Below, piece after piece: positions 1 through 64,000 of a stretch of 64,000 nucleotides of DNA. The notes beneath the pieces were generated by a model that ran no database searches, had not been told where the DNA came from, and was given only the letters and a program-made list of their open reading frames with translations. Source of the stretch: Spongospora subterranea f. sp. subterranea (Eukaryota); contig JAUGWO010000001.1 of the NCBI GenBank assembly GCA_049724395.1, forward strand, positions 62,001-126,000, in the 5' to 3' direction. How positions within the stretch are numbered: the first letter of the stretch is position 1; each line of letters opens with the position of its first letter. The position numbers and the translations under genes are program-made.

Positions 1-3000
1 ATAAGGCAACAACCGACATCAGCCAAGGGTTAGGTGGACGAAAAACGCGGGATTCTGGGCAATGTTCAAGGACTTTGGCAACAAAGGGGACCACAGCGAT
101 TAACCGTCCTAGAAAATTGTTCACTTAGGATATGAACGATTCCCAAAATTGCCGAACCTTGGTTATATGCGTCAAGAACAATCTGAGTGAACTTTAAATG
201 CCTCGCCAAAGGCGGAATGTTTTTCTTGATCGTCAGCAGCCCAAGCCATGATCCAAGATTTTTCAGTAACGACCTCTCTTGAGAAAGTGATATGATGGTC
301 GGAGAATGAATAAGAATGTTGATTGATTCATAAGTGTACAACAAAACAGTTCGATTGAATTCAGGCAACTTCAACTGTGAATCACCGTCAATTCAAATCC
401 ACAGAGAAATTCTTGATAATTACATGATCCAACAGCAAAATATAGGTTTTCAGAAAATTTGTGTCAGAAGTAACACGCTTCACAACGATGTAATGGGATA
501 TAGGATGATAGGTCTCGGGACTCAAAAGCTTCCGCAATTCCTCAGCTTTGCTGGCCATGTTGTTGATATCGACATTGTTGATAAGGAACGATAGTTTATC
601 CGCCAAAGTAGATTCAAGTGATGAAAACAGTGCTATTATGAGGTAAGTACAAGAATAAAAAAAAACGTAATAATACCATATCCTCTTTGTTCAAGAGTGT
701 TGTCGATATTGACAGACGACGCAACTTTCAGTGCTACATTCGGGGACGCAACAGCGGCAACAGAAGTAGTGGAGTTGGGCGTAGCAGATGCAACGGGATT
801 GGGGGCTAATGCAATGACGGAGGTGATGGGTAGATCGGCTGAACTGACTGGCAAGGGAAGCACGACGCCGTTTGAGGTTTGTGAACTTACAGCGGCACGA
901 AGCGACGACATCAGCTCACCCTGAACGGGTATTATGTCAAGATACTAGGAGCTGAACACTTGAGTGAAATTACCTGGTCTTGCAGAGATGCCAACTCAAT
1001 TAAAGATTGAGAAAATTGAGGCCAATCTGACAACCGCACTTTGAATTCGTCAATCGCCCAGAGGCCAAACTGATGCAGTTTGGTCCCCGGGGGGCTCGAC
1101 AGGCCCTCTGATAATAATTGATAAACGGCCGATAAGATAGTTTTCCGATTAGACGCACCATATATATACCGTAACGCCACATCAATTTCGAAGCGGCCGG
1201 TCAATTCGTGTCGTATGAGGGTACCGAATAAAACAGCAGTGACTCTCAACTCCTTATCGGGATACTTCTGAAAGAAGCGATATTCATCGAATAAATTATG
1301 AATCATACACGCGTAAATGTCTTTCTCGCGACGTGTCGACTTGTCTTTCTTGAATGAAATCTAAAATCAGAATTAAAAACAAGCAAAAAAATGTGACCGA
1401 AAAAAATACCAGCATATTGATAACTTCAGCAATAGAAATCTTTCCATCGTATATTTTTTGAAAATACGAATTCGCCTCCTCTTCGATGTTATCTTGAACT
1501 GGAAGATCATTCTGAGGGTGCGGAGATTGCTGAACAAATCTGGAAATTTCTGCAAAACGCAAAGCATTTTCCGATGAAAGAACCGAAGAATTGGACCGAA
1601 TCGCGGATAGAAACGAAGATACAAGCTCAACGGAGACAGGAACAACGGAGTGCAACTATTGTGAATTGTCAAAACTGCGGTCAATAAACGCATTAGAAAA
1701 ACCTGGGACATCACTGCCTGCGAAAGATAATCCAATACAGCAGAACAAAAATCGTTCCCGTGTTCATCGATTCGGAGTTGAAGCCACTATAAAGTGCAAT
1801 CAAAATCAGGAAACTGAACAAAAATAATAGCGCACCTTATCGAGATTTAAAAATTCTCTTCGAGAGGCAAGGGCCGCAAAATCAATCGCGAACCTGAAAG
1901 GACGCGACTCCAAAATTACAGTCAAAGAGTCTTTGATCTCTTGAGAGAGATCGAGGATGCGTAATAAGAAGGAATAGTCTTCCAAATATATATGGACCAT
2001 TTTTGAGACAACGACAGACGCATCAAATGCCCAAACGTGTGATAAAACAGGACCTAACAAAAAGTCAAATACAAACGAAAAAACAACAACAGAAAAAATT
2101 ACTTGAATGACCAGAAACCCTTAGATATTTAGGTATCAAGATGTCTAACAGCTCTTCCTTTAATACTGAATTATGAACACTTATTTCAGCCAGCGCTGAC
2201 AACAAAACTTCCGGACAATGCTCTAATGGGGAATTGAACAGCGCTCGAACAGCGCCATAGAGGTCAGAATCGCCCTGAAACAGACCAAGTTAATGGGACG
2301 GTCGTTGTCGAATTATCAAACAGATAACCATCTCGATGAGAGTCCGGATAAGATCTAAAGACTTCCAACTGTTATTTGACATGCCGTAACCGGTTCCGCA
2401 TGGTGAAGCGACTCCAGGAATTGGCTGAACGATATGCTCGGAACGACCAAAGTCGAGGGCTATATCAACGATTAATACAAAATACATCACAGTTGAAAAA
2501 AAAACACCTGAACAGCCGATTGCCATTCTGATAAGTGAAAGATGACCAATTTGGTTTGTCCAGGAAGTAAAAAGGATATCTAGAGGGAACTGGCTTTTGG
2601 GAAGGGCAAGATGGTGCGCCTCCATCAAAATTTCAAGCGACCGTTGGTCCTGATATGTAAAGTGAACAAAACAAGAACCAACTACGGTACACAATGAAAT
2701 TGAGACCTTGACGATAAATCCCTCCCGATCAAAAAGCCTGAAGACGTTGTGCCATCTAATGTGAGGAAATAGCTTAGAAATTGTAGAAATAAACACTGGG
2801 ACATTCCAGGTTAACGGCGCGGTGCCGTCAACCAACAAAACCGGGGCAGCTTGACCGCCTACAAGACAGTTTATAAAAATGTAAATCGCAAAACACAAAA
2901 CAGACCTTGGGATTCCCAGTTGTTATTAACAACCATGGAAAAGACCGACGGCAACGTTTCGTCGTTGTGCAATCCCGAATATGTTCTGGCAAACATTGCA

Positions 3001-3998
3001 ATGCAGTCAGAGACGTCGACCTCCGTTATTGTTGGAAATTGCTTGAGAATATCCGAAAGTAATGAGGTCGAGCTGCATGCGGGAATATCCTTGATCGCAA
3101 AGTAGCTGTGTTATAGTGCAGCCAATACCTTCCAAATTGTTAACAGGTACAGAGGCCTATAATCTTCATTAATAAGGCTATAACGCTTCGACATAAGATA
3201 TCACCTTGACAACCGCATTGGTGCAAGACGTATCGTAGAGAATGGGAAGCAGCAAAGCTGACCCTGTCATTTCTGGATGGCGTTGTCTATTTCCAATGTT
3301 AGAGAGTGGTGATGAACAGTTTTGTTTTGCTCATAAACCTCATGGCGTGCATCACAGATTGACTTGTTAATTCCGTGACTGCAGGCGAATGCTTAACGAA
3401 ATCGGCAAAACAATGCAAAATTGTTTCGGGCAACGAGGGATCGGATGCAATCTCGTTTATGTTGGCGATGAGATAGGCTTCGCCCTGAGACGCAACAATC
3501 ACAATAACACAGAACGGGAAAATCCACACGAACCTGTTTTGCGGAGGTTGCAGATGATGAGCCAAATAGCGCCAAGGCTAGCTGGACGCATGAAGGCAGC
3601 GATAAATGTAGCGCTGATATTATCAAAGATAGTAAGTCATTGTTACCCTCAATAGACTGACAGATCACGTTATATAATGGCATGGATCTCAAAGTCAAGT
3701 TTTTACCTCAAAAGCCGAAGTAAAAATTCCCATGAAGAGAATGTTTTCGGTACTGCCTTCGAAAAATGCTTTAGCTGCCTGAAGCTGCGCCTTATTAGCG
3801 GTAGGCAAATAGGTCAAATAAGACTGAATAATGAATATATCTGTATCAGCGCCATATATTGCCCTCAACTACAAATGATGATCAGAGCTTCGCAGGAATA
3901 TAATCCTATATTGAACTGACATCACTGATAACTTCAAAAAAGACAGCCACATTGGCATCGTTTAAATCGCGGATAAGTTCGGAGACTTTCCAGTACAT
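1..3998 (-). CDS. NOT1: CCR4-NOT scaffold subunit NOT1/CNOT1, 5' part (multi-exon, runs off the left edge)
   Basis: Exon peptides typical of Not1: [76 protein letters not shown]. Probable start [16 protein letters not shown] at 3998. Confidence 0.93.
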
Positions 3999-4623
3999 CG
4001 TCTGCGTGAAGGAGGGGGTGCGCCCCCCTCCTCCCTCGAACCCATTGTCATCTGGGCCCGCCACGACGACCGACACACCTTTCTAGACTCGAAACCACCA
4101 CGAATACGGACCGACCAACAGTCAATTTCAATGATGAAGAGCGCCACGGACTACAGTAGGGTGATCAACGTTTTTTTATGGTAAGAGGAGACCCACCTCC
4201 TACCTAATGGTCTTACCGCAAAGACAACCCGTTACTGATAATGGGTCGATAACGTTTGTAACTTGTTGAGTAACGGTCACGACCAGATGAGCCCAGATCA
4301 CGACGCTAGAAGTCGAGCAATAGCTCCTCACGTTTCGATAGTGCGCGAGGATCGGTCGACTGTAACAACTTCAGGGCGCCGGCCGTAATGTTTCAATTGG
4401 ACATGGTGCGGTACTACAAGTTCACTGCAAGAGGGAATATCGTTGATGTGCACAGCAGCGTTGGGTGTGCCTTACGCTGTTGGGATCAACAGATTGGCAA
4501 CCTGAGGTCATACCTGGGTTGTTGCCGGCTATTCAGACTGTAATCAATAAACACGGATCGTTTTCATAAGTTTATTAAACAACATCGTTCATTCGCCGGG
4601 TAAAGAACATATAGAAAGTCAAC

Positions 4624-5202
4624 TCAGTAATTATCATCGTCATCGTGATCATGTTCACTAATAACAACAACATGATCAGAAATTCAAATGAAGCAAGGCG
4701 ACACGAGTTTTTACTCTGAGTCGTGATCAAAACCTTCTTCATGCCCATCATCGTGATGATCATGCGAATGATGTTCGGCCATATGATTGATCGAATGGCC
4801 CTGTGGTTCGACTCAGTCAAACACAATGATCGCCGCAAACCACTCACATGATTCTCAGAATGGGAATCTTTTCCGCTGACCGTGGCAGTAATGAACGCTA
4901 TAGTTATCAGCTTTACCTTATCTTTGGCCAATCCCTACAGAAAGTATCGGGGCACTGTGTTGTTAAACCACTAACTTGTCATTACCTCCATTACGTGATC
5001 CCCTTCGTCCAAGTGGTATTCGTCCTCTGTATGGCAAATCAGGGCCAGATACTAATCAGCTCATTTGATACGTCGAAATACCTTCGTCATGGCCATCGCC
5101 GTGATCGTCCACAACATTCTGTGAGCCATGATTGCCGCCACCATTGGCTAGTGTGGTCCCGATAATAATACACGATAATAGTAATATAATAAGTCGGGAC
5201 AT
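4624..5202 (-). CDS. Secreted His/Asp-rich protein A (family 1), 5 exons
   Basis: Spliced by eye over 4 GT-AG introns: MSRLIILLLSCIIIGTTLA|NGGGNHGSQNVVDDHGDGHDEEDEYHLDEGDHVMEGLAKDKVKLITIAFITATVSGKDSHSENHGHSINHMAEHHSHDHHDDGHEEGFDHDSDEHDHDDDDNY*. Core matches the 20393-21124 gene. Confidence 0.85.
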
Positions 5203-5257
5203 TATTGCCAACTGACAATAATCTTGACGTAACTGTCAAAAGGAGCTAAAGAAAAGT

Positions 5258-5264
5258 TGACTCA
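5258..5264. promoter_or_regulatory. TGACTCA (AP-1/GCN4-type) site upstream of gene A
   Basis: gtTGACTCAt, 56 bp upstream of ATG 5202; recurs upstream of all ten His-rich genes. Confidence 0.65.
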
Positions 5265-6217
5265 TGGTGTATGGTGGGTATTGAACTGGCTAAAACCAGG
5301 TAGAGGCTGCGATAAGAAATCGGATGGATAAGGCATCGTGATGTCCAGCAATGAGCGTTCGCCAACAGGTTGCATATTCAGTTCGATATCGGGGTCAACT
5401 TGTATTGAGTTGTTGAATTCCTGCGTCATTATCATATTAAACGACAAATCATTGCCCCTTTGGTTAGAAGTCGTCCTGTTAGCTATTGCATTAGCAATGA
5501 CGAACGACTCGGAAGGGCATGAGTAAAAAGCAATGGAACGATTAGCAGCGTCGACATCGGTGGCATCATCCTTGATTGGTGAAGCAGAGGGTGAAAACGG
5601 TTGTTGTGAAAGAGTCACATCTAACTCGTCCACCTGTGCGATATTCCCTTGAGATTCCTGCACACCCCATTCGTGCTGTAAGTTTCGAACACAGGCGTTT
5701 GGGTTGCTATGTGCATCGTGTTTGAGATGGTTGGGCGTGGCGGCAACGATTAATCGGCTTGGATTTTCGACCGATGATATGGCCTTTGGAGTGGCTTTAA
5801 CGATCCACTGCGGTTGCGGAGCCAACTTGCGTTCTTATCCAAAAGACTTGAATAAAAATTCGAATCAAAAATGTGAAAGAACATATACCTGCCCCAATGA
5901 TTCGGCCAAGATGTTGGTCGAAACCCTTCCCATGGAACACCTTGTAATTTTCTGTTAAATTATTGTAAAACGGAATGAGTTTTGCGAACCTGCTGCCACG
6001 TTGTATCTTGATCCAAAGCCAAAGAGGATCGAGCCGTAATTGCCAGACATGCCTCGGCGTATTTCAACTTGAATGCAGATGCGTAATCGGACGAGGATCG
6101 TGTGGCACCCATATTTCTCGGCTGCTCACAGCAACTCCAAGTGCTTGGAGAATCGAAACAGGAAGAACGTTTCCTGTACAAACCACGTATACACTGTATA
6201 CTAGGGAATGCGACCAC
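5262..6217 (-). CDS. Hypothetical protein (probably 3 exons; 5' end uncertain next to the transposon)
   Basis: 187-aa terminal ORF plus upstream ORF segments separated by intron-like stretches; no family recognised. Confidence 0.4.
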
Positions 6218-6350
6218 TCGGATTTTTTTCGCGCATTTTTTTTTTTGAAAAATCCCTGAGGGTTGGCCGTAAACTACCTAGGGAATTCGAGAGACGCACA
6301 CGCACAATTCCGGAAAAAGTTTGACCGTAAACTATGGGCGGCTTGAAAAA

Positions 6351-6411
6351 GCAGGGCATATTCGCAGGGCATTTTCAAAACTTGCGCGGATGCCCTGCGA
6401 ATATGCCCTGC
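6351..6411. repeat. Perfect 22-bp inverted repeat (hairpin)
   Basis: gcagggcatattcgcagggcat (6351-6372) and atgccctgcgaatatgccctgc (6390-6411). Confidence 0.85.
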
Positions 6412-6415
6412 GAAT

Positions 6416-8810
6416 TACAGTGAGACGTTTTTTTTCAAAATGTAGCAGACCCCCGGATTTTTCCATAATAAAACCTCTCTATAAGAAGTACAAACTCTGT
6501 TAAGTACGCAAAGTACAGTGAAACCTCCATATAAGGTACAGCCCATAAAAGGTACAGTTCCATATATGGTACGTTTTTTTTTCAAAATAGCAAACCCCCG
6601 GATTTTCCATAATAAAACCTCTCTATAAAAAGTACAAACTCTGTTAAGTACGCAAAGTACACCTTGGTTGGTCACGGAGTTACCTACGCTGTTCTATATA
6701 TGGTCCATTTTTTTCTGTACACCACATTCGGATCGCCCAATAAATAGTGGAATATTGATGAACCGACGCCTGCATTAAGTCGAGCAGGGTAAGCACATTC
6801 GCGACAAAGCTTTCGAGCTTCGGATAATGCCAGCATCAAGCGGCTGTAGAACGGAGATGAGATTGGGTGGAAAAAAAACAGTCACGACACGTGGGCGCGA
6901 CCCCGTGTGCGCAGCCCCTTGCGCGGCCGCGCTCGAATTCCGCATTAGGTACACACCACTCCATAAGGTACAAAATCAATCGATTTTGGAGCAAATTGGG
7001 TGTACCTTATATGGAGGTTTCACTGTACACCCTTGGTTGGCCACGGAGTTACCTACGCTGCTCTATATATGGTCCGTTTGAATCTTTCAAAATGTCGAAC
7101 GCGGTGTCTGAAACAAAAAAACGTAAGTCGATCTGAGCACAAAGCTTGCCATCCTCAAGTACATTGACGATGGGCACAGCATCCGAGCAACAGCTGAGAA
7201 GTTCTCTCTATCCAAAGGAACTGTTGAAGCAGAGCAGGAATTCGTTGCTTCGAGCGCTCTCCAAAGCCAGAATAGTCCGGCAGAGCGACATTAACCTTTT
7301 TTATGGAGATGGTTTTCAACAGCAAAGAGCGCGTGGTTATCCGATAAGTGGTCCCATTCTGCATCAACGATTTTTTAGCCCAAAAATGGAAACAGAGGAA
7401 CAATGTGCGGTCGTACAAGGTATGTGGAGAATCGGGAAATGTAGATCTCGTTCGCGCGGAACATTGGAAAACGTCATTAGCGGCAACGATGGCAGGATAT
7501 GATCTCAAGAACGTATTAAATATGGACGAGACAGGTTTCTTCTTCCGAGCCTTACCAGACTCAACATTGAACCATGTCTCTCAATCACGTAAGGGGGGAA
7601 AGCAAGGCAAAGACAGAATAACTTTGGCTTTTACTTGCTCAGCTATGGGCGAGAAACTCCCCCTTTGGATAATTGGAAAGTCCAAAAATCCTCGCGCTTT
7701 CAGGGGTGTCGATATGAGCAAATTCAAAGCAACGTATTCAAACAGTGCAAAAGCCTGGATGACTAATCCGCTGTTCAATATTTATTTACAGGAGCTGGAC
7801 GAGATCTTTAAACGACAAGGCCCAAAGGTTCTACTCTTTTTGGATAATGCCCCTGTCCATATCGTCGACGAAGCCACAAATCTGACAAATATCGAGCTTC
7901 GCTTTTTTCCACCCAATCTCACCTCCGTTCTACAGCCGCTTGATGCTGGCATTATCCGAAACTTGAAAGCTTTGTCGCGAAAGTTCGAAGTGCTTACCCT
8001 GCTCGAATTAATGCAGGACACGTCGGTTCGTGTATCAGATCTTGCCAAAACCTCGAAGGAGACTATCCAAAAATGTTTCGCCAAATGTGGATTTGTAATC
8101 CCGACGGTTCATCACCCCAGAAGTTTTGGAGCAAGAAGAGGAACTTGCTTCTTTGGCTGAAAAGGTCGGTATTGACAGATTCCTAATTGTTGTTGAAGAA
8201 AACTTACCAGAATGCGAGATTGAAGAAGAAACAACCCTCATTGTACAGTTAGTTGATGAATTTAATAATGCTTGCAGTGATGACGAAGTGGAGGAAATTG
8301 CAAATGATATCGAAGAAACTGAACCCCAACAACCAAGAGTGATTTCAACTGTCCAGGCAAAAGAAATGCCCACGGATCTGATCGCCTTCGCAAAAGCCAA
8401 ATCGCTGTTCAAAGAGGAGATGAATTTGAAGGTGTTGAAGGCTACAATCCATTCTCTTTATCTTTCAAGTCTTAGACAGCCAGCAATTCATCAGTATTTT
8501 CAACAATTCCTCCTTTTCTGAACACCAGATTCGGATCGAACCAATGGCCGCGCCCAATGAATAGTGGAATATCGATGAACCGACGTGTCCTGCATTAAGT
8601 CGAGCAGGGTAAGCACTTCGAACTTTCGCGACAAAGCTTTCAAGCTTCGGATAATGCCAGCATCAAGCGGCTGTAGAACGGAGGTGAGATTGGGTGGAAA
8701 AAAGCGACCAGTCACGGCACGTGGGCGCGGCCCCATGTGCGCAGCCCTTGCGCGGCCTCGCATTCCGCATCAGGTAAACACCACTCCATAAGGTGCAAAA
8801 TAAATCGACT
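6416..8810 (+). mobile_element. Degenerate pogo/Tigger-type DNA transposon (CENP-B-like HTH plus DDE_1 transposase, frameshifted)
   Basis: Transposase motifs NMDETGFFFR, AWMT, LLFLDNAPVH, FFPPNLTSVLQPLDAGII in 7348-8160. Broken N-terminus from ATG 7092 and acidic C-terminal tail to 8521. Ends inferred from homology with the nested copy. Confidence 0.88.
6516..7025 (+). mobile_element. Non-autonomous ~510-bp deletion derivative of the same pogo element, nested in it
   Basis: 25-bp TIRs CAGTGAAACCTCCATATAAGGTACA (6516-6540; reverse complement at 7001-7025), TA on both sides. Interior is the 5' end plus the 3' end of the host element. Confidence 0.9.
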
Positions 8811-10102
8811 GTTCTCAGCTGCAGCTTTAGCTGTTTGATGGTTTGCTGCACAACCACCGAGGCCCCATCGCACGTTGGAGCACACTGGCCTTCCAACTCA
8901 CGACAATACCGACAATACATGCCAGATCGAATCCAGTTTGTAAAAGGGTTCCGCCTCAGTAGGCGGAATAAATAACACTAAATTTTTTGGCACTCCACAC
9001 GAAGACAGCAATGCCGCACTTGACCGATTACTTGGCGATAATTTCCACTCCGGTTTTTTGACCAACATTGTTGTTTTGAAATTCTTGAAAACCCAGGATA
9101 AAAATAGTGCAATGGCTAATCTCGGCTCGAATTTTCAACGATTTCTTTTTTCACTCAAATTACTATCGGCGAGACGGTTTCTTCAGCAGTTTGATTCTCA
9201 TCTAATGTCGCAACCGGTCTTGACTTGGGCGGAGGAAACCGATTCGTTTGCGGCTGGCGAGAACGCCACGTCATGATCAACACCTAATCGTTGCGAGAAT
9301 CATTGGGCCACCAGACGGTTAGTTCATCTCCAGCCTCAAAGAAAGCCATTTTGGCGTCAACTAGAAATGTATCGCCATTGATATGAGCTGCATGTTCAAA
9401 AGTCCAACCAGCAGAATGAAGTGGTTATATTATGCAAGGCCGTCTGGTCGCCCAAGGATTCTCACAACAGCTGTGCAAACCACCGCCCGGTCGAAAAGCA
9501 ATCGAGACCAAGTAGATAACACGATGCAACAAACACTACATCGACAGAAACCGACTGGCAACACCGACAGAAACATGCCTGGGAAAGGAGGAACGCGCCT
9601 TCCACAGTACCGAATTGATGCATCGCAATCGTGGGTCGTCGACACCAGAAAGCACAGTCGTCTAACAACAATTAATTCATGGGTCTCAGGATAAAAAGGC
9701 GTTGATTGTGTGGTCCCAGGCCCGAACATTATTCCCACTCGTGGTACCATCAGCGGAGACTCGATTGAAACGACGAACGGGGTGGATCATGCCTGTACTC
9801 GGCTAAAGGTGTGTCGAAAACAGGGATTACAGGCCTACTGGGTTGCCGGCGAACATTATGAAAACAATATGCCGAATTCGACTCTGATGTCGACGATGGC
9901 GACATGTGAAAGGCGTGACGTTCCATTATCGGGCCAGAATTTGCAACACCAACCTGTGCTTTTGTACGACTGGTTGACGGAATCAGTCAGATCAACGGCC
10001 CAGGGAACGAACACCATTCGAAAGGGCAATAAGATAGATTTATTGGTGTGTTGACATGGATGGGTTGGACCGATGGCTGAGACGTTAGTTAAAATAGACA
10101 GG

Positions 10103-10967
10103 TTAATGGTCTCCTTCCAGTAAGAACGAAATCAAGTTTCTGCAAACAAACACGTATCAGCGAAATGTCTCTTGACATCAGAAATGAGCAGAATCGATCA
10201 TGGGATGAACAACATAAACATATTTTTGGTGATTTACCCCATCGTCATGCCCATGATGGTGTCCATCGTGGCCATGTCCGAAATCGTAGCCTTCGTGGCC
10301 ATGTCCACCGCCATGACCGCCGTGTTCGCCCCCGCCATGCCCATGGATCCCCTCGTGCGCTTCCCCATGCAAATGATGATGATTATCGTGATCTGCAACT
10401 GTTCGTCAACACACACAACAGAATTTCCGACAACAAAACCCAGGAACATTTGTCTCATAACACTGCCGATTCATTTCGTGAAATGTTTTGTGTTTCTCAA
10501 CAAATGATCTCCTCACAAAAAACAAAAACAATATTGTTCGGTGAATATCAACTCATATCGCCAACAACAAACGAATCGCATTTACCATGATCGTCATGAT
10601 GGTCATCTTCGTGTTCATAAGTGTCCTCGTGAGCCAGCTCATGTGAGTCCGCTAAAGTGGCAAATGGTTGTCAGAACAATCTGACTCCTGAATTTGTGCA
10701 AAGCGATCGAGCCTTACAATGAACGTCGGACGCGGTCATGAAAGCTGTTAATGTCGCCTGCGTCACCGTATTTGATTTATCTTTGCCAGCGTGGTCAAGG
10801 TGCTCATCATCGTGATCGTGGTCCTCTTCATCGTGGTGGTCGTGGTGATCAACGTGATCGTGTTCGTGGTGGTGATCGTGATCGTCATGGTGGTCCTCGT
10901 GATCGCTGGCGTGCGTCAGTGCCAGTAATATCGACGAGCAAACTATAAAAACGATTAAACCCCTCAT
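10103..10967 (-). CDS. Secreted His/Asp/Gly-rich protein B (family 1), multi-exon; last exon uncertain
   Basis: MRGLIVFIVCSSILLALTHA|SDHEDHHDDHDHHHEH...HLDHAGKDKSNTVTQATLTAFMTASDVH, intron, SDSHELAHEDTYEHEDDHHDDH, intron, DHDNHHHLHGEAHEGIHGHGGGEHGGHGGGHGHEG... Confidence 0.85.
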
Positions 10968-11067
10968 AAAATTATTGTCGAGACCGTTGCCGGTTTGTTA
11001 TCACAATATCGAATGGCATCATTCGGTCTGGTAGATTCGAAACTACTCATCACGTTTGGACCAGAGT

Positions 11068-11074
11068 TGACTCA
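11068..11074. promoter_or_regulatory. TGACTCA site upstream of gene B
   Basis: agtTGACTCAact, 101 bp upstream of ATG 10967; a second TGACTCA at 11404-11410. Confidence 0.65.
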
Positions 11075-11571
11075 ACTTATCGCCATATTCCATGAATCAC
11101 CGTCGTCATCGCCACTTAAAAAATCCACAATCCATCCACCGTCCAGGGTTTTCACCCGTTTTATCCTCATAATTCAGACCCGAAAGTCGCAAACGTGTTT
11201 TAGTCGGGGAGGAATGTTCGAAGTCAAACATAATATCTTCCCCTAAAATCACATCAATAAACTACATAAACGACCCGCATCTCGACATAATCGGCGACGA
11301 AATTTTTGCTAGATGAGAAACGACCGTGAGACATTGCGCCATCGGATTGATTATGTGAAAAAAATGTTGTCGCAACTGTGTTTTGGGAGAGCTGAAAGTT
11401 CGATGACTCATATTTCACAATACTCCACATCGCTGGTTTCACAATGTCGAATTGAATCGAGTTCTGACCGGGATTTTTAAGTGCAAACAATTGATTGACA
11501 AGAAGCGGCGGCGGCGACGGATATAAGTTGTGTGGCGGCGAACGACCGGACTGAATGGGATGAGATCCTTT

Positions 11572-13108
11572 ATGCGCCATGGCGGTCGGGTTCAAGCACC
11601 GCCTCCGCTTATCGGCGTCGTTGACGATCCCGACCTGGTATTGGAACCGTGGCAGGACACGCTAGCGGCCATCAACATATTACGAGAGCAATCGGTATTG
11701 TCGGGGACCACCGAAACCTAATCGACATTTCAACACAGCTCGTTGTTGCTTTTGTGTTATAGAAAATCGAATACTGAAGTAATTGTGCTGTGCACTGATT
11801 TACGCTGTCTTCCCAGTTATGAATTTGTCGATATTTTCTTCATTTCTGATATCCAACGCTCAATTGTAGTTCGTCTTTCCACCGGTTCATGCATGCTGTC
11901 GTTTCAAAATTTTCAACGTTCTGTTCGGATCATCAAAATCGTTTGAATGGATTTTTTCTCGGTTCAAAAATTTGGCACGGGTACGCTTGTAAAAGTGCTG
12001 GTTGTTCAATTGAGGTTTCATTTGGCGGATTGTTGTCTTTTCGCACTCGACAAAAATACCCATTCCATCGTTCAGGCGTTCTCCTCGGATGTGTGGCCCC
12101 GTCTTCAATTACAGCACCATATTTACTCCATTATTCACGATCGGTATATTGCACATGATCGGGTCGGGTGTATTAGTCTCCCAATGTGCTGGTCCTAGGT
12201 GCCAGGCCGATCGGGAGCTAGACCTATTACGAGCCAGAAACATGGTTCGCCTGTTTAGGATCGATGGGATTCCTCCACGCCCGTTAATCGTTGTTGTGCT
12301 GACATCGGATTTCGTCGATTTTGTTCGTCGCAACATCCCATCTCACACTGTAATAAGTCAGTTTCTCTCTACAATTATCCCTTCGTTTCTCGTTATTTGT
12401 CACCTATAACATGAAATTATTTTGTCAAACCTCATATCGCCGAATGTTTTGACACTGACCACAAATGCACCGGTTTTTGAACTCGACTGTTTTACACAAT
12501 TTTGGCTAGTGCAACAATAACGAATGTTGATTAGGTTTCTTTTCGTCAGAATGCATATTTTCATCGGTTCTCATCTTTTTCTGAATCTTCATCGTAGATG
12601 CCTTTCTGAATGAGATGCGTGCTTTCACCCAGACAAACGCGGATCGCCACGATCTACGAGAGCGGTTGAAAACGGTTCACGACGCCGATCCCATTTCGTA
12701 TAAGCTTTGCCTCTCCTCGAAAACCAACACGCCTCAATGTTTTCCAGAGTACTATTCCAGTACGGATTGGTTGTCAATCGAACCGAGTCGATGCTGTCGT
12801 TTTCAATCCCTGAATGTGGCCGATTTATTCACCATCTAATTCAAGGTCGTCTCGAGCTGGTTGCCGTTATCAAGCGTCGTAAACAATCTCGCAATCGCAC
12901 CGTACAGGTAAACTGTTTTCAAGGATTTTGATTTTTTTTTAATTGGATTTAGGCACTTGAAAAAACTGCTTTGAAGAAGTCGATGTTGTCGTCGCTGTTC
13001 ATTCTGCAGGATTTGATTGCACTAGGAGTGCTTGAGAGACGCTCTGTGTCCAACGATCATGGAACAACGATCGCCGTGGTGCAAATTGCTGACGAATCCC
13101 TTTTATGA
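11572..13108 (+). CDS. STK19: STK19-family protein (multi-exon)
   Basis: Exon peptides DTLAAINILREQ, LQHHIYSIIHDR, ADRELDLLRARNMVRLFRI, VVLTSDF, LIQGRLELVAVIKRRK, LKKSMLSSLFILQDLIALGVLER follow the STK19 motif order. Exact start uncertain. Confidence 0.7.
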
Positions 13109-13805
13109 ATGATGAAATCCGTTACTGGGTAGTCTCCCACAGGTTAAATCAAAAACTGTTTTAAATGCTGCTCCCGTCGCCAAACCGGTATGCCCCGTGG
13201 CAAAGCTATCTGATAAACCTAAACTTGATTGGGAAACTGTCATCCAAAACGTCAATTCCTGTCAGTTAACTGCATTCGATCTTTGTGGCACAAGGGTATG
13301 TCACGAGAACTGGCCACAGTTCGGATTGCTGCATGTTGTTTCAATGTCGCAGGCTCCAGTTCGTATCTGGCGATGCTCAGTCCACATTATGGTCTGATCA
13401 TTAACGGCGGTTTCGATGATCTAGCCTCGGCAAAGACGAATGAACATATCCGGAGCCTTATGATAAGACGCTGGGAAAACGGTCGTGGCACCAATGTGTC
13501 GTCGAACAGTTCGGTTTGATCACGTCGAAGAGGACCGTTCTCGGTTTTCTTCTAAAGAGTTTTTGCGAAAGGGATGAGTAGAACACGACTCCACACCGGC
13601 CATTACTATATTGCCGGGAAAAATCTTGCATGATCGAACAACCACAGTCGGGTTTTAGCTTGACTGCAATGGTCGAACAATGTTCATCTGGAGCCAGGGC
13701 GCATCCTTGGCTATACCGGGACCATACGAATTCGTCGACAACACCGTCCCATGACCGTTTCCCAGTTTCTTATCGTAAAGATTGGAGATTCGGTTTTTTG
13801 AGACT

Positions 13806-13915
13806 CGACAACATGTTCTGTAACAGGGGCGACTTAACAGGTGGCCTTGTAACGATTTGTGTTGAACTGGTCCCTACGATACGACAACATGTTCTGTAAC
13901 AGGGGCGACTTAACA
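13806..13915. repeat. 34-bp direct repeat pair
   Basis: cgacaacatgttctgtaacaggggcgacttaaca at 13806-13839 and 13882-13915. Confidence 0.8.
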
Positions 13916-14082
13916 ACCTGAGCCTTTGGCGATTTTGTGCTTGAAACTACTGGCTCTTGTCTGGTGTCTGGACATTACGGCCCACGGTCCACGGCATTTG
14001 AAAACCCTCGACCACAGCAACAGGTTAAGGTTGGACTTGGACAAACGCATCGATTCTGACTGGCGATTGACCGAATTGCGAA

Positions 14083-14871
14083 ATGTCAATGGCGCCGGTG
14101 GACGACGAAAACAAACCTGGCTCTCCCAACACCCAACAGGCAAATTCTGAGAATACACCCGTCGCTGATGAGGCGGAAGATCCCGTAAGCAAATTGGACT
14201 CAGTTCGTGACATGCACTGGCAATTGCACAAATTCTGGGGCGCGCACGGGGAAAGATTTCAGCGTATTTGGGAGACCATGACCCCTACTGCTAGGCGGGA
14301 ATTATTCCAGATTGTTAGCCCTGATGCACCTGAAAACCCTTCACTGCCCTATATTACAATCAATGGGAGAAGAACTATGGTTGACACATCCTCAATTCAT
14401 TTGATTCCCGAGTTCTGTATCGAATCATTAGTGAACGAAAAGAACCTTGTGCAGACATTCAACTTGTGGACATTGCCTCCGTTGGACGTTGTCGCCTGGG
14501 AGGCCCTGAAGTTCACTCGATTCAAGGTCAGCCAAGGGCACCTCAAGCTAGAGGAGGCTGAAGACGAAAACGAGTTCGTGTTTATCCTGGGCGAGCGTTT
14601 TGGCCAACATGCCCGGATGCGCCAAGATGCAGACACAACGGAAGTCTTGAACATGAACAGGACGAAGCGTCGAGGTGCTCTTTCCACAGTTCCAGAATTT
14701 TCCTTAGTTGAAGATCGATTGTATCGGGGCATGACAATATTATCGACGTTCGCGGAAGAGTTTGCGAACGCCTACATAGAGGCGGGAAGAGGATCGTCTG
14801 GAGACGGGCTCGCTGTTGAAGTTGAAGAAGCTGATGCCTCCGCAGGCACCGTACTTCCAAGAAGAAAATAA
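14083..14871 (+). CDS. Hypothetical protein, 262 aa, single exon
   Basis: Long ORF with globular-looking composition; family not recognised. Confidence 0.65.
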   Translation: MSMAPVDDENKPGSPNTQQANSENTPVADEAEDPVSKLDSVRDMHWQLHKFWGAHGERFQRIWETMTPTARRELFQIVSPDAPENPSLPYITINGRRTMVDTSSIHLIPEFCIESLVNEKNLVQTFNLWTLPPLDVVAWEALKFTRFKVSQGHLKLEEAEDENEFVFILGERFGQHARMRQDADTTEVLNMNRTKRRGALSTVPEFSLVEDRLYRGMTILSTFAEEFANAYIEAGRGSSGDGLAVEVEEADASAGTVLPRRK

Positions 14872-15401
14872 ATACGCGGTGGAAAACGCCAAAATATTTT
14901 CCGCAGGAACAGTTTTTACTCTCAAGGAGTGGCATTTTTTTGCCTTCTGTTCATTGATGCTTTACGACATCGAATTACGTACCGGTTTTTTGGCACATCA
15001 AATCTAAGGAGTGCTGAGCTGGTTATATGAACTTACTCAGATAGCCTTCACTTCAATGTTGCAACATTCTGGATGTATCTTTGCCAGTATCAAGATATTG
15101 TGGGTCAAGGCCGCGTCGAGACCTTTCAGGGCCAGCGTCAAATCACTGTGCACCGGTAAATTCAGGCCATCGTCGACCTGGGCAAATTATTCAGGGGTCG
15201 CGTCGAGAGGTACTGTACGGCGTCAACTCACGTCCCGTAAACCCTAACACATTTGGCACAGTAGAGACTCAACGTCCCGCAAAGTACGGTAGAAATTTGG
15301 GAAAATGGGTATATTTAGGTCAGCGCCAACCAGGTCACTTAACGAAGGAGTGACCCTTCGTATCGACTTCCATCAGGTCTCTTCAATTGTCGATTTACGT
15401 C

Positions 15402-17354
15402 ATGATTAGATATGGGAGTATGCGAGCTGTGTTCAGCTCGGATGATTTCGAGGCTAGACCAGGTCAGATTGTGGTCGATTGTGAATCGGGCGTGATCGTG
15501 TCGACGTCGCGTGTTTGGCCTGTATCACGGAGCGGCCCGAACGATATCGATATTGTCGATTTCGGCAATTTGCTGCTTTTCCCAGGTTTGGTGGACAGTC
15601 ATGTGCACGTCAACGATCCAGGCCGAGGTTATGACGCCATCTCATGACTGTGTATGTTGCCCCTCAAGTTGTCCTCAGATCATTGGGAGCGTTTCGATTG
15701 CGCAACGAAGGTCGCACTCGTTCACATATTACACTCAGACTCTGAGCGAATGGTTTAGGCTGCTGTAGCTGGAGGAACCTGCACCATTGGTAAAGTCCAC
15801 TATCGACTCATCTTGGTAAACATTGTGTTGATGTTTTTGCTCAGGCGACATGCCACTGAATTGTATTCCGGTAAAATCGTTGTTGTTTTCTTTGCGAATA
15901 TGGTTTGCGTTGCAGTAAACTCGGAACGAGTTATTGTTTGCAATGTCGTTGAACCGACAGAAAATGATCGAGGTTCCTTAGGTGACAACCACAAGAGCGG
16001 CTGTAGATCAAAAGAAACTTGCATGTGAAGCGAAATTATGGACAGACGTGTGTCTGATCGGGGGTCTTGTTCCAGATAATGCATCGTCGCCTGCGCTGAC
16101 CGAGCTGATAACGGCCGGCGTTGTTTCAGTGAAGGTATGTATCGAGAGATCACGTCTGACTGATTGCCTCATCAGTTGCCAGGCGTTTATGTGCCATTCT
16201 GGTATCGACGATTATCCAAAGTCCGACATTTTAAATTTGGAAACGGCAATGCCAACCCTTGCATCTAACGGTATCCCCTTAATGGTTCATGCCGGTAGAA
16301 TTCCACTCGAAGTTATTGACCATTTTTGACATCATTCTCTAGAACTTGAATGTTGTTCGTCGCCCGAAACTCCCCCAACTTTAACACCGGATCCCCGTGC
16401 GTACTCAACGTTCTTAGCGTCGCGCCCAGAATCGATGGAAACGTCTGCTATTGACGCCATTTTGCATTTATGCGAACTGTTGGTGGTACATCAACAAAGG
16501 TCCCCAATGTATTTTTGAAGTTTCGTGTTGGCAGGTATAATTGCCCGATTCACATCGTCCATTTGAGCTCAGCCGCGACATTGCCGGCGTTGATCTCAGC
16601 TCGCCAACGCGGTCTCCCCGTTACTGTCGAGACCTGCCCTCATTACTTGTGCTTTTGCGCTGAAGATATATCCGATGGTCAAACCGTTTTCAAAGTATTC
16701 TCGCCCGGAACGGTATCTGGCCACTTCTGATCTCGCGATTTCCCAGTGTTGCCCGCCGATAAGGGAGAAATCCAATCAGGATCAATTGTGGGATGCGCTG
16801 CTGAACGGGGACATCGACATGATCGTATCGGATCACTCTCCTTCTCCGCCGGAGCTAAAGTGCATCGGCTCTGGGAACTTCATGGCAGCCTGGGGAGGGA
16901 TAGCTGGTCTCCAATTTAGACTTCTGTAGGACCAACATTGATCTCTGTCCTGGCGATTTCTCAAATACCTGTCATCAGCGCGATTTGGACCGCAGGACAA
17001 AGTAGATCAATACATTTTGGCCATCTCGCCAAGTGGCTCTGCGAATCTCCTGCGAACTTGGTAATCATTCCCACCCTCACCGGTTCTTTTGGTTTAAACC
17101 GTCTTCAGCTGGGGCAGTTTGGGCGTAAAGGGCGTCTCGCTGCGGGATATGACGCTGATTTCGTAGTTTGGGACCCAGATGGCACATCGACCGTTTCTAC
17201 AGTTCACCATCTGCATAAGCAAACGCCATACTCCACTATGAAGTTTCGAGGAAGAATCCACTTGACCTATCGCGCAGGGACGGTCGTATTCGCGTACGAT
17301 GGGGAGAAATTTGGGCGGGCAACAGGCAGGATATTGGCGAAAAGGGTCGGGTGA
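15402..17354 (+). CDS. Allantoinase (cyclic amidohydrolase family), multi-exon
   Basis: [90 protein letters not shown]. Confidence 0.92.
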
Positions 17355-17479
17355 TGGGGGTGTGATCACCCATACAACCGCTGTATCGCCAGATGCCTTT
17401 CCCTCGGGAATATCATCAACTAAACTGATTAGTTTTCTGTTTATTTGAATACGAGTGTCGTAATTAATGAAGCTCTGGG

Positions 17480-18439
17480 TCACGGTCTCGAAATTCTCGG
17501 GACGGATGCGGGTCGCAAGAGCGGCGGTGCCGTTCCAGCCGGGATCGGCATTGACCTGAGCCCGGCCGACGGCCTTGGCCCATCCGGGTTTGATGCCGAG
17601 CTGTACCCGTAAGGCACAGGCACATCACATTCCTCATCCTGAACAATCTCAACCGTTTGCCGTTGCTGAACGATCGCTGGAACCGGTGGGGCCGGCGTCG
17701 GCACGATGACCGGGCCGTTGGTGACGGGTGGAGCCGTTTCCTTCGATGGGCAGGCTCCAAGCGTGGCGCCCTTCTCTAGGAACTCACCCAGCGACTCAAC
17801 AGGCACCTTGATGTTGGTCAACACGTGGGGAAGGCAAATAGGAACGTGCACTGCCTTGGCGTCCGATGTGGTCGGTGCTGGTGTGGTCGGTGATGGTGTA
17901 ATCGTCGCCTTCTTCTTTGGTGCTTTAGTTGCCCTCTGAGGATTCTTGGATTTCCGAGGCGATTTCGTGTTGTTCTGAGGCAGATGGACGTCCGGAAGCG
18001 GAGTCGTGTTATTTTGGGGCAGCGGGGCGTCCGGTGGCGTTTTCGTGTCGTTGCGAATCTCGACGCTGGTCGGCGGCGCCTTTGTCAGGTTCAGAGACGT
18101 CGGAGGCGGCGAGGTTGGTGTATCAGGAGGCGGTGACGTTGTAGCCGGCGGGCAACTGCCTAATTTCCCACCTTGTTTCAAGTACGCTTCGACCAGGTCG
18201 GCTTCGACCTCGACAGTTTGCTGATCTGATGTGCACAAAGTCTGGGTGGATTTCGCCGTTGCTGGTGTCGTGCCACCGCCGCCGCCTTTCTTCACCCCCG
18301 TCCCCGGTCCGACATTATCGCCATTCCCTTGGCCGATATTGACGATGATGTCGTTCCCGTACCCTTTGTTGGATTGCGCCATCGACGCGTAACTGGCCAG
18401 GAGGACGATGCACGTCATGAGAACAGCATTTCGATCCAT
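17480..18439 (-). CDS. Secreted Pro/Thr-rich protein with two copies of a small two-Cys domain
   Basis: Signal peptide MDRNAVLMTCIVLLASYASMA. Repeats LCTSDQQTVEVEADLVEAYLKQGGKLGSCP and ICLPHVLTNIKVPVESLGEFLEKGATLGACP separated by a P/T linker. Confidence 0.8.
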   Translation of the reverse strand: MDRNAVLMTCIVLLASYASMAQSNKGYGNDIIVNIGQGNGDNVGPGTGVKKGGGGGTTPATAKSTQTLCTSDQQTVEVEADLVEAYLKQGGKLGSCPPATTSPPPDTPTSPPPTSLNLTKAPPTSVEIRNDTKTPPDAPLPQNNTTPLPDVHLPQNNTKSPRKSKNPQRATKAPKKKATITPSPTTPAPTTSDAKAVHVPICLPHVLTNIKVPVESLGEFLEKGATLGACPSKETAPPVTNGPVIVPTPAPPVPAIVQQRQTVEIVQDEECDVPVPYGYSSASNPDGPRPSAGLRSMPIPAGTAPPLLRPASVPRISRP

Positions 18440-18494
18440 CGATTAAATAAAGTGTTGGCAATGTCGAGACCCGTTAGTAAATGCAGCTAGCCGA

Positions 18495-18542
18495 TGAGTC
18501 AATCATCATGAAATTATCTACAAAACTGCCAAACTTGACTCA
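18495..18542. promoter_or_regulatory. Two TGA(C/G)TCA sites upstream of the Pro/Thr-rich secreted gene
   Basis: TGAGTCA 18495-18501 and TGACTCA 18536-18542. Confidence 0.6.
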
Positions 18543-18721
18543 TTTCCACAGCAGCGGGTGGTGGAACAGAGAGTTAGGTCCTGTGCGATTAATCTGGACC
18601 AATATCGGTTGTCATCGCCAACGGCGACTGTGGAATATCACACAATCGCCACAATGAACGAGAAGCAATTTGGGTTTTATGATGTTTTAGATGATGGGTG
18701 GGAATATCGGGCCAGGATCGA

Positions 18722-19051
18722 TCAGTGATAGTAGTCATTGTATGGGAGATGGCGATCGTGATCCAATCCGCCATGGGCCATATCGACCATCTCATCGTGA
18801 CTCAAATGGTCGCGATCATGGCCATGATGATACCCGTGGTGATGATCGCCCTCGTCGTCGCCGTCGTCGTTATGATAGGGGACCGGGACGTGATCCTGGA
18901 CCGAGATCTCGACCTCGATCTCGTGCTCCTTTCCCTCCCGATGGGCCAGGTCCTCCTCGTTCCTGTGCGCGTCCCGGAAATCGTCTTCCGACGCGATCGC
19001 CACGGCCATCGCCATCGCCATCAGCACCACGATCATCACTGTTTCGTTCAT
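18722..19051 (-). CDS. Secreted His/Asp-rich protein C (singleton), intronless
   Basis: MNETVMIVVLMAMAMAVAIA|SEDDFRDAH...EHEIEVEISVQDHVPVPYH...HHHGYHHGHDRDH...YYH*; TGACTCA at 19185-19191. Confidence 0.82.
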   Translation of the reverse strand: MNETVMIVVLMAMAMAVAIASEDDFRDAHRNEEDLAHREGKEHEIEVEISVQDHVPVPYHNDDGDDEGDHHHGYHHGHDRDHLSHDEMVDMAHGGLDHDRHLPYNDYYH

Positions 19052-19688
19052 GGAGCTCCTCGTTTTGAGTTGTTTGAAATGTTGTGTGGAATGGGGCGAG
19101 TTTACCAATCTGACCCTGAACCCGACACCCACCCGGTTCCGGTTGGCTCAACATATCGGGTTCGTTCCGATAATGCTCCAACCGTGACTCATCGTTCGTG
19201 GCAGTTCGATGATCGTCCTGATCGATACTGTATTCCCTGGGCCCATCCGCCCACACGATTTCATTGTCGCCAACTCTGATAATACAGTCGACTCGACCGG
19301 GCCACTCCTCTCAACAAAACGCAATTGCAGTGCGACTTTTGTCACGATCAATCGCTCTTTCGTTGGCCAGTTTGCGGTGCCTATCTTCCTGTCGCCAACA
19401 ATATGTGTCGCCGAATAGCATCGCTCAATCCGGACCCGCTCCCTGGAATCAAAAACAGGAAATCGCCGATGTCAATGGGCCCTGCGCAGGCGGGCGTCAA
19501 CTGACCAATGGGCAATCGATTGATCAGTTGACCCCGAATATGATGATCGCGATGACAGCGAGACGAGCGGTTGACGGCTGACGGGAACCCCAATCAAATT
19601 CGGCACAGATTGGGGGACGTCTTCCCCCCCGATCGGCGACTCGGCGAATAATCCATGGCAGAAACATTCGGCGAAATCGATCGACGAG

Positions 19689-20030
19689 ATGACCATGGGC
19701 GACCTCGACGAATGGCGAAGCGTTCACCGAACGCTGTCCTTCGACCTGGCGTTCCCCAACCTCTACGGCGTCATATTTCTCAAGCAGATACCGGCGCAAG
19801 GCAACGGCAACGGCAACGCCCCGCCGCCGACACCAGAAGACCCGCCCAAAAAATTCAAGTCGATGCAACGTCTGCCGCCCGGTCGGGCGAGGTTCGTCGT
19901 CAATCGCCTCCGACACGTCTCTATCCTCGAGGAACCCGACCTGAAACCGGACCCCATTTCCAACCGTTTACCCGTATTCGAGAAGATAGCGCCGTCCAGA
20001 GACTCACCAGAACTTCTTCTTCGCTGTTAA
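19689..20030 (+). CDS. Small hypothetical protein with C-terminal RLPVFEKI motif (5' end may extend upstream via an intron)
   Basis: 113-aa ORF, frame open upstream to ~19608, GC-rich codons. Confidence 0.5.
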   Translation: MTMGDLDEWRSVHRTLSFDLAFPNLYGVIFLKQIPAQGNGNGNAPPPTPEDPPKKFKSMQRLPPGRARFVVNRLRHVSILEEPDLKPDPISNRLPVFEKIAPSRDSPELLLRC

Positions 20031-20392
20031 TAAACGGGCTCCTCTTCCCCTGTTTTTGGCCGTTTTTGGTCTTGGCGAACACTGGCGCTGCGCTGTGGGT
20101 GAACGGGGGTCGTTCTCGATTTTCGGGGAACTTGGGGCGCAAAAAATAGGGCAGCGCCTTCGTCACGAAACTCCTTCTCGTCGATCGTTGTGTCGTGATT
20201 TCGGGGAGTGAATGGATTTGAAGGGCAAAATGGCGTTTGATAAATTGTGTTTATATTGTGCAGAGATTGCTAATTAAATGACCGAGGGCGGGGCGGGGTT
20301 TGTCGAACACAAAATCAGGAATGGGAATTAATGAGGGCGATGAGCGGTGAGCAGCGGGGTTATGGGGAAACACCCAGGGGATTGTCGACCGA

Positions 20393-21124
20393 TCAATCAT
20401 CGTGATGACCGTGATGATGATCCTCTTCATCGTCCAGATAGTGGGACAGGTGCTTGAACGCCTCGTCGTGCCCCTCGACATCGTCCCGATCGAAGTCGTC
20501 GGCGATGTGGTGCTCCTGTTCGTGGTTCTCGGAATCGTGATGGATCTCGGAATGGGAGTCCTTCCCGCTGACGACGGCGTTCAGATAGGCGATCGTCTTC
20601 ACCTTCGCCGTGTCCTTCACCTTCCCTTCGAGCTCGTGCACCCCGTCGTCCTTGTGGTAATCGTCATTATCGTACAGCTCGCGATCGGTATTGTCGCGCT
20701 CGAAATGGGATTCGTGTCCGCCGTGCGTTCCCTCATCGCCGTGATGATCGCCATGATGACCACCGCCGCCGCCGCCGCCGCCGTGTTTCCTGAACCCATG
20801 GAAATGGCGCCCTGGGCCATGGTAATCCCCATCATCGCCACCGTCATCATCATCGTCACCGTCATCGTCATGATGATGGTGATTGTCGAAATGATCGTCG
20901 TCGTCGTCGAATATGCCATGGCCGCCCTCGTAGTCGTCGCCGAACCCGTCGTAGAAATCCGCGAATTCGTCGCCCTCCTCATCGAACGCATTGTGTCGTG
21001 GGTGATGATGACGCCCTCCAGCGCCATGGTTCATCATATGGTGTTGGCCGAATCGCCCCCCGTTACGAAACGCCTCAGACAATCCGATGACCAGCGCCAT
21101 CATCACGATCGCCCTCCATATCAT
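20393..21124 (-). CDS. Secreted His/Asp/Gly-rich protein D (family 1), intronless, 243 aa
   Basis: Signal peptide MIWRAIVMMALVIGLSEA; core HELEGKVKDTAKVKTIAYLNAVVSGKDSHSEIHH; TGACTCA at 21216-21222. Confidence 0.9.
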   Translation of the reverse strand: MIWRAIVMMALVIGLSEAFRNGGRFGQHHMMNHGAGGRHHHPRHNAFDEEGDEFADFYDGFGDDYEGGHGIFDDDDDHFDNHHHHDDDGDDDDDGGDDGDYHGPGRHFHGFRKHGGGGGGGGHHGDHHGDEGTHGGHESHFERDNTDRELYDNDDYHKDDGVHELEGKVKDTAKVKTIAYLNAVVSGKDSHSEIHHDSENHEQEHHIADDFDRDDVEGHDEAFKHLSHYLDDEEDHHHGHHDD

Positions 21125-21516
21125 TTGGGTGATCGATGGGCGTTATTAAATATATAAGTGACGAGATGGGTGTAAAGTGTCCGATCACGACAGATATGTG
21201 TTGATTCATTGTCAGTGACTCAACATTGTCTGGCTGACACCCTCCTTATACACCCAATCCCAATTCCATTCGTCACTATCGTATATCCGATGTTCATTTA
21301 GGTTCATTTTTGTCCCGTTCCGCATCGTCAGCGTTTTAAACCCCAGTCAATCGCCTTGATCGATATCGATGTTGTACCAGTTCATGCCGCGTCAACAAAT
21401 GTAGATTTGGGGTCAATCGCAGTGGAGAATCAATATACATACACTAGAGTGTAGTATGCCAACGGCAGTACCCCAGTCCACGTTACACGGTGGGGCCACC
21501 CAGAGAGCCCAACGAG

Positions 21517-22865
21517 ATGGCGCTACCGGGGCCGGCGAATGACGATGATGGGGACGGGCGTGTCGCCGAACCTGTGGTGATACGGGATGACCGGGCGATA
21601 CTGGTCCTGTCGTGTAGGTCGTGTCGAACGATATTGGGCGACACGTCGACCATGGTGGATATGTCGGAGAAGTTTGGCAATATCACTGTTGCTCTGGTCG
21701 CCAATGTCGTCGTCCATTCCACACAGGTATAGGCCATCGATACTGGGAAAGGGGGGCTGGGATGGTTCTTGGACCTATCTCGCTGAACGTAGTTAGCTGG
21801 ATCTGTTTCACAATACATCAACATTCTGCCCCGAACCGGTTTTTCATGTTGACCACGACATCAAACCCACACACTCAATCGTCATCGCACCTGTTTGTTT
21901 ACTATTGACCCGATTATGATTTCGTCAACGGTTCGTTTCTGTCGCATAATTCCCTCATATTGTTTTCATCGTGCGACCGAGGTGTTTCTTCTTACGCTCA
22001 TACCCCGTTTGTTGTCGTCGTTCCGATTGGGGTGCACTATCGTTGCCTGTTCATCTCACGAATGTGTTCCTCAGCCGGTGATGTCGTCAGTCGGTTACGA
22101 CGCCATCTCGGTCTACCTAGATGTCGTGTGCGGTGAATGCGGGGCGGTGGTCGGTAAACAATATATCAGCACGCCAACCCATATGGACGGGCTCAGGTAC
22201 CCTGATCTCCCTCCTCCCCATACGGATTCCCCAGCTCACCTTCTCGCTCGTGTTGACAGGCACATGTTTACATTATCGTTGGACGCCATTACCACGTAGG
22301 TTGTCAATTACTCAATCCATTTAATTGGTTTCTTGATCTCAATCGTCGTTGCCGATCTCGCTGTGAACGGTTCCAATCGCGTTCTATTCATGCCCTTCCC
22401 TTTCGCTATTTGCGGCACTTCTCGTTCTCGTATTTTCTCCCGTTTGTCCAACATCCAAACAATCTCTCGGTTCATCTCAATTTGGCTGTATTTTGAATGA
22501 TATTTTTGCGCCAACGACACGAAAACAGAAGTCGATACAGTTTCTTCAAGCGGATGGCGCTAGTTTCAGTGAAGTGGTCGTTGCCTGGCATCTTTCGGTT
22601 GAATTTTGGTGCTTTATTGATTCATACTGTTGAAGATGTGGATTGGATGTGTTGTTTGGTGTATTGATGGAGTGTCGTCGACAGGTACGAGATCGGATCG
22701 GGGCGGTCATCGTTATCGCCATCGGACAGTACCGCTCTGCGAGGGCTATTGACGCTCCATGATATTCGACAGCAGTACGAGCGGATCAGCGATATCGTCA
22801 TGATACTGTTCGAGCGAATGGACACGCTCGAGGCGTCGTCCAGTCAGAACACCTCAAATATATAA
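21517..22865 (+). CDS. MIS18: Mis18-like (Yippee/Mis18 zinc-binding) centromere protein, 4 exons
   Basis: LSCRSCRTILGD...VVCGECGAVVGKQYISTPTHMDGLR HMFTLSLDAITT YEIG followed by a C-terminal helical segment. Confidence 0.75.
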
Positions 22866-23195
22866 AAGATCATCGACATAAGATTCGCAAAAAGTGGGTT
22901 CGTCGAACTGTGAAGACGGTGATCCCATTATCGTCGTCATTTCGTGAATCCGATCTAGAACCGAATTCCCTCGTGATCATCGTCAACGAGACGACGTCAA
23001 CACACCTAATCTGCGACGGGTCATTCGCTCTCTCTCTCTCTCTCTGTTCAACCGGTCGGTGTAGTTTGTTCTGGAACGTTCTGGTCAACGCGGAGACCGT
23101 CGTGACATGTTCTAGAACGGGCAGTTGTCTATTTATATGGACCATCATCGTTGTATTTGGTTATACCGTCGCCCATCCCTAAATCATTACCGAAT

Positions 23196-23988
23196 ATGTC
23201 GCCAACTGCCCAAGCCGTCATGTTCGTCGTCGCCCTGATCGTGGTCGTGGCCCACGCCCAAGTCGTCAACGTCACCAACACGACCAGCAGCAGCGCCCCA
23301 CCCCACAACGGCACCATGCACCGACCGCCCCAGAAGTCCACGACGTCATCGTCGCCGTCCAAATCCGGTACTGGCCCCCCCAATTGACCCACACACAATC
23401 CGACACCGGTTCTGACCGGGGGATAACAGGTGTTCCTCTCTCAAAGCTGTGTAGCGATCGACATTCGCGTCACCGACGAGTATTGCTCGGCCAATTGCAA
23501 TCACGATCCCCCATTCTGTGAGCCGAATCGCTCACCCTCTCGTTCGTCAAATACTGATTTCCTCGGTCGCGTTCGTTCCCCGTTTTTGTTCAGGTCCCTC
23601 GAACCTCTGTAGCTGTGGGAGCGTTGTCCTGCCAACGTGTAAGGCGATCAGCCCGGTGGCGACCGATTACTGGTGCCAAGCGACCTGTACCAACATCCCG
23701 CCATTCTGCCCTCCCGACCTATGTCGCTGCTCGGGCGGTACCGACGCCCCAAGCACGACGGCGCCGGTCAGGACGACCCCCGCCCCCGTCCCCACAACCG
23801 CCGCCCGGAATATCACCGCCCCCGCTACCACAATCGCTCCAAACACCACCACCATCGCCCCGAACGTCACGATCGCCCCGAATGTCACGATCGCCCCGAA
23901 TGTCACGATCGCCCCGAACGTCACGATCGCTCCGAACATGACCTCGACCCCAATCGTTGCCAACGCCACCGCCGTTCCCGTTCAATAA
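23196..23988 (+). CDS. Secreted protein with two 6-Cys modules and an IAPNVT-repeat stalk (first intron boundaries uncertain)
   Basis: Signal MSPTAQAVMFVVALIVVVAHA. Modules CVAIDIRVTDEYCSANCNHDPPFCPSNLCSC and CKAISPVATDYWCQATCTNIPPFCPPDLCRC; 18-bp repeats encoding (T)IAPNVT. Confidence 0.78.
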
Positions 23989-24085
23989 TGGTAATCGAGC
24001 TCTCTCCTTTCCAGGCACAACCCCCACAGAACTACAACATTATAAAACAATCAAACTCCTTGACAAGTTCATCACATGTGTCAGA

Positions 24086-24747
24086 TTATAATTTATGGGG
24101 AATCGATAGGAATTTCGAGTGACTCGTACACGCGATCACTTTTCCTGAACTTGAATAGAACCGCACGCTCAGGAACGCGATCCGCCGCCCGATCTTATCG
24201 CAGACGGCTTCGATTCTGTGGAAGGGATTGATTGTGTTAGGGAGAAAACTGTGACAGAACCTGGTTCTCAGGTGCGATATTTCCCTGACGTGATCGTCTC
24301 CCCGATCGGCGCTGGTCGAGTGAAGGTCGTGTCGAGCTGGATGCTGGCCCCGGCGGCACCGTTGGACGAGAAGACGATCAAGGCCAGGGTCGAGACGATA
24401 TCGGCCAACGACACGATAGCGCCACCGTGAAGGGCGCCGAACCCGTTCGTGATCTGAACAATGATCGTGTGGGTGTTCTCTCATGTTGTGGCGATTCCAG
24501 TGTCCGTTGTTGTTATTGTTGTGGTTCGAGGAGGAGGAGGAGAGGTGGCGATTATATTATATACCTGGTCGGTGACGACGATCGCGGCCGTTAAACGCAT
24601 CTGGGCGCGGTCGACCGATACGACCTCCATCGGGGCGAAGTGTCGATTGAAACACGATCCCTTCATGGCGCTCCACCTCGCATTGGCCAGCTCCAGCAGG
24701 TCCTGGCACCGCCCATCGCCCCCATCATCCCCGCCCTCTGAGCTCAT
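24086..24747 (-). CDS. PaaI/ACOT13-type hotdog-fold acyl-CoA thioesterase, 3 exons
   Basis: Spliced: ...LTAAIVVTDQ ITNGFGALHGGAIVSLADIVST...SIQLDTTFTRPAPIGETIT IEAVCDKIGRRIAFLSVRF...SHSKF. HGG motif present. Confidence 0.85.
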
Positions 24748-25140
24748 ATCGCGACCCAGTCTAGCGCCACCTCGGTGTCCGATATCGCCAGTTCGCCACG
24801 TGACTCGACTGTGGGTGGTGACGAGGGGGGTCCCATAAATCGCCATCTGTTCCAGTCATTATCATTATCGAGGGATGGCGCTATCCATTGTTTGGACCAG
24901 TATCGCCCATCGACTCAACATGACGATAGCGGTATTTGATGTCCCTTTGGTTATTGCAGCCCAGATTTATCAGAGGATAACGATATTTGGGGTCCGATCG
25001 CCCCTTCTGAATTGTGATATAGCGATGATAGCGATGGTCCAGTGATTCATTGAACAGGATCATGGTCATTGCGGGATAGATTAGAACGAGGTGGCGGTTT
25101 ATCAGTCTGTGGCCGGGACCATAAAGGGATTCGCAGGTGT

Positions 25141-25267
25141 TGACGATGATGAACGGGGAGTTGATCAGGTTGACGATGATGAACGGGGAGTTGATCAGGT
25201 TGACGATGATGAACGGGGAGTTGATCAGGTTGACGATGATGAACGGGGAGTTGATCAGGTTGACGAT
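25141..25267. repeat. 30-bp perfect tandem repeat, ~4.2 copies
   Basis: tgacgatgatgaacggggagttgatcaggt x4. Confidence 0.9.
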
Positions 25268-25678
25268 CGCGCTCAGCGATCAAGTTCAACCAGAACCTAT
25301 CCAATGGTGAGCCACATCAGCTCTCTCACACTGAGGAACAGAATCCCGTTCGGTGATTGTTTTGACAACAGTTCGCCACCATCGCTCTATCCCTGATACG
25401 CGGTTCAACGCTAGTTCAGCACATGATCGATACGACTGGTTCTGTCCAGCAAACCGCAGCGTCGTGACATATTCTGATAGTTCCCCTGTTCCAAGATCAC
25501 AACATACTCGTCTAAAACCGTGTTTCGCTGTGTGAATCGCAACGACAACAAAAGAGAACGGGCGATCGAGATTGCACAAGACATTGTGAACATTTTGTAT
25601 TGAGGTGTTTCTCTTCTTGTTTTCGGGGAACGCCAGTGGGGCTTTGGCTTTTGCCTGAAATACGGGCCCGATCCCCAA

Positions 25679-26319
25679 TCACGCGTAGTGCCCGCTAGAA
25701 CATCACACAGGTCAATACACACAGATTGATCACGCTCGTCGCCTTACTGTTTGGCATCTGTAGCGCCGTCGTAGTGGTTCTCGCTAGGAAACAAAAACGG
25801 ACGTTAGTGGTTCTGTGTGTGTGTGGGATTCAATGGGGAGTTTCACGTACTGGTCACCTTCGGCGTCATCGTGGTATTCGTGCTCGGAATCTGTCGCCAA
25901 CACGGTGAATACGTCAGGTTGAATATGGGGTGAACCGGTGATGACAAACCTTCGTGATCGTCGTGCTCTTCACCGTCCTACAAACAGAGAAATCAGTGAC
26001 GGAACACAACGACGACGACGACGACGGGCGAAGAACATACGTGATGGAATCCATGGCTGTGGGCGTGACCGTGGTGGGCATGATCGTGATGGGCGTGGGC
26101 ATCGCTATGAATATCGTGACTGAACCAGACGAACGGTGATTAGATCCCCGAGATAACGACCCATGAATGGGCGGCAACAAATATCACGAACTGGTCGATA
26201 TGGCCATCACCATGGTGCACGTGCATCCTGGTGTCACCGGCGTCGACGATCATGACGAGGACGATGGCCAGACCGATCACGATCAGACAGGTACGGGGGG
26301 CGACGACACAGATCGACAT
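25679..26319 (-). CDS. Secreted His/Asp-rich protein F (family 2), 6 exons
   Basis: Spliced by eye: MSICVVAPRTCLIVIGLAIVLVMIVDA|GDTRMHVHHGDGHIDHHDIHSDAHAHHDHAHHGHAHSHGFHHDGEEHDDHEDSEHEYHDDAEGDHENHYDGATDAKHGHYA*. All five introns GT-AG with consistent phase; not shown intact in the ORF track. Confidence 0.82.
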
Positions 26320-26568
26320 CGTTTTCTTTGACGGGGGGAGAGTTCCAGAGAAGGAAAACAGACGGTCGCTGGATCTGGGTGGAAATGATTCTGAACAATC
26401 GCCCGACGACGAATCTGGTTTGGATTCGTGAATCTGCTGTTTCCGGGGCGTGATTCAACGCGGTCGCCAACGGCCCCAAGGTGAGTCAACTGGGCGTTGC
26501 TGTTCGATTGGGATCTCTGGGAAATCCCAGGGTTAATGACGGGCGTGACAGTCAGAAGTATTAATATT
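26320..26568. promoter_or_regulatory. Shared bidirectional promoter of genes F and G
   Basis: 249-bp head-to-head interval with TGAGTCA (26482-26488) and variant TGATTCA (26451-26457). Confidence 0.65.
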
Positions 26569-27234
26569 ATGTCGGGATCGGGAGCTATCGCCATCGCGCT
26601 GGTCGTAATGATGGGATTGGTGGGGGATATCGACGCCGGCGACACCAAGATGACGGTGTCCCATGGTGATGGACACATCGATCAGTAAGGACAACAACGG
26701 GCGATCGTCGCTCGTGTTGAGGGGTTTCTCGGCCGACCGTTCTGAATGGGGTTGGGCGTTTTAGTGAGGATATCGAGGGGCACGATCAGGAGGTCGATCG
26801 GGTTGAACATCATCATGGTGTTGCTCGTAGCCATGGATATCGTCGTGATCACGATCATGGTATGGGGTTCTGCTGTGTTGACGGTTCTATGGGCAAAACT
26901 CAGATCATGTGATTGTGTTGACAGATGAGGTGGAGTTATTCGATGACCAAACAGGTCTGGTGAAATACGAAGGTTTCGTGGTCAATGTTGTTCTGATCGG
27001 TTTGTGTTGTAGATGGAGAACAGTAAGTAGTCGGGCTCGGGGAATCGGCGCCACAATTGTTGATCTGGTTGGGTCAGTCACGATCACGATTACGAACACG
27101 ATGATGACGGTGATGATGATGATGACGATGATTACGAGGATGACGATGATGAGGACGATGATCATCACCACCATGATCTTCATCGTGACGATGATCATCA
27201 CCACGATGTCCACGAACTGCATGATCATATCTGA
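26569..27234 (+). CDS. Secreted His/Asp-rich protein G (family 2), 5 exons including a 10-nt micro-exon
   Basis: MSGSGAIAIALVVMMGLVGDIDA|GDTKMTVSHGDGHIDHEDIEGHDQEVDRVEHHHG...DGEHHDHDYEHDDDGDDDDDDDYEDDDDEDDDHHHHDLHRDDDHHHDVHELHDHI*. Confidence 0.82.
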
Positions 27235-27863
27235 CCACGATATTCCTCAATTTTTATGGGGCATTCATGTGCACCGTCCTTATTATAACAATATCAATTG
27301 AAAATCAATTCGATAAAATAAACTGATATGATTTATTCTACAACAATCATCAATCAATGACGTGGGTTTCAATAGAAATCACTGGATAAACAACGATCGC
27401 GACATGGAATATTGTCTCGGCCGTTTCGAACGGCAACGCCCCACTCCTTCGACGACGGTAAACGCAGCGTTCCTGGGATCATTTCGAACCCTGAGGCGAT
27501 TGGTATCGCTCACATGTAGATCTCAAAACACACACACAGATTCTGCACATCGTCGACAAATCGTGTTAAATTCGCTACAAGGTCTCAACGCAGCTCCAGG
27601 GACTTCTACAAACGACGTTGTTGGAATAGCCCGATTCACTCGAATAGTCGGGTTGAGCGTGATTGAACACCTGTACTGGAATCGCGATGTTTCTGGACAT
27701 TGTGTTGTCGCATTGTTTAGCACAATCTACTCGGGAACGTTACGCAGCAGCGCACACACGACACGGGAAGAGAATCCTGATGAGAACCACAACAAGCACA
27801 GACAGTATATCGCCAAGGTTAATAGTTTATTGGTTTTCGTACAGGACTGATTGAATCGATTGA

Positions 27864-28235
27864 TTAAAATGAGGGATGGAAGCGACGCGCTCGATCAGCT
27901 TGGAATTCGCGGAACTCTCGCAGCTCGTCTTCGTCTACGAAGGGTTCGACGTGATCGTGCGCGTGATGGGACGGGAGATCGTCGCCCGAGTGCCAGTCTA
28001 AATCCCCATTGCGATGCGGGAACTCGTGGTGCCGTTGCCAATCGCCCACGCCGAGCAGATCGTGGTGCTGGTCGTCGTGGCCCTCGCCGGGGAAATCGCG
28101 CAACGCGTACACGCCATGGTTGTCGTTGTCGACGTGTCCGTCACCATGATCGACCCAGATCAGGGTGTCACCGGCGTGTGCGATCCCGCTCAGCACGATC
28201 GTGAAGATGAACAGGGCGTCAAGCCTTCCTCGCAT
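27864..28235 (-). CDS. Secreted His/Asp-rich protein H (family 2), intronless
   Basis: MRGRLDALFIFTIVLSGIAHA|GDTLIWVDHGDGHVDNDNHG...; TGACTCA at 28413-28419. Confidence 0.85.
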   Translation of the reverse strand: MRGRLDALFIFTIVLSGIAHAGDTLIWVDHGDGHVDNDNHGVYALRDFPGEGHDDQHHDLLGVGDWQRHHEFPHRNGDLDWHSGDDLPSHHAHDHVEPFVDEDELREFREFQADRARRFHPSF

Positions 28236-28752
28236 TCAAACAGAATCAAACGTATCAACGGAAAATATGTCGGGGGGTGTTGTGGTATTCCAATAAAATA
28301 GTGTTGTGAGGCCTAGTTGAGATGGGTTAGAGTGGGAGTCAATCGCATCAATCCCACATAAATCCGAGTGACGTTGACGTCAACGATCAGAGATCTTCTT
28401 GAGATCAGGCCATGACTCAACTCTAATCGCGTTGACCGACGCAGAGAATTCCAGGAGTCAACACTTATGTGGGATTTGTCAAGACCTAAATGTGGAAAAA
28501 TCTATTGAACGGCCCACGAGGGTTTGTTTGTCGGCGACGTTCTTCAACGAAAGCAATGAAACTGATATCGCCAACATTCGAATCACACTGAGATCAAGCA
28601 GATTTCCTTTCTTGAAACAATTTATTGAATGAATCTTTTCGATGGAATGAAGATAATCTGCCAATACAAATTTCAAAAACGAAAACACAAGGTTGTTGGG
28701 CGATTTTACAGTACAATGATATCGAGTAGATGAAATATATACAAGCGGTGGC

Positions 28753-30750
28753 TCATGAAGAAGGCAGAGCTGGTGATTTGCCAGGGTAGAAATACGCGTA
28801 CAGGGACCTGGACCCATAGACGAACGCGGTGCCCGTCATCATTGACAGCGAACAAAGGTAGAACGAGGTGGCGCCAGAGCACAGACCCACAAGAGAAGAA
28901 ACGGGCATCATTCCCGTTAACCCCACACCTAAACGCAACACAAATACATCAAAATAGATTGCACGATCACCGCTCATGACAAAAACAACAAAACTGCCAA
29001 AACTCAAAGAAATGTTTTCAACTTTTGTTGAAGACAGAAATGTTGCTGAACGACGGGACTTGGGGACACTGTTGTTGAAACATGAAAAAAAAACATCAGA
29101 TCGTCTTACCGACTCCAAGTAGACCGGGTCCGACCACCGAACTGATTGCTGATGATTTATTACGGTCAGGATCCGGTAGAGCTGAAGGGGCTAGACGAGA
29201 ATCGAGAAAGCGATTGCAGATGGCAGCGACTCCAAGACCCTAAACATCCCTTTGATGAGGCAGGCGACATCGGGTAGTTCTGCGTGAATGTGTTACCAGA
29301 ATCAAAGTTGGATCGGCGTTGGCAGTTAAACCTAACAGCGACAGGACCTTGTCCGAGCTGCATCTGCGCAAAGATTAGAGTTCACACAGTGTTGCTGATC
29401 GATCATACAACAAAAAAAAGCGCGACCGACGACACTGATCAAATTGCTTTTCAACAATAACCTCACGAATGAAGACAGCAAAATTGAATCGGATGATATC
29501 AAAGCAAAGCGTGGGATAAAACAGATACATAAAAAAATTGAGCACAGAGGCGGGTGCAGCGCCATTTGTACTTCAAATGGGAGAACCGTTAGATATTGGG
29601 ATATTCCAAGAAAGTTACAGCAATTAACATGAACTGGAACAAAAAACTAGGATGCGTTTGGAAAAAAATCGATCTGCGTTATTACAGTCCAATAAGGCCG
29701 GTCCCAAGCCCGATACCCGCGCCAGATGCGAACGATACGGCCACCGGGCGCAGTGACAGACGCTGGGCCAGCTGCCCTTTCACGGAAAGGAATAGAAGAC
29801 CGGCGGCGGTAAAGGCCAACATCGATGGACCATCAGCCACAATATCTGCATCTAGACCTGATTCAACAAACAGTTAACAGCAGTCTGTACGTAGTCAACC
29901 ACCAAGATGCATGCAAAAAAACAAATCCCGACTTCAGTCCAATCAGAAAACGTCAAATTTGGGTCTTTTCCAAAACGATAGATGCATAGGCGAGCCATTG
30001 TATGCGAAACAATGATAACTTAACAGAAACGTGTGATCGTGCTTCAATTCAGATTAGACACAGATTTCAACGACACCAGAAAAAGAACTGTTGAACCTTA
30101 ACCGGGTTCGAGATACAGCATACTCACTGTATTTGGCGATAGCTGAATCCATATAGAGCATGGCAGGGACTGATTGCGCCAGGCACGCCGTACCGACAGC
30201 CGTTGCCGCTGCCAATCCCGCCTTGCGGTACGAACGCTGGCCCAGAGCGTTGGCTCCCAGGCCCGTGCCACGTCCCAACTGATATCCGACCCCGATCTGA
30301 GAAGTGAATTACTGACAAGGTTGGGCGTGTTGAGTTGGGCGCGATTCGTACTAGGAATCCCCCGGTGGCGATCGTTGTGGGGACTGGATGAAGATTACCA
30401 GACAACGCTAAGCCAATCTCGCCAAACGAGAAATCGAACAGAGAGAATCCTGAAAGCAGCATTCCTGAAGCGAACGACATATGACGACCTAACGTTTTTG
30501 TCAGACTGAAACCGTTCTTTTTGATGAAAGTAACGATGGGGATTCACCAATATGGGATATGGTGTATGTGGGCTGTGGCTCAGACCGATAATCGGCGTCT
30601 TGGGATGGGATGAAACCAGACCTGAGCGTTTTCCATATCGACACGGATCGGCCCAGGTACCGACGATGAGCGTGGCATGATAACGACAAGCACAGACCGC
30701 CGGCGACGCTTGAGACAATCGTCGGCAACATCCCGCTGACCGACATTATT
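28753..30750 (-). CDS. Probable multi-exon membrane protein, unidentified
   Basis: Several hydrophobic Gly/Ala-rich minus-strand segments (e.g. AFTAAGLLFLSV...SFASGAGIGLGTGLIG; AGLAAATAVGTACLA; SLVGLCSGATSFYLCSLSMMTGTAFVYG) between intron-like stretches; model not resolved. Confidence 0.35.
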
Positions 30751-30899
30751 ACAACATAAGAATGGACAGGGCGACGGAGTCCGGACCGGGGCAAAACCAG
30801 GGAAAACACACAGAGATGGAAAAGTGACAACGATCGAGAAAGCAATAAAACGATCAAGAAGATTTATATGTTAATGGTTGGAAGGGTAAAATGTACAAA

Positions 30900-32877
30900 T
30901 CATGTTCGCAGGATATGATCACGGCGAATATAGACGACGACAGCTAAACCGCAGCAGAGCCCGCAAAGAATGACGTTCTCGACAACGACATAGCTGAAGG
31001 GCGACCGAGTCGGTTGGGACGTCGAGGCGACCGGAGTAGATGTGATCCCGAGCCACCACATATGAATGTGCAGGATAAGCAACGCGATCTGTACGGGGAC
31101 GAAGGCCGACGGATCCGCTTGTTTGGCAGAATCGTACGAACGCTTGGCGAGATGTAGATCCTGATCGGGTCCCCATTCGTGCATATAGCCCAGGTTGAAC
31201 AAAGCTTGGGCGTCGGATTTCTCAGCGGCTTGTTGATAGCGACGCGTCGCTTCCGGTGCACCACCAGATACGACGCCGTAATAAGACATGTCGCCAAGTA
31301 TGCGTTGGGCATAAGCCGAGCCTTGATCGGCGGCCATCCTCCAGAATTTGATGGCCATTTCTTCGTGATCATCACCGTAGTAGCCCAACGCTTCGCCCAA
31401 CATCCAGGCGACGTTGGTCTGACAGATTTCGTCCCCAGCCATAGCACATTGTCCATAATGCCACAGCGCCGCCTCATAATTTCCGGCTAAGAACTGGGAA
31501 TGCCCTTGGGTATGCCTCTCAGCAGCCCATGCTCCACGCTCAGCAACAACTTTGTGCAAGCGAACACCGAGCGAGCACGACTTCAAAGTCCCCAGCCCCA
31601 GAAGCTGCATCTGGGCAAGATTATAGAGGGAGGGGGTATGGCCCTGGTGACCAGCCATTGTGAAATAATGTAGGGCGGTGACATATGACTTATCAACATG
31701 AGCGCCCGTATAGTACAACATGCCCAACGCGTACTGCGCATCTGCCGACCCTAGATCAGCCGCCTCCTTGTAATACTTTACCGCTAACTGCATATTCTGA
31801 GGTACACCTTGTCCATGCGCGTACATAAATGCCAAACCGGTATACCCAGCAGCGCTTCCAAGGGCGGAAGACTTCCGAAACAGGGAGAGTGCAGTTTTGT
31901 TATTTTGCTCCATCCCCTGACCATTCGCGTGCATGGCCCCAAGATGCGCCATTGCGTTAGCGTCGCCTTGGTCAGCTGCTCGTCGGAAATAGTGGGCAGC
32001 GCGGCCGTGATCTTGAGGAATGCCTCGAAGACCGCGCTGATGGAGTTGCCCCAGTACCACCTGTGCGTTGACGTCCCCGCCATCAGCGGCGTGCTCGAAA
32101 TAATGAATTACATCCTGAAAAACCCCGTTGATTGATGATTTCCGGTACAGGCAATCGCTAAAACCTTTGATTCTTCAGTAGGTTTATGTCGAGCGGTATC
32201 ATCGGTGAGCTTGACTCGCTCAAATGATGGCGTAGTGTCCATGCTATCTACGACTGCAAACAAGATTGAGACGAAAAGGTTGGTTCTGGAAATTCATGTT
32301 GTGAAATACCTGCTTCGGAAACTGGCATGTAATATTTGACAGCGCCATCGCAATTTTTTGGAACGCCATATCCGTTCAGATAACGATATCCTATGGTCAT
32401 TGAGCACTCCTTGCATTCGCCACTCTGAGCGCCCATGAAATAATGCAGCAGACTCTTGGGCATATCAGCTGTGCCATTGAATCCAAATCCAGTGGAATAT
32501 AGAAATCCTAACGACTTATGGCAGGAAGCATCGCCAGACGCCGCCCCCTTTTCAAGAAATTCGATCGCTGATTTGTAATCAGCGCCAGGAACAGAAGATG
32601 ATCGGATTTCTCCCGTCAGATACATATCGGCAATAACTCCAGCTGCCCTCGTAGTTACACCCGAGTCATGCGCCGACTTCAGAAGCGAAACCGCTGACTG
32701 ATAATCGCCTTCCTTTCGTAGAAGATTGGCGCGCTCGATGACCTCCTGCGACGCGTCGGGCGTCCCGAGAGGCGCCTCAAAATTGGCCATAGAAAATTCC
32801 CGGCCTGACGCCGGCGACAGCAGAGCTGGTCCGACGAGCAGAATCAGGAGGATGAACCCCCAGGTGATGTCGACCAT
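30900..32877 (-). CDS. SEL1L: SEL1L/HRD3 ERAD component (signal peptide, Sel1 repeats, C-terminal TM)
   Basis: Many Sel1 repeats (AQYALGMLY, AQALFNLGYMHEWG), QDLHLAKRSYD motif, N-terminal signal MVDITWGFILLILLVG, C-terminal TM. Confidence 0.88.
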
Positions 32878-33317
32878 TTGGTTGTCGAGAAAGAAAGAGA
32901 CTGTAACAAACCACTGTTTAAGCCCTCGTCCAGTCACGCCTGACAAACAGGGTGTGTAACACTTGTACTGTACACCGTGGCGTTTCGACCAACAGCGCAC
33001 TTTTGAAGTTCAGACTGGGGCGCAGACAAACGGTCAGCAGGGTTCACTGTTACAAGTACAGGATTCATTCTGGAAAAACTCCGAGGGAACAAGATCTGGT
33101 TTGAACGAGAACAGGTCGGACTGGGCCAGGGCCGAGAAGTTATTTCGGGCAGAGATTTTCGTGTGTATAATCCACGACCGGATTCATGAGATCGACAGAG
33201 GCGCGTCACTCAGTGTTTTCCCGAACCGATGTATTGCACAGACCGTGAAGAAATAGCCAGGAGCTGAGGAAATCGTCCGACAATCACCGTGTTGTCGAAT
33301 TCATGTTCCGACAATAA

Positions 33318-34371
33318 TTAGTTTACTATGCGAACATTCGGAGCCGGAAATCTGATGGCAGTTATCCAAACAATATCATGTGATGTTTCGACCGTAATCG
33401 TGTCGCATTCAATCAGATTGCTTGTCGAAATCAGGCCCGAAAAAAGCGTTCGTTGTGATTCAAGGTTCCATCGAAGTCCTAACACGGTCAATCAATACTA
33501 CAACGATTCGTCATTGTTTTTGTTTGCGTTTTTACCGGTCGTGGAAACACAATCAGCAGCAATCCCGATTGGAATAAGACCGCATGTTGGTCCCTGAAGG
33601 CTTTCATGACATCTCTGTTGAATCTATAACCAACTAATAGAGAGTGGCTATTGTGTTATCGTACGATTATATTTGTTCCCGATCTGAGAAGGCATGCAAA
33701 ATTGTCATTTGATACTAGCGACATCGACCGGAACCGTGATCTGAATACGTAGAGTGCGTTGATGGCATTCATAACATGGTCAAACCGACCAGAGAAGGCG
33801 CCGAAAGCGATGAGATCCAAAGGTAATTCAATATTATCTGCAACATATTCAGAAAAGATCGTTCACCAAAAAACAACCAGAACCTATCAGCATCACTTGC
33901 TCTGGATCAGTACAGCCGATATTGTGCCAAGCGGCAACGCAGATACATCTATGCTAGGTATTAATTTTAGCCACACCTTCAAGACGGCAAAAGAACACTA
34001 ACTTATAGAGGTCTGTATGATCTTGAGATGAAATTTTTAGTATTTTGCATCCTTTCGAGCGATACAATTCAACAGTAGCTGGGCTGATCGAATCCAAATC
34101 CCCACAAATAAAATGAGGAATATATCTGTAAATAATGGCATCAGAATGATTAAGCAAATCATGGAGACGATTCGCACCTATTCAGTTCATCGTTGGCACC
34201 GAACAGGCGTTGCATGCGGGTCGCAGCGCCATCAGCGGCGATGATCAGGGACGATGATTGCCATAGCTGCTTCAGGAAGGGGAGCGAGGTGTCATCGATA
34301 GTGTTCAATATGATCAATACATGGGGTGATGAACCCCCAAGGATTGACTTATGATCCAACACGATCGACAT
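33318..34371 (-). CDS. TPK1: Thiamine pyrophosphokinase, multi-exon
   Basis: LIILN, IAADGAA, ICGDLDSI, QDHTDLYK, GAFSGRFDHVM, GPTCGLIPIG, GLRWNL, GLISTSN. Confidence 0.92.
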
Positions 34372-36394
34372 TTGCTCTAAAACCCGAGGAACGGAACGGC
34401 CTTGGTTTGTGAATATTCCCCGAAAACACTTGCCGGAGAAGCCATATCCTCCGCTGGCCATGAACGCTGCCGCTACAGCTAGCGCAACCCCCCCCCCCCC
34501 CCTGACGATGCCTCTTCGTCAAAAGCGAAACCGATGGAACCATAAGCACTGTAGGTAAACACAATTCGAAGATCCAGCAAAACTAGTTTTTTTATAAAAA
34601 CCTACTCCCCAACGCAAAATGGCAAAACAAATCAAAGTAAGTAGTTCGATGGCCGCCATATCTGGTTCAGGAAAGGGAGCGAATTTTCGTTGACGAGGCC
34701 GTCAGACGAATAAATTATTTAGCCGTTGAACTCCCAAGGATCGCTGCAAATTTCGGACCGATTGGCATATTGTTTGAACTGTGGCCAGACCTGTGTCGAT
34801 TATATCTGGGTCGCACATGATCAAAGTCCTAAGCAGTAGATACCCCTCAACCTAAAACATTTCGAAAAGCAGGTTACAGTCCAATATATCTGCCATATTT
34901 TATGCCAAATCGTTTTCGACCATAACACCATTCATATCCACGACTTTTTACTGAATATCCTGATCGTCCATCGAAACGAGAATTCGTTTTTTTTTCTGGT
35001 CCAAGTCTGGCAAAATTAGACCTTAACCTCAACTTACAAAGCCCCAATAATTGAAATTAATTTTCAACATAAATACCAGCGGTATTCGTTTCATTTGGGC
35101 AAACATCATCCATCGTGATGGCTTCCCAATTTGGCAGATTGACTCTCCCCGGCATGTGAAAACACGTAATACAGTACCAACTGAAGCCCCGACAGGTGAT
35201 GGGGCTAGTTGTCGGATCAGTTGTTAATTTTTGAAGACTGCCGTCTCAAGATTCCTTGATTAACATTCAACAACAGCCAATGTACAATGATAGATGTGAA
35301 GTTACAGCTGCTTGTTGAATTTGCACAGGATCGCGATGCTTTCAAAATCCTGTACCATTGTTACTGCAAACAATGAATGTTATTAGGTGAATTGCTGATG
35401 AAACTCCACTCCCGAATAATTCTCAACGTGTGTTCTCTGTGAGCCAATGCACAGCATTACCGCCCGGTCATCAGCCGGACAGGGATGATGGTGTACACAG
35501 TACAGGACTTATTAATACACCCGTCGGGACTTACATAGGAAGAAACTGCGTCTGGTCAGATCCGGTTGCAAGTCCGGAATCCTTTTTTTATCATGCTTAT
35601 CGAAGCGGAATCTCGATTCGACGTTTAGACGGGGGAAGCAGTACCATACAGATTTACGTGTATCCAGCGTTGAAGAAGTTTCCACGATTTGAAAATGAGA
35701 TCTCCAATGTTGCTTTGAGCAGCGGACTTTTACTCATATTCTTCGAATACGTCGCCATTACCCCATCGTTATCTTTGCATCTTAGTATCTTTTCAACACA
35801 CTTTCAAAGAAACATCATTCTGGTACGATGTTGAAGAATACTATACCATGAATTCTAAAGGCACCCGTTTTCGTGACAATCAGCATTGATTCATGTCGAG
35901 TCCCAACGTTTCTGCCTTTCAAAAACCAAGTTGTTCTTATCTGGTATGTCGCTGTACGACCTCTTGATTCGGGCATTTTCACCAGAATGTTATCGCCTCG
36001 TGAGGTTGTTTTTGTTTGTATTGTTTCTGGATTCCACATGAGAACAGTTTTCGCAATATATCTCGCCCATACTGCCATATAAACTTCAATCTCACAACAC
36101 TTCGCTGCAAAATAGGTTCGATAAATGAGGCATTATCAAATCTCTTTGGGATGCCCAGGAGGAAGTGCATCCACGGAATTCCGTTCAGAGTGTACAGTAC
36201 ATCCTCCCTCTCTCTCGCGGTACCTATTTTTGCGCAGTCAATTTTTGCGCAGTCGGTGTGTTGCTGGGTCGTGCATGACCTCACTCTGGACACAGTACAC
36301 CCGTGTTGTTGGCGGGGGATCCCTCGCTCATGATTATTACGTTCTACTTCTACACTTATCATTTGATCCCGATCACATTTCCAGGGGGTAAACG

Positions 36395-39300
36395 ATGAGT
36401 AGATGGATATTAGTCGCTGCTGTTGTCAGCGTCTTGGCCGTCATTGTTTCATCGGCATCAGATTGGCCGACGAAGTGCCAAGCTTGCCGTTTTGAGTGCT
36501 TTGAATGCAGCCAGTTTAGCAATCCTCAAGATGGCTCCTTCTTCAAAATGTCAGAAACGTCTTTCTTCATTTGCGCAAAGCCTTATCGTATGCAGATCTG
36601 TACTAAGCTCTCCGAGTGAACCTCAACAATGGGAGTCTTTCGGTCAATGCGGAGATGTAGATTTTTTGCATATCGATTTTCAAAAGATAAATGTGGAATC
36701 ACGCTTGACCATGCCATCTCATGTCGGTACACTTCGGTAAATGCATAAACCCTGTATGGTTTTCTTTTTTTTTTTAAACGATATTTGCAGCATATCAGGT
36801 GTTAATGAGTACGTCGACGGTGCTTTTAGTGACATCAGCAAGACAACCACCAGTACACTCATGTACGGGAAATCGATGCATTTTTTTTGTCTTAATTTTT
36901 GCAATAGATTTGAAGGCGATATGATCATCGATGATATTCCTCATGTTCCGCTGATTTGGTACGGCATATTTGTTTTGTCAAAAGGAAAACTCGTTGATCA
37001 AATTTAGGTTCGTTAAAAACGAAGAGGAGCTTGGTGCGAAGTTTGGCGCTGGGGATGACAACGTCCCAGACGGATCTCTGATCTTTGGCGTTGACGAAAC
37101 TGTCCGCGTGAACAGATGTATCAAGACAATTCCAGAAAAAATTGAATCGTTGTCGTTGGATGTTGCTGAGCCAGAACAGTTTCTAGCGCTAACAACTGGA
37201 GTCACTTCAGGGCTATCTTTGTAAGCATTTTTTTGTAGTCTATTACATCGTGTCAACCCTTTACCATAGAAGTTTAACTCTACCGGTGTTGCCCCATATT
37301 TCGTTTGAGGACGAGTTTTTCCAACGCGTTGCCTCATTAGCAACGGTTATAAAATTGAAAAAGGCGGTATACTTCGATAGACACGACAGCTATATAATTG
37401 GGTTTCTCAAAAAACTTGCGAAATATAAAAGCAAGGATCTGCAAATGTATAACAGGTTTGAGCCACGTTTATTTTCTAAGACTAAATAATTTGATCAGAA
37501 TGCTTTACGTCACCCATGAATTCGCTGACTTCCTTCGATCGCGAAGCAACCAAATTCAGTGCAATGCACATCAACAAGACGAAGGGTTCGAATGCGGTTT
37601 TGACATTAAAGATCTGCCGACTCTAGATATTGACACTTCAAGGATTTCGGAAAGCCAGACAAATGAGCAACAACAAGGGTTTGTTTACTCTTCGGGAACG
37701 ATCGACTCTGCGTCTGGTGAAGTATTGTCAGGTTCGATGAATATCGGTGTAGAAGACGCTTCTGTAGACTATGCCAAAGAAAGTGGAGTTGGTAAAAGCT
37801 CTCGATCACTTGAAGAGTTCACCGCTGTTTTCCAACGAGATACTCGTTGTGACACGCCCGATTACCCTCAACTATCTTCTAACAGCCCGCGACAGTCTGA
37901 CCATGAATCCCCTGCCGAAGATTTTACGAAAATCAAAGAATTTGATACTGCTGTTTTCGAAGCCAATAGCCAGGGCGAGTTTTCCAAGGACGTCGACAAA
38001 AAGCGATCACGTCATTATGCAGATGTTATTCCGAAGCGGGAAGTTGGAAAAAGTATTGCGACAATATCGTACTCCCCTGACAAGGAAACTGTCACAAATA
38101 GTGAATCTGGTTCTGCTGCAGACGAAACTACCGATACAACGATCGATATTGACCCGATATCAACTATGGGATCAAGTGGTGACTACGATTGGGAGACGGA
38201 AGGGGATACCGAAGCACTCAGTTTTGATTCGACGGACTCCGTTCGCTTTCGGTCATTTGTTGAAAACCCTTTTCATATGCAACGTCCAAGAAGCAAAAAC
38301 AATTATATTGTCGATGACATGCTAACAGAGGATGGGGATTTTTCAGAGAATTTAGATGCCGCTAAAGTGTCGAGACAACCATTTTTCCAAGAAGAAAGGG
38401 GTATCCCATCTGCTATTGACAGCCCAACTCGATCTGAGCGTAGCAAGGCGAACAAACAACGGTTCAAAGATATCACCTATAATCACGGTTCGAATGAGGT
38501 CTCCGATCGTGACGAACGCGGCAGTGTAACAGTGGGCAAAACGAAACAACAGAAACGTGATCACGAAGGACATAGAGCTTCCGAGCAAGACAGAACATCT
38601 TCTTACGATCGAGATTATGTGTCTTCATTGCCACCCACATCCTCCTGTATTTCAGCGTCAGCTTCTGATTCGAGTGTTGAGGACGATGGTTGCGATTATG
38701 TCGACGCTACATACGTTCACGACTCTTTGAAAGACGAAGACGGATATGATGACAACCATTCCTATGACGGAGGGAATGCCAAATTTGAAAGCGTCGCTCC
38801 CAGCTCCAGAAGCGCTCCGTCTCGATGTGAATCTTTTTGCGAGCACCCCGACCTTATTCAATCAGGTCCTAACAGCCCAACCCAATCCAGCAACGCGAAC
38901 ACAGACAATTTTGGAAGTATCCAGTTTGATCATGAATCGGATATTGTCGCCGCTCGAGGTGGCACACATGAGACAGATCTAGCCAGGGATTCAGAGGACA
39001 GTGATGACGACCAAGACGATGCAAACCATTGTCAAGATTCTAACAGTGATTCTGCTGTGGGACAGGATTTCGGCTTTGATCGTTTTATTGGCGTTGGCAA
39101 CGCCAATGACGAAGAAGTCACTGCAGAGCCCTCCAACGGCGTTTCTGGAGATGATCCTCATCACGTACAGCCCGACCGCATCCCACCTGTTGTCATCAGC
39201 CCAACCCAACGCGATCTCGGCAACACAAACCAACAGAACGATTTCGGCGCTCCTCGCGCCCCAGATCAAGTCGTCACCACTGAGTCAGTAGAGCATGGCA

Positions 39301-39479
39301 GTTCATGGTTAGCCACACTCTGGTTTATTCCAGCAATATTAGCTTCTGCATCACTCTCCGTTGTGGGAGCCCTCGCGTTTACAATATTCTTGGCCAAAAG
39401 ACAGTCGGTTACGAAATCGCGTCTGCCTTTACCTCCCGTCTTGGAAAACCCTGATGATCCTGAGGCCCTCTGGTGGTAA
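36395..39479 (+). CDS. Type I membrane protein: signal peptide, Cys-containing N-terminal domain, long acidic Ser/Asp-rich region, C-terminal TM
   Basis: MSRWILVAAVVSVLAVIVSSA; several short exons, then a large terminal exon ending WFIPAILASASLSVVGALAFTIFLAKRQ...ALWW*. Confidence 0.7.
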
Positions 39480-39586
39480 TGGCTCGTTGCTAATCTATTC
39501 AGACTCAATTCTTGTGAGTAAACGCATACATTCATCAGATTATTCATATATTGTAATATATATTGTTTCGTTTTTGAAATAAAAAT

Positions 39587-40796
39587 TTAAGCCCATCGGG
39601 CCAGTAATGCCATTGCTGCAGCTCCGGCATACAGCGCTAGCATATTGACTACCTTGAAGTTTCTGGTCATCAATCGGAACGCTTTATTATGGTTAATCTG
39701 TTTACGCATCAGCAAACACAATACGCCAATCCATTTGAATTCCTGTACCTCGACGGAAATAAGCTCCGTATATGTGTTATACATCAAAATTCCTGCTCTG
39801 TGCAGGAGTTTCAACCAATCGCCGTTAAATCACAAACGCTATTTAGAGCACTTACGAAAGTGAGTCGAAAATTCCTTGCACAATGATGACTGTAGATGAG
39901 TTTCCATTGTAGACGCTGTGGACCCCGATTCCAATCGCGATACCGACAGGCGTCGTTAACGGGTACATCATGCCCATGAAACCGAACTTGACGATCGAAC
40001 CCTGGCTGATGTTTGAGATCAATGCACCCAGTGCTAATCCTTCGAATAGCTGGTGGAATGCCATAGCCACAAGCAGTGTCATGAAACCGTTGAAACTGGA
40101 CGTCACCCCCAAAGTCAGGCCGATGGCAAGGGAATGAAATAAGATTCCAGCTTCTAGAATTACAAGCGATAAGAATTTTGCGTCTTCATGAAAATGTCCC
40201 TCGAGTTCGACGTCCTGCCCATTGTGTATGGCCGAAGGCGGCGGCAGGTTATTGACTGCGTTATTCAGCACCATGTCATGCTCAATGTGGTGCCCATGAT
40301 GTCCATGCCCATACGAGAACAGCTCGATCAACTGAACGAGGAACGATGCAGCGAGGGCGAAGACTCCAACGAACGCTGGCCCATATTCCGTCCAGACGCC
40401 ATCCAGACACGGGTTAGAAAATTGCTCAAACGCATCCGGCAAAAGGTGGCACCACCCCGTTGCCGCAATAACGCCAATACCGAACATTTTAAACACCTGA
40501 AGCAATGAATATTTATTTCAAAAAAAAACGACTCGATGTTGACTTACTTGAATGACCTTTTGAAAAAACGGTCTGGAAGTTGTGCCAAGCGTCAACGTTG
40601 TAAAGATTCCGATACCGGAGACCACAAGAAGGATGAAAACGGAACCGACATGCCATGCAACTGAATATTCATCAATAGGTGTCGCAGAACAGTCGATGGC
40701 CGGCGAAAGCGTGTCAGGGCTTTGTCCAAAGACAGTCGAGAAAAGAACCAACGAGGAAACGACCGCAAATAGGAGATATTTGCTTGGTGTCGCCAT
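39587..40796 (-). CDS. ZIP-family (ZRT/IRT-like) zinc/iron transporter
   Basis: FKMFGIGVIAATGWCHLLPDAF, His-rich loop HGHHGHH, LEAGILFHSLAIGLTLG, FHQLFEGLALG, TTPVGIAIGI, AGILMYNTYTEL. Confidence 0.93.
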
Positions 40797-41598
40797 AGCA
40801 AAGGGTTGAACAAACCACCCCTTTTTGCCCGGTGTAATTCAGGTGCGATCGAAATCGGGTCGATGACTGTGATCATGCTGGCCCTTTCCACAATACCACA
40901 ATGCCCCCACTTGACGATACTCTGTGACAAGACGAGGTTATGGGTCTGGAGTGGGGACTTGGGCGGAAGGACGACAAGCTACTGTAACTGCATACTTGAG
41001 GCGACCTCCCCAGTCAAGCGACTGATGCGGCGTCAGCTGAAGAGTGTGAACCAGTTAGGCGAGTTCGGGTGCAAGTGCAACACAAAACCGCGACACTGAA
41101 ACGACGATAATGTAGAGTAGGCGCGCACAGCAACGTCGCTAATTTTTCGAAAAAAATTGAATCAATTCGCGGGTGAGAATAAACAGCGATAGACGAATGA
41201 GTTTTTTGAAAAGGGTTTGAGACATAAGTGCAGGTGTCTCTACAAGATATCTGTTCAAAGCCGAGAAAGTGTGGCCCTCATAATCGTGACCTGGCCAGCG
41301 CCGCTTGGGGATGTTTCTCAGCAGCAGATACTGCCTCTTGGTTTTAGAGCCAGCAGGTTCACATATTTAGGCCTTTCATTGCACAGACACATGGATTTCA
41401 TGCCATGCACGGTCCGTTTAAGCGGAAGGTAAGTGTTTGTGACTTGAAAATGCAAATAATCGAGGCATTTGTCATTTTTTGTGAATTCAGAAGAGGACAA
41501 TAATTTACTACTGCAATGGTTGTTCTGAGGAAGTCAGTTGATAGGGAATTCGGGGCATATCGCAACTTGGCATGAATTGTATAGAAATGTATTTTAGA

Positions 41599-42207
41599 TT
41601 AATGAAGCCTGAACATGCCATCATTGGGGTGATTCCAAGCATTCCAGTCACTGAAATCGTCACGAGGTAGATCATGATGAGCGGGCACTCGTTCTGCATC
41701 GAAGTCACCATAACCGTGATGGTTTCCATGATGGTCTCCATGATGGTCTCCATGATGGTCTCCATGATGATTGTCATGAATTGGTAAGTGATGACCATCA
41801 TGCTCATGGACTCCACCAAGGTGGAACGGCTCGTGCTCGCCGTGATGCTCGTCTTCGAAGCCGCCGTGCCCATGTTCATGGCCTTCATAGCCATGGTCTG
41901 CGTGTCTGGCATGCGTGTCCGCGTCTCTATGGCGATGTTGGTCGTCGTTTTCCCCAGCGATGTCATGGCGACGAACGTGGACATGTACATCAAGGCCTTG
42001 CGATTCAGGGTCTACGTAACCATGACCATCGTGATGATCGTAATCCTCGTGGAGTCCATGGTGGCCATCATGAACGCCAAGGGGAACATCATGGTAGTTT
42101 CTTGAGTGTCCACCATGTTCGTTAAACAGCCCTTCGTGGTCGTGACCATAATCAGCATTGGCAAAAGTGGCCACCGCCAGCATGGCAATAATGAAAGCCT
42201 TATTCAT
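41599..42207 (-). CDS. Secreted His/Asp/Gly-rich protein I (singleton), intronless, 202 aa
   Basis: MNKAFIIAMLAVATFANA|DYGHDHEG...; (HHGD)n repeats; GLDVHVHVRRHD strand; TGACTCA at 42342-42348 and 42473-42479. Confidence 0.88.
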   Translation of the reverse strand: MNKAFIIAMLAVATFANADYGHDHEGLFNEHGGHSRNYHDVPLGVHDGHHGLHEDYDHHDGHGYVDPESQGLDVHVHVRRHDIAGENDDQHRHRDADTHARHADHGYEGHEHGHGGFEDEHHGEHEPFHLGGVHEHDGHHLPIHDNHHGDHHGDHHGDHHGNHHGYGDFDAERVPAHHDLPRDDFSDWNAWNHPNDGMFRLH

Positions 42208-42504
42208 TTTCCAAGACCTGCCAGAACCAGTATATAGATGTAGGATTGATAATATATTACGAGTTATGGAGGAACTTATTCGGTATGTTAAGAAGAATCC
42301 ATTGAGAGTTGATTCACGCCCTCATTGAAATCGAACCGACTTGACTCAGCGGGTGAAATTGCCTGTCTGATTTCAATACATCACATCAAGAACTTTTGGC
42401 GTTGTGAAAGGCATCATATGTCAAGCTTAGTTCATCGAGAGTTGAATCACGGCCTCTCGTTTCGCACCGGCTTGACTCAGCATTTGAACTACCCGTTTGA
42501 GGTT

Positions 42505-43443
42505 TCATACGTCACATCGACTAATTGAACGTTGTAACAGTCGGAGGTCTACGATTGCACTCGGAGGGCGCCCATCATCGGTATTATTATACATTACGTA
42601 GACGTTCTTGCCAGATCGCTTCCACTCAACAACTTGCTTCGCCAGTTTCTCCATACACTGTTCACCATAAGATCCAACATACTGGCCATTGGATCCATGT
42701 AGTCGTAGATAATAGCCCCAGTCACAACATGGCTGATAGCCTTCGAGTGTAGGGTTCCAACCGTCTTTCAAATCGCCTACCCACATCTTTACGTTTTTGA
42801 TGTGTATCGCCGCGAAGCAAAAATTACACGACCTCATCGCATCATAAATTTCTTGGCAATACCAAGACGCATGTCTGAATTCAAAGACATAGCGACCATC
42901 TCTGGGCAGAATGGCTCTGAGAGCATATAGCTTGTCAACTGAGTACGTGAGCTTGGGCGGAAGCTGAAACAAAATGGGCCCAAGATGATCACCGAGTTGT
43001 TTACAGCCTTGCTCATAGAAATAATGCCACCTTTCGGCGAAATTGTCATCGACGTTGAGTTGCCTCCAATGGGTGAAGTACTGGTTAGCTTTGACCACGT
43101 ACGTGAATGAAGGTCGCGGCGACGAATCATGGCACCATTTTTTCCAGGTTGATAGTTTCGGGATACGATAAAAAGTCGAGTTCAATTCGACGGAATCGAA
43201 CTCAGCAGAATAGAATTTGAAGAGGTCCACACCTCGAGGATAAAACACGCCCTTTTTCCAATGATCATAGCAATACCCACTGGTTCCCAAATAAAATTCC
43301 TTTTGATGACAAACTTTCCGTTTCTTCTGGAACTGTATTGGCTCTTCATCGGAACTATATGATGCTGTGACACTAATATTCTTCTTAGCCAGTGCTTTGG
43401 ACGAAACTGTAGAACCCGACATGATGGCCGCGTGCTTATGCAT
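42505..43443 (-). CDS. DUF72 (YecE-like) protein, intronless
   Basis: YLGTSGYCYDHWK...FYP, VELNSTFYRIP, VKANQYFTH, LGPILFQLPP, FEFRHASW, YYLRLHG, YVMYNN. Confidence 0.9.
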   Translation of the reverse strand: MHKHAAIMSGSTVSSKALAKKNISVTASYSSDEEPIQFQKKRKVCHQKEFYLGTSGYCYDHWKKGVFYPRGVDLFKFYSAEFDSVELNSTFYRIPKLSTWKKWCHDSSPRPSFTYVVKANQYFTHWRQLNVDDNFAERWHYFYEQGCKQLGDHLGPILFQLPPKLTYSVDKLYALRAILPRDGRYVFEFRHASWYCQEIYDAMRSCNFCFAAIHIKNVKMWVGDLKDGWNPTLEGYQPCCDWGYYLRLHGSNGQYVGSYGEQCMEKLAKQVVEWKRSGKNVYVMYNNTDDGRPPSAIVDLRLLQRSISRCDV

Positions 43444-43646
43444 CGATCGCAGCTCCTAATAATTGATTGGCAGATAATGGTTCGGGGATTCCTGCCTTCC
43501 TCGAGTCGAGGTCCCTGATTCCACAGAATGTTGCCCTGTCGAATTGCAGCATTTTCTGGTTGTCGATTCAAATCTGCTGCGAGCATATCTCTGTGGTGAT
43601 TAAAACATCGATAATGGTGTTTTTTTATTCAAATGATAAACGAAAT

Positions 43647-43885
43647 GTATCATAAGATGACTAGGCACGTCCTCTTCTCAGTATTATAACAGCACCGATT
43701 CAGTGATGATCTCATTCAAATGATAGACCAGTCGTGGGAGTATCATAAATGACTAGGCATGTCTTGTTGACAGTATCGTAACAGCACCGATTCAGTGATG
43801 ATCTCATTTAAATGATATGCCAGTTGTAGGAGTATCATAATGACTAGGCATGTCCTATTCACAGTATTGGAACAGCACTGATGCA
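43647..43885. repeat. ~92-bp degenerate tandem repeat, ~2.6 copies
   Basis: gtatcata(a)atgactaggca...aacagcac(c/t)gat unit starting near 43647, 43740 and 43832. Confidence 0.8.
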
Positions 43886-44537
43886 ATGTTGACCTTCTTT
43901 GAGATACCGACACAAACAGCACGATCAGTTGAGGTGCGTCGGTTGCATTGTGGAAAGGGTGTCGTGATCAAAGGAAGCTGTGTTCGGGGCGAAGCGGGTT
44001 AGATTAAGTGGAAATAAGGTGGCTAACTTAGGTTCGTCAGTGGTCTAGAGTCAGATTTGGCTAATGCGAATCTGCTCAAAGGCTGTACGCTCGCCAAAAT
44101 ACCAATGACGAACTCTTTCCCAAAGTAGAAGAGCACGTTTCCTACACTTCATCATGCCCGCTTCGCGCAGAACCTTGGAGCCCAAGTGCCTTCCTTTGAA
44201 CACAGCATCCTTTCTACAAAAGAAGCACAAGTGGTGCTTGTCGTTAATGATTGAGCATGATGACAAAATCACAATAGAAGCAGCAGTTGTGCTCAGCGAC
44301 CAGCTCATCGAACAGCATGATAGATCAACTTGTGTGGTGCTGAGAACAGTGCGGTTATTCAATGAAAGACAATAGGGAGGGCAGATACGCTGAGGTCATG
44401 ACGGCTGACGTAGGCGACCAGACGATATTTGTGGGTACTGATCGGATATTATTCTGATCCTGATCTGAAGTAGATCATAAACTTCCGAATTGGTCGTCTC
44501 GCCGCCGCCTCGGCGTGGTTTCCCATTTTGCTAGAGC

Positions 44538-47500
44538 ATGGGAAACGAGATTAGCGGAGATGCTAAAATTGTTATAAAAAAAGTGATGGATCTTAGAAGA
44601 GATCATACGAATTGGAAAAGGTTTACCAGTCAGTAATATATCGAACTTCTCGTGCTAAGTTGAAGGTTTAGCGTTATCGAAGAATTTAATACTGTCGTTC
44701 CCGCTGATTATTCTGCCAAAAAATTCGAGGATAAGAGGATAGTTGATTTGGTGCTGCAGCTCCTGGCGACACAGTTAAAAGATAATCCCAATGATCAACG
44801 CGGCATCACGAACCTTCTGGAGGCTTCTCGTCGATTATTGAGGTTTAAAGGACTTTATAAAATGTTAGGAAAGTGCAACGTTTGGCCATGGATTCAAGCG
44901 TTGCAGCACAACCATCCCGAGGTATTGTTTGCGGTTGCTTGTAGAATCTGTCATACCTGAAATGTCAAATTTAGATCGCGGAGTCGGCGCTGGTTGTGAT
45001 GAGGAACTTTATAGAATATACTGGCTTAGAAACAAAAGAAGACAAAAAAATACTGATGGAATCGCAAGCTCGTGATTTGCTATTTCAATCGAAGGGACTT
45101 TTTTCCCTTGTTGATCTACTTCAACGATACGCTGGCACTCAAATGTGGAGTATCATAGCTGGAACTTTGAGAATTTTCTCTATTCTTCTTCTCACGTCTC
45201 CAAAGTCTACTCCAGCTGATGCTGTAGGTCCCATCGTGGGTGCGCTACATCAGATGATCGGGAAATTACTGGAAATGTCGTACGACCCAAATCCAGATGT
45301 ATGCTACTTTGGCATTTTAACGGTGTGTAATGAGTCTGATTCCCCGTCTCTCAATATTAAGGACCCGGGCCTAGGTTCAAGCCGTCATCTTGCACTCAGA
45401 TTCCAAATCCACAAAAAACATCCAGAATCTAGCATTGTCAAATGGTTGCTTATTGAGGCATTTCTACCTCTCAGTAAATGGTGAACAGACATTGCAAGAA
45501 AAGCAACAAATAGGGGCAAATGCGAAAGCGATTGTTTTGGAAAGCCGGAATCTTATAGGGCTGCTAACTGATGGTCATACAAAAGCCACAGACACTCTAC
45601 AGCGATGTTTACCAAATCATCTATTGAAGCGTCTATGGGAAAACCACCCTTTCCCCAAGGTCTTCACATTTGCCAAAATTCGGGCGTCGGTGTCGTCGAG
45701 TGATACGACATGGCAACGGTACATGAAGGGTAAGCAGATACTGTGAATCAGAATCAAATCAGTTAATTCTTGGTACATAGGCTCCCATCGTGCTAACTGG
45801 ATTGCCGTCTTCGTTGAGCTGGACAAGGAACATAATCTACCGCATTTAATCTGGAACGATACAACTCGGCACGAACTCTTGGACACACTCAATTTGGAAG
45901 TGCTTGAGCTCGAGCATCAGAAGAAACGAAATCCAGCAGCAGAATGGGATTTTGAAGGGTTTGAGCCTCATTATGCAAGTGTTGAGGCCGAACTTCAAGT
46001 CCATGGGTACTATCTGAAGGGGTTGATAGCGACTCTGATCGACTCTTCTTCCACCTATGAAATCAATCAAAAAGACCTTGTGGCATTGATCAATCATCTA
46101 TACAATCATGCTGTAATATGTTTATCCTGACGCACTCGTAGACAAAGGATTGACGTGGCAATTTTATGTATGTTAGGTCATTGAAGACAAACCAGTTTGG
46201 AAATGGGCATGCATTCGGGCGATGTCAGCACTTTATAAAAGATATTCCCAGGTATCAGCTGTGCGTTGCTGATATCCATGCGATTTATTTTTCTTCAGGT
46301 TCTTTTGGATTTCGAACCCCTTGCCTATTTTGTTTGGTTGATGTCCCCCAAGCATACGCGGCCGTTGTGGTATGTGCCTGTTTCATCAAAAAGGCTTGTC
46401 GTGTTTTATGGATTTTTTTGAAATTAGGAGAGATGAGATATTGGTATTTTTTCAAGATTTACTCCAACATCAGCCGAATGCCCGACGGTTCATGCAAGCT
46501 GATGGTGTTAAATTCTTAGTCACCTACATGTCGCAAGCTCACAATGGCCCAGAAAAGTTTCTTCAGGTACTGCGAAACTTCTGCATGTAAAAAATGTTCT
46601 TGAACCCGCTTAGGGCCGCCAAATGTCTCTGGAACCGCTTTACGCTGTTCCAATGACGTTCAATTCATCGTACACTCCTAGCACTCCAACTATACATGAA
46701 GGCCCGGATCGCGAAAAAGAACAAGATTCGGATGAGTTCGGACTACTCCCAGTGCCACTCACCAACGGCCAGTTGGCCGATCTGTGCATCGACCTTTTGA
46801 AGCTGCTCTTGAACCGCGTCCCTCGCTTGTGCAAATCGATCACCAAAACGCCAGAGTTCCAGCATATTTTACAGTTTCTATTGTCTTCCAACCACGAACA
46901 GTCGAACAAAATTTTACCTGTAATTACACAGGTCAGTTGGCCTTGAAACAATGGTTTCAACCAAATGTCTGACTGATATATTCTTTTTTAAAGCTCTCTC
47001 TCAGTTCAGTGTCGGCGCAGTCGACGTTAGCTCAAAGGGGCGCGTTTTAGGTTCACGTTTTACGCCATGGATGATCAGTCCGACATTGCTGCTATACAAC
47101 TTCTCCATATGTTTCACATGAAACAGGTTAATGTTTTTGGATTTTGTCGCGGCCGACGATAATTTTGTTTTAGTCAGAAGAAACCGTTCAGTTCGGAAAG
47201 AGTGCGCTGCACTCTTTTCTTCCGTTCCCGATGATTCGATACTTGCAACTGCAAAGGTGGGAAATCTCACGAAACTTTGTTCGATTTGATGCTAATTGAT
47301 CTCCAGCCCCGAGAGGTTTCAAGAGGTTTTTGATGGCGATGTTAATCAACCAGACCTGATCTGGAATAAATCCCTTCGCACGCGTCTGGTTGAAACCGTG
47401 AGGAACGATATGCGTGAGTTTGTCGACGTGCTAAGGGATCGACCGATGACACTCTATTCGCATTCTGAACCTACCACAATTATATACCCGGAATTAATTG

Positions 47501-50500
47501 ACGAGGTTGTCTAATATGTCCAAATGTTGCTTGCTTTTTGTAATCAAGCATTTGTAGGTCTGCTGTGGAGGTATATATTTGAGAAATTTCGTAGCCAATC
47601 CCTCCTTCAATGTTCCAGACCCGTCATTTATGATGAATGGATTCGTCGACGCGATAAAATTTGGCCTCAAAAATCTGGATTTGGAACTTCTGATTCAATC
47701 ACAAATCATTGCCGTCGAGAGGTATCCTGACCTACCGGATTGCGGGTCATATCCTGTTTTTGTCGAACTTCTTCAGATCATGACTCGTGATATACGTGAA
47801 GTGCGAAATATATGCATTTGTAAAATTAAGCTGATAAACTTTCAGGACTTAGATTTACGTCTTGTAGACAAATCAGCTGATCTTCTCCATCGGCTTCTAT
47901 CAATTCCGAACAGCGAAAACATTAGCATCTGTTTAGCCAATGACGGGTTCGGTAAGATGTTGTGGTAAAGGCAACGGAATCTTCTTGATTTTTTTTTTTA
48001 GTGGCGTCGTCGCAGAGTTTGCTGAACATTGTGCAACTCGATTCTTCGGATAAAAGGACGGAACCATCGATTCAGAAGTTGATTCGGATCATGAATATTT
48101 TGTCGTTTGCAAATGAAGAGGTACGTTTTCGCATCAAAACGCCTCGGGATCTTTGCTTATGTCGTTCATCTATTAGGCCTTCTTGACGATGCATGAAAAC
48201 CCTCAGGTTGTGATTGAGCTCGTCTCGCTAATATCAAATCAATACGCCATCGACCATCCCGGCGTCGCTGTAGAGGCATTGCGTCTTTTCAACATTCTCG
48301 CAGAATCGGCAGTGACTTGTCGCGATCTTCTGACCAGGTATGATGAATTGTTACTGTTCATCGCTGCACGCATCTCAAGCATTACCTTAGTGGTGCCATT
48401 CTTTCCATAATCAATATATCAATGTTTTTCGATGAACAATCTGATCTTGCCAGAGAAGCTGCACTGGCACTAACTGCACTTTCTGGCGTGAAAGCTACAA
48501 GAGAAACCGGCGATGATGACATCAGGTCGAAATTGATTTGTCTTCCAAACCATTTTTGCTCACCGACGGTGGTGAACTAGGTTTGTCTTGCAATATCTGC
48601 TAACCCCTGGTCTATTGGCTCGCCTTGGAAAGTCAGATCGTTTTGTTAAAGAATGTCGTTCTACATTTTACAATCCGTGTTTGATATGGGGGAGCAGAGC
48701 AAAGGAACGAACTGCAAACGTTTATTTTGGCGCAAATGGCGCTTATTGAGAAAGAGCGCATGTGGAACAACTACAAAGATAAACTGCAATCTTTTCATTT
48801 CTCCAGCATCGCTTCTGAAATCCAAGTCAGTGATGTCTTCCTAAAGCTATACAATCAGCAAGAGGTAACATCCGTCGGAATGTGCTGTCAAATCCGTTAG
48901 TTTACAGACTATTCTTGGACTCATAGGATTATTCTATCCCCAATGATCCTGTCGAGTTTTTGTCAGCGTTAGTTGAACATTTGCGAACAGTTGCCATGAG
49001 CTTGCAATCCGCTTCTGCCGAAAATCTTGAGAGCATTATTGGAAATGTTGAAATTACGGCGATTTCCGCCAGACGACTACAAAAAGACACACAATCGCTC
49101 TGTAAATCTCCAGCTCAGGATTCTCTTGTATTTATCCCCCACTATTCGCAAATATCATGCAATTATTTAAACGTGTATAGGTGGCGTTGATCAGTAACTT
49201 ATTCGATACCTTACATCCGTATATCATTCATGCTTGTGTTCTTGTTCTGGATGTGCTCTCGAAAGCGCCCACCAGTTTTGCTATTACGACGCAATATGCG
49301 TTCGTTCTTCACCGAGTCGTCAACTTCAAAAGACCCTCTATCAACGCAGTATGAAGACTTGCTTCGTGATCAACCTGATCTTTGATCTGTCTGCTAATCT
49401 ACAGATGCCGGATCTGGAAATGACTCTACGTCTTTTACACCATCTATGCTGCAAAGACCCGGAAATTGTTGATGCGTTTTTTGATGATGGGTTTATCATC
49501 ACTCTTATGTAAATTCCACGGTGCTGTACACGGTTTTCAGATAGGCTAAACATTTTTTCGCCAGGAATATTTTATGCGATATTACCAAAGAAGCTGCCGA
49601 ATCAAGGATCATTACAGCTCAGATAATGGGTACACTAGTTTCAGATTCTCGAAAGGGCGAAGCATACATGGATATGTTCTCGCATCTTCTCGCACCTACA
49701 TTCCGAGATTTTCTTTCCGAGGCAGTTCGACAGCCAACGGCGCTTATCAGCTTCTATGATGAGGTAGTGGTGGTTCAATATGGAAACGCCAAATCATAAT
49801 GGCGACCTTAGGATCACGACACGCCTATTGTATTTTGGAAAGATGAATGCCGGCAAGATCTGGTTGTATTTGTGAAGCAAGAGCTACAGGGCCTGGTTGC
49901 CCATCAAAAGGTTCTTGATGAGTATTAATTACTTCCTGCCGAATCTGAGTATCGTATTAGGATGCTCTTGAATACGGTGTTGGCGCTGCACCATACCAAT
50001 GGGATTGGGCAACTATCCACGAACGGTTCAACCAGAAGACTCTTGGCGCTGAAATTTACATTGATGGCATATACATCAATGCGTTCAATGCTAATCCGTA
50101 CTTCCAAGTTAAACCGGATCGGTATTCTCCATTCGTTCAATTGAATTGGATAAATGGTTGATTTCTTCACAGTTTTTTTTTGAAACTGGTCGAAGCGTTA
50201 TACGGAGTGTTTCACGAGTATGAGACATTTCGAGATGAAAACCAAACCGAATGGGTGAAGACTTCCATCAAGAATCTTCTGGTAATTTGATTCTCAAATT
50301 TCTTTTGCTGCGACTGAAATATCAATTTCATTCTATTCTAGGCGCTTTGGGAAGCGGTTCTCAATCTCCTCACAAATCTACCTCACCTTCAGGACCGCTG
50401 CGTTGATTATCTTGACTACATATTCGGATACTTTCATCCTAGCGTGGATACTGTTTTGCAAAAGGTTGAATCGCGATGCTAGTTATTGCAAACGGGCTTA

Positions 50501-51307
50501 CAGTTTCAAATAGGTTGCATTAAAAATCGCATGCATTTTGGCCACGAACACACTTTGTGCGGAGAACATTGCCAAATTTCGCCTTGTGAAGAACGTTATG
50601 CCTCTTCTAGAAACGCTTAGAAAGGAGGATTGTATCCATCAAGTGCTGTCATTTTTACTTGACGTAATTAGGCGATCTTCTCCCGTCGTGGCACAGATAA
50701 AGTCTACAGGCGGAGTGATTATGCTTCTGAACGTCATTTTAGGTATCCAGGATTTTTATGGTGCTCCCTTGTTTTTTTAATTCAGTTCAATATAGATAAG
50801 ACAATAAAACAAGATGACAGAGAAAATGCTGCAATGATCGTCAGCGCAATGGTTCAGGACAACGTCTTCGGGGTTGTTATTGCCAGTTATGTTGTGCTAA
50901 TCCTAACGGACAAATTCAAGACAATTTTCCAATCACGCCCCTCTAAGTTCATCGAGTTCATTGACAGTGACCATACCAGTTCCGCTGATAATAGAGTCTG
51001 GAATTCCAAAACACGAACGGCTGTTACTGATATTCTCAAATCCCAGGTAATCTGCAATATATTTCCGAATTAGACAAACTTTCTAACAACTTGTTATCGG
51101 TAGAGCGGTGATTTGTCAACAGCCATGTGGTTTTGGGATGGTGTTTGTGATGTATGGGATATTTCGCAGCTGTCGGTTGTGTGGGCTGACATCCCGAAGA
51201 GCTCGCCCGTAGAACAAGAAGCTGTTCCTGATGCAAGCAATGCTAATGACGTTAAAGCTGCTGACGACGCCGCATCAATGATCAGCATGAAAGAGGAACT
51301 GGGATAA
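44538..51307 (+). CDS. RME-8/DNAJC13-like ARM-type protein with IWN repeats, many exons
   Basis: HNLPHLIWNDTTRHELL...WDFEGFEPHYASVEAELQVHGYYL; PDLIWNKSLR...IIYPELIDEVCCGGIYLRN; NPCLIWG; TPIVFWKDECR; RVWNSKTR. Starts MGNEIS. Confidence 0.75.
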
Positions 51308-51402
51308 TTCAACTTTTGTATAAAAAATCAACGTTTTCCTCTCTATTTAAACATCAACCTTGTAAATTCGAGTTTGCTCTACATTCAAGGGATTGCACTG
51401 GA

Positions 51403-52364
51403 TTACTCTTCTTCTAATATTCGGGTAGTTTCTTCTGCTAGGTCAACTTTCAGCAACCGCACAGTTCCCAGTGTACGTTCTGATTAAGACAGATTATAAC
51501 GTGACGTGATCTGTCAATAACTGATAACAAATTACCGGGTAACTCGGCAGCTGTTGCCCCTTCCAGAGCGAACGCTAATTCTACAACCAGTTTCGATGCA
51601 GCGCTTTCAATGTATCCAAGAATGAATTTGGTTACTCGACTTGAGAAAACATTGACGTTAACTTCAACCTGAAATGAGGATAAAAACGACTGATTGCCAC
51701 GGAAGAGAAGATCACATACTAGGCCTGGTGCCCGGTGAAAAGCACATGTTATCTTGTTCGCAATGATAGTTGGGCGGTTTAGATTCACACCAGGAACGCT
51801 GAAATTTTCAATCCTTGGAATCAGCTTTAACCGCTGTGCGCAACTCTCATCTGTCCACCCTCCGTTCTCAGCATTTGTAAAAAACTGATTCAGCAATGCC
51901 CCAGCTTCTGTGAGTTCATTTGCTGGCCGATCCGTCTCGACGAAAGTCAAAACCAGATATCGGGGATGCATTTGAAACGTGACGACGAAAATTCGCCTTT
52001 CATCTTTACCTGATTGTGCAAATTGATCATGAGACAGAACACATAAGCAAGATTCAACTAAATCTGTACATTGTTCACGAAGATATCGTGCATATGAATC
52101 TGGCTTGGTTGACATATTATCAATTCTTTCCCCGCTTTTGCCGGAAGGAGCCAGGAGTACATCAGCATCAACGAGCTTCAACAATGGACAACCAGACTCT
52201 ATTTTGACTTTATCTTCAACGTAGGTTTTCGACCTAACATCGAAGGGCTTGGACGCCTCTGACCATGTATGCGCTTCCGCTGCTGAGCCGGTCCCACAAG
52301 GGAACATGCGCTTGGGGGCCTTCGCCGTTGGGACAAACGAAATTGGGGCATTAGCATCGCCCAT
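51403..52364 (-). CDS. EDR2 C-terminal domain (DUF1336) protein, 4 exons
   Basis: WSEASKPFDVRSKTYVEDKVKI, RLKLIPRI, LVVELAFALEGATAAELPERTLGTVRL. Confidence 0.85.
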
Positions 52365-52509
52365 GACTAAGAAGAAGAATTGATACGGCAGCCCAAAGCC
52401 TGACGAAACAGGGGTTGTGCGGCCAACAACGCCCCGATTGCACTTAGGAGAACCGATGTTAAACCGTCTCTTGTAATGTCTCAAAGGGGCACTTTACATA
52501 GGTAATCTG

Positions 52510-53277
52510 TAGATACACCGACACTTCACAATCGCACTCTGTAGATACACCACACTGCACACACACACTCGTAGGGACACACTGGTACACCGAACTGCAC
52601 ACACAACCGATGGGACACACTCAATTCATCGGTCAAACACACCAAACAATCGTGGTAGTGACAATATAGGGACACTTGGTTAGATACACCGCACAGCAAC
52701 ACACTGGTACTGTACACACTTACAGCGAACTGCACAGTGCACACGCAACCAATGGACCACACTCAATTCATCGGTCAAACACACCAAACAATCGTGGTAG
52801 GGACACTGTAGGGACACTTGGTTAGATACACCGCACAGCAACACACTGGTACTGTACACACTTACAGCGAACTGCACAGTGCACACGCAACCAATGGACC
52901 ACACTCAATTCATCGGTCAAACACACCAAACAATCGTGGTAGGGACACTGTAGGGACACTTGGTTAGATACACCGCACAGCAACACACTGGTACTGTACA
53001 CACTTACAGCGAACTGCACAGTGCACACGCAACCAATGGACCACACTCAATTCATCGGTCAAACACACCAAACAATCGTGGTAGGGACACTGTAGGAGTA
53101 GGGACACTCGGTTAGATACACCGCACAGCAACACACACACTGGTACTGTACACACTTACAGCGAACTGCACAGTGCACACGCAACCAATGGACCACACTC
53201 AATTCATCGGTCAAACACACCACACAATCGTGGTAGGAGCACAGTAGGGACACTCGGTATGTACACCGCACTGCACA
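52510..53277. repeat. 142-bp tandem repeat (CA-rich), ~5 copies
   Basis: Identical units give identical ORF translations offset by 142 bp (starts 52762, 52904, 53046). Confidence 0.92.
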
Positions 53278-54438
53278 TAACGACAGCACATATTCAGAAT
53301 GTTTTGAGTTCTCTTTAGTTGCTGTCATCGTTGGGTAGGACGGCTTCAGGACAAACAAGAATTCCTTCGAATCCTTCGTTGATTGGTGATCAAACAACGG
53401 AATAACGATAGGAATGGGTTTGCTCGTGAACTTGCTAGTTGGAGCAGTTCGGGGGATGGATTAATGTCGCTAAAGCTTCTGAAAGGAACCGAAACCTTTT
53501 AAGCTCCCGTTCTAACATTTCTGATGATTAATAAGTGCATTTTACAACAATCAGATTTTCCGAAGATACTTCTCATCTTTAGAAGATTGTGAAGACGGCG
53601 TCACCCGACCAACTCAATTCGCCAAAATTGCAATTTTTTTACGCCAAACACCTCCACTTGCCCAAGAGGTTTTAGGGCGCTTAAGACAGGAGGAGTCCAA
53701 ATTCGTTTCGAATTGTGTACTGACCTAGACGAACTGTAATCCCTTTCTGAAAACAAAGCCGCAATTGCCAGGTTCCGACAACTGGATGCCCGACAGCTCT
53801 TGTCGTGCTATTTACCCAAAAAACCGATAGAATAACAACAACGATTCGCTAAACTGATCAGCACGTTGATGAGGTTATCTGTTCAAGGAAATCGCTGACA
53901 CCTTGAACACGGCCCATTGAAACCGCCATCGCAGGAAAAATAATAAAAATCCTTAGATCAAATCCACCAACGGCTTCGCGATACAATTCATCGGATTCTC
54001 GTTGTTGAAGCCTCTCCCTAATTTGCCGTCTCGGCCTCGTCTGGCGCCCGTTGATTCTCATTCAATGCCCACTGCGATATATTACTAATCACTGATCAAT
54101 ACTTCATTTACCTTGGAAATCAGCAGAAATTTGTTGATATTCAGCTGCGATCATACGTCCTACTGGATTCCCCAATCCCTTTTCTTCTGAACAGTGCAAC
54201 GCGCGTCTACCACGATTTCTATCAGCAGCGTCAAAGCATGGCGATTTGACAAAACATATTTCTATTGTTTGTCTTGAATGGGTAGGCTCCAGGAATTCAA
54301 CAATGCAATTGCTTAAAGGGCTTTGCTGTCGGGAGTTTCCAGCGATTTGCGTATCCCGGCCGGGTCGACAACGAATCTGTTTTTCCAAAAAGAAGGGTAA
54401 TATTTTATTGTTTTTGGGTGAACATCTGAGGGGGCCGA

Positions 54439-55161
54439 TTAATGATGTGTTCCAGGGAGCCAGTTCGCCTGGTGCCCATCGTGGTCGTGATCGTGATGCA
54501 GCATCCGTTCCTCGTCGGCCATCATGCGCATCTCGCTTCCGTGCATGTGCTCGCTGCCCTGAATGGCGTGCTGATTCCCGTGCTGATCCTCCATCATGTT
54601 CCCGAACCTTCGGTACGGCGCCTGTTGGTGAAGGTCGTGATGGTGATGCCCATGGTGGTAATCGTCATCGCCGCCAAACAGACCGAAATGCCCTCCCAGG
54701 CCGTTCTCCTCGTCTTCGATTCCATCCCACTCGGACTGGTGAAGACGCCGCCCAAGATCGTGGCGCTCGTGATGATCACCATCGGCGTCGACGTCGCTGT
54801 TGACCCCACGTCGGTACCCAAGCATGGCCTCATTTCCTTGAAGATGATCGTGTTCGGCTTCGGCGTCGGTCTCGTGAGCGTTATCGTGCATGTGCGAATA
54901 CGAATCGGAGTGATGGTCCTTAGCGCCCAACGTGGCGGTGAGCTGGGCTTGCGTCTGTGTCGTCGACTTGTCCTTCCCTTTATGGTCCAGATTGCTGCCG
55001 AGATGGTCGGTGAGCTGCTCGGCGTCGTGCATATCGATATGATGATGGCCACGTACGGCTTCGGCGTCTTTATGGTTCAGCATCTGTTCTTTATGGTCGG
55101 CGTGGGCCAGGCCGATCGCCAGGGCGATGGACAGGGCCAGCACTATTGTACGGGGAATCAT
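54439..55161 (-). CDS. Secreted His-rich protein J (family 1), intronless, 240 aa
   Basis: MIPRTIVLALSIALAIGLAHA|DHKEQ...; core NLDHKGKDKSTTQTQAQLTATLGAKDHHSDSYSHMHDNAHE; TATA-like tatataaa near 55243; TGACTCA 55301-55307. Confidence 0.9.
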   Translation of the reverse strand: MIPRTIVLALSIALAIGLAHADHKEQMLNHKDAEAVRGHHHIDMHDAEQLTDHLGSNLDHKGKDKSTTQTQAQLTATLGAKDHHSDSYSHMHDNAHETDAEAEHDHLQGNEAMLGYRRGVNSDVDADGDHHERHDLGRRLHQSEWDGIEDEENGLGGHFGLFGGDDDYHHGHHHHDLHQQAPYRRFGNMMEDQHGNQHAIQGSEHMHGSEMRMMADEERMLHHDHDHDGHQANWLPGTHH

Positions 55162-56171
55162 GATCGGGTTTCAGAGGAGGTGGTTTCAAAAACGCCAGAA
55201 ATCGCACCAGCAAATAATACGCTTTTGATATTGATTCGATAATATATAAAATGAGATAAGGACGGGGATCAGGTCTCAGCTGGCAAAGGAAATCAGAACG
55301 TGACTCACACTCCGATCGCCCCGGGTGAATCACCACAGCTCTTTGCTCACAAGGGGGGCCAGTCCCTCCCAAGGGCCAGGGGTTCATCCAATCGGGGCCC
55401 TCCGTGTTTTGAGACATCACGCGTTGGCCAATCGGAAGCGGGACCTGACCTTAACCCCCATCCTTATCGGCGAGTTGACCAGGCGAGGCAGATCGTTAAT
55501 GAGGATAGGGCCGAACGTTTACATCCCCAGATTCAGTGATCGTTTTGCGTTGTCCATTGGCACTTGCGATTCCGTTGCCCAGCCAAAGTAATATGTTTGG
55601 TTAGCTGGCTGCGTATCGACATCGCCGTTCACGAAGCAAGGAGACGCAACAGCGCTTCGTAAAATTGCTATCAGCGTTTCAACGCCTCACAAGTTTCATT
55701 GGCATTTCGTCAAAATGAACTTGATTCTGGTTTTGTGCCACAATGATTTTCCCGGCGACGCTGATCGCTTCGGGTACTCAATAAAACACTGTTAACTGGC
55801 CAATATCATCGATCGTTGAATTTTCAAACACAGCGTGAATAGGAATTATTTGTTCGCGTTAATCGTTTGTTTGTATTGTTCGTTTCGTGGTATTTGACCA
55901 ATTCCGCAACCTATCGTGTTGATGTGCTCGGCGCCGTCCTGAGATGGTCCCAATCCGCCAAGATTGCTGACAGATATCATCCAGCGATGGTCCGGAATCT
56001 GATTTGGGACCGTTGGCGATCATGACCAAACGTCAGTTGCGTCAATGTCCCAAAGCGGAATGGGAAGATGAGTCATCGTCAAACTAACAACGCGTTGCCA
56101 TTTCCGGGATCTTCTGGATCGGATCGGCCATTGTTGATATTGGGATTTTTGCTGGGCAACGTTTGGCGAAC

Positions 56172-56812
56172 ATGATGTCTATTCGAATATTGGTGGTATT
56201 CGTTGCCGTTGCGTCTTTGGCAATCGCTGAAGATCACGCCGGTCAAGCTGTCGAGGGAGATCACGTCAACGCCAACAACGGCCATCAACATATTGACACG
56301 CGCGACGCCGACCAGTTGGCCGAGAAATCGGGGAAGGTTCTGGACCATAAGGGAACCGATAAATCCAACACGGTGACGCACGCGCAGCTGTCGGCCGTTC
56401 TTGGCGCCAAAGACCACCACGAGGACTCGTACTCCCACATACACGACAGCGCTCACGAGCTGGACACAATGGGCGAAGGGGATCATCTGCAGGGAGACGC
56501 CGCCATGGCCGGAATGCGACAAGGAACCGATGTCCACGACGATCACGACTACGATTCGCATCACGGCAACCACGTAAACCCCATCGGTGCCGTTGACAAA
56601 TGGGTTCGCGTTTTCTGATTTGTGTGTGTGTTCGGTTCCAGGGGCGAGATCATCACGCCATGTTCGGGGACGATCCGCATTCGGAAGCGCTGTCCCATGG
56701 GCACGGGTATGACGACCTGTATCTGGGCCAGTTCGATCACGTGGGCATGATGCACCACGACGACCATCATGGTCATGGACATGGACATGGCGCTATGAGG
56801 CATCATTTCTGA
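56172..56812 (+). CDS. Secreted His-rich protein K (family 1), 2 exons, divergent paralogue of J
   Basis: MMSIRILVVFVAVASLAIA|EDHAGQ...VLDHKGTDKSNTVTHAQLSAVLGAKDHHEDSYSHIHDSAHE...; intron gtaaac...ttccag; TGAGTCA 56069-56075. Confidence 0.88.
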
Positions 56813-57593
56813 GGAAGACTGCATACCGACAAAAGGCGTTCGGCCAATTGATCTCTATTATTTCGATAAACAATGATATTTTCGTCTTTTCTTGGTGAGA
56901 TGGGATGTTCGTGTTGAATGAGGGAAGAAATTCGCCGAACTGATGAAGTCGGGGAAAACGCTTTGCCAGATTGGATCAATTGTGGCAAACGCTGAAAGCG
57001 GCAACAACGGATGTAAAACATTCGAGGTGCCAGATATCTCCCTGCCATCAAGGGTGATTCGACTGGCTCGGTGGGCTAAATATTCAATGAACGCCCCGTG
57101 ATAAAGCCTGAAGGAGATGATAGCGACGTGATCGTGCATCACCTGAACGACTCGTTCCACGCAAACACAAAACTGCTGGGAACAGCTGATAGATCGAAAA
57201 CTATTGTGTTTGTTGAGCTCTCCGATCTGGTGTAGTCTCACCGCAAGAGCCTGATCGGGCAACGCCCTTGACCATGGATAGGACGAGCGGATTGAATGGG
57301 CCACACAGGATTCCCACAACAGGGTCAGTACCACAACCTCGTGTCGACCATTTCAGCCAACACCTTCATTATCAGCATATTAACCGTTGATTTTTGGGAA
57401 TCTCAGACCACACTTCAGTGTGTTATGCAACAAGAACAGGTCTAATTCCAGATTTAATCATAACAGATGGTGTTCGTAATATAGACCCAGAACCGTTGAC
57501 CAGAATGTTAGGAAGATCGATTGATGGGATCATATCAAGTACTGTACTGTAAAGTAGTACAGGGGTAGAAGTGTTCATAATAAATCATAACAA

Positions 57594-57677
57594 GCACTTG
57601 TGGCCGAGCGGTCTAAGGCGCCACCTTTAGGCGGTGGTCTTCGAGAGAAGGCGCGGGTTCAAATCCCGTCGAGTGCA
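57594..57677 (+). tRNA. tRNA-Leu (anticodon UAG)
   Basis: Acceptor GCACTTG/CGAGTGC-A, D-loop TGGCCGAGCGGTCTAAGGC, anticodon arm CCACC-TTTAGGC-GGTGG, long variable arm, GGTTCAAATCCC, followed by a T-run Pol III terminator. Confidence 0.95.
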
Positions 57678-58239
57678 TTCATTTTTTTGGCGGTTACAGT
57701 ACCGCCTCCGTTTCGAAGTTCAAGTCCAATTTACCGAACATTTTTGTTTTAGAATAGAAGTCCTATCTTGTACATTATAGGGATTTTACCGCTGTCATTA
57801 CCTGCGTTTAACGCTCTCAATGTAAGGATCTGGTTTGTCGACATTCTTGTCGATCAGGTTCGCGTTGTTTTCTTAAGCTGCCAAAATATTTCGCGCGATA
57901 CTTCGCGTTTACTCTGATTTGATGGAAAGAGAGAAGAAGGTTCTGTTGGCCCGATTGTTGTTGTGGCATCAGGTCAACAATGGCACAACATCAGGTCAGA
58001 TGCGGCGTTTTCAGGAGCAGCCCGGTTTGGCCCAGGCATAAATGTTCACAATCAGTCGGCCAACTGCACTATAAAACGGCAATCCGTACCAATGGAGCTC
58101 GTGGCTGAAATTATATCGAGACGACAAAACGAGACCATCGAGCTTAACGACGATTTAACAGTTATGTTTTGGTTGTTCTGTGAAGATGAATTGTTCTCCA
58201 GGAATCTCTTCCAGAGATTTTCATACACGACCTCGAGCG

Positions 58240-58550
58240 GACGAAGAACATATATCAACTGCCCCCATTTGAACTGTTAAGGAAGAGAGATGTTGATTTG
58301 CCTGTTTGATACCGGGTTCTTTAACTCAATCCAGTCTCTCAGAGAAAAAGTTGCCACAAGTCATATTGCTGATCTTGATGTTGCAATAGACAACACGTTT
58401 GATCAGACGAATGAAACAAAACTTAACAGAGTTTTCATCACATTACAACAGTGCATGAAAGAAACGATGACAGTTAAGGGGATCAACGCATATCAACGTT
58501 CTCATATCGGCAAGCAAAGACTTGAAAGAGAAATTTACTACCAAAATTGA
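58240..58550 (+). mobile_element. Mariner-like transposase fragment
   Basis: FDTGFFNSIQSL...KLNRVFITLQQCMKE...YQRSHIGK. Confidence 0.7.
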
Positions 58551-58908
58551 TTGAATGCGCACCGGATTTGATCGAGTACGCTCAAGAGATAATCGATTCC
58601 TGATAAAAGCCCATTTTTTATTTTGGGAATAAATTTGCCCGTAGTGGACTGGGTTTTTTGTTAGATTCCGTGATCTGATGTTGTCCCTAATTGTTAGGTT
58701 TATTGAAAACGTACAGAATGCATTCATTCACATACCTAGTGTCTCTTGCATTCGGTTGACAACTTCAAAGTCGCAGCAAATCGATATAGGAGAATGTCTG
58801 CGCGCTCATGTGGGAAATCTTGTACGAATTCCCACCTTCATTTTGATAACCGATTTCAAGCACTGCTGGAGCGTGAGGAATATGGAATTCAACTTCGTTT
58901 CGGACAGG

Positions 58909-59600
58909 TCAGCGAACGTTCTCGGTAGCAGCAACTAAATCATCGATTGTCCTGTAAGGTGACTGGTGCTGTAAGGATTGGATCGAATTGAAAAACCCCA
59001 AATCCAAAACGTTTGTGTCAGGACTGTTGGGCGGCTGGCAACGAAGCCGAATATCAAAACCATCTAGCCTAGATACTGCCAAAAAGGCGGGATCATCTGA
59101 ACGAATGTGAGGCTTGGCGTTGTCATGCTGAACATAGGATGGGCATTCCAGCATGACGTCGTGGCCATTTCTCACGACTTGCAGGAAGGACTTTGTTGAG
59201 CAAGAACTCAGAGTAGATTTCCTTCGTAACATTGACCGGCTTCGTCACTAGGGTTCCTGCTTCTCGGTTTTGCTTTTACGCTGAGCAGGCTCTTTAACAG
59301 CAAATGGATTGTCGTGACACAGCTGCTAAGAACATCACCTTCTCGACTAACCTTTTGCTTTTTTTTATGTTCGCAGAGGCTCTGGTTCATCAGGACAAAG
59401 GCGGTAATTGGCCTTGGTCTTGTTAAGGTAACAACATTTTTCATCTACATGAACGTAGTCATACATGTCTCAAATTTCGGGGGATTCGTGTCTGGATCGA
59501 TTATTGACAATGCGAAAGCGATTCTCTGCACTTTGTTCGGTTCTTCAGCAATGGCTCAATCGCGCTGGAATGTCTTCTCATTTGCCCTTGCTTAAATTTT
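58909..59600 (-). mobile_element. Mariner-like transposase fragment
   Basis: VQHDNAKPH...QPPNSPDTNVLDLGFFNSIQSLQ; upstream VHVDEK-type segment. Confidence 0.8.
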
Positions 59601-59671
59601 CCATGCAGCGTGCTTTTCGGCTCATCAATAGCAGCAGCAAGGGTTCTTAAAATACCCCTCCGGGATGAAGG

Positions 59672-60200
59672 TAAAACATCGCGGTCGTCGACGTTCCCTA
59701 CTAATTATGGACAATACGTCAACGTTGCACTCCTGGAGTCGTGTAGAAACAGGGTCAACCCAATGCCCTTTGAAATCGTCCATAATTAGTAGGGAACGTC
59801 GACGACCGCGATGTTTTATCTAGGGATTTAACGCGTTCCACCCATTCAAGCATAAGCTCACCGTTATTCCAAGCGTTCACTTGTACCGACATCATCGCAA
59901 ACTCGGGATACCCGTTTGCCTGGGCTAACACAGTAACCTTTCGAAAAATACTTGCACCCCGCTTGCCTTCAAATATAATGAAACGGGGAAGTTCTTCCCC
60001 AGACAATGTCACCGCTAGCAACACAGATGCTCGCTTGCAGGATTTGGTTCCGCGAAGGCTAACGGTTCGAGCTCCATCGTGCTCCAACGTCGTGCTTCTT
60101 GAATCATCAAAATCAAAATTTGTCTCGTCCATATTGATGACAGTATCGCTAAATTACTGGCCAGAAACAATCATTTGATTCGTCGCGCTCACCCACTCGA
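59672..60200 (-). mobile_element. pogo-type DDE_1 transposase fragment
   Basis: NMDETNFDFD...SVLLAVTLSGEELPRFIIFEGK...NAWNNGELMLEWVERV. Confidence 0.8.
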
Positions 60201-60239
60201 TCATAACTAGGGAATTCGAGAGCCGCAACTCCGCGCCAG

Positions 60240-61272
60240 TTGACATCAATTTCTAGCGGTTCTATCAACAACCCGGATTTTAGAGAACGCCTGAACAATT
60301 TCGAATCTCATCAGCCCGTCATCGTTAATCGCATTGATTGCGGTAATGACGTTGTCGAGTTTTTGCAGCAGCGGCTAGATGCCGGTGAATCCAGCGACGA
60401 AATAGCTCGACGGCTTCGCGAACATCGTCAGATTAATGCCAGTGTTCGCACGGTGCAGAGATGGATTAAGCGGCACGGCCTGATTCGCTGTATTGCTCGA
60501 CAGCGCTGCAGCGTTCCAATGAATGGCTGACTGACGTCGAACGCATGATTCGTCGTGGCAAAACGTACGAGCAAGTTTTGCACTTTCTGCAGGTTTGCGA
60601 TAGTGAATGTTGGATGACGTTGTCCGATTGTAGGAAACGGGAATCAGCGCCCGGGAGTACGTGCCGCAAAAGTTGATCGAATCAATGGTCGCTCTGGAAT
60701 CTCAGGGTGACGGTCGTTCGATGGGTTGCCGAACAATGACGTTAAGGTTGCGAGAGACGTATAATATAAATATGACACGTGATGCGGTCAATGAGGCTCA
60801 ACGCCATCTCGATCCCGATGCAGCCGCATCTCGTCGGAAAAGGCGTTTAACGCGTCGGGAGTATGAGGTCGCGGGTCCTAATGCGTTGTGGCACATCGAC
60901 CAGAACGATAAATTGCGACAGTTTGGATTCGGGATACATGGGGCAATCGATCGGTGGTCTCGTAAATCAATGTGGTTGAGAATGGGATCCTCGAATCGCC
61001 TGCCAGAGCAAATCCTGGCCTACTACCTTTCTGCGGTTGAAAGTGTTTGGTGCATGCCAGCCCGTCAGCGAACAGATCGCGGCGCAGAGAACACAATGAT
61101 TGCTGCCGTTCTGTGCCATTTTTATGGGCAATGCGCTCATATCTTCGGCCGTTCAGTTGCCAACCAGAGAATTGAATGTTGGTGGAACCAAATGTACTCA
61201 ATGGGTATTGAGTTCTGGATCGAATTTTTCAAAGATCTGGAGCGCAACGGAACTTGGAACTGGATAAGTTGA
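60240..61272 (+). mobile_element. HTH (Clr5-like) plus integrase-core transposase remnant
   Basis: EIARRLREHRQINASVRTVQRWIKRHGL; YEVAGPNALWHIDQNDKLRQFGFGIHGAIDRWSRK; TDRGAEN; GRSVANQRIECWW. Confidence 0.8.
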
Positions 61273-61809
61273 AAGGAAAATCTTACCAGCTTTAATCAAA
61301 GCGCCGTCACACGTGGCCAGATCGTAAGTGGCGCCGCTCTCTCCATGCTTGATAAGGAAACAGAGCTTCCTCCAACTCGGCAACAACACAATCATACGAT
61401 TCGGATCTCAGAATCACGACGTTGACGGCGGGAATCTTGTCGAGTTTGATCGGCCGTCGCGATTCTTGATCGTATCCATACGGGACGGCCATTACATTGA
61501 CCTTGGGAATAGGTTTTGGCGATGGGGGCGCACCTCGGCGTGTATTGGCCCTTAAACGACCCACTTCTGCAATTGGTTTGCTTCATCTCTTCGTTGGCCT
61601 GTTGTATTGTCTGCCGGACGACAGCCAAATTGCTAGGACATTGAACGGCGCAAGCACCTTGGGGCATACCGCATTTGATGCAAAACATTGTCAAAAGATC
61701 GCCAGTTGACATTCAATTCCTCTCCATCCCCGTTCCGCAAGTCCGCGCCATTTGACATTAAACCTCTTTTGACAATGTTTTGCATCAAATGCGGTATGCC
61801 CCAAGGTGC

Positions 61810-62560
61810 TCTGCTAACATAGTTTCGATTGGACATAACGTCACATTTCTTGGAAAAGCAAGAAACAAACCACAGTCACATTATCCACGCAACAGAAGCC
61901 GAATACATTGCAGCTTATTGGACCGCAAATGGCCAGAAACAGTAGTCAATGTTCGCCTCGATCAGTGCACAGCGTGTCATGCTCAACAGAATGGTCAAGC
62001 TGAAAGGCGTAATCAGACCATCATGAGCATACGCTGTGCACTGATCGAGGCGAAAGTTGACTACTGTTACTGGCCATTTGCGGTCCAATACTCAACTTAT
62101 ACCATGAATCGACTACCAACTCGACGTATCGAATGGGCAATCCCATACGAACTATGGATGAACGTCGAGCCCGATGTCAAGCACTTGAGACCATTCGGAT
62201 GTACAGCATATGCGCACATTGAATCCACTATGCGAGATTCACATCAAACCAACGTCACTGAAATGCAAATTCTTAGGATATGCACCATACCAGAAGGGAT
62301 ACATACTTCTTCTATTGAACTAACAACCGGTGTACCGTTCCCGCCTCTGAACGGCAAATCAAATTACATATTATGGGCCAAGAAGACCAAATTAATCATC
62401 AAAGCATTCGGAGGGAAATCACTGATTGACGAATCATTGGGATTCGCCACCCAGGTTAGATACAAACCAGAGAAAACTGGACGATCGCATTCATGCTGCC
62501 CTGTGTTTATCCGTCGCTGATGACATATTCAGTTTTGTTGATAAAACCGAAACGACTCAC
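61810..62560 (+). mobile_element. Ty1/copia-type LTR retrotransposon fragments (integrase end, gag-like piece)
   Basis: QQNGQAERRNQTI, YWPFAVQYSTYTMNRLPT, PYELW, HLRPFGCTAYAHI; PLNGKSNYILWA. Confidence 0.8.
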
Positions 62561-62599
62561 CAGGGTTGGTTTGCACTCAGTCTGCTACAGGTCTTCAGG

Positions 62600-63400
62600 A
62601 ATGCAATTTCGCACTCAAGAACTTGTTCCGGATAGAGCAAGGGGGATGGTTCATATCAGCACCAGTTCTCAAAACATACGACTCAGACCTCCCAATCGTA
62701 ATCGAAGCCGATGCATTGGACTATGCCCTAGGGGCAATATTATCCCAGTCCCGCGATGATGGCGATTACCCAATTGCTTTTTTTTCGCGTAAGTTGAGTT
62801 CCGCTGAATTAAATTACGAGATTTATGACAAGGAACTCATCGCAATCGTTTTCCGCTTTCCAACAGTGGCGACACTACATGAACGGCGCGTTCGTGCCTA
62901 TCACTGTCTGGAGCGATCATAAAATGTTAGAGTGGTTCATGTTGTCGAAAATTCTAAATCGTCGACAAGTAAGATGGTCCATGCTTTTTTCAGAATTCAC
63001 ATTTCAAATGAGACATCGCGCGGGTAAATTATCAGCCACCTGATGCACTATCTCGTCGTCCAGATTGTCAACTCATCAATCATGATCGGGTTACGCGGCC
63101 GATCTTGTCCTACCATCTTTGTCAATAGTCTGCTTTTAGGACCAACAACACCGTTTCCCAGTCCAGAATTATTGGAACGTTTGAAACGTCTGAATTTACC
63201 CCTGTCAAAGTTAGAGCAGTTTTCGTTGGTTGGCAACATTCTATGTTTTTCGTGATCGCGAATATGTAGCAAAAGATACCCGGCACCTGGCACTCGTTCT
63301 TCGCGACACGACGCGCCTTTAGCAGGACACTTTGGAAGAGCAAACTCGGGTTCCAACACTCACACACGATTTGATCGGTGGATAACAAGATCTGTATTAG
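62600..63400 (+). mobile_element. Ty3/gypsy-type RT-RNase H/integrase fragments (frameshifted)
   Basis: APVLKTYD...[16 protein letters not shown]...[32 protein letters not shown]...VWSDHK; HDAPLAGHFG. Confidence 0.85.
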
Positions 63401-64000
63401 AACTGTAAACTCAGGACAGCAGACGGGTTTGGTCCGTCTCATTCGTCAAGATCTTGGGCCACACGATGGTGTGAGTCTGTTGCCATTCTAATTCCCGAAA
63501 CGACTTATCGATCAGAGCGAGGTCACCTCACATCCACGAATGAGGCCACGAATAAGGCCAGGGCCATGTACTCGCCGGGCAGAATAGCTCCTCGAACTGG
63601 CGTTTGGAGAGAACTGTGGACGACATCGCAATGTTGGAGAGCTTTGTGTTCGGCAATAAAAGTTCCCTCCACAAGGCTAGAACCAACAAGGCTGACAGGG
63701 CTCAAGCTTGAGAAGGGGCATCGGAGACCGTCCATGATCACATCTTGTATTGTCAATCAACCCAGGTGAATTAGATATATCGAGGTTAGTTTGGAAGTTT
63801 GCAGGGGCTAACTGTAGGGTCAATCATTTGAGTCAGCGGACATGTTTTCATTCTCTTTGAAAACGCCAACTCGGGGTTAGCAATGTTGAGGGCATCGGCA
63901 CTCTGTTTATTGTTATTTTACTCATCCGTTGTTGCAGTGAACCTATATATAGAACATGGTGTTTGACTGTTCCTCAATGGTCTTCCCACTTGATACAGTC

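Follow-up and report, generated by a model that had tools for sequence, protein, structure and literature searches.

A putative co-regulated set of predicted secreted His/Asp-rich proteins with a common upstream motif in Spongospora subterranea

Comparison with described secreted His-rich and structural proteins

Nvjp-1 of the Nereis virens jaw is a His/Gly-rich protein with demonstrated zinc binding, whose Zn-His cross-links harden a piercing tool. The Plasmodium proteins HRP2 and KAHRP are His-rich too, are built of simple His-Ala repeats or form knob scaffolds, and are exported into red cells. The insect chorion and cuticle genes and the spore-coat genes of Dictyostelium are examples of structural genes for secreted low-complexity proteins that are clustered or under common regulation. 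According to the available part of the respective report, the squid histidine-rich beak proteins HBP-1 and HBP-2 belong to an extracellular material and are proposed to enter a chitin scaffold and harden it, with His serving as pH switch (PMC6884462). Pra1 of Candida albicans is described in the accessible text as one conserved protein encoded by a zinc- and pH-regulated gene, which in several fungi has an upstream region in common with ZRT1 (PMC3386192).

The window analysed here, a stretch of 64,000 nucleotides from S. subterranea f. sp. subterranea, contains ten small genes (A-D and F-K) for His/Asp-rich proteins that resemble each of these systems in some respects. Like Nvjp-1, they exceed 20% His and are Gly-rich and cysteine-poor; unlike this animal protein, they form a multi-gene set under one motif, and their zinc binding is a prediction. 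Database searches, among them one with J, detected no homology to Nvjp-1. The squid HBPs and the ten proteins are both disordered, His/Gly-rich and secreted (here predicted, from composition, a pLDDT of 52.5 for the N-terminal region of J and, for secretion, hydrophobicity), but the latter are far richer in Asp, possess their own conserved cores, and contain not a single GHGxY motif, whose repeats are required for HBP phase separation according to the available text (PMC6884462); a sequence relationship to the HBPs was not found. As in the Pra1-Zrt1 pair, the gene of a His-containing, predicted secreted protein adjoins a ZIP-family transporter gene, but here ten low-complexity genes are present, and the ZIP gene is arranged in tandem and lacks their motif. 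Divergent pairs with one short common cis-element, as known from chorion and cuticle genes, have a counterpart in F and G, whereas sequences and lineage differ from the chorion, cuticle and spore-coat sets and the genes are interleaved with housekeeping genes. With HRP2/KAHRP the set has in common that His-rich proteins, here predicted to be secreted, belong to an intracellular protist parasite, but no common motif was found.

Gene set, protein families and upstream motif

An earlier note on this DNA had described ten small genes coding for a signal peptide followed by Cys-free His/Asp/Gly-rich chains, some of them interrupted by introns, which fall into two motif-defined families, neither of them recognised, and two singletons. 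This description was borne out, and all ten starts and stops were recovered where it had placed them. Pooled over the ten chains from residue 27 onward (1380 residues), His amounts to 20.9%, Asp to 18.0%, Gly to 11.7% and Cys to 0, compared to 3.4% His in six neighbouring ORFs. At the start of all ten proteins lies a hydrophobic stretch, whose best Kyte-Doolittle mean over ten residues is 2.67-3.56; transmembrane-like segments are absent from the remainder, and on this hydrophobicity heuristic the proteins are predicted to be secreted. Searches of Pfam, NCBIfam and PDB yielded no matching family; for the scanned His-rich ORFs and exons, Pfam and NCBIfam gave nothing at E <= 0.001 and Pfam no chitin-binding domain, and an R&R-like chitin-binding pattern is absent from the ten proteins, as is Cys.

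Family 1 consists of A, B, D, J and K. A (4624..5202, minus strand; 122 aa, A/D subtype) was modelled from sequence only, with four introns between the exons 5202-5082, 5026-4986, 4934-4848, 4800-4715 and 4657-4624. B (10103..10967, minus strand; 168 aa, 29% His) contains three introns (10652-10717, 10393-10585, 10140-10238), the joints of which were found in RNA contigs of all four runs examined for B (X1, X5, X8 and X9). D (20393..21124, minus strand; 243 aa, A/D subtype; covered in runs X1 and X9) and J (54439..55161, minus strand; 240 aa; covered in runs X2 and X6) are intronless ORFs, and the J paralogue K (56172..56812, plus strand; about 190 aa) has one modelled intron (56574-56641) and is weakly expressed in the runs examined (X2 without coverage, X6 at a depth of about 4.6). 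In family 2, F (25679..26319, minus strand; 108 aa), a model with five introns, and G (26569..27234, plus strand; 135 aa, 31% Asp), modelled with four introns and a 10-nt exon, are divergent across a spacer of 249 nt, and H (27864..28235, minus strand; 123 aa) is intronless. The singletons C (18722..19051, minus strand; 109 aa; covered in runs X1 and X9) and I (41599..42207, minus strand; 202 aa, with HHGD repeats; covered in runs X2 and X6) also lack introns. Splicing could be followed in RNA contigs (15 of 33 joints listed), which confirmed three of three introns in B and two of four in G (26685-26764 and 26860-26924, in runs X1 and X9 out of four), the other two being modelled. The introns of A, B, F, G and K follow GT..AG, except the third of B, whose RNA joint drops one additional G, probably reflecting a homopolymer difference in the assembly. 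The exon models give open frames in all five genes, and the members of the cluster lie among housekeeping genes and not in a tandem array.

Sequence profiles of the two families recovered most of the remaining members. The family-1 profile, for which J, K and three external homologues were used, matched B (E 2.5e-13) and exon 3 of A (E 0.018; 0 of 2000 shuffles scored as high, 1809 of them being scored). D was marginal against this profile (its score was reached by 16 of 2000 shuffles) and clearly related to A, with a score of 90 vs 41 for the best of 5000 shuffles. The family-2 profile, built on H and its homologue on contig L001, matched G (E 3.5e-6) and F (E 7.9e-5). Both cores represent undescribed sequence families. 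In J, the family-1 core (about residues 63-90; 54892..54975, minus strand) follows a period-2 pattern, one face of which reads D-S-T-T-A-L-A-(M/L)-A-D-H-D-Y; across five sequences 10 of 13 positions are invariant on one face and 2 of 13 on the other. Such a 26-residue alternating core with one conserved face would be typical of a polymerising beta-strand. AlphaFold modelled the N-terminal region of J at low confidence (pLDDT 52.5) and with no real strand.

A sequence scan revealed the motif TGAGTCA upstream of each of the ten genes, and likewise of an eleventh, E, at distances of 62-184 nt, but upstream of 0 of 10 other neighbours. It is present in all nine independent promoters of the ten genes (F and G share one), always sense-oriented. 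Single minus-strand sites precede A (5258..5264, at -62), B (11068..11074, -107), C (19185..19191, -140), D (21216..21222, -98) and J (55301..55307, -146). On the plus strand, one site is common to G (-87) and F (-169) at 26482..26488, and another precedes K (56069..56075, -103). H carries TGAGTCA (-184) together with TGACGTCA (-147) at 28375..28419 (minus strand), and I two TGAGTCA sites (-141 and -272; 42342..42479, minus strand), each paired with a TGA(A/T)TCA 30-32 nt off; two TGA(G/C)TCA sites (-62 and -103; 18495..18542) lie upstream of E. B, D, F/G, I and J have in addition a variant site 14-32 nt off, which 0 of 9 other genes have. Of the 16 sites in the window, twelve lie upstream of one of the eleven genes at a distance of at most 300 nt. 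The chance probability of this distribution of the motif is about 6e-9 after correction for all 7-mers. E (17480..18439, minus strand; an ORF covered by contigs in runs X1 and X9) encodes a predicted secreted, Pro/Thr-rich protein of 319 aa with two C..GxxLGxC repeats and no match in Pfam, NCBIfam or PDB. Both E and the common motif had been overlooked in the earlier note.

Expression and relatives in other plasmodiophorids

The order of transcript IDs in published S. subterranea tables equals the gene order in the window and was used to assign transcripts to genes in an in-root dataset (PMC8471823 Table S3). Six of seven cluster-assigned transcripts were up (log2FC 1.86-2.45, padj < 0.01), four of these at base means of 6371-8729, compared to 837 of 7650 transcripts up overall; on this ID-order assignment the cluster rises jointly. 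Cluster-assigned transcripts were higher in the resistant cultivar. In the same table, four of seven chitin synthase transcripts among the rows listed were up by 1.6-2.1, and 18 of the 19 flagellar rows listed were positive, seven significantly. Since two of eight housekeeping neighbours were also significantly up (yippee +1.20, GRV2 +1.42), the rise of the cluster may be partly regional or stage-wide. K, and probably F, were weak in these data though the motif is present. A J/K-matching transcript had a base mean of 849 in resting spores and stayed steady through germination. The accessions A0A0H5RWI1 (J/K) and A0A0H5RE05 (one of A, B, E, C and D) do not occur in the sporosori proteome lists (PMC7397026), so that a resting-spore wall function loses some ground; insoluble, cross-linked and trypsin-poor proteins can, however, escape detection.

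Orthologues were found in Plasmodiophora brassicae, Polymyxa betae and further contigs. J is the orthologue of P. brassicae PBTT_08748 (47% identity, E 1.6e-25; 47-62% identity over blocks within the first 150 residues of J), and a search of 1.84 billion representatives with J returned three matches, one from P. brassicae and two on other contigs. The H orthologue on L001 has AGDTLIWVDHGDGH(V/I)DN in common with H. Sequence cluster 167 in supplement 8 of PMC12503489 unites PBTT_08748, A0A0H5RWI1 and P. betae jg7874 and jg7762, and is family 1; it is an unnamed row that is not discussed in the available main text. The word histidine appears three times in the accessible portion of that publication, once regarding a yeast medium. 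In P. brassicae, 15 secretome members, nine of them called disordered, are found among 41 consecutive IDs around the orthologue (the sequence of one of the 15 was examined). Judged by gene ID, orthologues also lie in clusters in two other genera (P. brassicae and P. betae). The majority of secreted proteins are not common to P. brassicae and S. subterranea (PMC4471660). Histidine biosynthesis is missing from both species (PMC4471660), which makes a product with 21% His costly and a function of the His residues likely.

Interpretation and significance

The proposal of the earlier note that the genes contribute to one stage-specific product agrees with the common motif, the joint up-regulation and the ID-clustered orthologues. 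On balance, we consider it slightly more probable than not that the ten genes and E are one co-regulated set of predicted secreted structural subunits for walled or flagellate spore differentiation, reinforced by His/Asp-metal contacts. A bZIP-type factor binding TGAGTCA would switch on the whole set, and the proteins would enter the secretory pathway. Judging from the residue patterns, family-1 proteins may stack via their one-faced 26-residue beta-strand into a sheet or fibre, to which family-2 proteins could contribute a short N-terminal hairpin. By analogy with the described systems, the disordered His/Asp/Gly tails might condense with rising pH, and cross-links through Zn, Cu, Mn or Ca could then stiffen a structure that contains chitin; metal binding by the ten proteins is predicted from composition. 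The matrix of a zoosporangium, zoospore-cyst or spore wall is the most likely such structure and takes up the larger part of this probability, with a chance somewhat below even. The Stachel is a projectile shot by phytomyxids through the walls of plant cells, and an unlikely variant is that the set supplies the Rohr-Stachel apparatus, the Stachel material being a metal-hardened (His/Asp) beta-strand polymer under one bZIP motif.

Rather unlikely, though foremost among the rivals, is zincophore-type scavenging, in which released His-rich proteins would capture zinc or another metal from the host and deliver it to the adjacent ZIP transporter. The 5' part of a ZIP-family zinc/iron transporter gene (39852..40796, minus strand; Pfam Zip, E 6.8e-30) indeed follows I on the same strand at a distance of 803 nt, the published ZIP-annotated transcript is abundant and rising (base mean 7731, log2FC 1.96), the rise in the resistant cultivar could mirror metal withholding, and the Pra1-Zrt1 synteny in Candida offers a precedent in the available text (PMC3386192). 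However, the ZIP gene has no TGA(G/C)TCA inside 300 nt and is in tandem rather than divergent, its high transcript count may stem from I having been merged into the ZIP transcript, and no Pra1-like family (Pfam, NCBIfam) was matched. A scavenger would also not require ten diverged paralogues and a Pro/Thr-rich partner, and chitin synthase and flagellar genes co-vary with the set. Quite unlikely are effectors directed at the host, which would chelate Cu, Zn or Mn or act as buffers of pH or oxidants at the parasite-host interface: the proteins are small, predicted secreted, clustered, highly expressed in roots and higher in the resistant cultivar, and PBTT_08748 appears in an effector-oriented secretome list (PMC12503489 supplements), but conservation in three genera with different hosts, a period-2 core resembling a self-assembly surface, and the co-variation with differentiation genes argue against this function. 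Histidine, nitrogen or metal stores in secretory-pathway granules of the host-free zoospore or resting spore would fit parasites without histidine synthesis, the extreme composition and the high, stage-linked expression; they are very improbable given a strand face invariant across genera, which is unexpected for a pure store, the absence from sporosori lists, where a soluble store should show easily, and the motif of E, which is not His-rich. The least probable explanation is that unrelated genes of similar composition lie together by local duplication and have no more in common than a general stress-response bZIP site. The motif total in the window, which exceeds the chance expectation by little (16 vs 10.6 +/- 3.1 expected; 6 of 100 shuffles reach 16), would suit this explanation; against it stand the highly non-random positions and orientation of the motif, the likewise non-random paired variant sites, and the ID clustering seen again in P. 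brassicae and P. betae.

Plasmodiophorids cause powdery scab and clubroot and include the beet virus vector Polymyxa; to our knowledge they cannot be cultured. In the literature searched, as far as its text was available, no named protein component of their wall matrix or penetration apparatus was found. New here are the common TGAGTCA, gene E, the co-rise of assigned transcripts, the P. brassicae run and the one-faced core. Under the favoured reading of a co-regulated structural set, eleven conserved genes with one upstream motif provide concrete candidates for wall or penetration parts, and TGAGTCA may reveal a developmental regulon. As conserved, parasite-specific and highly expressed genes, they are candidate targets for detection and host-induced silencing, and the two cores are possible new metal-binding biomaterials. 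If the proteins do form the Stachel, they would represent its first molecular parts list and a unicellular counterpart to the metal-hardened jaws of animals.

Gene models and protein families

The ten genes coding for His/Asp-rich predicted secreted proteins (A, B, C, D, F, G, H, I, J, and K) were borne out in number and position by the window sequence, the ORF calls, and hand-made models. C, D, H, I, and J each consist of one intronless ORF, and the models of the remaining genes, which were made by hand, require four introns in A, three in B, five in F, four in G, and one in K. Each product carries a hydrophobic N-terminal stretch and none has a later membrane-like segment. The description of the chains as His/Asp/Gly-rich and Cys-free also held: pooled from residue 27 onward (1380 residues in all), the ten proteins contain 20.9% His, 18.0% Asp, 11.7% Gly, 7.8% Glu, and no Cys, as compared to 3.4% His in six neighboring ORFs. 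A six-frame scan for His/acid-rich stretches returned the ten genes plus off-frame or antisense shadows, and a signal-plus-His/Asp heuristic found nine of them (C was missed) and nothing else in the window.

The splicing proposed in the earlier note was confirmed in part by contigs from public runs: all three introns of B were recovered in all four runs compared, and two of the four introns of G in two of four runs, with 15 of 33 RNA contig joints displayed and gene A not among the regions compared. None of the runs listed is recorded as RNA; since spliced joints are present, the contigs nevertheless include mRNA. I and J are covered in both contig sets X2 and X6; for K, cover is absent from X2 and about 4.6 in X6. 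Contig depth differs strongly between the two samples (S1 and S2) but cannot rank genes; sets X1 and X9 seem to be a single data set, and it is possible that these runs and the published tables are not independent. Depths were therefore not counted as separate evidence. One X6 contig spans the DUF72 gene into I (41740–43303), and the cover of I in that sample may be read-through. A long minus-strand contig at 9000–11522, found in X5 and X8 (one sample), starts near 11505–11522, retains the other introns of B, and has an extra intron (10943–11004) that takes out the B start codon and the first eight signal-peptide codons; an upstream in-frame ATG was not found in it. This long isoform is possibly non-coding or repressive. 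RNA contigs have one base fewer than the window at 10237–10240, 20134, 22346, 22889, 47045, and 48688, which suggests that the strains differ or that the assembly contains homopolymer errors.

The division into two motif-defined families and two singletons (C and I) was upheld. A profile of family 1 (A, B, D, J, and K) built without B and A matches B (E 2.5e-13), and 0 of 2000 shuffles score as high as the third exon of A against a profile built without it; D is marginal to the family-1 profile (16 of 2000 shuffles as high) and clearly related to A. The family has a common core of ~26 residues, in which J, K, and three homologs show an alternation with 10 of 13 positions invariant on one face and 2 of 13 on the other. 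An alternation of this kind is characteristic of a long beta-strand packed on one side only, and a turnless core strand would need partner strands from other chains. The N-terminal region of J was modeled by AlphaFold with low confidence (pLDDT 52.5 overall), the core being highest (67 per block) and extended; this model and that of E (43.0), an eleventh, Pro/Thr-rich gene, were too poor for fold searches. Family 2 (F, G, and H) has AGDT-x3-V-x-HGDGH(I/V)D in common, directly after the predicted cleavage site. Among the ORFs, exons, and alignments scanned, Pfam and NCBIfam gave no family above cut-off, and the His tract of B produced only weak compositional NCBIfam matches to metal-transport proteins, far below the cut-offs. 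PDB matches (best E 0.1 to 0.94) were taken as chance, and the ESM Atlas gave no usable match for J or for residues 22–160 of PBTT_08748, its ortholog in P. brassicae.

Shared promoter motif and expression

After GAGTCAA had been noticed by eye, the placement of TGAGTCA was tested. This sequence, which ranked first among all 7-mers, lies 62–184 nt 5′ of the start codon in 10 of 10 genes and is sense-oriented in the nine independent promoters, one site being common to the divergent F and G. It occurs twice 5′ of gene E (18439–17480, minus strand), whose predicted secreted product is rich in Pro/Thr, has two C-x(20-21)-GxxLGxC repeats, and matched no family. TGAGTCA is absent within 300 nt of ten other neighbors, some of whose starts are first-ATG guesses. 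The count of sites in the window is unremarkable (16 vs. 10.6 expected; 6 of 100 shuffles reach 16); their placement is non-random, since these promoters hold 12 of the 16 (P about 6e-9 when all 7-mers are taken into account; Fisher 1e-5). B, D, F/G, I, and J also have a variant, TGA(A/T)TCA, at a distance of 14–32 nt from the main site, and none of nine other genes has it. bZIP factors bind TGA(G/C)TCA, known as the AP-1/Gcn4 site.

Published expression values were taken from Table S3 of PMC8471823, which compares galled roots of a resistant and a susceptible cultivar at six weeks. Transcripts were assigned to genes by ID order: the order of the window neighbors (yippee +, RME-8/GRV2 +, thioesterase −, HRD3/Sel1 −, TPK −, ZIP −, EDR2 −) is identical among consecutive S. 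subterranea transcript IDs, and matches to A0A0H5RWI1 fall at the expected places of J and K. This agreement makes S. subterranea the most likely source of the window. On this assignment, the base means and log2 fold changes are 327 and 2.45 for G (7704), 6371 and 2.03 for J (7729), 6480 and 1.86 for 7718, most likely H, 7731 and 1.96 for 7724, annotated as ZIP and probably including I, and 1046 and 2.43 (7713) and 8729 and 1.94 (7714) for two of A, B, and the E/C/D block. K (7711) has a base mean of 24 and a non-significant change of 1.08, and F perhaps corresponds to one of the near-silent IDs 7716–7717. The accession A0A0H5RE05 belongs to one among A, B, E, C, and D, the position of the thioesterase gene at 24.3 kb leaving B as one candidate among them. 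Six of eight neighbors are unchanged (−0.61 to 0.35) and two significantly up (yippee 1.20, GRV2 1.42); overall, 837 of the 7650 transcripts are up. In the rows shown, chitin synthase transcripts are up by 1.6–2.1 in 4 of 7 cases, and 18 of 19 flagellar rows are positive, 7 of them significantly. Joint high expression of the cluster alongside chitin synthases and flagellar genes comes from published data, with a deduced gene mapping.

The resting-spore table of PMC8256667, which has its own numbering, gives 6749 for EDR2, 131 for yippee, and 849 for A0A0H5RWI1, which is unchanged on germination. EDR2 stands at 139 in roots vs. 6749 in that table, and relative to EDR2 the cluster, as far as these tables go, belongs to the root stage, with some expression in spores as well. 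A row that is presumably ZIP-like stands at 81 in the same table. The two accessions that could be linked to the cluster are absent from the sporosori proteome lists of PMC7397026.

Relatives and neighboring genes

A full-library search with J gave three matches, PBTT_08748 (47%, E 1.6e-25) and two further proteins. Within residues 22–150, J and PBTT_08748 are identical at 20/42, 18/29, and 34/58 positions, and after that at 18/67. A word-index search with J found no match at E ≤ 1 among 542 candidates, one with an alignment (A2) a single match among 2824, already in the alignment, and exact-sequence look-up no identical entry in the protein collection for eight of nine ORFs. Metagenome scanning yielded 147 pattern matches for family 1, none confirmed, and at least one confirmed for family 2 among the 599 matches listed. 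An H ortholog with its own His-Gly-Asp repeats is present on an outside contig, L001; the likeness of I to this protein is of low complexity only (E 0.023), and I was rejected as its relative. On L001, which is poly(A)-ended, the 3′ half of an actin coding sequence (1–571) is joined directly to the H ortholog (756–1511), representing either an assembly chimera or true neighbors; no actin match was found within the window.

PMC12503489 groups PBTT_08748 with S. subterranea A0A0H5RWI1 and P. betae jg7874 and jg7762, and pairs PBTT_08747, 08766, and 08752 with P. betae jg7876, jg7877, and jg7759; fifteen secretome IDs, nine called disordered, fall within PBTT_08726–08766. With correction for all windows, this run has a P of about 3e-4 to 2e-3 against a background of 700–800 secretome members of about 10,500 genes, for a span picked after seeing the data, with IDs as proxy for positions and the sequence seen for PBTT_08748 only. 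A0A0H5RT21 and A0A0H5QIF8, grouped with PBTT_08728, are present in the sporosori proteome lists (PMC7397026), and part of the P. brassicae run may therefore be spore proteins.

Another predicted secreted protein (23196–23990, plus strand) has two six-cysteine modules (C..TDxxC..xC...PPFCP..LCxC) and a Pro/Thr tail. We take these modules to resemble chitin-associated ones; they have no Pfam match, the gene lacks the TGAGTCA motif, and contigs connect the gene with the yippee transcript. At 23.9 kb, Pfam gave a “Hexapep” match that is an artifact of a Pro/Thr repeat. For the intronless DUF72 gene (42505–43443, minus strand), the best outside matches are from liverwort (56–57%), followed by scattered eukaryotes and bacteria; horizontal transfer, in either direction, is possible. 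Between the thioesterase gene and F is a perfect 30-nt tandem repeat of 4.3 copies (25139–25267), tandem arrays with units of 92 nt and 142 nt lie at 43647–43882 and 52596–53275, and transposon remnants (DDE_1, integrase core, retroviral SH3-like) occur inside and beside the cluster (7489–8160, 58900–62520).

Function of the cluster products

The genes, their composition, the two families, the orthologs, the motif, and part of the splicing are directly established. One bZIP-driven program would turn the set on, and its products would be secreted, polymerize through the core strand, and be cross-linked by His/Asp-metal contacts. Histidine synthesis has been lost in both S. subterranea and P. 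brassicae (PMC4471660). On balance, the set seems to be a structural product of differentiation, a better fit than host-specific effectors because it is multi-subunit, conserved across genera, and highly expressed along with genes for walls and flagella. That it and the flagellar genes are both more highly expressed in the resistant cultivar speaks, indirectly, for the zoosporangium, zoospore, or cyst and less for the resting spore. According to PMC4815078, PMC5772912, and PMC10953367, the Stachel is driven mechanically through the wall; that it is the cluster product forms a minor share of the structural reading, as a bulk wall agrees better with transcripts that are so abundant and are not induced at germination.

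A zincophore system has the ZIP gene downstream of I and the Pra1–Zrt1 precedent in its favor; the cluster proteins are not members of the Pra1 family, and we regard this explanation as rather unlikely. Host-directed effectors are somewhat less probable still. Storage proteins are improbable, and coincidence is the least credible explanation.

In way of working, His-rich biomaterial proteins of animals would be closest to the cluster, but their sequence tests failed here (GHGxY in 0 of 10 proteins, chitin-binding domain absent). In the literature on Spongospora, P. brassicae, and plasmodiophorids, screened partly by title and abstract, no description of a His-rich cluster was found, nor were its gene IDs; unnamed effector clusters on Chr12 and Chr19 in the pangenome preprint might include this one; “histidine” is absent from the main text of PMC7317818, and PBTT_08 IDs from the TurboID preprint. 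The only trace of family 1 in print was an unnamed supplement row, subscription papers and preprint supplements being beyond the reach of the search. The cluster is real, conserved, and apparently co-regulated, and comprises two undescribed families.

What the first reader, a model, noticed from the sequence alone, without database searches (positions are those of the whole stretch)
5258..56075. Shared AP-1/GCN4-type TGA(C/G)TCA element upstream of every His-rich gene
Seen: exact TGA(C/G)TCA at 5258 (A, -56), 11068 (B, -101), 19185 (C, -134), 21216 (D, -92), 26482 (G -81, F -163), 28413 (H, -178), 42342 and 42473 (I, -135 and -266), 55301 (J, -140) and 56069 (K, -97). TGA(A/T)TCA variants lie nearby (11093, 21202, 26451, 42310, 42443, 55326). 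By eye I found only a few other copies: 11404, 18495/18536, 18798 and 39281 (both within CDS), and 63829. I found none close upstream of NOT1, allantoinase, Mis18, SEL1L, TPK, ZIP or the RME-8-like gene. Under uniform base composition the chance per 200 bp is about 2-3%, so hits in all nine independent promoters are very unlikely by chance. The motif spans non-homologous families, so shared ancestry does not explain it. Known: TGA(C/G)TCA is the bZIP AP-1/Gcn4 site. Inference: one bZIP factor controls the set as a regulon.
Basis: partly seen in the sequence, partly recalled or inferred. Interest (0 to 1): 0.88.

Follow-up and report, generated by a model that had tools for sequence, protein, structure and literature searches.

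The report
Shared promoter switch for secreted genes
All ten histidine-rich secreted-type genes in this stretch of a clubroot-relative plant parasite, plus one mucin-like gene, carry the same seven-letter DNA word just upstream, nearly always facing the same way, which likely lets an AP-1/Gcn4-type regulator switch them on together, probably while the parasite grows and forms spores inside its host.

Summary
Observation confirmed and sharpened. TGA(C/G)TCA lies 62-184 nt upstream of 10 of 10 His-rich signal-peptide genes and 0 of 16 control starts; no best-of-all 7-mer reached 9/9 promoters in 3000 random draws. New here: the proximal site reads TGAGTCA on the sense strand in 9 of 9 one-way promoters; promoter copies share a symmetric flank ([AC][CG]N on each half-site, 23/36 vs 6/34 elsewhere); 9 of 11 sites or site groups have a companion site 14-41 bp away. 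The genes are about five lineages, not nine independent ones, but the promoter flanks are unalignable (26% identity), so the word is kept by selection. The organism is a plasmodiophorid, probably Spongospora-like; the J family is conserved in P. brassicae. Best reading: a bZIP dimer drives an in-host, likely sporulation-linked battery of disordered secreted proteins. Binding, the factor, co-expression and conservation in other species were not testable here. A known kind of element in a lineage where my searches found no described promoter motif.

The parts
5258..5264 (-). TGAGTCA site of gene A (5' base -62); its TGA is also the stop of the open frame 5262-5834 (-)
5225..5232 (-). CRE-like companion TTACGTCA, 33 bp from A's site
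4624..5202 (-). Gene A, His-rich, signal peptide, family 1, several exons (3' end approximate)
11068..11074 (-). TGAGTCA site of gene B (-107)
11093..11099 (-). Companion TGATTCA of B, 25 bp upstream
10100..10967 (-). Gene B, His-rich, family 1, spliced (3' end approximate)
   Evidence: (joints)
18536..18542 (-). TGAGTCA site of PT1 (-103)
18495..18501 (-). Second PT1 site, TGACTCA on the sense strand (-62)
17480..18439 (-). PT1, Pro/Thr-rich mucin-like signal-peptide gene, 1% His; added to the set here
19185..19191 (-). TGAGTCA site of gene C (-140)
18722..19051 (-). Gene C, His-rich singleton
21216..21222 (-). TGAGTCA site of gene D (-98)
21202..21208 (-). Companion TGAATCA of D, 14 bp downstream
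20393..21124 (-). Gene D, His-rich, family 1 (linked through A and J by BLAST)
26482..26488 (+). Site in the divergent F/G promoter: TGAGTCA at -87 of G, reversed at -169 of F
26451..26457 (+). Companion TGATTCA, 31 bp from the F/G site
25993..26319 (-). Gene F, His-rich, family 2 (3' end approximate)
26569..27234 (+). Gene G, His/Asp-rich, family 2, spliced
   Evidence: (joints)
28413..28419 (-). TGAGTCA site of gene H (-184)
28372..28385 (.). 14-bp palindrome holding the only TGACGTCA (CRE-type) of the window, 38 bp from H's site
27864..28235 (-). Gene H, His-rich, family 2
42342..42348 (-). Proximal TGAGTCA of gene I (-141), companion TGAATCA at 42310
42473..42479 (-). Distal TGAGTCA of gene I (-272), companion TGATTCA at 42443; just past the DUF72 stop
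41599..42207 (-). Gene I, His-rich singleton
55301..55307 (-). TGAGTCA site of gene J (-146), companion TGATTCA at 55326
55249..55254 (-). Initiator-like TCATTT 53 nt downstream of J's site (likely transcription start region)
   Evidence: contig ends at 55257 and 55261, (one sample, very weak)
54439..55161 (-). Gene J, His-rich, family 1; relative of P. brassicae PBTT_08748 (45% identity in alignment A2)
56069..56075 (+). TGAGTCA site of gene K (-103)
56172..56812 (+). Gene K, His-rich, family 1, two exons

Best explanation
TGAGTCA is a shared, directional promoter word in front of eleven secreted-type genes, and it is likely the binding site of a dimeric bZIP (AP-1/Gcn4-type) activator that would switch them on together during growth and sporulation inside the host. 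Shown: the word, its position (62-184 nt before the start codon), its sense-strand orientation, a two-fold symmetric flank preference of about 13 bp, and weaker companion sites 14-41 bp away. Inferred: a bZIP dimer grips the two TGA half-sites and their flanks, a second dimer on the companion site adds cooperativity, and the complex recruits polymerase to an initiator about 50-60 nt downstream; the fixed orientation would come from a heterodimer or from an asymmetric contact with the initiation machinery. Inferred with less support: the products (disordered, His/Asp-rich, metal-binding-type proteins and a mucin-like protein) form wall or matrix material of the resting-spore stage.
For: Enrichment 10/10 vs 0/16 controls, three of which have signal-peptide-like starts (E, SEL1L, ZIP), so it is not a general secretory mark; beats best-of-all-7-mer nulls; survives collapse to 5 lineages (rough corrected chance 2e-4). 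Flanks unalignable, mean 26% identity around the anchored site, and no 15-mer context repeats in the window. Half-sites with M at -3 and S at -2: 23/36 in promoters vs 6/34 elsewhere, Fisher p 1e-4; S at -2 alone 31/36 vs 11/34, p 6e-6 (post hoc). All 6 of 19 TGA(A/T)TCA that lie within 45 bp of a core site are the promoter ones, p 2e-6; the only TGACGTCA of the window sits beside H's site - AP-1 plus CRE sites together is what bZIPs read (recalled). Initiator-like YCABTY 48-61 nt downstream in 5 of 10 promoters vs 6.5% background (post hoc). Fos binds TGA(C/G)TCA (PMC3578760, passages); an oomycete bZIP, PITG_04908, binds TGACTCA on protein-binding microarrays (PMC11267843, passages). S. subterranea expresses a transcript annotated as bZIP-domain protein in planta (PMC8471823 supplement row). 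Two S. subterranea relatives of family 1 are very abundant in infected roots (base mean 6371 and 3009; 47 of the 52 rows seen around the first are 283 or lower) and shift alike between cultivars (log2FC +2.03, +1.84), as does a NodB chitin-deacetylase-type transcript; in spores the first is middling and unchanged (base mean 849, log2FC 0.07). J folds as disordered (pLDDT 49), as reported for PBTT_08748.
Against: No binding data, no candidate factor sequence, no genome-wide background (no genome held). Only one window and about five lineages; the flank, companion and initiator patterns were found after the fact on the same sites. Orientation 9/9 (p 0.004; 10/11 sites, p 0.012; 5/5 by lineage, p 0.06) is not expected from a plain homodimer site. 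C and K have no TGA(N)TCA or CRE companion. Four copies lie outside these promoters (11404, 18798, 39281, 63829). The published expression values are for relatives whose promoters I did not see and that are not shown to be these genes; a second transcript under the same accession has base mean 24, and 837 of 1151 changed genes moved in the same direction, so the parallel shift is weak. The sporulation and wall role is not shown by any search.
Confidence: 0.6

Rival explanations
1. Same bZIP element, but the input is metal, oxidative or amino-acid stress rather than the developmental clock; the His-rich products chelate Zn/Cu or store histidine.
For: C. elegans FOS-1 controls the polyhistidine gene kreg-1 through a TGAGTCA site in the copper response (PMC3578760, passages). 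Plasmodiophorids lack histidine biosynthesis genes (PMC4471660, passage), so His supply from the host could gate these genes. A ZIP zinc transporter lies directly downstream of gene I.
Against: The ZIP gene has no site; His-poor PT1 has two; family-1 relatives are abundant in ordinary infected roots.
Confidence: 0.2
2. The word is read directionally by a non-bZIP factor, or is a fixed-position proximal promoter element acting with the initiator.
For: Sense-strand TGAGTCA in 9 of 9 one-way promoters; 48-61 nt spacing to an initiator-like sequence in 5 of 10. About half of non-palindromic Phytophthora stage motifs show orientation bias (PMC3597505, passages).
Against: Two-fold symmetric flanks, tolerance of the central base in companions and a CRE-type palindrome all point to a dimer reading TGA half-sites; one site serves the divergent F/G pair and PT1 has a reversed copy.
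Confidence: 0.1
3. Relic of promoter duplication: the genes descend from few ancestors and inherited the word and its orientation, with no shared control today.
For: Five genes are one family and three another; inheritance would explain the fixed orientation.
Against: Flanks are at random identity even between paralogues (best pair 35%, mean 26%; none of 45 masked local alignments scored above 24 in the ten best listed) while the 7-mer is perfect; PT1, C and I show no real protein similarity to either family.
Confidence: 0.06
4. An RNA-level element in the 5' UTR, which would explain the strand bias.
For: Strict sense orientation; one contig of B and read-through contigs of I run through the site.
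Against: Symmetric flanks and palindromic companions; J contigs end about 40 nt downstream of the site (one sample); initiator-like sequences lie downstream of the site.
Confidence: 0.03
5. Chance coincidence picked out after the fact.
For: Total count of 16 is not far above expectation; the motif was chosen after looking.
Against: 0 of 3000 best-of-all-words draws reach 9/9.
Confidence: 0.01

Closest known systems
AP-1 / TRE site bound by Fos-Jun family bZIPs, and the yeast Gcn4 site
   Same: Identical core TGA(C/G)TCA (PMC3578760); promoter-proximal; CRE-type site alongside.
   Different: Fixed sense orientation and an [AC][CG]N flank; targets are secreted disordered proteins, not amino-acid biosynthesis enzymes (Gcn4 targets recalled); host lineage is Rhizaria; factor unknown.
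C. elegans KGB-1 / FOS-1 control of kreg-1
   Same: TGAGTCA site upstream of a polyhistidine protein gene.
   Different: There a single stress gene is repressed until copper stress; here a multi-family battery including a His-poor mucin-like gene, with sign of regulation unknown.
Phytophthora infestans stage-specific promoter motifs and bZIP PITG_04908
   Same: Short motifs with position and orientation bias mark spore and infection stage genes; a bZIP of the same SAR supergroup binds TGACTCA.
   Different: Those were found genome-wide with expression data and reporter tests; none of that exists for this case.
Plasmodiophorid secretome cluster PBTT_08748 / A0A0H5RWI1 / two Polymyxa betae proteins
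   Same: J and K align with PBTT_08748 over the conserved G-D-S-T...A-L-A...A-D-H-D-SY-S core; predicted secreted and disordered (PMC12503489 supplement rows).
   Different: Listed there only as an uncharacterised sequence cluster; the main text has no promoter analysis (0 hits for 'promoter').

Membership tests
AP-1/Gcn4-type bZIP element | Core sequence TGA(C/G)TCA | tested here: met
   12 exact copies in 11 genes' promoters; only the 7-mer is invariant, best 8-mer 4 of 9
AP-1/Gcn4-type bZIP element | Over-represented in the promoters of a definable gene set | tested here: met
   10/10 vs 0/16; nulls (one window only)
AP-1/Gcn4-type bZIP element | Two-fold symmetry of recognition, as for a dimer | tested here: met
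   Same flank preference on both half-sites, (post hoc)
AP-1/Gcn4-type bZIP element | Lies upstream of the transcription start | tested here: inconclusive
   J contig ends and initiator-like sequences fit; contigs cannot fix a start
AP-1/Gcn4-type bZIP element | Works in either orientation (usual for such sites, recalled; not strictly defining) | tested here: inconclusive
   Occurrence is biased 9/9, but p 0.06 by lineage; function in reverse untested
AP-1/Gcn4-type bZIP element | Bound by a bZIP protein of this organism | not testable with these tools
   A bZIP-domain transcript exists in S. subterranea; its basic region and specificity were not seen
AP-1/Gcn4-type bZIP element | Needed for expression; targets co-expressed | not testable with these tools
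   Only contig-level RNA was available, which cannot rank genes
AP-1/Gcn4-type bZIP element | Conserved upstream of orthologues | tested here: inconclusive
   Two metagenome scans returned no locus; an unchecked AI note reports it in a clubroot genome
Gcn4 general amino-acid control regulon | Targets are amino-acid biosynthesis genes (recalled) | tested here: not met
   Targets in the window are signal-peptide, low-complexity genes with no Pfam match (8 of the 11 scanned)
Maf MARE / Nrf2 ARE | GC(A) flank after TGACTCA (consensus recalled) | tested here: not met
   Only the two gene I sites of 12 read TGACTCAGC

The most novel reading that the evidence does not exclude
A plasmodiophorid-wide master switch: a directional bZIP (likely heterodimeric) element that turns on a conserved battery of secreted His-rich and mucin-like proteins building the long-lived resting spore, in parasites that cannot make histidine - the Gcn4 word wired to histidine sinks instead of histidine synthesis, so that spore building is gated by the host's amino-acid supply. 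The word would let the whole regulon be read from genome sequence alone in an untransformable lineage.
Probability: 0.25. Interest if true: 0.78.

Novelty: new member of a known kind. Interest (0 to 1): 0.52.

Why it matters
Plasmodiophorids (clubroot, powdery scab, Polymyxa virus vectors) are obligate intracellular parasites with little genetic access, and my searches found no described promoter motif or regulon for them (term look-ups). A sequence-defined element gives a testable handle: scan genomes for the regulon, find the factor by DAP-seq or one-hybrid, and separate likely structural spore proteins from true effectors in secretome lists. The element type itself is textbook, which caps the surprise; the fixed orientation and the histidine-auxotroph context are the unusual parts.

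Tried and rejected
No whole genome is held, so there is no genome-wide background. Cross-species footprinting failed: two metagenome scans with family-1 alignments confirmed 0 of 69 and 0 of 107 pattern matches. Word-indexed search with J residues 1-115 found nothing; ESM Atlas gave no usable hit for J and was unreachable for H. Six window proteins are not in the exact-sequence collection. The family-1 profile built from outside relatives found J, K, B strongly and A weakly (E 0.0065) but not D; D is tied in by BLAST only. RNA: no listed run is on record as RNA, though the laid contigs are spliced. Contig depth cannot rank genes, so the following is not counted as evidence either way: in X5/X11 (near-identical figures, probably one data set) and X8 the deep contigs fall on B, PT1, C/D, G, H, I and J while neighbours are shallow, and in X1/X4 the picture is largely reversed, with no cover on PT1 and almost none on F and G in X1; against a simple regulon, K is shallow in all 4 runs laid and F is shallow in X5/X11, B has a deep contig in X1, and I is covered in X1/X4 by contigs running on from DUF72. 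AlphaFold of J gave no fold (pTM 0.15), so no fold search was run. A transposon or repeat origin of the word was rejected: every 15-base context is unique. Earlier-findings look-ups by place and sequence were empty. Supplement file 13 of PMC12503489 was not searched, the PMC8471823 supplement is cut, and bioRxiv supplements are closed; they may hold stage expression of PBTT_08748 or further bZIP entries.
Full report
Observation. A six-frame scan for His-dense frames recovers the ten genes A-D and F-K without reference to the motif; all begin with a hydrophobic signal-peptide-like stretch. Each has the site 62-184 nt upstream of its ATG (F and G share one in a divergent promoter), and none of 16 approximate control starts has it within 250 nt. 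Three of the controls (E, SEL1L, ZIP) also start with a signal-peptide-like stretch, so the word does not simply mark the secretory pathway. Chance is 2.0-3.3% per 200 bp; allowing for choosing the best word afterwards, no 7-mer was shared by all nine in 3000 draws of random windows (8 of 9 once) or 3000 shuffles (max 6). The total count is only modestly above the 6.6-11.2 expected, so the signal is where the copies sit.

First, 18495 and 18536 are the promoter of PT1, a Pro/Thr-rich signal-peptide gene with 1% His, so 12 of 16 copies lie in front of eleven secreted-type genes and the set is wider than 'His-rich'. Second, the genes are not nine unrelated ones: A, B, D, J, K share a conserved core and F, G, H share an AGDT...HGDGH(I/V)D start; C, I and PT1 stand alone. 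That leaves about five lineages; a rough corrected chance is still 2e-4. Shared ancestry does not explain the word, because the DNA around it is at random identity (mean 26%, best pair 35%). Third, A's TGA doubles as the stop of a 190-codon open frame and I's distal pair lies just behind the DUF72 stop; compact spacing with overlapping UTRs is described for P. brassicae (PMC4815078, passages).

Anatomy not seen before. (a) Orientation: the proximal site reads TGAGTCA on the sense strand in 9 of 9 one-way promoters (p 0.004), 10 of 11 sites in them (p 0.012), 5 of 5 lineages (p 0.06). (b) Flanks: read outward from each TGA half-site, promoter copies prefer A/C at -3 and C/G at -2 on both sides (17/24 core, 6/12 variant half-sites) while copies elsewhere do not (2/8, 4/26); Fisher p 1e-4. 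(c) Companions: the 6 of 19 TGA(A/T)TCA within 45 bp of a core site are all in these promoters (p 2e-6); the single TGACGTCA of the window lies in a 14-bp palindrome 38 bp from H's site and a TTACGTCA 33 bp from A's. Spacings are 14-41 bp; C and K have no such companion. (d) An initiator-like YCABTY lies 48-61 nt downstream in 5 of 10 promoters against 6.5% background, and J contigs from one sample end 5' at 55257 and 55261, between the site and that sequence (below the tool's bar for even a weak hint). Patterns b-d were found after the fact on few sites.

Organism and targets. The ZIP transporter's best named hit is P. brassicae at 61%, so this is a plasmodiophorid other than P. brassicae; 47.1% GC is near the 45.7% reported for Spongospora subterranea (PMC12883290, passage). 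The species is inferred, not shown. A profile of family 1 finds 8 proteins among 1.84 billion, among them P. brassicae PBTT_08748 and an S. subterranea protein; one, P0074, is a 2389-residue repeat protein that I dropped as spurious. PBTT_08748 is in a published secretome as disordered and clusters with S. subterranea A0A0H5RWI1 and two P. betae proteins (PMC12503489, supplement rows). J likewise has no predicted fold. In published S. subterranea tables the two family relatives are very abundant in infected roots (base mean 6371 and 3009, log2FC +2.03 and +1.84; 5 of the 52 rows seen exceed 1000 and all five shift +1.6 to +2.3, one being a NodB-domain transcript) (PMC8471823 supplement), whereas in spores A0A0H5RWI1 is middling and unchanged on germination (PMC8256667 supplement). 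These genes' promoters were not seen, a second transcript under the same accession is low (24), and most changed genes moved the same way (837 of 1151), so this supports in-host expression of the family more than co-regulation. Spliced contigs confirm B and G as transcribed genes.

Mechanism. The symmetric 13-bp preference, the tolerated central base and the CRE-type neighbour are what a bZIP dimer reading two TGA half-sites leaves behind. Fos binds this core (PMC3578760, passages), an oomycete bZIP binds TGACTCA (PMC11267843, passages), and S. subterranea expresses a bZIP-domain transcript. I therefore infer a bZIP activator, helped by a second dimer on the companion site, acting about 50-60 nt ahead of an initiator; the fixed orientation suggests a heterodimer or a one-sided contact. 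The trigger is most likely developmental, with the products serving as wall or matrix material of the spore stage (0.6); a metal or amino-acid stress input is the main rival (0.2), given the kreg-1 precedent and the loss of histidine biosynthesis in plasmodiophorids (PMC4471660, passage). Binding, factor identity, co-expression and conservation were not shown. Contig-level RNA could not rank genes; what it showed, including the awkward cases K and F, is under Tried and rejected.

Comparison and novelty. It works like an AP-1/Gcn4 site and meets the sequence-level features; it is not the Gcn4 amino-acid regulon nor a MARE/ARE. Ten library searches (listings only) and term look-ups in plasmodiophorid papers (passages only) showed no promoter motif or His-rich regulon described for this group; subscription papers were not searched, and I recall one older paper on initiator-type P. 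brassicae promoters that I did not see. An earlier AI note on another genome, which it calls the clubroot parasite, reports the same word before most His-rich secreted genes and many other secreted and membrane genes (e1-9967885); I could not check it and do not count it as support, but if right it would supply the missing conservation and widen the regulon. Verdict: real element, new member of a known kind, interest 0.52.

Noticed in passing
window 10000-11505 (-): In run X1 a contig of gene B reaches 11505, through the promoter site; its record coordinates imply a further joint from about 11005 to 10942 with GT..AG ends that would skip B's start codon, i.e. a possible upstream-started non-secreted isoform (the joint row itself was not displayed). 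The copy at 11404 lies in this upstream stretch.
   Followed up: partly
window 5262-5834 (-): A 190-codon open frame of unknown identity ends with its stop inside A's site.
   Followed up: no
window 42505-43443 (-): Intronless DUF72 gene whose best hits are liverwort (Riccia) proteins at 56-57%, with no named plasmodiophorid hit among 16: patchy distribution, possible horizontal transfer.
   Followed up: no
window 39700-42207 (-): ZIP zinc transporter directly downstream of His-rich gene I on the same strand; one contig bridges them.
   Followed up: no
window 23196-23990 (+): Gene E: signal-peptide, Pro/Thr-rich gene with Cys-rich modules and PNVTIA repeats, without the site; a useful negative control.
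   Followed up: partly
window 44051-44800 (-) and 51450-52364 (-): Spliced minus-strand transcripts overlap or abut the long plus-strand RME-8-like gene at both ends (joints).
   Followed up: no
window 20134, 22346, 22889, 47045, 48688: Single-letter indels between window and contigs recur in several runs, probably assembly slips.
   Followed up: no
window 6300-8900, 58900-63100: Transposon remnants: DDE_1 transposase frame, rva_4 integrase-like frame and retroelement pieces; the copy at 63829 lies beyond them with no gene seen before the window end.
   Followed up: no
window 25140-25270 and 52500-53300: Short tandem arrays (a 30-bp unit near 25150; longer units upstream of the EDR2_C gene).
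   Followed up: no
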